A stretch of DNA of 64,000 bases, from the NCBI GenBank assembly GCA_053919585.1, contig CM132809.1; one strand, 5' to 3'. Positions 1 through 64,000 of the stretch are shown here, piece after piece. Source of the stretch: Euprymna scolopes (lineage: Eukaryota). The position numbers and the translations under genes were made by a program. How positions within the stretch are numbered: the stretch's first letter is position 1; each line of letters starts with the position of its first letter. The notes under the pieces are model-generated. The model had not been told where the DNA came from and searched no databases. It saw only the letters and a list, made by a program, of their open reading frames with translations.

Positions 1-26980: not shown

Positions 26981-27900
26981 TTTTTTTACACAAGCATCAC
27001 CACATTATCAAGGCTAAGAGGCCACTCAAGGATTAGGGTTAAAGAGTGTACAGTAGAAATTAGACAATATAGTAATCATTAGTAATGAAAATTCGGTAAA
27101 TTTGATAACTTATATGGAACGGCTCATCAAGAACTTATTTACGTTAGACTTGAACACAACCATATTGTACTCAGCCGGAAAGCAGGAAAACGGAAGACAA
27201 TTCCACAGGCGTGCACTTCTAAGAAAGAAGCTTTGTTGATGGAATCTATGTTTAGGCACAGATAAAGAGTGAGGAGAATTATTGATGGTGTTTTCAGCTA
27301 GATGAGTGTTTCTTGTGAAAGTTTGGCGAGGGGGAATCGTAGACTGAAGCTCAGTCGAACACTTTCCATGAAAATAACGATATATCAGAGACAAACACGC
27401 AACATCTCTTCTGCGAGATAGAGGTTGAAGGGAAGAGAAAAGGACATCTCCTACGAGGCTACGAAGTCTATTTTGAACTCTATCAAGGCAGGATAAGTCC
27501 TTTCTAGCAGCTCCTGCCAAGATATGGCAACGGTATTCCATCCTTGGACGTACCTGGCTCTTATATAGATAGAGAATTGCATCAGCAGTTAGATATCTAC
27601 CAGATCGATAGAAAGATTCCACCATTTTTCCAGCGGCCTTGGCAACAGATTTGATGCACGTGTTCCATTTAAGATCAGGTGTAAAGGTCAAGCCCAGAAG
27701 CTTATAAAAACTTGAGGCCTCCTGAAGACGAGAGCCATTCATTTCAATTGATGCCAGATGTGGATTAGAATGTTGATGATGTAAAGAGAGAAGCTTGGTT
27801 TTAGATGCATTAAAAGTAACTAGCCACTCCTTTCCCCATTGTACTACGTGCTCAAGATCAGAGGAGAGAGAATCGGAGAGAACTTGGTCGTTTACAGTTT
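26981..27900 (-). mobile_element. 5'-truncated CR1/L2-type LINE (RT C-terminus plus 3' UTR)
   Basis: ORF 27110-27937 is highly similar to the 23928 copy and has the same 3' UTR and poly(A). Confidence 0.9.
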
Positions 27901-28289
27901 TAGATATTTTGCTAAAAAGTTGGATTAGTGATAGCAAACACTTTCTTTTGATAAAAGTTCGGGAGTTTTACGAGTTCTTAATTCTTTTCTTTGTTGCCAC
28001 AAATGATGGAGATACACAGACTGAGATAGATTTTATCAAGCCTTAATATCTGAAATCGTCTTATTTCTGTCCTTTATCTTGGGTGCTGCCATTTATTTTC
28101 ATTTATTCATATTATTCTATATAGGTATGATTAATAGCTGACCTTATAGTGAGCAGTATCCTCACTGCAGGTACCATCACCCTGTATATAAAGAAAGTAT
28201 GAAGGCATCCGAAGACGAGTTCCGCGATGTGGAGAAAGATTTTATTTATGAGAACTTTAATATTAACATGGTTCACATAATTATGGTTT

Positions 28290-30920
28290 TCACTTTGTAT
28301 GGTATTTCATATGTTTTGTTAGATCTTTTTTATGAAAACATGAATATACACATTTTTCACAAGAATATGGCCTTCCACTACTGTGAAATATCATATGCAT
28401 CTCTAGATGGTGTTTCTGCGAACATGAATATTCACATTGTTCACAAGAAAATGGCTTTTGTCCAGTGTGAGTCCTAATATGTAGCACTAGATGTGCTTTC
28501 TGCCGACATGAATAATCACATTGTTTACAAGAATATGGCTTTTCACCAGTGTTAGTACTCATATACGCTGCTAGATTTTGTTGCTCAGGACGTGGATATT
28601 GATATTGTTCACGAGAATATGGATTTTCTCCGGTGTCAGTACTCGTATGCATCGCGAGATTTGGTTTCTCAGGAGAGGAATATTCCAATTGTTCCAAAGA
28701 ATATGGTTTTCCTCCAGTGTGAGTACTCATATGTATCGCTAGATTTGGTTTCTCAAGACAGGAATACTCCAATTGTTCCAAGGAATATGACTTTTCCTCA
28801 GTGTGAGTACTCATATGCATCAGTAGATTTTGATCAGCAGAACGTGGATATTGACATTGTTCCTGAGAATATGGATTTTCTCCTGTGTGAGTACTCATAT
28901 GCATCGGTAGATTTGATTTCTCAGGACAGGAATACTCCAATTGTTCCAAGGAATATGATTTTTCCGCAGTGTTAGTACTCATATGCATCGGTCGATTTGA
29001 TTTCTCAGGACAGGAATACTCCAATTGTTCCAAGGAATATGATTTTTCCGCAGTGTTAGTACTCATATGCATCGGTAGATTTGATTTCTCAGGACAGGAA
29101 TACTCCAATTGTTCCAAGGAATATGATTTTTCCGCAGTGTTAGTACTCATATGCATCGGTAGATTTGATTTCTCAGGACAGGAATACTCCAATTGTTCCA
29201 AGGAATATGATTTTTCCGCAGTGGTACTACTCGAATGCATCGGTAGATTTGATTTCTCAGGACAGAAATACTCCAATTGTTCCAAGGAATGCTCCAATTC
29301 TTCCAAGGAATATGACTTTTCCGCAGTGTTAGTACTCATATGCATCGGTAGATTTGATTTCTCAGGACAGGAATACTCCAATTGTTCCAAGGAATATGAC
29401 TTTTCCGCAGTGTTACTACTCATATGCATCGGATGATTCGATTTCTCAGGACAGGAATACTCCAATTGTTCCAAGGAATATGACTTTTCCTCAGTGTTAC
29501 TACTCATATGCATCGGTAGATTTGATTTCTCAGGACAGGAATACTCCAATTGTTCCAAGGAATATGACTTTTCCTCAGTGTTACTACTCATATGCATCGG
29601 TAGATTTGATTTCTCAGGACAGAAATACTCCAATAGTTCCAAGGAATGCTCCAATTCTTCCAAGGAATATGACTTTTCCGCAGTGTTAGTACTCATATGC
29701 ATCGGTAGATTTGATTTCTCAGGACAGGAATACTCTAATTGTCCCAAGGAATATGACTTTTCCTCAGTGTTACTACTCATATGCATCGGTAGATTTGATT
29801 TCTCAGGACAGGAATACTCCAATTGTTCCAAGGAATATGACTTTTCCTCAGTGTTACTACTCATATGCATCGGTAGATTTGATTTCTCAGGACAGGAATA
29901 CTCCAATTGTTCCAAGGAATATGACTTTTCCTCAGTGTTACTACTCATAGGCATCGGTAGATTTGATTTCTCAGGAAAGAAATACTCCAATTGTTCCAAG
30001 GAATATGACTTTTCCGCAGTGTTAGTACTCATATGCATCGGTAGATTTGATTTCTCAGGACAGGAATACTCCAATTGTTCCAAGGAATATGACTTTTCCT
30101 CAGTATTACTACTCATATGCATCGGTAGATTTGATTTCTCAGGACAGGAATACTCCAATTGTTCCAAGGAATATGACTTTTCCGCAGTGTTACTACTCAT
30201 ATGCATCGATAGATTTGATTTCTCAGGACAGAAATACTCCAATTGTTCCAAGGAATGCTCCAATTCTTCCAAGGAATATGACTTTTCCTCAGTGTTAGTA
30301 CTCATATGCATCGGTAGATTTGATTTCTCAGGACAGGAATACTCCAATTGTTCCAAGGAATATGACTTTTCCGCAGTGTTAGTACTCATATGCATCGGTA
30401 GATTTGATTTCTCAGGACAGGAATACTCCAATTGTTCCAAGGAATATGACTTTTCCTCAGTGTTACTACTCATATGCATCGGTAGATTTGATTTCTCAGG
30501 ACAGGAATACTCCAATTGTTCCAAGGAATATGACTTTTCCTCAGTGTTACTACTCATATGCATCGATAGATTTGATTTCTCAGGACAGGAATACTCCAAT
30601 TGTTCCAAGGAATGCTCCAATTCTTCCAAGGAATATGACTTTTCCGCAGTGTTAGTACTCATATGCATCGGTAGATTTGATTTCTCAGGACAGGAATACT
30701 CCAATTGTTCCAAGGAATATGACTTTTCCTCAGTGTTACTACTCATATGCATCGATAGATTTGATTTCTCAGGACAGGAATACTCCAATTGTTCCAAGGA
30801 ATATGACTTTTCCTCAGTGTTACTACTCATATGCATCGATAGATTTGATTTCTCAGGACAGGAATACTCCAATTGTTCCAAGGAATATGACTTTTCCTCA
30901 GTGTTACTACTCATATGCAT
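28290..30920 (-). CDS. C2H2 zinc-finger protein 3' ORF: degenerate 28-aa repeats followed by three intact fingers (true start unknown; may be a pseudogene)
   Basis: The C-terminus has CKQCDYSCRQKAHLVLHIRTH, CEQCEYSCSQKHHLEMHMIFH and CEKCVYSCFHKKDLTKHMKYH with TGEKPY/TGQKPF/SGRPY linkers at 28293-28529. The frame is open to the first upstream stop at 30936. Confidence 0.55.
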   Translation of the reverse strand: MHMSSNTEEKSYSLEQLEYSCPEKSNLSMHMSSNTEEKSYSLEQLEYSCPEKSNLSMHMSSNTEEKSYSLEQLEYSCPEKSNLPMHMSTNTAEKSYSLEELEHSLEQLEYSCPEKSNLSMHMSSNTEEKSYSLEQLEYSCPEKSNLPMHMSSNTEEKSYSLEQLEYSCPEKSNLPMHMSTNTAEKSYSLEQLEYSCPEKSNLPMHMSTNTEEKSYSLEELEHSLEQLEYFCPEKSNLSMHMSSNTAEKSYSLEQLEYSCPEKSNLPMHMSSNTEEKSYSLEQLEYSCPEKSNLPMHMSTNTAEKSYSLEQLEYFFPEKSNLPMPMSSNTEEKSYSLEQLEYSCPEKSNLPMHMSSNTEEKSYSLEQLEYSCPEKSNLPMHMSSNTEEKSYSLGQLEYSCPEKSNLPMHMSTNTAEKSYSLEELEHSLELLEYFCPEKSNLPMHMSSNTEEKSYSLEQLEYSCPEKSNLPMHMSSNTEEKSYSLEQLEYSCPEKSNHPMHMSSNTAEKSYSLEQLEYSCPEKSNLPMHMSTNTAEKSYSLEELEHSLEQLEYFCPEKSNLPMHSSSTTAEKSYSLEQLEYSCPEKSNLPMHMSTNTAEKSYSLEQLEYSCPEKSNLPMHMSTNTAEKSYSLEQLEYSCPEKSNRPMHMSTNTAEKSYSLEQLEYSCPEKSNLPMHMSTHTGENPYSQEQCQYPRSADQNLLMHMSTHTEEKSYSLEQLEYSCLEKPNLAIHMSTHTGGKPYSLEQLEYSSPEKPNLAMHTSTDTGENPYSREQYQYPRPEQQNLAAYMSTNTGEKPYSCKQCDYSCRQKAHLVLHIRTHTGQKPFSCEQCEYSCSQKHHLEMHMIFHSSGRPYSCEKCVYSCFHKKDLTKHMKYHTK

Positions 30921-33900
30921 CGATAGATTTGATTTCTAAGGACAGGAATACTTCAATTGTTCCAAGGAATATGACTTTTCCTCAGTGTTACTACTCATAT
31001 GCATCGATAGATTTGATTTCTCAGGACAGGAATACTCCAATTGTTCCAAGGAATATGACTTTTCCTCAGTGTTACTACTCATATGCATCGATAGATTTGA
31101 TTTCTCAGGACAGAAATACTCCAATTCTTCCAAGGAATATGACTTTTCCTCAGTGTTACTACTCATATGCATCGATAGATTTGATTTCTCAGGACAGGAA
31201 TACTCCAATTGTTCCAAGGAATGCTCCAATTCTTCCAAGGAATATGACTTTTCCGCAGTGTTAGTACTCATATGCATCGGTAGATTTGATTTCTCAGGAC
31301 AGAAATACTCCAATTGTTCCAAGGAATATTACTTTTCCTCAGTGTTACTACTCATATGCATCGATAGATTTGATTTCTCAGGACAGGAATACTCCAATTG
31401 TTCCAAGGAATGCTCCAATTCTTCCAAGGAATATGACTTTTCCGCAGTGTTAGTACTCATATGCATCGATAGATTTGATTTCTCAGGACAGAAATACTCC
31501 AATTGTTCCAAGGAATATGACTTTTCCTCAGTGTTACTACTCATATGCATCGATAGATTTGATTTCTCAGGACAGGAATACTCCAATTGTTCCAAGGAAT
31601 GCTCCAATTCTTCCAAGGAATATGACTTTTCCGCAGTGTTAGTACTCATATGCATCGGTAGATTTGATTTCTCAGGACAGAAATACTCCAATTGTTCCAA
31701 GGAATATGACTTTTCCTCAGTGTTACTACTCATATGCATCGATAGATTTGATTTCTCAGGACAGGAATACTCCAATTGTTCCAAGGAATGCTCAAATTCT
31801 TCCAAGGAATATGACTTTTCCGCAGTGTTAGTACTCATATGCATCGATAGATTTGATTTCTCAGGACAGAAATACTCCAATTGTTCCAAGGAATATGACT
31901 TTTCCTCAGTGTTACTACTCATATGCATCGATAGATTTGATTTCTCAGGACAGGAATACTCCAATTGTTCCAAGGAATGCTCCAATTCTTCCAAGGAATA
32001 TGACTTTTCCGCAGTGTTAGTACTCATATGCATCGGTAGATTTGATTTCTCAGGACAGGAATACTCCAATTGTTCCAAGGAATATGACTTTTCCTCAGTG
32101 TTACTACTCATATGCATCGGTAGATTTGATTTCTCAGGACAGGAATACTCCAATTGTTCCAAGGAATATGACTTTTCCTCAGTGTTACTACTCATATGCA
32201 TCGATAGATTTGATTTCTCAGGACAGTAATACTCCAATTGTTCCAAGGAATGCTCCAATTCTTCCAAGGAATATGACTTTTCCGCAGTGTTAGTACTCAT
32301 ATGCATCGGTAGATTTGATTTCTCAGGACAGGAATACTCCAATTGTTCCAAGGAATATGACTTTTCCTCAGTGTTACTACTCATATGCATCGATAGATTT
32401 GATTTCTCAGGACAGGAATACTCCAATTGTTCCAAGGAATATGACTTTTCCTCAGTGTTACTACTCATATGCATCGATAGATTTGATTTCTCAGGACAGG
32501 AATACTCCAATTGTTCCAAGGAATATGACTTTTCCTCAGTGTTACTACTCATATGCATCGATAGATTTGATTTCTAAGGACAGGAATACTCCAATTGTTC
32601 CAAGGAATATGACTTTTCCTCAGTGTTACTACTCATATGCATCGATAGATTTGATTTCTCAGGACAGGAATACTCCAATTGTTCCAAGGAATATGACTTT
32701 TCCTCAGTGTTACTACTCATATGCATCGATAGATTTGATTTCTCAGGACAGAAATACTCCAATTGTTCCAAGGAATATGACTTTTCCTCAGTGTTACTAC
32801 TCATATGCATCGATAGATTTGATTTCTCAGGACAGGAATACTCCAATTGTTCCAAGGAATGCTCCAATTCTTCCAAGGAATATGACTTTTCCGCAGTGTT
32901 AGTACTCATATGCATCGGCAGATTTGATTTCTCAGGACAGAAATACTCCAATTGTTCCAAGGAATATGACTTTTCCTCAGTGTTACTACTCATATGCATC
33001 GATAGATTTGATTTCTCAGGACAGGAATACTCCAATTGTTCCAAGGAATGCTCCAATTCTTCCAAGGAATATGACTTTTCCGCAGTGTTAGTACTCATAT
33101 GCATCGATAGATTTGATTTCTCAGGACAGAAATACTCCGATTGTTCCAAGGAATATGACTTTTCCTCAGTGTTACTACTCATATGCATCGATAGATTTGA
33201 TTTCTCAGGACAGGAATACTCCAATTGTTCCAAGGAATGCTCCAATTCTTCCAAGGAATATGACTTTTCCGCAGTGTTAGTACTCATATGCATCGGTAGA
33301 TTTGATTTCTCAGGACAGAAATACTCCAATTGTTCCAAGGAATATGACTTTTCCTCAGTGTTACTACTCATATGCATCGATAGATTTGATTTCTCAGGAC
33401 AGGAATACTCCAATTGTTCCAAGGAATGCTCCAATTCTTCCAAGGAATATGACTTTTCCGCAGTGTTAGTACTCATATGCATCGATAGATTTGATTTCTC
33501 AGGACAGAAATACTCCAATTGTTCCAAGGAATATGACTTTTCCTCAGTGTTACTACTCATATGCATCGATAGATTTGATTTCTCAGGACAGGAATACTCC
33601 AATTGTTCCAAGGAATGCTCCAATTCTTCCAAGGAATATGACTTTTCCGCAGTGTTAGTACTCATATGCATCGGTAGATTTGATTTCTCAGGACAGGAAT
33701 ACTCCAATTGTTCCAAGGAATATGACTTTTCCTCAGTGTTACTACTCATATGCATCGATAGATTTGATTTCTCAGGACAGGAATACTCTAATTGTCCCAA
33801 GGAATATGACTTTTCCGCAGTGTTACTACTCATATGCATCGGTAGATTTGATTTCTCAGGACAGGAATACTCCAATTGTTCCAAGGAATATGACTTTTCC

Positions 33901-36900
33901 TCAGTGTTACTACTCATATGCATCGGTAGATTTGATTTCTCAGGAAAGAAATACTCCAATTGTTCCAAGGAATATGACTTTTCCTCAGTGTTACTACTCA
34001 TATGCATCGGTAGATTTTATTTCTCAGGACAGGAATACTCCAATTGTTCCAAGGAATATGACTTTTCCTCAGTGTTACTACTCATATGCATCGATAGATT
34101 TGATTTCTCAGGACAGGAATACTCCAATTGTTCCAAGGAATATGACTTTTCCTCAGTGTTACTACTCATATGCATCGATAGATTTGATTTCTCAGGACAG
34201 GAATACTCTAATTGTCCCAAGGAATATGACTTTTCCGCAGTGTTACTACTCATATGCATCGGTAGATTTGATTTCTCAGGATAGAAATACTCCAATTGTT
34301 CCAAGGAATATGACTTTTCCTCAGTGTTACTACTCATATGCATCGGTAGATTTGATTTCTCAGGAAAGAAATACTCCAATTGTTCCAAGGAATATGACTT
34401 TTCCTCAGTGTTACTACTCATATGCATCGGTAGATTTTATTTCTCAGGACAGGAATACTCCAATTGTTCCAAGGAATATGACTTTTCCTCAGTGTTACTA
34501 CTCATATGCATCGATAGATTTGATTTCTCAGGACAGGAATACTCCAATTGTTCCAAGGAATATGACTTTTCCTCAGTGTTACTACTCATATGCATCGATA
34601 GATTTGATTTCTCAGGACAGGAATACTCCAATTGTTCCAAGGAATATGACTTTTCCTCAGTGTTACTACTCATATGCATCGATAGATTTGATTTCTCAGG
34701 ACAGAAATACTCCAATTGTTCCAAGGAATGCTCCAATTCTTCCAAGGAATATGACTTTTCCTCAGTGTTAGTACTCATATGCATCGGTAGATTTGATTTC
34801 TCAGGACAGGAATACTCCAATTGTTCCAAGGAATATGACTTTTCCGCAGTGTTAGTACTCATATGCATCGGTAGATTTGATTTCTCAGGACAGGAATACT
34901 CCAATTGTTCCAAGGAATATGACTTTTCCTCAGTGTTACTACTCATATGCATCGATAGATTTGATTTCTCAGGACAGGAATACTCCAATTGTTCCAAGGA
35001 ATGCTCCAATTCTTCCAAGGAATATGACTTTTCCGCAGTGTTAGTACTCATATGCATCGGTAGATTTGATTTCTCAGGACAGGAATACTCCAATTGTTCC
35101 AAGGAATATGACTTTTCCTCAGTGTTACTACTCATATGCATCGGTAGATTTGATTTCTCAGGACAGAAATACTCCAATTGTTCCAAGGAATATGACTTTT
35201 CCTCAGTGTTACTACTCATATGCATCGATAGATTTGATTTCTCAGGACAGGAATACTCCAATTGTTCCAAGGAATGCTCCAATTCTTCCAAGGAATATGA
35301 CTTTTCCGCAGTGTTAGTACTCATATGCATCGGTAGATTTGATTTCTCAGGACAGAAATACTCCAATTGTTCCAAGGAATGCTCCAATTCTTCCAAGGAA
35401 TATGACTTTTCCGCAGTGTTAGTACTCATATGCATCGGTAGATTTGATTTCTCAGGACAGAAATACTCCAATTGTTCCAAGGAATATGACTTTTCCTCAG
35501 TGTTACTACTCATATGCATCGATAGATTTGATTTCTCAGGACAGGAATACTCCAATTGTTCCAAGGAATATGACTTTTCCTCAGTGTTACTACTCATATG
35601 CATCGATAGATTTGATTTCTCAGGACAGGAATACTCCAATTGTTCCAAGGAATATGACTTTTCCTCAGTGTTAGTACTCATATGCATCGATAGATTTTAT
35701 TTCTCAGGACAGGAATACTCCAATTGTTCCAAGGAATATGACTTTTCCTCAGTGTTACTACTCATATGCATCGATAGATTTGATTTCTCAGGACAGGAAT
35801 ACTCCAATTGTTCCAAGGAATGCTCCAATTCTTCCAAGGAATATGACTTTTCCTCAGTGTTAGTACTCATATGCATCGGTAGATTTGATTTCTCAGGACA
35901 GGAATACTCCAATTGTTCCAAGGAATATGACTTTTCCGCAGTGTTAGTACTCATATGCATCGGTAGATTTGATTTCTCAGGACAGGAATACTCCAATTGT
36001 TCCAAGGAATATGACTTTTCCTCAGTGTTACTACTCATATGCATCGGTAGATTTGATTTCTCAGAACAGGAATACTCAAATTGTTCCAAGGAATATGACT
36101 TTTCCTCAGTGTTACTACTCATATGCATCGATAGATTTGATTTCTCAGGACAGGAATACTCCAATTGTTCCAAGGAATGCTCCAATTCTTCCAAGGAATA
36201 TGACTTTTCCGCAGTGTTAGTACTCATATGCATCGGTAGATTTGATTTCTCAGGACAGGAATACTCCAATTGTTCCAAGGAATATGACTTTTCCTCAGTG
36301 TTACTACTCATATGCATCGATAGATTTGATTTCTCAGGACAGGAATACTCCAATTGTTCCAAGGAATATGACTTTTCCTCAGTGTTACTACTCATATGCA
36401 TCGATAGATTTGATTTCTCAGGACAGGAATACTCCAATTGTTCCAAGGAATATGACTTTTCCTCAGTGTTAGTACTCATATGCATCGATAGATTTGATTT
36501 CTCAGGACAGGAATACTCCAATTGTTCCAAGGAATATGACTTTTCCTCAGTGTTACTACTCATATGCATCGATAGATTTGATTTCTCAGGACAGGAATAC
36601 TCCAATTGTTCCAAGGAATATGACTTTTCCTCAGTGTTACTACTCATATGCATCGATAGATTTGATTTCTCAGGACAGGAATACTCCAATTGTTCCAAGG
36701 AATGCTCCAATTCTTCCAAGGAATATGACTTTTCCTCAGTGTTAGTACTCATATGCATCGGTAGATTTGATTTCTCAGGACAGGAATACTCCAATTGTTC
36801 CAAGGAATATGACTTTTCCTCAGTGTTACTACTCATATGCATCGGTAGATTTGATTTCTCAGGACAGGAATACTCCAATTGTTCCAAGGAATATGACTTT

Positions 36901-39900
36901 TCCTCAGTGTTACTACTCATAGGCATCGGTAGATTTGATTTCTCAGGACAGGAATACTCCAATTGTTCCAAGGAATATGACTTTTCCTCAGTGTTACTAC
37001 TCATAGGCATCGGTAGATTTGATTTCTCAGGACAGGAATACTCCAATTGTTCCAAGGAATATGACTTTTCCGCAGTGTTACTACTCATATGCATCGATAG
37101 ATTTGATTTCTCAGGACAGGAATACTCCAATTGTTCCAAGGAATGCTCCAATTCTTCCAAGGAATATGACTTTTCCTCAGTGTTAGTACTCATATGCATC
37201 GGTAGATTTGATTTCTCAGGACAGGAATACTCCAATTGTTCCAAGGAATATGACTTTTCCTCAGTATTACTACTCATATGCATCGATAGATTTGATTTCT
37301 CAGGACAGGAATACTCCAATTGTTCCAAGGAATGCTCCAATTCTTCCAAGGAATATGACTTTTCCGCAGTGTTACTACTCATATGCATCGATAGATTTGA
37401 TTTCTCAGGACAGAAATACTCCAATTGTTCCAAGGAATGCTCCAATTCTTCCAAGGAATATTACTTTTCCTCAGTGTTAGTACTCATATGCATCGGTAGA
37501 TTTGATTTCTCAGGACAGGAATACTCCAATTGTTCCAAGGAATATGACTTTTCCGCAGTGTTAGTACTCATATGCATCGGTAGATTTGATTTCTCAGGAC
37601 AGGAATACTCCAATTGTTCCAAGGAATATGACTTTTCCTCAGTGTTACTACTCATATGCATCGGTAGATTTCATTTCTCTGGACAGGAATACTCCAATTG
37701 TTCCAAGGAATATGACTTTTCCTCAGTGTTACTACTCATATGCATCGATAGATTTGATTTCTCAGGACAGGAATACTCCAATTGTTCCAAGGAATGCTCC
37801 AATTCTTCCAAGGAATATGACTTTTCCGCAGTGTTAGTACTCATATGCATCGGTAGATTTGATTTCTCAGGACAGGAATACTCCAATTGTTCCAAGGAAT
37901 ATGACTTTTCCTCAGTGTTACTACTCATATGCATCGATAGATTTGATTTCTCAGGACAGGAATACTCCAATTGTTCCAAGGAATGCTCCAATTCTTCCAA
38001 GGAATATGACTTTTCCTCAGTGTTAGTACTCATATGCATCGGTAGATTTGATTTCTCAGGACAGGAATACTCCAATTGTTCCAAGGAATATGACTTTTCC
38101 TTAGTATTACTACTCATATGCATCGATAGATTTGATTTCTCAGGACAGAAATACTCCAATTGTTCCAAGGAATATGACTTTTCCTCAGTGTTACTACTCA
38201 TATGCATCGATAGATTTGATTTCTCAGGACAGGAATACTCCAATTGTTCCAAGGAATATGACTTTTCCTCAGTGTTACTACTCATATGCATCGATAGATT
38301 TGATTTCTCAGGAAAGGAATACTCCAATTCTTCCAAGGAATATGACTTTTCCGCAGTGTTACTACTCATATGCATCGATAGAGTTGATTTCTCAGGACAG
38401 AAATACTCCAATTGTTCCAAGGAATGCTCCAATTCTTCCAAGGAATATGACTTTTCCTCAGTGTTAGTACTCATATGCATCGGTAGATTTGATTTCTCAG
38501 GACAGGAATACTCCAATTGTTCCAAGGAATATGACTTTTCCGCAGTGTTAGTACTCATATGCATCGGTAGATTTGATTTCTCAGGACAGGAATACTCCAA
38601 TTGTTCCAAGGAATATGACTTTTCCTCAGTGTTACTACTCATATGCATCGGTAGATTTGATTTCTCAGGACAGGAATACTCCAATTGTTCCAAGGAATAT
38701 GACTTTTCCTCAGTGTTACTACTCATATGCATCGATAGATTTTATTTCTCAGGACAGGAATACTCCAATTGTTCCAAGGAATGCTCCAATTCTTCCAAGG
38801 AATATGACTTTTCCTCAGTGTTAGTACTCATATGCATCGGTAGATTTGATTTCTCAGGACAGGAATACTCCAATTGTTCCAAGGAATATGACTTTTCCTT
38901 AGTATTACTACTCATATGCATCGATAGATTTGATTTCTCAGGACAGGAATACTCCAATTCTTCCAAGGAATATGACTTTTCCGCAGTGTTATTACTCATA
39001 TGCATCGATAGATTTGATTTCTCAGGACAGAAATACTCCAATTGTTCCAAGGAATGCTCCAATTCTTCCAATGAATATGACTTTTCCTCAGTGTAAGTAC
39101 TCATATGCATCGGTAGATTTGATTTCTCAGGACAGGAATACTCCAATTGTTCCAAGGAATATGACTTTTCCGCAGTGTTAGTACTCATATGCATCGGTAG
39201 ATTTGATTTCTCAGGACAGGAATACTCCAATTGTTCCAAGGAATATGACTTTTCCGCAGTGTTAGTACTCATATGCATCGATAGATTTGATTTCTCAGGA
39301 CAGAAATACTCCAATTGTTCCAAGGAATATGACTTTTCCTCAGTATTACTACTCATATGCATCGGTAGATTTGATTTCTCAGGACAGGAATACTCCAATT
39401 GTTCCAAGGAATATGACTTTTCCTCGGTGTTACTACTCATATGCATCGATAGATTTGATTTCTCAGGACAGGAATACTCCAATTCTTCCAAGGAATATGA
39501 CTTTTCCGCAGTGTTACTACTCATATGCATCGATTGATTTGATTTCTCAGGACAGAAATACTCCAATTGTTCCAAGGAATGCTCCAATTCTTCCAAGGAA
39601 TATGACTTTTCCTCAGTGTTAGTACTCATATGCATCGGTAGATTTGATTTCTCAGGACAGGAATACTCCAATTGTTCCAAGGAATATGACTTTTCCGCAG
39701 TGTTAGTACTCATATGCATCGGTAGATTTGATTTCTCAGGACAGGAATACTCCAATTGTTCCAAGGAATATGACTTTTCCTCAGTGTTACTACTCATATG
39801 CATCGGTAGATTTGATTTCTCAGGACAGGAATACTCCAATTGTTCCAAGGAATATGACTTTTCCTCAGTGTTACTACTCATATGCATCGATAGATTTGAT

Positions 39901-42900
39901 TTCTCAGGACAAGAATACTCCAATTGTTCCAAGGAATGCTCCAATTCTTCCAAGGAATATGACTTTTCCTCAGTGTTAGTACTCATATGCATCGGTAGAT
40001 TTGATTTCTCAGGACAGAAATACTCCAATTGTTCCAAGGAATATGACTTTTCCTTAGTATTACTACTCGTATGCATCGATAGATTTGATTTCTCAGGACA
40101 GGAATACTCCAATTCTTCCAAGGAATATGACTTTTCCGCAGTGTTACTACTCATATGCATCGATAGATTTGATTTCTCAGGACAGAAATACTCCAATTGT
40201 TCCAAGGAATGCTCCAATTCTTCCAAGGAATATGACTTTTCCTCAGTGTTAGTACTCATATGCATCGGTAGATTTGATTTCTCAGGACAGGAATACTCCA
40301 ATTGTTCCAAGGAATAAGACTTTTCCGCAGTGTTAGTACTCATATGCATCGGTAGATTTGATTTCTCAGGACAGGAATACTCCAATTGTTCCAAGGAATA
40401 TGACTTTTCCTCAGTGTTACTACTCATATGCATCGGTAGATTTGATTTCTCAGGACAGGAATACTCCAATTGTTCCAAGGAATATGACTTTTCCTCAGTG
40501 TTACTACTCATATGCATCGATAGATTTGATTTCTCAGGACAGGAATACTCCAATTGTTCCAAGGAATGCTCCAATTCTTCCAAGGAATATGACTTTTCCT
40601 CAGTGTTAGTACTCATATGCATCGGTAGATTTGATTTCTCAGGACAGGAATACTCCAATTGTTCCAAGGAATATGACTTTTCCGCAGTGTTAGTACTCAT
40701 ATGCATCGGTAGATTTGATTTCTCAGGACAGGAATACTCCAATTGTTCCAAGGAATATGACTTTTCCTCAGTGTTACTACTCATATGCATCGGTAGATTT
40801 GATTTCTCAGAACAGGAATACTCAAATTGTTCCAAGGAATATGACTTTTCCTCAGTGTTACTACTCATATGCATCGATAGATTTGATTTCTCAGGACAGG
40901 AATACTCCAATTGTTCCAAGGAATGCTCCAATTCTTCCAAGGAATATGACTTTTCCGCAGTGTTAGTACTCATATGCATCGGTAGATTTGATTTCTCAGG
41001 ACAGGAATACTCCAATTGTTCCAAGGAATATGACTTTTCCTCAGTGTTACTACTCATATGCATCGATAGATTTGATTTCTCAGGACAGGAATACTCCAAT
41101 TGTTCCAAGGAATATGACTTTTCCTCAGTGTTACTACTCATATGCATCGATAGATTTGATTTCTCAGGACAGGAATACTCCAATTGTTCCAAGGAATATG
41201 ACTTTTCCTCAGTGTTAGTACTCATATGCATCGATAGATTTGATTTCTCAGGACAGGAATACTCCAATTGTTCCAAGGAATATGACTTTTCCTCAGTGTT
41301 ACTACTCATATGCATCGATAGATTTGATTTCTCAGGACAGGAATACTCCAATTGTTCCAAGGAATATGACTTTTCCTCAGTGTTACTACTCATATGCATC
41401 GATAGATTTGATTTCTCAGGACAGGAATACTCCAATTGTTCCAAGGAATGCTCCAATTCTTCCAAGGAATATGACTTTTCCTCAGTGTTAGTACTCATAT
41501 GCATCGGTAGATTTGATTTCTCAGGACAGGAATACTCCAATTGTTCCAAGGAATATGACTTTTCCTCAGTGTTACTACTCATATGCATCGGTAGATTTGA
41601 TTTCTCAGGACAGGAATACTCCAATTGTTCCAAGGAATATGACTTTTCCTCAGTGTTACTACTCATAGGCATCGGTAGATTTGATTTCTCAGGACAGGAA
41701 TACTCCAATTGTTCCAAGGAATATGACTTTTCCTCAGTGTTACTACTCATAGGCATCGGTAGATTTGATTTCTCAGGACAGGAATACTCCAATTGTTCCA
41801 AGGAATATGACTTTTCCGCAGTGTTACTACTCATATGCATCGATAGATTTGATTTCTCAGGACAGGAATACTCCAATTGTTCCAAGGAATGCTCCAATTC
41901 TTCCAAGGAATATGACTTTTCCTCAGTGTTAGTACTCATATGCATCGGTAGATTTGATTTCTCAGGACAGGAATACTCCAATTGTTCCAAGGAATATGAC
42001 TTTTCCTCAGTATTACTACTCATATGCATCGATAGATTTGATTTCTCAGGACAGGAATACTCCAATTGTTCCAAGGAATGCTCCAATTCTTCCAAGGAAT
42101 ATGACTTTTCCGCAGTGTTACTACTCATATGCATCGATAGATTTGATTTCTCAGGACAGAAATACTCCAATTGTTCCAAGGAATGCTCCAATTCTTCCAA
42201 GGAATATTACTTTTCCTCAGTGTTAGTACTCATATGCATCGGTAGATTTGATTTCTCAGGACAGGAATACTCCAATTGTTCCAAGGAATATGACTTTTCC
42301 GCAGTGTTAGTACTCATATGCATCGGTAGATTTGATTTCTCAGGACAGGAATACTCCAATTGTTCCAAGGAATATGACTTTTCCTCAGTGTTACTACTCA
42401 TATGCATCGGTAGATTTCATTTCTCTGGACAGGAATACTCCAATTGTTCCAAGGAATATGACTTTTCCTCAGTGTTACTACTCATATGCATCGATAGATT
42501 TGATTTCTCAGGACAGGAATACTCCAATTGTTCCAAGGAATGCTCCAATTCTTCCAAGGAATATGACTTTTCCGCAGTGTTAGTACTCATATGCATCGGT
42601 AGATTTGATTTCTCAGGACAGGAATACTCCAATTGTTCCAAGGAATATGACTTTTCCTCAGTGTTACTACTCATATGCATCGATAGATTTGATTTCTCAG
42701 GACAGGAATACTCCAATTGTTCCAAGGAATGCTCCAATTCTTCCAAGGAATATGACTTTTCCTCAGTGTTAGTACTCATATGCATCGGTAGATTTGATTT
42801 CTCAGGACAGGAATACTCCAATTGTTCCAAGGAATATGACTTTTCCTTAGTATTACTACTCATATGCATCGATAGATTTGATTTCTCAGGACAGAAATAC

Positions 42901-45900
42901 TCCAATTGTTCCAAGGAATATGACTTTTCCTCAGTGTTACTACTCATATGCATCGATAGATTTGATTTCTCAGGACAGGAATACTCCAATTGTTCCAAGG
43001 AATATGACTTTTCCTCAGTGTTACTACTCATATGCATCGATAGATTTGATTTCTCAGGAAAGGAATACTCCAATTCTTCCAAGGAATATGACTTTTCCGC
43101 AGTGTTACTACTCATATGCATCGATAGAGTTGATTTCTCAGGACAGAAATACTCCAATTGTTCCAAGGAATGCTCCAATTCTTCCAAGGAATATGACTTT
43201 TCCTCAGTGTTAGTACTCATATGCATCGGTAGATTTGATTTCTCAGGACAGGAATACTCCAATTGTTCCAAGGAATATGACTTTTCCGCAGTGTTAGTAC
43301 TCATATGCATCGGTAGATTTGATTTCTCAGGACAGGAATACTCCAATTGTTCCAAGGAATATGACTTTTCCTCAGTGTTACTACTCATATGCATCGGTAG
43401 ATTTGATTTCTCAGGACAGGAATACTCCAATTGTTCCAAGGAATATGACTTTTCCTCAGTGTTACTACTCATATGCATCGATAGATTTTATTTCTCAGGA
43501 CAGGAATACTCCAATTGTTCCAAGGAATGCTCCAATTCTTCCAAGGAATATGACTTTTCCTCAGTGTTAGTACTCATATGCATCGGTAGATTTGATTTCT
43601 CAGGACAGGAATACTCCAATTGTTCCAAGGAATATGACTTTTCCTTAGTATTACTACTCATATGCATCGATAGATTTGATTTCTCAGGACAGGAATACTC
43701 CAATTCTTCCAAGGAATATGACTTTTCCGCAGTGTTATTACTCATATGCATCGATAGATTTGATTTCTCAGGACAGAAATACTCCAATTGTTCCAAGGAA
43801 TGCTCCAATTCTTCCAATGAATATGACTTTTCCTCAGTGTAAGTACTCATATGCATCGGTAGATTTGATTTCTCAGGACAGGAATACTCCAATTGTTCCA
43901 AGGAATATGACTTTTCCGCAGTGTTAGTACTCATATGCATCGGTAGATTTGATTTCTCAGGACAGGAATACTCCAATTGTTCCAAGGAATATGACTTTTC
44001 CGCAGTGTTAGTACTCATATGCATCGATAGATTTGATTTCTCAGGACAGAAATACTCCAATTGTTCCAAGGAATATGACTTTTCCTCAGTATTACTACTC
44101 ATATGCATCGGTAGATTTGATTTCTCAGGACAGGAATACTCCAATTGTTCCAAGGAATATGACTTTTCCTCGGTGTTACTACTCATATGCATCGATAGAT
44201 TTGATTTCTCAGGACAGGAATACTCCAATTCTTCCAAGGAATATGACTTTTCCGCAGTGTTACTACTCATATGCATCGATTGATTTGATTTCTCAGGACA
44301 GAAATACTCCAATTGTTCCAAGGAATGCTCCAATTCTTCCAAGGAATATGACTTTTCCTCAGTGTTAGTACTCATATGCATCGGTAGATTTGATTTCTCA
44401 GGACAGGAATACTCCAATTGTTCCAAGGAATATGACTTTTCCGCAGTGTTAGTACTCATATGCATCGGTAGATTTGATTTCTCAGGACAGGAATACTCCA
44501 ATTGTTCCAAGGAATATGACTTTTCCTCAGTGTTACTACTCATATGCATCGGTAGATTTGATTTCTCAGGACAGGAATACTCCAATTGTTCCAAGGAATA
44601 TGACTTTTCCTCAGTGTTACTACTCATATGCATCGATAGATTTGATTTCTCAGGACAAGAATACTCCAATTGTTCCAAGGAATGCTCCAATTCTTCCAAG
44701 GAATATGACTTTTCCTCAGTGTTAGTACTCATATGCATCGGTAGATTTGATTTCTCAGGACAGAAATACTCCAATTGTTCCAAGGAATATGACTTTTCCT
44801 TAGTATTACTACTCGTATGCATCGATAGATTTGATTTCTCAGGACAGGAATACTCCAATTCTTCCAAGGAATATGACTTTTCCGCAGTGTTACTACTCAT
44901 ATGCATCGATAGATTTGATTTCTCAGGACAGAAATACTCCAATTGTTCCAAGGAATGCTCCAATTCTTCCAAGGAATATGACTTTTCCTCAGTGTTAGTA
45001 CTCATATGCATCGGTAGATTTGATTTCTCAGGACAGGAATACTCCAATTGTTCCAAGGAATAAGACTTTTCCGCAGTGTTAGTACTCATATGCATCGGTA
45101 GATTTGATTTCTCAGGACAGGAATACTCCAATTGTTCCAAGGAATATGACTTTTCCTCAGTGTTACTACTCATATGCATCGGTAGATTTGATTTCTCAGG
45201 ACAGGAATACTCCAATTGTTCCAAGGAATATGACTTTTCCTCAGTGTTACTACTCATATGCATCGATAGATTTGATTTCTCAGGACAGGAATACTCCAAT
45301 TGTTCCAAGGAATGCTCCAATTCTTCCAAGGAATATGACTTTTCCGCAGTGTTAGTACTCATATGCATCGGTAGATTTGATTTCTAAGGACAGAAATACT
45401 CCAATTGTTCCAAGGAATATGACTTTTCCTCAGTGTTACTACTCATAGGCATCGATAGATTTGATTTCTCAGGACAGGAATACTCCAATTGTTCCAAGGA
45501 ATATGACTTTTCCTCAGTGTTACTACTCATATGCATCGGTAGATTTGATTTCTCAGGACAGGAATACTCCAATTGTTCCAAGGAATATGACTTTTCCTCA
45601 GTGTTACTACTCATATGCATCGGTAGATTTGATTTCTCAGGACAGGAATACTCCAATTGTTCCAAGGAATATGACTTTTCCTCAGTGTTACTACTCATAT
45701 GCATCGGTAGATTTGATTTCTCAGGACAGGAATACTCCAATTGTTCCAAGGAATATGACTTTTCCTCAGTGTTAGTACTCATAGGCATCGGTAGATTTGA
45801 TTTCTCAGGACAGGTATACTCCAATTGTTCCAAGGAATATGACTTTTCCTCAGTGTTACTACTCATATGCATCGGTAGATTTGATTTCTCAGGACAGGAA

Positions 45901-48900
45901 TACTCCAATTGTTCCAAGGAATATGACTTTTCCTCAGTGTTACTACTCATATGCATCGGTAGATTTGATTTCTCAGGACAGGTATACTCCAATTGTTCCA
46001 AGGAATATGACTTTTCCTCAGTGTTACTACTCATATGCATCGGTAGATTTGATTTCTCAGGACAGGAATACTCCAATTGTTCCAAGGAATATGACTTTTC
46101 CTCAGTGTTACTACTCATATGCATCGGTAGATTTGATTTCTCAGGACAGGAATACTCCAATTGTTCCAAGGAATATGACTTTTCCTCAGTGTTACTACTC
46201 ATATGCATCGGTAGATTTGATTTCTCAGGACAGGTATACTCCAATTGCTCCAAGGAATATGACTTTTCCTCAGTGTTACTACTCATATGCATCGGTAGAT
46301 TTGATTCTCAGGACAGGTATACTCCAATTGTTCCAAGGAATATGACTTTTCCTCAGTGTTACTACTCATATGCATCGGTAGATTTGATTTCTCAGGACAG
46401 GAATACTCCAATTGTTCCAAGGAATATGATTTTTCCGCAATGTTAGTACTCATATGCATCGGTAGATTTGATTTCTCAGGACAGGAATACTCCAATTGTT
46501 CCAAGGAATATGATTTTTCCGCAGTGGTACTACTCGAATGCATCGGTAGATTTGATTTCTCAGGACAGAAATACTCCAATTGTTCCAAGGAATGCTCCAA
46601 TTCTTCCAAGGAATATGACTTTTCCGCAGTGTTAGTACTCATATGCATCGGTAGATTTGATTTCTCAGGACAGGAATACTCCAATTGTTCCAAGGAATAT
46701 GACTTTTCCGCAGTGTTACTACTCATATGCATCGGTAGATTCGATTTCTCAGGACAGGAATACTCCAATTGTTCCAAGGAATATGACTTTTCCTCAGTGT
46801 TACTACTCATATGCATCGGAAGATTTGATTTCTCAGGACAGGAATACTCCAATTGTTCCAAGGAATATGACTTTTCCTCAGTGTTACTACTCATATGCAT
46901 CGGTAGATTTGATTTCTCAGGACAGAAATACTCCAATAGTTCCAAGGAATGCTCCAATTCTTCCAAGGAATATGACTTTTCCGCAGTGTTAGTACTCATA
47001 TGCATCGGTAGATTTGATTTCTCAGGACAGGAATACTCTAATTGTCCCAAGGAATATGACTTTTCCTCAGTGTTACTACTCATATGCATCGGTAGATTTG
47101 ATTTCTCAGGACAGGAATACTCCAATTGTTCCAAGGAATATGACTTTTCCTCAGTGTTACTACTCATATGCATCGGTAGATTTGATTTCTCAGGACAGGA
47201 ATACTCCAATTGTTCCAAGGAATATGACTTTTCCTCAGTGTTACTACTCATAGGCATCGGTAGATTTGATTTCTCAGGACAGGAATACTCCAATGTTTCC
47301 AAGGAATGCTCCAATTCTTCCAAGGAATATGACTTTTCCTCAGTGTTAGTACTCATATGCATCGGTAGATTTGATTTCTCAGGACAGGAATACTCTAATT
47401 GTTCCAAGGAATATGACTTTTCCTCAGTGTTACTACTCATATGCATCGGTAGATTTGATTTCTCAGGACAGGAATACTCTAATTGTCCCAAGGAATATGA
47501 CTTTTCCTCAGTGTTACTACTCATATGCATCGGTAGATTTGATTTCCCAGGACAGGAATACTCCAATTGTTCCAAGGAATATGACTTTTCCTCAGTGTTA
47601 CTACTCATAGGCATCGGTAGATTTGATTTCTCAGGAAAGAAATACTCCAATTGTTCCAAGGAATATGACTTTTCCTCAGTGTTAGTACTCATATGCATCG
47701 GTAGATTTGATTTCTCAGGAAAGGAATACTCCAATTGTTCCAAGGAATATGACTTTTCCTCAGTATTACTACTCATATGCATCGGTAGATTTGATTTCTC
47801 AGGACAGGAATACTCCAATTGTTCCAAGGAATATTACTTTTCCGCAGTGTTACTACTCATATGCATCGATAGATTTGATTTCTCAGGACAGAAATACTCC
47901 AATTGTTCCAAGGAATGCTCCAATTCTTCCAAGGAATATGACTTTTCCTCAGTGTTAGTACTCATATGCATCGGTAGATTTGATTTCTCAGGACAGGAAT
48001 ACTCCTATTGTTCCAAGGAATATGACTTTTCCGCAGTGTTAGTACTCATATGCATCGGAAGATTTGATTTCTCAGGACAGGAATACTCCAATTGTTCCAA
48101 GGAATATGACTTTTCCTCAGTGTTACTACTCATATGCATCGGTAGATTTGATTTCTCAGGACAGGAATACTCCAATTGTTCCAAGGAATATGACTTTTCC
48201 TCAGTGTTACTACTCATATGCATCGATAGATTTGATTTCTCAGGACAGGAATACTCCAATTGTTCCAAGGAATGCTCCAATTCTTCCAAGGAATATGACT
48301 TTTCCGCAGTGTTTGTACTCATATGCATCGGTAGATTTGATTTCTCAGGACAGGAATACTCCAATTGTTCCAAGGAATATGACTTTTCCTCAGTGTTACT
48401 ACTCATATGCATCGATAGATTTGATTTCTCAGGACAGGAATACTCCAATTGTTCCAAGGAATATGACTTTTCCTCAGTGTTACTACTCATATGCATCGAT
48501 AGATTTGATTTCTCAGGACAGGAATACTCCAATTGTTCCAAGGAATATGACTTTTCCTCAGTGTTACTACTCTTATGCATCGATAGATTTGATTTCTAAG
48601 GACAGGAATACTCCAATTGTTCCAAGGAATATGACTTTTCCTCAGTGTTACTACTCATATGCATCGATAGATTTGATTTCTCAGGACAGGAATACTCCAA
48701 TTGTTCCAAGGAATATGACTTTTCCTCAGTGTTACTACTCATATGCATCGATAGATTTGATTTCTCAGGACAGAAATACTCCAATTGTTCCAAGGAATAT
48801 GACTTTTCCTCAGTGTTACTACTCATATGCATCGATAGATTTGATTTCTCAGGACAGGAATACTCCAATTGTTCCAAAGAATGCTTCAATTCTTCCAAGG

Positions 48901-51900
48901 AATATGACTTTTCCGCAGTGTTAGTACTCATATGCATCGGTAGATTTGATTTCTCAGGACAGAAATACTCCAATTGTTCCAAGGAATATGACTTTTCCTC
49001 AGTGTTACTACTCATATGCATCGATAGATTTGATTTCTCAGGACAGGAATACTCCAATTGTTCCAAGGAATGCTCCAATTCTTCCAAGGAATATGACTTT
49101 TCCGCAGTGTTAGTACTCATATGCATCGATAGATTTGATTTCTCAGGACAGAAATACTCCAATTGTTCCAAGGAATATGACTTTTCCTCAGTGTTACTAC
49201 TCATATGCATCGATAGATTTGATTTCTCAGGACAGGAATACTCCAATTGTTCCAAGGAATGCTCAAATTCTTCCAAGGAATATGACTTTTCCGCAGTGTT
49301 AGTACTCATATGCATCGGTAGATTTGATTTCTCAGGACAGAAATACTCCAATTGTTCCAAGGAATATGACTTTTCCTCAGTGTTACTACTCATATGCATC
49401 GATAGATTTGATTTCTCAGGACAGGAATACTCCAATTGTTCCAAGGAATGCTCCAATTCTTCCAAGGAATATGACTTTTCCGCAGTGTTAGTACTCATAT
49501 GCATCGATAGATTTGATTTCTCAGGACAGAAATACTCCAATTGTTCCAAGGAATATGACTTTTCCTCAGTGTTACTACTCATATGCATCGATAGATTTGA
49601 TTTCTCAGGACAGGAATACTCCAATTGTTCCAAGGAATGCTCCAATTCTTCCAAGGAATATGACTTTTCCGCAGTGTTAGTACTCATATGCATCGGTAGA
49701 TTTTATTTCTCAGGACAGGAATACTCCAATTGTTCCAAGGAATATGACTTTTCCTCAGTGTTACTACTCATATGCATCGATAGATTTGATATCTCAGGAC
49801 AGAAATACTCCAATTGTTCCAAGGAATATGACTTTTCCTCAGTGTTACTACTCATATGCATCGATAGATTTGATTTCTCAGGACAGGAATACTCCAATTG
49901 TTCCAAGGAATGCTCCAATTCTTCCAAGGAATATGACTTTTCCGCAGTGTTAGTACTCATATGCATCGGTAGATTTGATTTCTCAGGACAGGAATACTCC
50001 AATTGTTCCAAGGAATATGACTTTTCCTCAGTGTTACTACTCATATGCATCGATAGATTTGATTTCTCAGGACAGGAATACTCTAATTGTCCCAAGGAAT
50101 ATGACTTTTCCGCAGTGTTACTACTCATATGCATCGGTAGATTTGATTTCTCAGGACAGGAATACTCCAATTGTTCCAAGGAATATGACTTTTCCTCAGT
50201 GTTACTACTCATATGCATCGGTAGATTTGATTTCTCAGGAAAGAAATACTCCAATTGTTCCAAGGAATATGACTTTTCCTCAGTGTTACTACTCATATGC
50301 ATCGGTAGATTTTATTTCTCAGGACAGGAATACTCCAATTGTTCCAAGGAATATGACTTTTCCTCAGTGTTACTACTCATATGCATCGATAGATTTGATT
50401 TCTCAGGACAGGAATACTCCAATTGTTCCAAGGAATATGACTTTTCCTCAGTGTTACTACTCATATGCATCGATAGATTTGATTTCTCAGGACAGGAATA
50501 CTCTAATTGTCCCAAGGAATATGACTTTTCCGCAGTGTTACTACTCATATGCATCGATAGATTTGATTTCTCAGGACAGGAATACTCCAATTGTTCCAAG
50601 GAATATGACTTTTCCTCAGTGTTACTACTCATATGCATCGATAGATTTGATTTCTCAGGACAGGAATACTCCAATTGTTCCAAGGAATATGACTTTTCCT
50701 CAGTGTTACTACTCATATGCATCGATAGATTTGATTTCTCAGGACAGAAATACTCCAATTGTTCCAAGGAATGCTCCAATTCTTCCAAGGAATATGACTT
50801 TTCCTCAGTGTTAGTACTCATATGCATCGGTAGATTTGATTTCTCAGGACAGGAATACTCCAATTGTTCCAAGGAATATGACTTTTCCGCAGTGTTAGTA
50901 CTCATATGCATCGGTAGATTTGATTTCTCAGGACAGGAATACTCCAATTGTTCCAAGGAATATGACTTTTCCTCAGTGTTACTACTCATATGCATCGATA
51001 GATTTGATTTCTCAGGACAGGAATACTCCAATTGTTCCAAGGAATGCTTCAATTCTTCCAAGGAATATGACTTTTCCGCAGTGTTAGTACTCATATGCAT
51101 CGGTAGATTTGATTTCTCAGGACAGGAATACTCCAATTGTTCCAAGGAATATGACTTTTCCTCAGTGTTACTACTCATATGCATCGGTAGATTTGATTTC
51201 TCAGGACAGGAATACTCCAATTGTTCCAAGGAATATGACTTTTCCTCAGTGTTACTACTCATATGCATCGATAGATTTGATTTCTCAGGACAGGAATACT
51301 CCAATTGTTCCAAGGAATGCTCCAATTCTTCCAAGGAATATGACTTTTCCGCAGTGTTAGTACTCATATGCATCGGTAGATTTGATTTCTCAGGACAGAA
51401 ATACTCCAATTGTTCCAAGGAATGCTCCAATTCTTCCAAGGAATATGACTTTTCCGCAGTGTTAGTACTCATATGCATCGGTAGATTTGATTTCTCAGGA
51501 CAGAAATACTCCAATTGTTCCAAGGAATATGACTTTTCCTCAGTGTTACTACTCATATGCATCGATAGATTTGATTTCTCAGGACAGGAATACTCCAATT
51601 GTTCCAAGGAATATGACTTTTCCTCAGTGTTACTACTCATATGCATCGATAGATTTGATTTCTCAGGACAGGAATACTCCAATTGTTCCAAGGAATATGA
51701 CTTTTCCTCAGTGTTAGTACTCATATGCATCGATAGATTTTATTTCTCAGGACAGGAATACTCCAATTGTTCCAAGGAATATGACTTTTCCTCAGTGTTT
51801 CTACTCATATGCATCGATAGATTTGATTTCTCAGGACAGGAATACTCCAATTGTTCCAAGGAATGCTCCAATTCTTCCAAGGAATATGACTTTTCCTCAG

Positions 51901-54900
51901 TGTTAGTACTCATATGCATCGGTAGATTTGATTTCTCAGGACAGGAATACTCCAATTGTTCCAAGGAATATGACTTTTCCGCAGTGTTAGTACTCATATG
52001 CATCGGTAGATTTGATTTCTCAGGACAGGAATACTCCAATTGTTCCAAGGAATATGACTTTTCCTCAGTGTTACTACTCATATGCATCGGTAGATTTGAT
52101 TTCTCAGGACAGGAATACTCCAATTGTTCCAAGGAATATGACTTTTCCTCAGTGTTACTACTCATATGCATCGATAGATTTGATTTCTCAGGACAGGAAT
52201 ACTCCAATTGTTCCAAGGAATGCTCCAATTCTTCCAAGGAATATGACTTTTCCGCAGTGTTAGTACTCATATGCATCGGTAGATTTGATTTCTCAGGACA
52301 GGAATACTCCAATTGTTCCAAGGAATATGACTTTTCCTCAGTGTTAGTACTCATATGCATCGATAGATTTGATTTCTCAGGACAGGAATACTCCAATTGT
52401 TCCAAGGAATATGACTTTTCCGCAGTGTTACTACTCATATGCATCGATAGATTTGATTACTCAGGACAGGAATACTCACATTGTTCCAAGGAATGCTCCA
52501 ATTCTTCCAAGAAATATGACTTTTCCTCAGTGTTAGTACTCATATGCATCGGTAGATTTGATTTCTCAGGACAGGAATACTCCAATTGTTCCAAGGAATA
52601 TGACTTTTCCTCAGTATTACTACTCATATGCATCGATAGATTTGATTTCTCAGGACAGGAATACTCCAATTGTTCCAAGGAATGCTCCAATTCTTCCAAG
52701 GAATATGACTTTTCTGCAGTGTTACTACTCATATGCATCGATAGATTTGATTTCTCAGGACAGAAATACTCCAATTGTTCCAAGGAATGCTCCAATTCTT
52801 CCAAGGAATATGACTTTTCCTCAGTGTTAGTACTCATATGCATCGGTAGATTTGATTTCTCAGGACAGGAATACTCCAATTGTTCCAAGGAATATGACTT
52901 TTCCGCAGTGTTAGTACTCATATGCATCGGTAGATTTGATTTCTCAGGACAGGAATACTCCAATTGTTCCAAGGAATATGACTTTTCCTCAGTGTTACTA
53001 CTCATATGCATCGGTAGATTTGATTTCTCAGGACAGGAATACTCCAATTGTTCCAAGGAATATGACTTTTCCTCAGTGTTACTACTCATATGCATCGAAA
53101 GATTTGATTTCTCAGGACAGGAATACTCCAATTGTTCCAAGGAATGCTCCAATTCTTCCAAGGAATATGACTTTTCCGCAGTGTTAGTACTCATATGCAT
53201 CGGTAGATTTGATTTCTCAGGACAGGAATACTCCAATTGTTCCAAGGAATATGACTTTTCCTCAGTGTTACTACTCATATGCATCGATAGATTTGATTTC
53301 TCAGGACAGGAATACTCCAATTGTTCCAAGGAATGCTCCAATTCTTCCAAGGAATATGACTTTTCCTCAGTGTTAGTACTCATATGCATCGGTAGATTTG
53401 ATTTCTCAGGACAGGAATACTCCAATTGTTCCAAGGAATATGACTTTTCCTTAGTATTACTACTCATATGCATCGATAGATTTGATTTCTCAGGACAGAA
53501 ATACTCCAATTGTTCCAAGGAATATGACTTTTCCTCAGTGTTACTACTCATATGCATCGATAGATTTGATTTCTCAGGACAGGAATACTCCAATTGTTCC
53601 AAGGAATATGACTTTTCCTCAGTGTTACTACTCATATGCATCGATAGATTTGATTTCTCAGGACAGGAATACTCCAATTCTTCCAAGGAATATGACTTTT
53701 CCGCAGTGTTACTACTCATATGCATCGATAGATTTGATTTCTCAGGACAGAAATACTCCAATTGTTCCAAGGAAGGCTCCAATTCTTCCAAGGAATATGA
53801 CTTTTCCTCAGTGTTAGTACTCATATGCATGGGTAGATTTGATTTCTCAGGACAGGAATACTCCAATTGTTCCAAGGAATATGACTTTTCCGCAGTGTTA
53901 GTACTCATATGCATCGGTAGATTTGTATTTCTCAGGACAGGAATACTCCAATTGTTCCAAGGAATATGACTTTTCCTCAGTGTTACTACTCATATGCATC
54001 GGTAGATTTGATTTCTCAGGACAGGAATACTCCAATTGTTCCAAGGAATATGACTTTTCCTCAGTGTTACTACTCATATGCATCGATAGATTTGATTTCT
54101 CAGGACAGGAATACTCCAATTGTTCCAAGGAATGCTCCAATTCTTCCAAGGAATATGACTTTTCCTCAGTGTTAGTACTCATATGCATCGGTAGATTTGA
54201 TTTCTCAGGACAGGAATACTCCAATTGTTCCAAGGAATATGACTTTTCCTTAGTATTACTACTCATATGCATCGATAGATTTGATTTCTCAGGACAGGAA
54301 TACTCCAATTCTTCCAAGGAATATGACTTTTCCGCAGTGTTACTACTCATATGCATCGATAGATTTGATTTCTCAGGACAGAAATACTCCAATTGTTCCA
54401 AGGAATGCTCCAATTCTTCCAAGGAATATGACTTTTCCTCAGTGTTAGTACTCATATGCATCGGTAGATTTGATTTCTCAGGACAGGAATACTCCAATTG
54501 TTCCAAGGAATATGACTTTTCCGCAGTGTTAGTACTCATATGCATCAGTAGATTTGATTTCTCAGGACAGGAATACTCCAATTGTTCCAAGGAATATGAC
54601 TTTTCCGCAGTGTTAGTACTCATATGCATCGATAGATTTGATTTCTCAGGACAGAAATACTCCAATTGTTCCAAGGAATATGACTTTTCCTCAGTATTAC
54701 TACTCATATGCATCGGTAGATTTGATTTCTCAGGACAGGAATACTCCAATTGTTCCAAGGAATATGACTTTTCCTCAGTGTTACTACTCATATGCATCGA
54801 TAGATTTGATTTCTCAGGACAGGAATACTCGAATTCTTCCAAGGAATATGACTTTTCCGCAGTGTTACTACTCATATGCATCGATAGATTTGATTTCTTA

Positions 54901-57900
54901 GGACAGAAATACTCCAATTGTTCCAAGGAATGCTCCAATTCTTCCAAGGAATATGACTTTTCCTCAGTGTTAGTACTCATATGCATCGGTAGATTTGATT
55001 TCTCAGGACAGGAATACTCCAATTGTTCCAAGGAATATGACTTTTCCGCAGTGTTAGTACTCATATGCATCGGTAGATTTGATTTCTCAGGACAGGAATA
55101 CTCCAATTGTTCCAAGGAATATGACTTTTCCTCAGTGTTACTACTCATATGCATCGGTAGATTTGATTTCTCAGGACAGGAATACTCCAATTGTTCCAAG
55201 GAATATGACTTTTCCTCAGTGTTACTACTCATATGCATCGATAGATTTGATTTCTCAGGACAGGAATACTCCAATTGTTCCAAGGAATGCTCCAATTCTT
55301 CCAAGGAATATGACTTTTCCTCAGTGTTAGTACTCATATGCATCGGTAGATTTGATTTCTCAGGACAGAAATACTCCAATTGTTCCAAGGAATATGACTT
55401 TTCCTTAGTATTACTACTCATATGCATCGATAGATTTGATTTCTCAGGACAGGAATACTCCAATTCTTCCAAGGAATATGACTTTTCCGCAGTGTTACTA
55501 CTCATATGCATCGATAGATTTGATTTCTCAGGACAGAAATACTCCAATTGTTCCAAGGAATGCTCCAATTCTTCCAAGGAATATGACTTTTCCTCAGTGT
55601 TAGTACTCATATGCATCGGTAGATTTGATTTCTCAGGACAGGAATACTCCAATTGTTCCAAGGAATATGACTTTTCCGCAGTGTTAGTACTCATATGCAT
55701 CGGTAGATTTGATTTCTCAGGACAGGAATACTCCAATTGTTCCAAGGAATATGACTTTTCCTCAGTGTTACTACTCATATGCATCGGTAGATTTGATTTC
55801 TCAGGACAGGAATACTCCAATTGTTCCAAGGAATATGACTTTTCCTCAGTGTTACTACTATTATGCATCGATAGATTTGATTTCTCAGGACAGGAATACT
55901 CCAATTGTTCCAAGGAATGCTCCAATTCTTCCAAGGAATATGACTTTTCCGCAGTGTTAGTACTCATATGCATCGGTAGATTTGATTTCTCAGGACAGGA
56001 ATACTCCAATTGTTCCAAGGAATATGACTTTTCCTCAGTGTTACTACTCATATGCATCGATAGATTTGATTTCTCAGGACAGGAATACTCCAATTACTCC
56101 AAGGAATACTCCAATTGTTCCAAGGAATATGACTTTTCCGCAGTGTTAGTACTCATATGCATCGGTAGATTTGATTTCTCAGGACAGGTATACTCCAATT
56201 GTTCCAAGGAATATGACTTTTCCTCAGTGTTACTACTCATATGCATCGGTAGATTTGATTTCTCAGGACAGGAATACTCCAATTGTTCCAAGGAATATGA
56301 CTTTTCCTCAGTGTTACTACTCATATGCATCGATAGATTTGATTTCTCAGGACAGAAATACTCCAATTGTTCCAAGGAATGCTCCAATTCTTCCAAGGAA
56401 TATGACTTTTCCGCAGTGTTAGTACTCATATGCATCGGTAGATTTGATTTCATAGGACAGGAATACTCCAATTGTTCCAAGGAATATGACTTTTCCTCAG
56501 TGTTACTACTCATAGGCATCGATAGATTTGATTTCTCAGGACAGGAATACTCCAATTGTTCCAAGGAATATGACTTTTCCTCAGTGTTACTACTCATATG
56601 CATCGGTAGATTTGATTTCTCAGGACAGAAATACTCCAATTGTTCCAAGGAATGCTCCAATTCTTCCAAGGAATATGACTTTTCCTCAGTGTTAGTACTG
56701 ATATGCATCGGTAGATTTGATTTCTCAGGACAGGAATACTCCAATTGTTCCAAGGAATATGACTTTTCCTCAGTGTTACTACTCATATGCATCGGTAGAT
56801 TTGATTTCTCAGGACAGGAATACTCCAATTGTTCCAAGGAATATGACTTTTCCTCAGTGTTACTACTCATATGCATCGATAGATTTGATTTCTCAGGACA
56901 GGAATACTCCAATTGTTCCAAGGAATGCTCCAATTCTTCCAAGGAATATGACTTTTCCGCAGTGTTAGTACTCATATGCATCGGTAGATTTGATTTCTCA
57001 GGACAGGAATACTCCAATTGTTCCAAGGAATATGACTTTTCCTCAGTGTTACTACTCATATGCATCGATAGATTTGATTTCTCAGGACAGGAATACTCCA
57101 ATTACTCCAAGGAATACTCCAATTGTTCCAAGGAATATGACTTTTCCGCAGTGTTAGTACTCATATGCATCGGTAGATTTGATTTCTCAGGACAGGTATA
57201 CTCCAATTGTTCCAAGGAATATGACTTTTCCTCAGTGTTACTACTCATATGCATCGGTAGATTTGATTTCTCAGGACAGGAATACTCCAATTGTTCCAAG
57301 GAATATGACTTTTCCCCAGTGTTACTACTCATATGCATCGATAGATTTGATTTCTCAGGACAGAAATACTCCAATTGTTCCAAGGAATGCTCCAATTCTT
57401 CCAAGGAATATGACTTTTCCGCAGTGTTAGTACTCATATGCATCGGTAGATTTGATTTCTAAGGACAGGAATACTCCAATTGTTCCAAGGAATATGACTT
57501 TTCCTCAGTGTTACTACTCATAGGCATCGATAGATTTGATTTCTCAGGACAGGAATACTCCAATTGTTCAAAGGAATATGACTTTTCCTCAGTGTTACTA
57601 CTCATATGCATCGGTAGATTTGATTTCTCAGGACAGGAATACTCCAATTGTTCCAAGGAATATGACTTTTCCTCAGTGTTAGTACTCATAGGCATCGGTA
57701 GATTTGATTTCTCAGGACAGGTATACTCCAATTGTTCCAAGGAATATGACTTTTCCTCAGTGTTACTACTCATATGCATCGGTAGATTTGATTTCTAAAG
57801 ACAGGAATACTCCAATTGTTCCAAGGAATATGACTTTTCCTCAGTGTTACTACTCATATGCATCGGTAGATTTGATTTCTCAGGACAGGTATACTCCAAT

Positions 57901-60900
57901 TGTTCCAAGGAATATGACTTTTCCTCAGTGTTACAACTCATATGCATCGGTAGATTTGATTTCTCAGGACAGGAATACTCCAATTGTTCCAAGGAATATG
58001 ACTTTTCCTCAGTGTTACTACTCATATGCATCGGTAGATTTGATTTCTCAGGACAGGAATACTCCAATTGTTCCAAGGAATATGACTTTTCCTCAGTGTT
58101 ACTACTCATATGCATCGGTAGATTTGATTTCTCAGGACAGGTATACTCCAATTGTTCCAAGGAATATGACTTTTCCTCAGTGTTACTACTCATATGCATC
58201 GGTAGATTTGATTTCTCAGGACAGGTATACTCCAATTGTTCCAAGGAATATGACTTTTCCTCAGTGTTACTACTCATATGCATCGGTAGATTTGATTTCT
58301 CAGGACAGGAATACTCCAATTGTTCCAAGGAATATGACTTTTCCTCAGTGTTACTACTCATATGCATCGGTAGATTTGATTTCTCAGGACAGGAATACTC
58401 CAATTGTTCCAAGGAATATGACTTTTCCTCAGTGTTACTACTCATATGCATCGGTAGATTTGATTTCTCAGGACAGGTATACTCCAATTGTTCCAAGGAA
58501 TATGACTTTTCCTCAGTGTTACTACTCATATGCATCGATAGATTTGATTTCTCAGGACAGGTATACTCCAATTGTTTCAAGGAATATGACTTTTCCTCAG
58601 TGTTAGTACTCATATGCATCGGTAGATTTGATTTCTCAGGACAGGAATACTCCAATTGTTCCAAGGAATATGACTTTTCCTCAGTGTTACTACTCATATG
58701 CATCGATAGATTTGATTTCACAGGACAGAAATACTCCAATTGTTCCAAGGAATATAACTTTTCCTCAGTGTTACTACTCATATGCATCGGTAGATTTGAT
58801 TTCTCAGGACAGGAATACTCCCATTGTTCCAAGGAATATGACTTTTCCTCAGTGTTACTACTCATATGCATCGATAGATTTGATTTCTCAGGACAGGTAT
58901 ACTCCAATTGTTCCAAGGAATATGACTTTTCCTCAGTGTTACTACTCATATGCATCGGTAGATTTGATTTCTCAGGACAGGAATACTCCAATTGTTCCAA
59001 GGAATATGACTTTTCCTCAGTGTTACTACTCATATGCATCGATAGATTTGATTTCTCAGGACAGGTATACTCCAATTGTTCCAAGGAATATGACTTTTCC
59101 TCAGTATTACTACTCATATGCATCGGTAGATTTGATTTCTCAGGACAGGAATACTCCAATTGTTCCAAGGAATATGACTTTTCCTCAGTGTTACTACTCA
59201 TATGCATCGGTAGATTTGATTTCTCAGGACAGGTATACTCCAATTGTTCCAAGGAATATGACTTTTCCTCAGTGTTACTACTCATATGCATCGATAGATT
59301 TGATTTCTCAGGACAGGTATACTCCAATTGTTCCAAGGAATATGACTTTTCCTCAGTGTTACTACTCATATGCATCGGTAGATTTGATTTCTCAGGACAG
59401 GAATACTCCAATTGTTCCAAGTAATATGACTTTTCCGCAGTGTTAGTACTTATATGCATCGGTAGATTTGATTTCTCAGGACAGGAATACTCCAATTGTT
59501 CCAAGGAATATGACTTTTCCTCAGTGTTACTACTCATATGCATCGATAGATTTGATTCCTCAGGACAGGTATACTCCAATTGTTCCAAGGAATATGACTT
59601 TTCCTCAGTGTTAGTACTCATATGCATCGGTAGATTTGATTTCTCAGGACAGGAATACTCCAATTGTTCCAAGGAATATGACTTTTCCTCAGTGTTACTA
59701 CTCATATGCATCGGTAGATTTGATTTCTCAGGACAGGAATACTCCAATTGTTCCAAGGAATATGACTTTTCCTCAGTGTTACTACTCATATGCATCGGTA
59801 GATTTGATTTCTCAGGACAGGTATACTCCAATTGTTCCAAGGAATATGACTTTTCCTCAGTGTTACTACTCATATGCATCGGTAGATTTGATTTCTCAGG
59901 ACGGGTATACTCCAATTGTTCCAAGGAATATGACTTTTCCTCAGTGTTAGTACTCATGTGCATCGGTAGATTTGATTTCTCAGGACAGGAATACTCCAAT
60001 TGTTCCAAGGAATATGACTTTTCCTCAGTGTTACTACTCATATGCATCGATAGATTTGATTTCTCAGGAAAGAAATACTCCAATTGTTCCAAGGAATATG
60101 ACTTTTCCTCAGTGTTAGTACTCATATGCATCGGTAGATTTGATTTCTCAGGAAAGAAATACTCCAATTGTTCCAAGGAATATGACTTTTCCTCAGTGTT
60201 ACTACTCATATGCATCGGTAGATTTGATTTCTCAGAAAAGAAATACTCCAATTGTTCCAAGGAATATGACTTTTCCTCAGTGTTACTACTCATATGCATC
60301 GATAGATTTGATTTCTCAGGAAAGAAATACTCCAATTGTTCCAAGGAATATGACTTTTCCTCAGTATTAGTACTCATATGCATCGGTAGATTTGATTTCT
60401 CAGGAAAGAAATACTCCAATTGTTCCAAGGAATATGACTTTTCCTCAGTGTTACTACTCATATGCATCGGTAGATTTGATTTCTCAGGAAAGAAATACTC
60501 CAATTGTTCCAAGGAATATGACTTTTCCTCAGTGTTACTACTCATATGCATCGATAGATTTGATTTCTCAGGACAGAAATACTCCAATTGTTCCAAGGAA
60601 TGCTCCAATTCTTCCAAGGAATATGACTTTTCCGCAGTTTTAGTACTCATATGCATCGGTAGATTTGATTTCTCAGGACAGGAATACTCCAATTGTTCCA
60701 AGGAATATGACTTTTCCTCCGTGTTACTACTAATATGCATCGATAGATTTGATGTCTCAGGACAGAAATACTCCAATTGTTCCAAGGAATGCTCCAATTC
60801 TTCCAAGCAATATGACTTTTCCTCAGTGTTAGTACTCATATGCATCGGTAGATTTGATTTCTCAGGACAGGAATACTCCAATTGTTCCAAGGAATATGAC

Positions 60901-63900
60901 TTTTTCTCAGTGTTACTACTCATATGCATCGATAGATTTTATTTCTCAGGACAGGAATACTCCAATTGTTCCAAGGAATATGACTTTTCCTCAGTGTTAC
61001 TACTCATATGCATCGGTAGATTTGATTTCTCAGGACAGGAATACTCCAATTGTTCCAAGGAATATGACTTTTCCTCAGTGTTACTACTCATATGCATCGG
61101 TAGATTTGATTTCTCAGGACAGGAATACTCCAATTGTTCCAAGGAATATGACTTTTCCTCAGTGTTACTACTCATATGCATCGGTAGATTTGATTTCTCA
61201 GGAAAGAAATACTCCAATTGTTCCAAGGAATATGACTTTTCCTCAGTGTTAGTACTCATATGCATCGGTAGATTTGATTTCTCAGGACAGGAATACTCCA
61301 ATTGTTCCAAGGAATATGACTTTTCCTCAGTGTTACTACTCATATGCATCGATAGATTTGATTTCTCAGGAAAGAAATACTCCAATTGTTCCAAGGAATA
61401 TGACTTTTCCTCAGTGTTAGTACTCATATGCATCGGTAGATTTGATTTCTCAGGAAAGAAATACTCCAATTGTTCCAAGGAATATGACTTTTCCTCAGTG
61501 TTACTACTCATATGCATCGGTAGATTTGATTTCTCAGAAAAGAAATACTCCAATTGTTCCAAGGAATATGACTTTTCCTCAGTGTTACTACTCATATGCA
61601 TCGATAGATTTGATTTCTCAGGAAAGAAATACTCCAATTGTTCCAAGGAATATGACTTTTCCTCAGTATTAGTACTCATATGCATCGGTAGATTTGATTT
61701 CTCAGGAAAGAAATACTCCAATTGTTCCAAGGAATATGACTTTTCCTCAGTGTTACTACTCATATGCATCGGTAGATTTGATTTCTCAGGAAAGAAATAC
61801 TCCAATTGTTCCAAGGAATATGACTTTTCCTCAGTGTTACTACTCATATGCATCGGTAGATTTGATTTCTCAGGAAAGAAATACTCCAATTGTTCCAAGG
61901 AATATGACTTTTCCTCAGTGTTACTACTCATATGCATCGGTAGATTTGATTTCTCAGGAAAGAAATACTCCAATTGTTCCAAGGAATATGACTTTTCCTC
62001 AGTGTTACTACTCATATGCATCGATAGATTTGATTTCTCAGGACAGGAATACTCCAATTGTTCCAAGGAATATGACTTTTCCTCAGTGTTACTACTCATA
62101 TGCATCGGTAGATTTGATTTCTCAGTAAAGAAATACTCCAATTGTTCCAAGGAATATGACTTTTCCTCAGTGTTACTACTCATATGCATCGATAGATTTG
62201 ATTTCTCAGGACAGGAATACTCCAATTGTTCCAAGGAATATGACTTTTCCTCAGTGTTACTACTCATATGCATCGGTAGATTTTATTTCTCATGACAGGA
62301 ATACTCCAATTGTTCCAAGGAATATGACTTTTCCTCAGTGTTACTACTCATATGCATCGATAGATTTGATTTCTCAGGACAGGAATACTCCAATTGTTCC
62401 AAGGAATATGACTTTTCCTCAGTGTTACTACTCATATGCATCGGTAGATTTGATTTCTCAGGAAAGAAATACTCCAATTGTTCCAAGGAATATGACTTTT
62501 CCTCAGTGTTACTACTCATATGCATCGATAGATTTGATTTCTCAGGACAGGAATACTCCAATTGTTCCAAGGAATATGACTTTTCCTCAGTGTTACTACT
62601 CATATGCATCGGTAGATTTGATTTCTCAGGAAAGAAATACTCCAATTGTTCCAAGGAATATGACTTTTCCTCAGTGTTACTACTCATATGCATCGATAGA
62701 TTTGATTTCTCAGGACAGGAATACTCCAATTGTTCCAAGGAATATGACTTTTCCTCAGTGTTACTACTCATATGCATCGGTAGATTTGATTTCTCAGGAC
62801 AGGAATACTCCAATTGTTCCAAGGAATATGACTTTTCCTCAGTGTTACTACTCATATGCATCGATAGATTTGATTTCTCAGGACAGGAATACTCCAATTG
62901 TTCAAAGGAATATGACTTTTCCTCAGTGTTACTACTCATATGCATCGGTAGATTTGATTTCTCAGGACAGGTATACTCCAATTGTTCCAAGGAATATGAC
63001 TTTTCCTCAGTGTTACTACTCATATGCATCGATAGATTTGATTTCTCAGGACAGGTATACTCCAATTGTTTCAAGGAATATGACTTTTCCTCAGTGTTAG
63101 TACTCATATGCATCGGTAGATTTGATTTCTCAGGACAGGAATACTCCAATTGTTCCAAGGAATATGACTTTTCCTCAGTGTTACTACTCATATGCATCGA
63201 TAGATTTGATTTCACAGGACAGAAATACTCCAATTGTTCCAAGGAATATAACTTTTCCTCAGTGTTACTACTCATATGCATCGGTAGATTTGATTTCTCA
63301 GGACAGGAATACTCCCATTGTTCCAAGGAATATGACTTTTCCTCAGTGTTACTACTCATATGCATCGATAGATTTGATTTCTCAGGACAGGTATACTCCA
63401 ATTGTTCCAAGGAATATGACTTTTCCTCAGTGTTACTACTCATATGCATCGGTAGATTTGATTTCTCAGGACAGGAATACTCCAATTGTTCCAAGGAATA
63501 TGACTTTTCCTCAGTGTTACTACTCATATGCATCGATAGATTTGATTTCTCAGGACAGGTATACTCCAATTGTTCCAAGGAATATGACTTTTCCTCAGTA
63601 TTACTACTCATATGCATCGGTAGATTTGATTTCTCAGGACAGGAATACTCCAATTGTTCCAAGGAATATGACTTTTCCTCAGTGTTACTACTCATATGCA
63701 TCGGTAGATTTGATTTCTCAGGACAGGTATACTCCAATTGTTCCAAGGAATATGACTTTTCCTCAGTGTTACTACTCATATGCATCGATAGATTTGATTT
63801 CTCAGGACAGGTATACTCCAATTGTTCCAAGGAATATGACTTTTCCTCAGTGTTACTACTCATATGCATCGGTAGATTTGATTTCTCAGGACAGGAATAC

Positions 63901-64000
63901 TCCAATTGTTCCAAGGAATATGACTTTTCCGCAGTGTTAGTACTTATATGCATCGGTAGATTTGATTTCTCAGGACAGGAATACTCCAATTGTTCCAAGG
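28890..64000 (-). repeat. Giant tandem array (over 35 kb, roughly 390-400 units by estimate) of an 84-bp/105-bp unit derived from a C2H2 zinc-finger repeat; continues beyond the window
   Basis: Plus-strand unit CTCATATGCATCG(G/A)TAGATTTGATTTCTCAGGACAGGAATACTCCAATTGTTCCAAGGAATATGACTTTTCC(T/G)CAGTGTTA(C/G)TA. The minus frame reads YSLEQLEYSCPEKSNL(S/P)MHMS(S/T)NT(E/A)EKS. The 105-bp variant adds 21 bp (EELEHSL). Confidence 0.97.

What the first reader, a model, noticed from the sequence alone, without database searches (positions are those of the whole stretch)
28290..64000. Satellite DNA born from a C2H2 zinc-finger exon, still attached to its parent fingers
Seen: an 84-bp unit repeated for over 35 kb. 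On the minus strand it aligns residue for residue to the intact fingers at the array end (YSLEQLEYSCPEKSNLSMHMSSNTEEKS versus FSCEQCEYSCSQKHHLEMHMIFHSSGRP). Both Cys ligands became Leu (TGT to TTG), the last His became Asn, and the TGEKP linker became TEEKS/TAEKS. Established: tandem C2H2 fingers are 28 aa / 84 bp and can evolve as minisatellites (e.g. PRDM9), but such arrays normally contain tens of fingers at most and keep their zinc ligands. Inference: one zinc-dead finger underwent runaway amplification into a satellite-scale array, giving a directly visible gene-to-satellite transition. The array may now act as DNA (heterochromatin or centromere-like block, or a small-RNA source against related ZNF genes) rather than as protein.
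Basis: partly seen in the sequence, partly recalled or inferred. Interest (0 to 1): 0.92.

Follow-up and report, generated by a model that had tools for sequence, protein, structure and literature searches.

The report
Satellite DNA grown from a dead zinc finger
A tandem DNA array of at least 35 kb in a mollusc genome is built from one 84-bp zinc-finger coding unit that lost its zinc-binding residues, and it is still joined, in frame, to three intact-looking fingers, so the step from gene piece to non-coding satellite can be read directly.

Summary
From about 28.9 kb to the window end lie about 400 head-to-tail units: 312 of 84 bp, 85 of 105 bp (84 plus a 21-bp internal duplication) and two off by one base. 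There are no insertions, and mean pairwise identity is 96%.

On the minus strand the array runs in register through five decayed fingers (28536-28955) into three fingers with full C2H2 ligand sets (28293-28535) and a stop codon (28290). The consensus monomer matches the intact fingers at 55/84 and 59/84 bases in register (z = 12-14 against shuffles). Its translation still hits more than 5,000 C2H2 proteins.

The array is not coding. 26 of 395 units carry in-frame stops, both small indels shift the frame, the variant spectrum fits neutrality, and three of six frames of the consensus are open anyway. PolyA RNA is close to zero over the satellite.

Independent runs reproduce the flank, the fingers and the array edge. 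Nested duplications that have diverged (99.5% and about 98.8%) argue against an assembly artefact, but total length could not be measured.

Any role in chromatin or small RNA is untested. The scan's own unchecked notes report the same array continuing in the next window, and another ZNF-born satellite elsewhere in this genome.

The parts
28290..28292 (-). Stop codon that ends the zinc-finger reading frame
   Evidence: ORF 28290..30920 on the minus strand; translation
28293..28535 (-). Three fingers with complete C-x2-C-x12-H-x3-H ligand sets (28293-28367, 28368-28451, 28452-28535)
   Evidence: They are the only minus-strand matches to the C2H2 ligand pattern in six frames of the window; one + strand match at 23344-23409 looks like chance. 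Pfam zf-C2H2_16 / zf-C2H2 / zf-H2C2_2 best stretches fall at residues 796-834 of the ORF, which is this segment
28536..28955 (-). Five decayed fingers of two alternating kinds. Identity to the satellite consensus rises from 61/84 to 77/84
   Evidence: Unit-by-unit translation and identities; TRF period 168 here
28956..64000 (.). Homogenised satellite of 84-bp and 105-bp units. It runs off the window end
   Evidence: 395 analysable units, 117 distinct sequences, mean pairwise identity 96.0% with no dependence on distance
35456..45676 (.). Tandem duplication inside the array with a 4,746-bp shift (5,475 bp compared, 30 mismatches)
   Evidence: The same call shows older duplications at shifts of 16-17.7 kb with about 98.7-98.8% identity
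46305..46307 (.). One-base deletion in a T run (83-bp unit). It shifts the finger frame
   Evidence: stops in the finger frame become dense from 46308
53926..53926 (.). One-base insertion (85-bp unit). It restores the finger frame

Best explanation
This is a young satellite DNA that arose in place inside the tandem finger exon of a C2H2 zinc-finger gene (minus strand). Shown: the exon's 3' end survives as three intact-looking fingers plus a stop codon. Upstream of them the fingers lose their ligands step by step. One dead finger type then repeats about 400 times in this window. Inferred: the 84-bp periodicity of the finger array gave a substrate for out-of-register exchange or replication slippage. 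Once the gene was no longer under selection, one ligand-less unit, and a 105-bp derivative made by a 21-bp slip at a TATTCCT microhomology, was amplified. The array then grew by nested segmental duplications (189-bp dimers, a 4.7-kb block, 16-18-kb blocks) and was homogenised by exchange and conversion. Homogenisation reaches the array edge less often, which left the graded fossil series at 28.5-29.0 kb. The array now behaves as non-coding, largely silent DNA. Whether it has a chromatin role is unknown.
For: Array anatomy. In-register homology to the adjacent fingers, z = 12-14. Graded edge and codon changes. Four pure satellite units (112 aa) hit 5,106 proteins at E<=0.001, with the best-scoring stretches spanning nearly the whole 112-aa query (the query was not cut in finger register) and identity at most 40%; those of these hits that also carry a name are C2H2 zinc-finger proteins. 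The whole ORF scores 143 bits on Pfam zf-C2H2_16 although only one stretch passes alone. Non-coding behaviour: 26 of 395 units have in-frame stops from at least 10 different mutations. Both small indels are frameshifts. Distinct variants are 53 non-synonymous, 18 synonymous and 6 stop, which fits neutral expectation (p = 0.44-0.74), and third codon positions are the least variable. Three of six frames of the consensus are open, so long ORFs on both strands carry no weight. Transcription: polyA RNA depth is 0-0.5 over 28946-29600. Reads over the fingers carry paralogue letters (28553: 144 of 145 reads; 28354: 32 of 35). Independent support: exact contigs over the flank, the fingers and the edge junction 29237-29330 in three runs from two studies of organism A and in a DNA run of organism B. 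The satellite edge contig is deeper than the single-copy neighbours (249 vs 83-122 in X6; 69.7 vs 5-8 in X8). Diverged nested duplications.
Against: The far edge and the total length lie outside the window, and I could not check them. Copy number could not be measured, because the read tool skips multiply fitting records and no raw DNA reads were available. In-place birth is inferred from the gradient alone. Gene conversion spreading from a satellite that arrived from another ZNF locus could give a similar gradient. Small-RNA and non-polyA RNA were not examined.
Confidence: 0.8

Rival explanations
1. The array is part of a real giant coding exon that makes a zinc-free, finger-like repeat protein ending in three working fingers.
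For: The finger frame is open for 876 aa next to the intact fingers and for up to 1,152 aa further in. All but two units are multiples of 3 bp long.
Against: There are 13 in-frame stops in the first 18 kb, and 26 of 395 units carry stops. The only two small indels are frameshifts. The variant spectrum is neutral. Two plus-strand frames are equally open, with ORFs up to 1,774 aa. PolyA RNA over the satellite is about zero. No protein above 50% identity exists among 1.8 billion cluster representatives or in the word-indexed search.
Confidence: 0.03
2. The length is an assembly artefact: a short finger-derived minisatellite of a few kb was over-expanded by the assembler.
For: Total length could not be verified here. 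Summed contig depth over the satellite is modest.
Against: There are 117 distinct monomer sequences in an irregular 84/105 order. The internal duplications have diverged (30 mismatches in 5,475 bp; about 1.2% at the 16-18-kb shifts), rather than being identical loops. Satellite contigs are deeper than single-copy neighbours in independent runs. The depth tool leaves out multiply fitting records, so low depth proves nothing.
Confidence: 0.07
3. The monomer is finger-derived but was born at another ZNF locus. It arrived here by duplication and has been converting the neighbouring fingers, so these are not its parent fingers.
For: The genome holds many paralogous fingers: high depth over 28.3-28.9 kb at 90-95% identity. 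A second decayed ZNF end of the same subfamily lies at 23409-23660. A scan note reports another ZNF-born satellite elsewhere (unchecked).
Against: Register, strand and reading frame run continuously from the stop codon into the array. Identity to the consensus rises broadly from the intact fingers to the array edge across eight units, dipping at the second kind of dead finger. There is no breakpoint or foreign junction at the edge.
Confidence: 0.1

Closest known systems
Coding zinc-finger minisatellites (PRDM9 and other tandem C2H2 arrays)
   Same: An 84-bp / 28-aa unit arranged head to tail, with copy number changed by unequal exchange.
   Different: Those arrays hold about 10-40 fingers, keep all four ligands and an open frame, and vary at DNA-contact residues. 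Here there are about 400 or more units with no Cys ligands, plus stops, frameshifts and a neutral variant spectrum.
Classical satellite DNA seeded by a pre-existing repeat (rDNA spacer- or transposon-derived satellites; review PMC5615363)
   Same: A long, homogeneous, uninterrupted tandem array that is non-coding, with higher-order and nested duplications and more divergent units at the array edge.
   Different: The seed is an exon of a host protein-coding gene family, not a transposon or rDNA spacer. The review lists rDNA spacers and transposons as seeds and does not mention host exons.
70-90-bp tandem repeat enriched beside octopus C2H2 genes (Albertin et al. 2015, Nature 524:220). Recalled from memory; the paper is not held in the library
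   Same: A period in the 70-90-bp range next to C2H2 fingers in what is probably an octopod genome.
   Different: As I recall it, that report compares the repeat with human beta-satellite linkage and does not derive it from the fingers. Here the derivation is shown base by base. Identity of the two repeats was not tested.
Stellate / Su(Ste) arrays of Drosophila (own knowledge)
   Same: Tandem arrays derived from a protein-coding gene that became a non-coding repeat.
   Different: Those units are kb-sized whole-gene copies with a shown piRNA role. Here the unit is one 84-bp domain module and no small-RNA evidence exists.

Membership tests
C2H2 zinc finger (Pfam PF00096 / PF23611) | Cys-x2-4-Cys-x12-His-x3-5-His ligand set | tested here: met
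   Met by the three fingers at 28293-28535 only.
C2H2 zinc finger (Pfam PF00096 / PF23611) | The same ligand set in the satellite monomer | tested here: not met
   The monomer has Leu, Leu, His, Asn at the four ligand positions. No match to the ligand pattern occurs anywhere in 28536-64000.
Satellite DNA | Long head-to-tail array of near-identical monomers (tens of kb or more) | tested here: met
   At least 35 kb in the window, about 400 units, 96% mean identity, no interruptions. Total length was not verified.
Satellite DNA | Non-coding evolution | tested here: met
   Stops in 26 of 395 units, frameshifts, and a neutral split of synonymous, non-synonymous and stop variants.
Satellite DNA | Heterochromatic or centromeric location and packaging | not testable with these tools
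   No chromatin or cytogenetic data are available. The neighbours are transposon fragments and a second dead ZNF end.
Coding ZNF minisatellite (PRDM9-like) | Intact frame and ligands across the repeats, with variation focused on contact residues | tested here: not met
Octopus C2H2-associated 70-90-bp tandem repeat (Albertin 2015, from memory) | A 70-90-bp period flanking a C2H2 gene in an octopus genome | tested here: inconclusive
   The period (84 bp) and the adjacency are met. The organism is only inferred to be a mollusc or octopod, from run labels and scan note s1-241390. The paper could not be read.

The most novel reading that the evidence does not exclude
Zinc-finger exons may be a recurrent nursery of satellites in this (probably cephalopod) genome. 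On this reading, the tandem repeats long known to flank its expanded C2H2 genes are dead-finger arrays like this one. Decaying ZNF clusters would then seed large blocks of repeat DNA that shape chromosome architecture and perhaps silence or recombine with live paralogues.
Probability: 0.3. Interest if true: 0.7.

Novelty: new variant of a known kind. Interest (0 to 1): 0.55.

Why it matters
How satellites are born is usually inferred after the seed has vanished. Here the seed (intact fingers), the intermediates (five progressively decayed fingers) and the product (a homogenised array of at least 35 kb) lie in one continuous reading frame. The order of events can therefore be read from the sequence: ligand loss first, then amplification, then nested duplication. 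It also shows that a host protein-coding exon, and not only a transposon or an rDNA spacer, can seed a satellite. It offers a simple explanation to test for the reported association of short tandem repeats with expanded ZNF families.

Tried and rejected
1. Two protein-database searches with the ORF and with its finger end gave only generic C2H2 proteins at 48% identity or less.
2. A third search with a Gypsy integrase fragment gave unnamed environmental hits only, so the species stays unidentified.
3. Albertin et al. 2015 is not held in the library. Seven literature searches found no paper that describes a ZNF-derived satellite.
4. An exact 42-mer of the monomer has no match in the metagenome contig collection.
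5. Rfam gives nothing in the window.
It leaves out multiply fitting records, so copy number and array length could not be estimated.
7. A BLAST self-comparison of the array timed out and was replaced by a shift scan.
8. ORF length as evidence of coding was rejected, because three of six frames of the consensus are open.

Full report
OBSERVATION. Tandem Repeats Finder reports period-84 arrays, with 105, 168, 189 and 273 composites, from 28237 to the window end. I anchored every unit on a 14-mer. The spacings are 312 of 84 bp, 85 of 105 bp, one of 83 bp (unit near 46281) and one of 85 bp (near 53903). Nothing else is inserted in 35 kb. The 105-bp unit is the 84-bp unit with its first 21 bp duplicated. 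The duplicated segment and the next one both start with TATTCCT, a microhomology that fits a slippage origin. Across 395 analysable units there are 117 distinct sequences. Mean pairwise identity is 96.0% and does not fall with distance.

LINK TO THE FINGERS. On the minus strand a stop codon lies at 28290-28292. It is preceded by three fingers with complete C-x2-C-x12-H-x3-H ligand sets (28293-28535). These are the only minus-strand matches to that pattern in six frames of the window; one plus-strand match at 23344-23409 looks like chance. Pfam places its individually significant C2H2 stretches there.

Upstream, in the same register, come five decayed fingers (28536-28955). They are of two alternating kinds, and their identity to the satellite consensus is 61, 70, 73, 64 and 77 of 84. 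From 28956 the units are homogenised at 80/84 and above. The consensus monomer matches the two full intact fingers at 55/84 and 59/84 bases without gaps. The true register is the best of all 84 rotations. Shuffled monomers reach 32.5 ± 1.9 at their best rotation (maximum 43 in 5,000), so z = 12-14.

Independently of the neighbouring fingers, four pure satellite units (112 aa) hit 5,106 proteins at E <= 0.001. The best-scoring stretches span nearly the whole 112-aa query (the query was not cut in finger register), identity never exceeds 40%, and those of these hits that also carry a name are C2H2 zinc-finger proteins. The 876-aa ORF scores 143 bits on zf-C2H2_16 through many weak repeats. The monomer is therefore a finger derivative beyond reasonable doubt.

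CODING OR NOT. The finger frame has 13 stops between 28290 and 46300. 26 of 395 units carry in-frame stops that arise from at least ten different mutations. The only two small indels are single-base changes that break and later restore the frame.

Among the 84-bp units, the distinct variants split into 53 non-synonymous, 18 synonymous and 6 stop. This fits the neutral expectation from all possible changes (p = 0.44) and from a 2:1 transition bias (p = 0.74). Third codon positions are the least variable, not the most. Three of the six frames of the consensus are open, which explains the ORFs of up to 1,774 aa on the plus strand as well. No protein above 50% identity to the repeat exists among the cluster representatives or in the word-indexed search. 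The array evolves as non-coding DNA.

READ EVIDENCE. Two polyA RNA-seq runs of the same species label give depth 0-0.5 over 28946-29600. Over the fingers they give stranded coverage consistent with minus-strand RNA. Almost all of those reads carry paralogue letters (28553: 144 of 145; 28354: 32 of 35), so this locus itself is barely expressed.

Contigs from three runs of organism A (two studies) and from a DNA run labelled organism B match exactly over the flank (27920-28265), the fingers (28347-28599) and the array-edge junction (29237-29330). The edge contig is deeper than single-copy neighbours: 249 against 83-122 in X6, and 69.7 against 5-8 in X8. Satellite 31-mers occur in at least 17 runs.

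The tool warns that these depths are not copy numbers, and it skips records that fit several places. It refuses stretches with more than 12 copies. Total length therefore remains unverified.

Three features argue against an assembler loop. The order of 84-bp and 105-bp units is irregular. The 4,746-bp duplication has 30 mismatches in 5,475 bp. The 16-17.7-kb duplications are only about 98.7-98.8% identical.

CONTEXT. Run labels point to a mollusc. An earlier follow-up in the same genome saw octopus homologues (unchecked). Next to the stop codon lies a very high-copy LINE reverse-transcriptase fragment with polyA-tailed transcripts. A second ZNF 3' end of the same subfamily, with all of its fingers ligand-defective, lies at 23409-23660. 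A degraded Gypsy element lies at 17.8-20.8 kb. The locus looks like a decaying ZNF cluster.

Unchecked scan notes say the array continues for more than 50 kb in the next window. They also say it ends, about 48.8 kb past this window, at another in-frame ZNF pseudogene, and that another ZNF-born satellite exists elsewhere in the genome. If so, the array is about 84 kb long and is an internal expansion of one finger exon.

MECHANISM. Shown: homology, register, the edge gradient, non-coding evolution and nested duplications. Inferred: unequal sister-chromatid or homologue exchange and slippage, helped by the pre-existing 84-bp periodicity, amplified one ligand-less unit after selection on the gene had lapsed. 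Later block duplications and conversion homogenised the interior, while the edge escaped and kept the intermediates. A present role in heterochromatin, at a centromere or in small-RNA production is possible but untested.

COMPARISON AND NOVELTY. The array works like a classical satellite and fails every test for a coding ZNF minisatellite. A review of satellite origins lists rDNA spacers and transposons as seeds, not host exons. My searches found no description of a ZNF-derived satellite. From memory, the octopus genome paper reported a 70-90-bp tandem repeat enriched beside C2H2 genes without deriving it from fingers, but I could not read it.

I rate this a new variant of a known kind. It is a clean and instructive case that standard repeat dynamics explain.

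Noticed in passing
window 23409-23660 (minus strand): A second zinc-finger 3' end of the same subfamily (53-68 of 84 bases identical to the fingers at 28.3-28.9 kb). It has its own stop codon, and every finger lacks at least one ligand, so it looks like a neighbouring ZNF pseudogene remnant.
   Followed up: partly
window 26894-27937 and 24500-24841: An extremely high-copy repeat (summed contig depth in the millions). Its 275-aa minus-strand ORF resembles the C-terminal part of LINE reverse transcriptases. RNA reads end in polyA at about 26981-27005. Some contigs join 24.7 kb directly to 27.4-27.8 kb, so the two blocks belong to one element family.
   Followed up: partly
window 19639-19666: (GGTTAG) x 4.7, a telomere-type hexamer run. 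It lies inside a minus-strand ORF with an integrase core domain (19202-19963) of a degraded Gypsy-like element.
   Followed up: no
window 11650-12948; 21774-22292; 5835-6125: Other tandem arrays unrelated to the finger satellite: 40 bp x 32 (95% matches), 46 bp x 11 (97%) and 70 bp x 4 (98%).
   Followed up: no
window 13242-13391: A run of 150 N (assembly gap), flanked by AG/AT/CT microsatellites at 13.4-15.8 kb.
   Followed up: no
window 28262-28945: PolyA RNA reads over the finger part are strongly stranded (first mate on +, so probably minus-strand RNA). They come almost entirely from paralogues, which shows that related ZNF genes of this subfamily are expressed.
   Followed up: partly

What the first reader, a model, noticed from the sequence alone, without database searches (positions are those of the whole stretch)
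28293..29000. Edge gradient from intact fingers to decayed fingers to homogenised monomer
Seen: moving upstream from the three intact fingers there are about four individually divergent transitional units (TGENPYSREQYQYPRPEQQNLAAY, TGGKPYSLEQLEYSSPEKPNLAMH, TEEKSYSLEQLEYSCLEKPNLAIH, TGENPYSQEQCQYPRSADQNLLMH) before the near-identical array begins. The LEQLEY change is already present in units that still have an HTG/HTE linker. Inference: cysteine loss preceded amplification, and edge units escaped homogenisation as unequal-crossover models predict. This records the ancestral state of the satellite.
Basis: partly seen in the sequence, partly recalled or inferred. Interest (0 to 1): 0.7.

Follow-up and report, generated by a model that had tools for sequence, protein, structure and literature searches.

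The report
Old gene remnants beside finger-derived satellite
The four odd repeat units between three intact zinc fingers and an 84-kb satellite are leftovers of an older tract of cysteine-less finger units that un-amplified sister copies still carry, so the birth of this satellite from a dead zinc-finger gene can be traced step by step.

Summary
The reading is correct at the letter level. On the minus strand, three intact C2H2 fingers (28299-28550) are preceded by four 84-bp cysteine-less units (U1-U4, 28551-28886). Upstream of those lies an array of 84/105-bp units.

There is no smooth gradient. Identity to the array consensus (out of 84) is F1 60, U1 59, U2 70, U3 78, U4 59, and 80 for the first array unit.
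- U1 and U4 belong to a separate old "alpha" unit type.
- U2 and U3 are "beta" units.
- U3 is the sister of the satellite monomer and holds its ancestral state at 4 of their 6 differences.

The array has 966 units (83.9 kb), and its variants look neutral in the finger frame. Its far edge is abrupt.

The locus exists three times on this contig, with arrays of about 2.5, 3.4 and 83.9 kb. In copy B an exchange between an array unit and U2 has removed U3 and U4.

Three paralogs on another contig (83-84% nt) never amplified. They carry 10-14 divergent cysteine-less units, the same alpha-beta-beta-alpha end, the same three fingers and the same stop.

So cysteine loss did precede amplification. But U1-U4 are inherited units, not array monomers that escaped homogenisation.

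Earlier scan notes (s1-279851, s1-279858) already described the array and its far edge.

The parts
28215..28298 (-). End of the reading frame (T-K-stop; stop at 28290-28292), followed by a relic finger with three further stops.
   Evidence: The same stop and the same relic are present in copies B and C and in paralogs L026-L028. They are therefore ancestral, not a recent lesion.
28299..28550 (-). Three intact C2H2 fingers: F3 (28299-28382), F2 (28383-28466) and F1 (28467-28550).
   Evidence: The motif C-x2-C-x12-H-x3-H is present in all three. Pfam places its best-scoring zinc-finger stretches at residues 799-839 of the 881-aa frame, which covers F1 and F2. This stretch is 100% identical in copies A, B and C.
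28551..28634 (-). U1, an alpha-type cysteine-less unit (motif SREQYQYPR).
   Evidence: It matches its positional counterpart in paralog L028 at 78/84, but the array consensus only at 59/84. The U1 clade has 100/97 support.
28635..28718 (-). U2, a beta-type unit of a second subtype (motif SLEQLEYSS).
   Evidence: It matches the array consensus at 70/84. It sits in the beta2 clade (98/98) with the units labelled u2up in the paralogs. In copy B its 3' third survives in a chimeric unit.
28719..28802 (-). U3, a beta1-type unit and the closest surviving relative of the founder monomer of the satellite.
   Evidence: It matches the consensus at 78/84 and is sister to the satellite at 98/91. At 4 of the 6 differences U3 keeps the state shared with the paralogs.
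28803..28886 (-). U4, an alpha-type unit (motif SQEQCQYPR) that keeps the second cysteine. It directly touches the array.
   Evidence: It matches its counterpart in L028 at 77/84, but the array consensus only at 59/84. It lies in the alpha clade.
28887..64000 (-). Satellite array of 84-bp units, with a 105-bp variant carrying an in-frame 21-bp duplication. It runs past the window end to genome position C27:112456781. In total it has 966 units over 83.9 kb.
   Evidence: Within the window there are 396 units. The whole array has 966 units, of which 838 are 84 bp and 121 are 105 bp. Units differ from the consensus at 1-2 of 84 positions on average. The variant spectrum is neutral, and stops and two frameshifts are present.

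Best explanation
The region is the 3' end of a dead member of a lineage-specific C2H2 zinc-finger family.

**Family architecture.** In a single exon, members have two N-terminal fingers, a middle tract of 28-residue units that have lost their zinc-binding cysteines, three or four intact C-terminal fingers, and a stop.

**State before amplification.** The middle tract already held several unit types:
- alpha: first Cys changed to R/Q/H, and YSC changed to YPR;
- beta: both Cys changed to W or L.

In this subfamily the start and the N-terminal fingers were already broken.

**Amplification.** This happened after the split from the contig-C46 paralogs (about 16% nt divergence) and before the threefold segmental duplication on C27 (1-4% divergence). 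A beta1-type unit nearly identical to U3, lying just upstream of U4, was multiplied, presumably by unequal exchange or replication slippage. It reached tens of copies. In copy A it later reached 966 copies.

**What U1-U4 are.** They are the inherited last four units of the old tract. Only U3, and more loosely U2, are kin of the monomer.

**Reach of homogenisation.**
- It runs to the very last, ancestrally truncated unit at the far edge.
- It stops at U4 on this edge.
- In copy B an unequal exchange between an array unit and U2 has deleted U3 and U4.

**Shown versus inferred.** Shown: anatomy, paralogy, tree, neutral variant spectrum. Inferred: the order of events and the molecular process of amplification.
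For: **Anatomy and register:**

**Array size and composition:**

**Neutral evolution of the array in the finger frame.**
- Distinct variants seen: 58 nonsynonymous, 17 synonymous and 9 stop.
- Possible single changes: 188, 45 and 19.
- 34 of 838 units of 84 bp carry a stop.

**Three copies of the locus on C27.**
- Arrays are about 83.9, 3.4 and 2.5 kb.
- They share the same far edge and the same fingers.
- Flanks are 95.7-99.6% identical.

**Un-amplified paralogs L026-L028.**
- They are 77-78% aa and 83-84% nt identical over U4..F3.
- They have 10-14 divergent cysteine-less units, the same alpha-beta-beta-alpha end, and the same stop and relic finger.
- They share out-of-frame, stop-bearing N-terminal fingers with the window's far flank.

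**Tree.**
- Fingers: 96/90.
- Alpha clade with U1 and U4: 86/78.
- Beta clade: 93/85.
- U3 plus satellite: 98/91, inside a beta1 clade at 99/96.

**Site-by-site comparison.** U3 holds the ancestral state at 4 of its 6 differences from the consensus.

**Copy B chimera.** Positions 1 to about 55-62 match the satellite. The remainder matches U2.

**Far edge.** The truncated terminal unit is 38/38 identical to the consensus, whereas its C46 counterpart is divergent.

**Wider family.** L029-L034 have the same architecture. L030 and L034 have a start codon and intact N-terminal fingers.
Against: - U3 groups with the satellite although U4 lies between them. This needs either a founder copied from U3 to the other side of U4, or conversion that jumped over U4. 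The data cannot tell which.
- U2 does not group with the C46 units at the same position but with units further upstream. Strict positional orthology of U2 is therefore uncertain.
- The tree rests on only 84 columns.
- In copies B and C the whole array is one open frame of 1360 and 1045 aa. A coding role there is not excluded.
- No read or RNA data could be obtained. Neither array length nor expression is independently checked.
Confidence: 0.8

Rival explanations
1. A finger lost its cysteines and was amplified. U1-U4 are early array monomers that diverged in place because unequal crossing-over rarely reaches the ends of an array.
For: - U2 and U3 become more array-like towards the array: 70 and 78 of 84.
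- The first five array units differ from the consensus at 3-5 sites, against 1-2 in the interior.
- U3 is sister to the satellite.
Against: - U4, next to the array, is only 59/84 identical to the consensus. It groups with U1 and the paralog alpha units.
- The same four units, in the same order, exist in paralogs that never amplified.
- The far edge has no transitional units.
- Copy B shows the edge being removed by an exchange.
Confidence: 0.15
2. The cysteine-less repeats plus the three fingers are still one expressed gene, at least in copies B and C. In that case the array is a coding repeat expansion rather than a satellite.
For: - Open frames of 1360 aa (B), 1045 aa (C) and 881 aa (A, the part next to the fingers) run through the array into the fingers.
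- All but a handful of units are 84 or 105 bp long, both multiples of 3.
- Wider family members look like intact genes with a cysteine-less middle.
Against: - In A, stop, nonsynonymous and synonymous variants are seen in the proportions expected without selection. There are also 34 stop-bearing 84-bp units and two frameshifts.
- The N-terminal fingers upstream of the array are broken in all copies of the subfamily.
- dN/dS of the cysteine-less units is about 0.6-1.4.
- No close protein exists in public protein sets: best identity is 42-43%, all generic zinc-finger proteins.
Confidence: 0.08
3. The pattern is an assembly artefact. On this view the three loci, or the 84-kb length, arise from mis-assembly of a repeat, and the edge units are mis-joined reads.
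For: - Long satellites are hard to assemble.
- A 641-bp stretch is 100% identical in all three copies.
Against: - The flanks of the three copies differ by 0.4-4.3% and by indels.
- The arrays differ in unit order. Copy B has a specific chimeric unit.
- The edge units are reproduced in A and C, and their counterparts in three diverged paralogs.
Confidence: 0.04

Closest known systems
PRDM9-type coding minisatellite (an 84-bp repeat, each unit encoding one C2H2 finger)
   Same: The unit length is 84 bp, which is one finger plus linker. Units are head to tail in one frame. Unit number changes by unequal exchange. Unit number varies between copies: about 10-14 cysteine-less units in the C46 paralogs, arrays of about 2.5 and 3.4 kb in copies C and B, and 966 units in copy A.
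   Different: Here the repeated unit has lost both N-terminal cysteines and the last histidine. The array carries stops and frameshifts and evolves neutrally. At 84 kb it is in the size class of a satellite, not a minisatellite. The comparison with PRDM9 rests on my own knowledge. PRDM9 proteins appeared only as generic hits.
Satellite arrays with homogeneous cores and divergent edge monomers (for example alpha satellite higher-order cores flanked by monomeric layers), as predicted by unequal-crossover models
   Same: The interior is highly homogeneous, with 1-2 differences per 84 bp. The first few units at one edge are slightly more divergent. One near-ancestral unit, U3, survives at the edge.
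   Different: The divergent flank units are mostly not of the monomer's own lineage: U1 and U4 are a different unit type. The other edge is sharp. Paralogs show that the flank units predate the array. The comparison rests on general knowledge of satellite evolution. No paper describing a finger-derived satellite was found.
Degenerate (non-zinc-binding) fingers inside tandem C2H2 zinc-finger genes
   Same: The units have finger length and a TGEKP-like linker but lack zinc ligands. They lie between intact fingers in family members that look intact (L030, L034).
   Different: Here there are long runs of 3 to about 20 such units, homogenised within each gene and evolving at dN/dS of about 1. In one dead copy a unit has expanded to a satellite.

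Membership tests
Satellite DNA | Long head-to-tail array of near-identical monomers | tested here: met
   There are 966 units over 83.9 kb, differing from the consensus at 1-2 of 84 positions on average.
Satellite DNA | No coding constraint on the monomer | tested here: met
   Distinct variants are 58 nonsynonymous, 17 synonymous and 9 stop, against 188, 45 and 19 possible. Two units break the frame.
Satellite DNA | Present at many loci or chromosomes, or at a centromere or telomere | tested here: not met
   All 150 listed matches lie in three arrays on one contig (C27) within 2.1 Mb. A further 87 matches were not listed. The chromosomal role is unknown.
C2H2 zinc finger (Pfam zf-C2H2 and relatives) | C-x2-C-x12-H-x3-H zinc ligands | tested here: met
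   This is met for F1-F3 only. It is not met for U1-U4 or for the array monomer, which has L at both Cys positions and N at the last His.
C2H2 zinc finger (Pfam zf-C2H2 and relatives) | 28-residue period with a TGEKP-like linker | tested here: met
   U1-U4 and the array keep the 84-bp period and T-G/E-E-K/N-P/S-Y-S.
Coding zinc-finger minisatellite (PRDM9-like) | Every repeat unit encodes a functional finger in one uninterrupted frame | tested here: not met
   The units lack zinc ligands. Array A has 34 stop-bearing 84-bp units and 2 frameshifts. Arrays B and C are open throughout, but they consist of the same ligand-less units.
Edge gradient produced by unequal crossing-over | Divergence from the array consensus rises steadily towards the edge | tested here: not met
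   Going outward, the differences from the consensus per 84 bp are 4, 25, 6, 14 and 25 for the first array unit, U4, U3, U2 and U1.
Edge gradient produced by unequal crossing-over | Both ends of the array show divergent units | tested here: not met
   At the far edge the last 16 units have 0-3 differences. The truncated terminal unit is 38/38 identical to the consensus.
Edge gradient produced by unequal crossing-over | Edge units descend from the same founder monomer as the array | tested here: inconclusive
   U3 does (98/91). U2 is a related subtype. U1 and U4 do not, since they form a separate alpha clade also present in un-amplified paralogs.

The most novel reading that the evidence does not exclude
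The cysteine-less units may not be mere decay. They may be a maintained, in-frame but sequence-free spacer in a living, lineage-specific zinc-finger family: two N-terminal fingers, 3 to about 20 "ghost" fingers, then three or four C-terminal fingers. On this reading the internal 84-bp repeat behaves as a hypervariable coding minisatellite and repeatedly seeds satellites once a copy dies. The series 10-14 units, then 30-40, then 966 units would be the first traceable gene-to-satellite transition of this kind.
Probability: 0.2. Interest if true: 0.65.

Novelty: new variant of a known kind. Interest (0 to 1): 0.45.

Why it matters
How satellites are born is usually unrecoverable, because homogenisation erases the founder. 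Here the founder's close kin survives (U3). So do the pre-existing mixed tract (U1-U4 and the paralogs on C46), intermediate array sizes (copies B and C) and a caught-in-the-act erosion of the edge (copy B), all in one genome. Together these give a dated, stepwise example of a gene-internal repeat turning into an 84-kb satellite. The locus also shows that "transitional" edge units need not be products of edge-protected divergence. This is a caution for reading array edges as fossil records.

Tried and rejected
1. **One giant gene.** I checked whether the array is a single reading frame. It is not: the longest open stretch in the window is 1154 aa, and stops and two frameshifts are present.
2. 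**Selection in the array.** I tested for it from the spectrum of distinct variants. There is no depletion of stops or nonsynonymous changes.
3. **dN/dS between paralogs and among units.** Values are about 0.55-1.4 with small counts. This gives no evidence of constraint on the cysteine-less units, and none on F1 and F2 either.
4. **Public proteins with such repeats.** Two word searches were swamped by generic zinc-finger proteins at 43% identity or less. The third search and the large representative search were not spent, because the claim does not rest on absence of relatives.
5. **Sequencing runs.** I asked for runs to check expression and assembly.
6. **Literature.** Three searches found no description of a finger-derived satellite. 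The octopus genome paper, which I recalled as mentioning 70-90 bp tandem repeats near C2H2 genes, is not held. That recollection is therefore untested, and the organism of this window is not established.
7. **Simple dimer duplication.** I considered one as the cause of the alpha-beta-beta-alpha order. The order does not fit a tandem dimer, and the paralogs show that the arrangement is inherited.
Full report
**What is there**

All coding sense is on the minus strand. Translation and an 84-bp register give the following, from low to high coordinate:
- a relic finger with stops (28215-28298, which includes the stop at 28290-28292);
- three intact C2H2 fingers: F3 28299-28382, F2 28383-28466, F1 28467-28550;
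- four cysteine-less units: U1 28551-28634, U2 28635-28718, U3 28719-28802, U4 28803-28886;
- from 28887, an array of 84-bp units.

Pfam places its best-scoring zinc-finger stretches in F1 and F2, and all three fingers carry the full C2H2 ligand pattern. A profile of four array monomers finds U1-U4 at E = 3e-9 to 6e-25, so the units are homologous, not chance.

**The array**

Inside the window there are 396 units (309 of 84 bp, 85 of 105 bp, one of 83 bp and one of 85 bp). Of these, 28 carry a stop in the finger frame. The 105-bp form has an in-frame 21-bp duplication.

The window is G000:C27:112344001-112408000. The array continues beyond the window to 112456781, giving 966 units and 83.9 kb in all.

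Relative to the consensus there are 84 distinct single-base variants: 58 nonsynonymous, 17 synonymous and 9 stop. The possible changes number 188, 45 and 19. That shows no depletion of damaging changes. The array is therefore a non-coding satellite in the finger frame, even though the consensus itself is open.

Units differ from the consensus at 1-2 of 84 sites throughout. The first five units at this edge differ at 3-5 sites, and the last 16 at the far edge at 0-3.

**No smooth gradient**

| Unit | Identity to consensus (of 84) |
|---|---|
| F3 | 50 |
| F2 | 58 |
| F1 | 60 |
| U1 | 59 |
| U2 | 70 |
| U3 | 78 |
| U4 | 59 |
| First array unit | 80 |

U1 and U4 are each other's nearest relatives inside the window (68/84). 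They share the motif YPR and a Q-rich second half; I call this type alpha. U2, U3 and the array share SLEQLEY; I call this type beta. The physical order is alpha-beta-beta-alpha followed by the array.

**The far edge**

The array ends abruptly in a truncated unit fused to T-H-S-G-Q-T-K-S. Upstream of it lie about three broken fingers with stops and a frameshift, then AT-rich DNA. The 38-bp tail of the truncated unit is identical to the satellite consensus. Nothing transitional exists on that side. This agrees with the earlier scan notes s1-279858 and s1-279851.

**Three copies on the same contig**

The whole locus occurs three times on C27 in the same orientation:
- A, the window copy;
- B, at 113.728-113.732 Mb, with an array of about 3.4 kb;
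- C, at 114.476-114.479 Mb, with an array of about 2.5 kb.

All three have the same far edge and the same fingers. Their flanks are 95.7-99.6% identical with indels, so these are real segmental duplicates. All three arrays contain the 21-bp duplication. Amplification to tens of units, including that variant, therefore predates the duplication.

C has U1-U4 as in A. B lacks U3 and U4 and instead has one chimeric unit. Its positions 1 to about 55-62 match the satellite consensus and its remainder matches U2. This is the footprint of an unequal exchange between an array unit and U2. The edge is thus not shielded from the exchange process.

**Un-amplified paralogs**

A six-frame search with U4..F3 finds three loci on contig C46 (L026, L027, L028) at 77-78% amino-acid and 83-84% nucleotide identity over the full length. 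Their architecture is the same as in the window:
- broken N-terminal fingers;
- the same truncated unit;
- 10-14 individually divergent cysteine-less units of alpha and beta type;
- the same alpha-beta-beta-alpha end;
- F1-F3, the same stop and the same relic finger.

Lesions in the N-terminal part are shared with the window: a finger out of frame with the tract, and a stop after K-D-W-C. The common ancestor of this subfamily was therefore already dead at its 5' end.

U1 and U4 match their positional counterparts at 76-78 and 74-77 of 84.

In the C46 copies the U3 and U2 positions have W at both former cysteine positions (TGG), where the window has L (TTG). TGT to TGG to TTG is a one-step-at-a-time path through states that are actually observed. 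A route through TTT (F), seen in the wider family, is not excluded.

**Tree**

A maximum-likelihood tree of 45 units on 84 columns gives:
- fingers on one side at 96/90;
- an alpha clade at 86/78, holding U1 (its own clade at 100/97) and U4 with their counterparts;
- a beta clade at 93/85.

Inside beta, U3 is sister to the satellite (98/91), within a beta1 clade (99/96) that also holds the C46 U3 units. U2 falls in a beta2 clade (98/98) with units that lie further upstream in the paralogs.

With the root on the fingers, the successive outgroups of the satellite are U3, then U2's clade, then alpha.

Site by site, U3 differs from the consensus at six positions. At four of them U3 has the state shared with the paralogs, and two are private. 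U3 is therefore close to the founder monomer.

The satellite consensus has four derived changes, including the loss of the last histidine (H to N). The first array unit still has that histidine.

**Wider family**

Loci at 57-61% identity (L029-L034) show the same plan: cysteine-less middle units (3 to about 20, for example with S-R-E-Q-F-Q-Y-S-R-S) between intact fingers. L030 and L034 have a start codon, two intact N-terminal fingers and three or four intact C-terminal fingers in open frames of 279-299 aa. The alpha type resembles this family-wide cysteine-less unit, so it is old.

Among the cysteine-less units within a locus, dN/dS is 0.8-1.4. Between the window and the C46 copies it is 0.55-0.7 for U4..U1, with 10-11 synonymous and 26-29 nonsynonymous changes. 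That is close to the neutral 1:4 expectation. There is thus no sign of constraint on their sequence. Whether their reading frame is maintained in living members remains open.

**Most likely history (inferred)**

1. A family member with a mixed cysteine-less tract lost its 5' end.
2. It was copied between C46 and C27.
3. On C27 a beta1 unit almost identical to U3 and lying upstream of U4 was multiplied by unequal exchange or slippage to tens of copies.
4. The locus was duplicated three times.
5. Copy A then grew to 966 units, while copy B lost U3 and U4 in an exchange.

Why U3 is so close to the array across the intervening U4 is unresolved. Either the founder was copied from U3, or conversion jumped over U4.

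**What could not be done**

- Two protein word searches returned only generic zinc-finger proteins at 43% identity or less.
- No paper describing a zinc-finger-derived satellite was found.
- The organism is not established.
- The N run at 13242-13391 was left untouched.

**Verdict**

The inference that cysteine loss came first is right, and is now supported by independent copies. The idea that U3 preserves the ancestral monomer is right.

The "gradient by escape from homogenisation" reading is wrong for U1 and U4 and is not mirrored at the other edge. As a phenomenon this is an ordinary kind of event: a satellite born from a pre-existing tandem repeat. Its origin, however, is unusually well preserved and datable.

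Noticed in passing
window 23424-23760 (minus strand): A second, short member of the same family lies 4.6 kb downstream. It has a remnant of the N-terminal finger, one cysteine-less unit and three fingers, two of which have a damaged first histidine, followed by stops. It is also present in copies B and C.
   Followed up: partly
window 23930-24807 and 26980-27870: An 890-bp segment is repeated at about 88% identity within the low flank. The repeat is present in all three copies. It overlaps open frames of 188 and 285 aa that have no convincing Pfam match.
   Followed up: partly
window 28299-28382 (F3): The last finger is 82/84 nt identical to the C46 paralog L026. The surrounding 641 bp is only 83-84% identical, and F1 and F2 are 69-73/84. 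This suggests conversion or constraint on this one finger.
   Followed up: no
window 28000-28640: This 641-bp stretch (fingers, U1 and 3' flank) is 100% identical in copies A, B and C, although their flanks differ by 0.4-4.3%.
   Followed up: no
L028 (C46:183457195-183460755): This paralog has a small run of about four near-identical beta units, read in another frame because of a frameshift. This looks like an independent mini-amplification of the same tract.
   Followed up: no
C27:112522807, 113781853, 114561157 (plus strand): A further family member at about 79% identity lies 54-150 kb from each of copies A, B and C, in opposite orientation. The duplicated segment is therefore probably large.
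   Followed up: no
window 11650-12948 and 21774-22292: Two unrelated tandem arrays: a 40-bp unit with 32 copies at 95% matches, and a 46-bp unit with 11 copies at 97% matches.
   Followed up: no
window 19202-19996 (minus strand): An open frame with a weak integrase-core match (rve, E = 7e-7, below Pfam's cut-off). It lies next to a (GGTTAG)x4.7 patch at 19639-19666.
   Followed up: no
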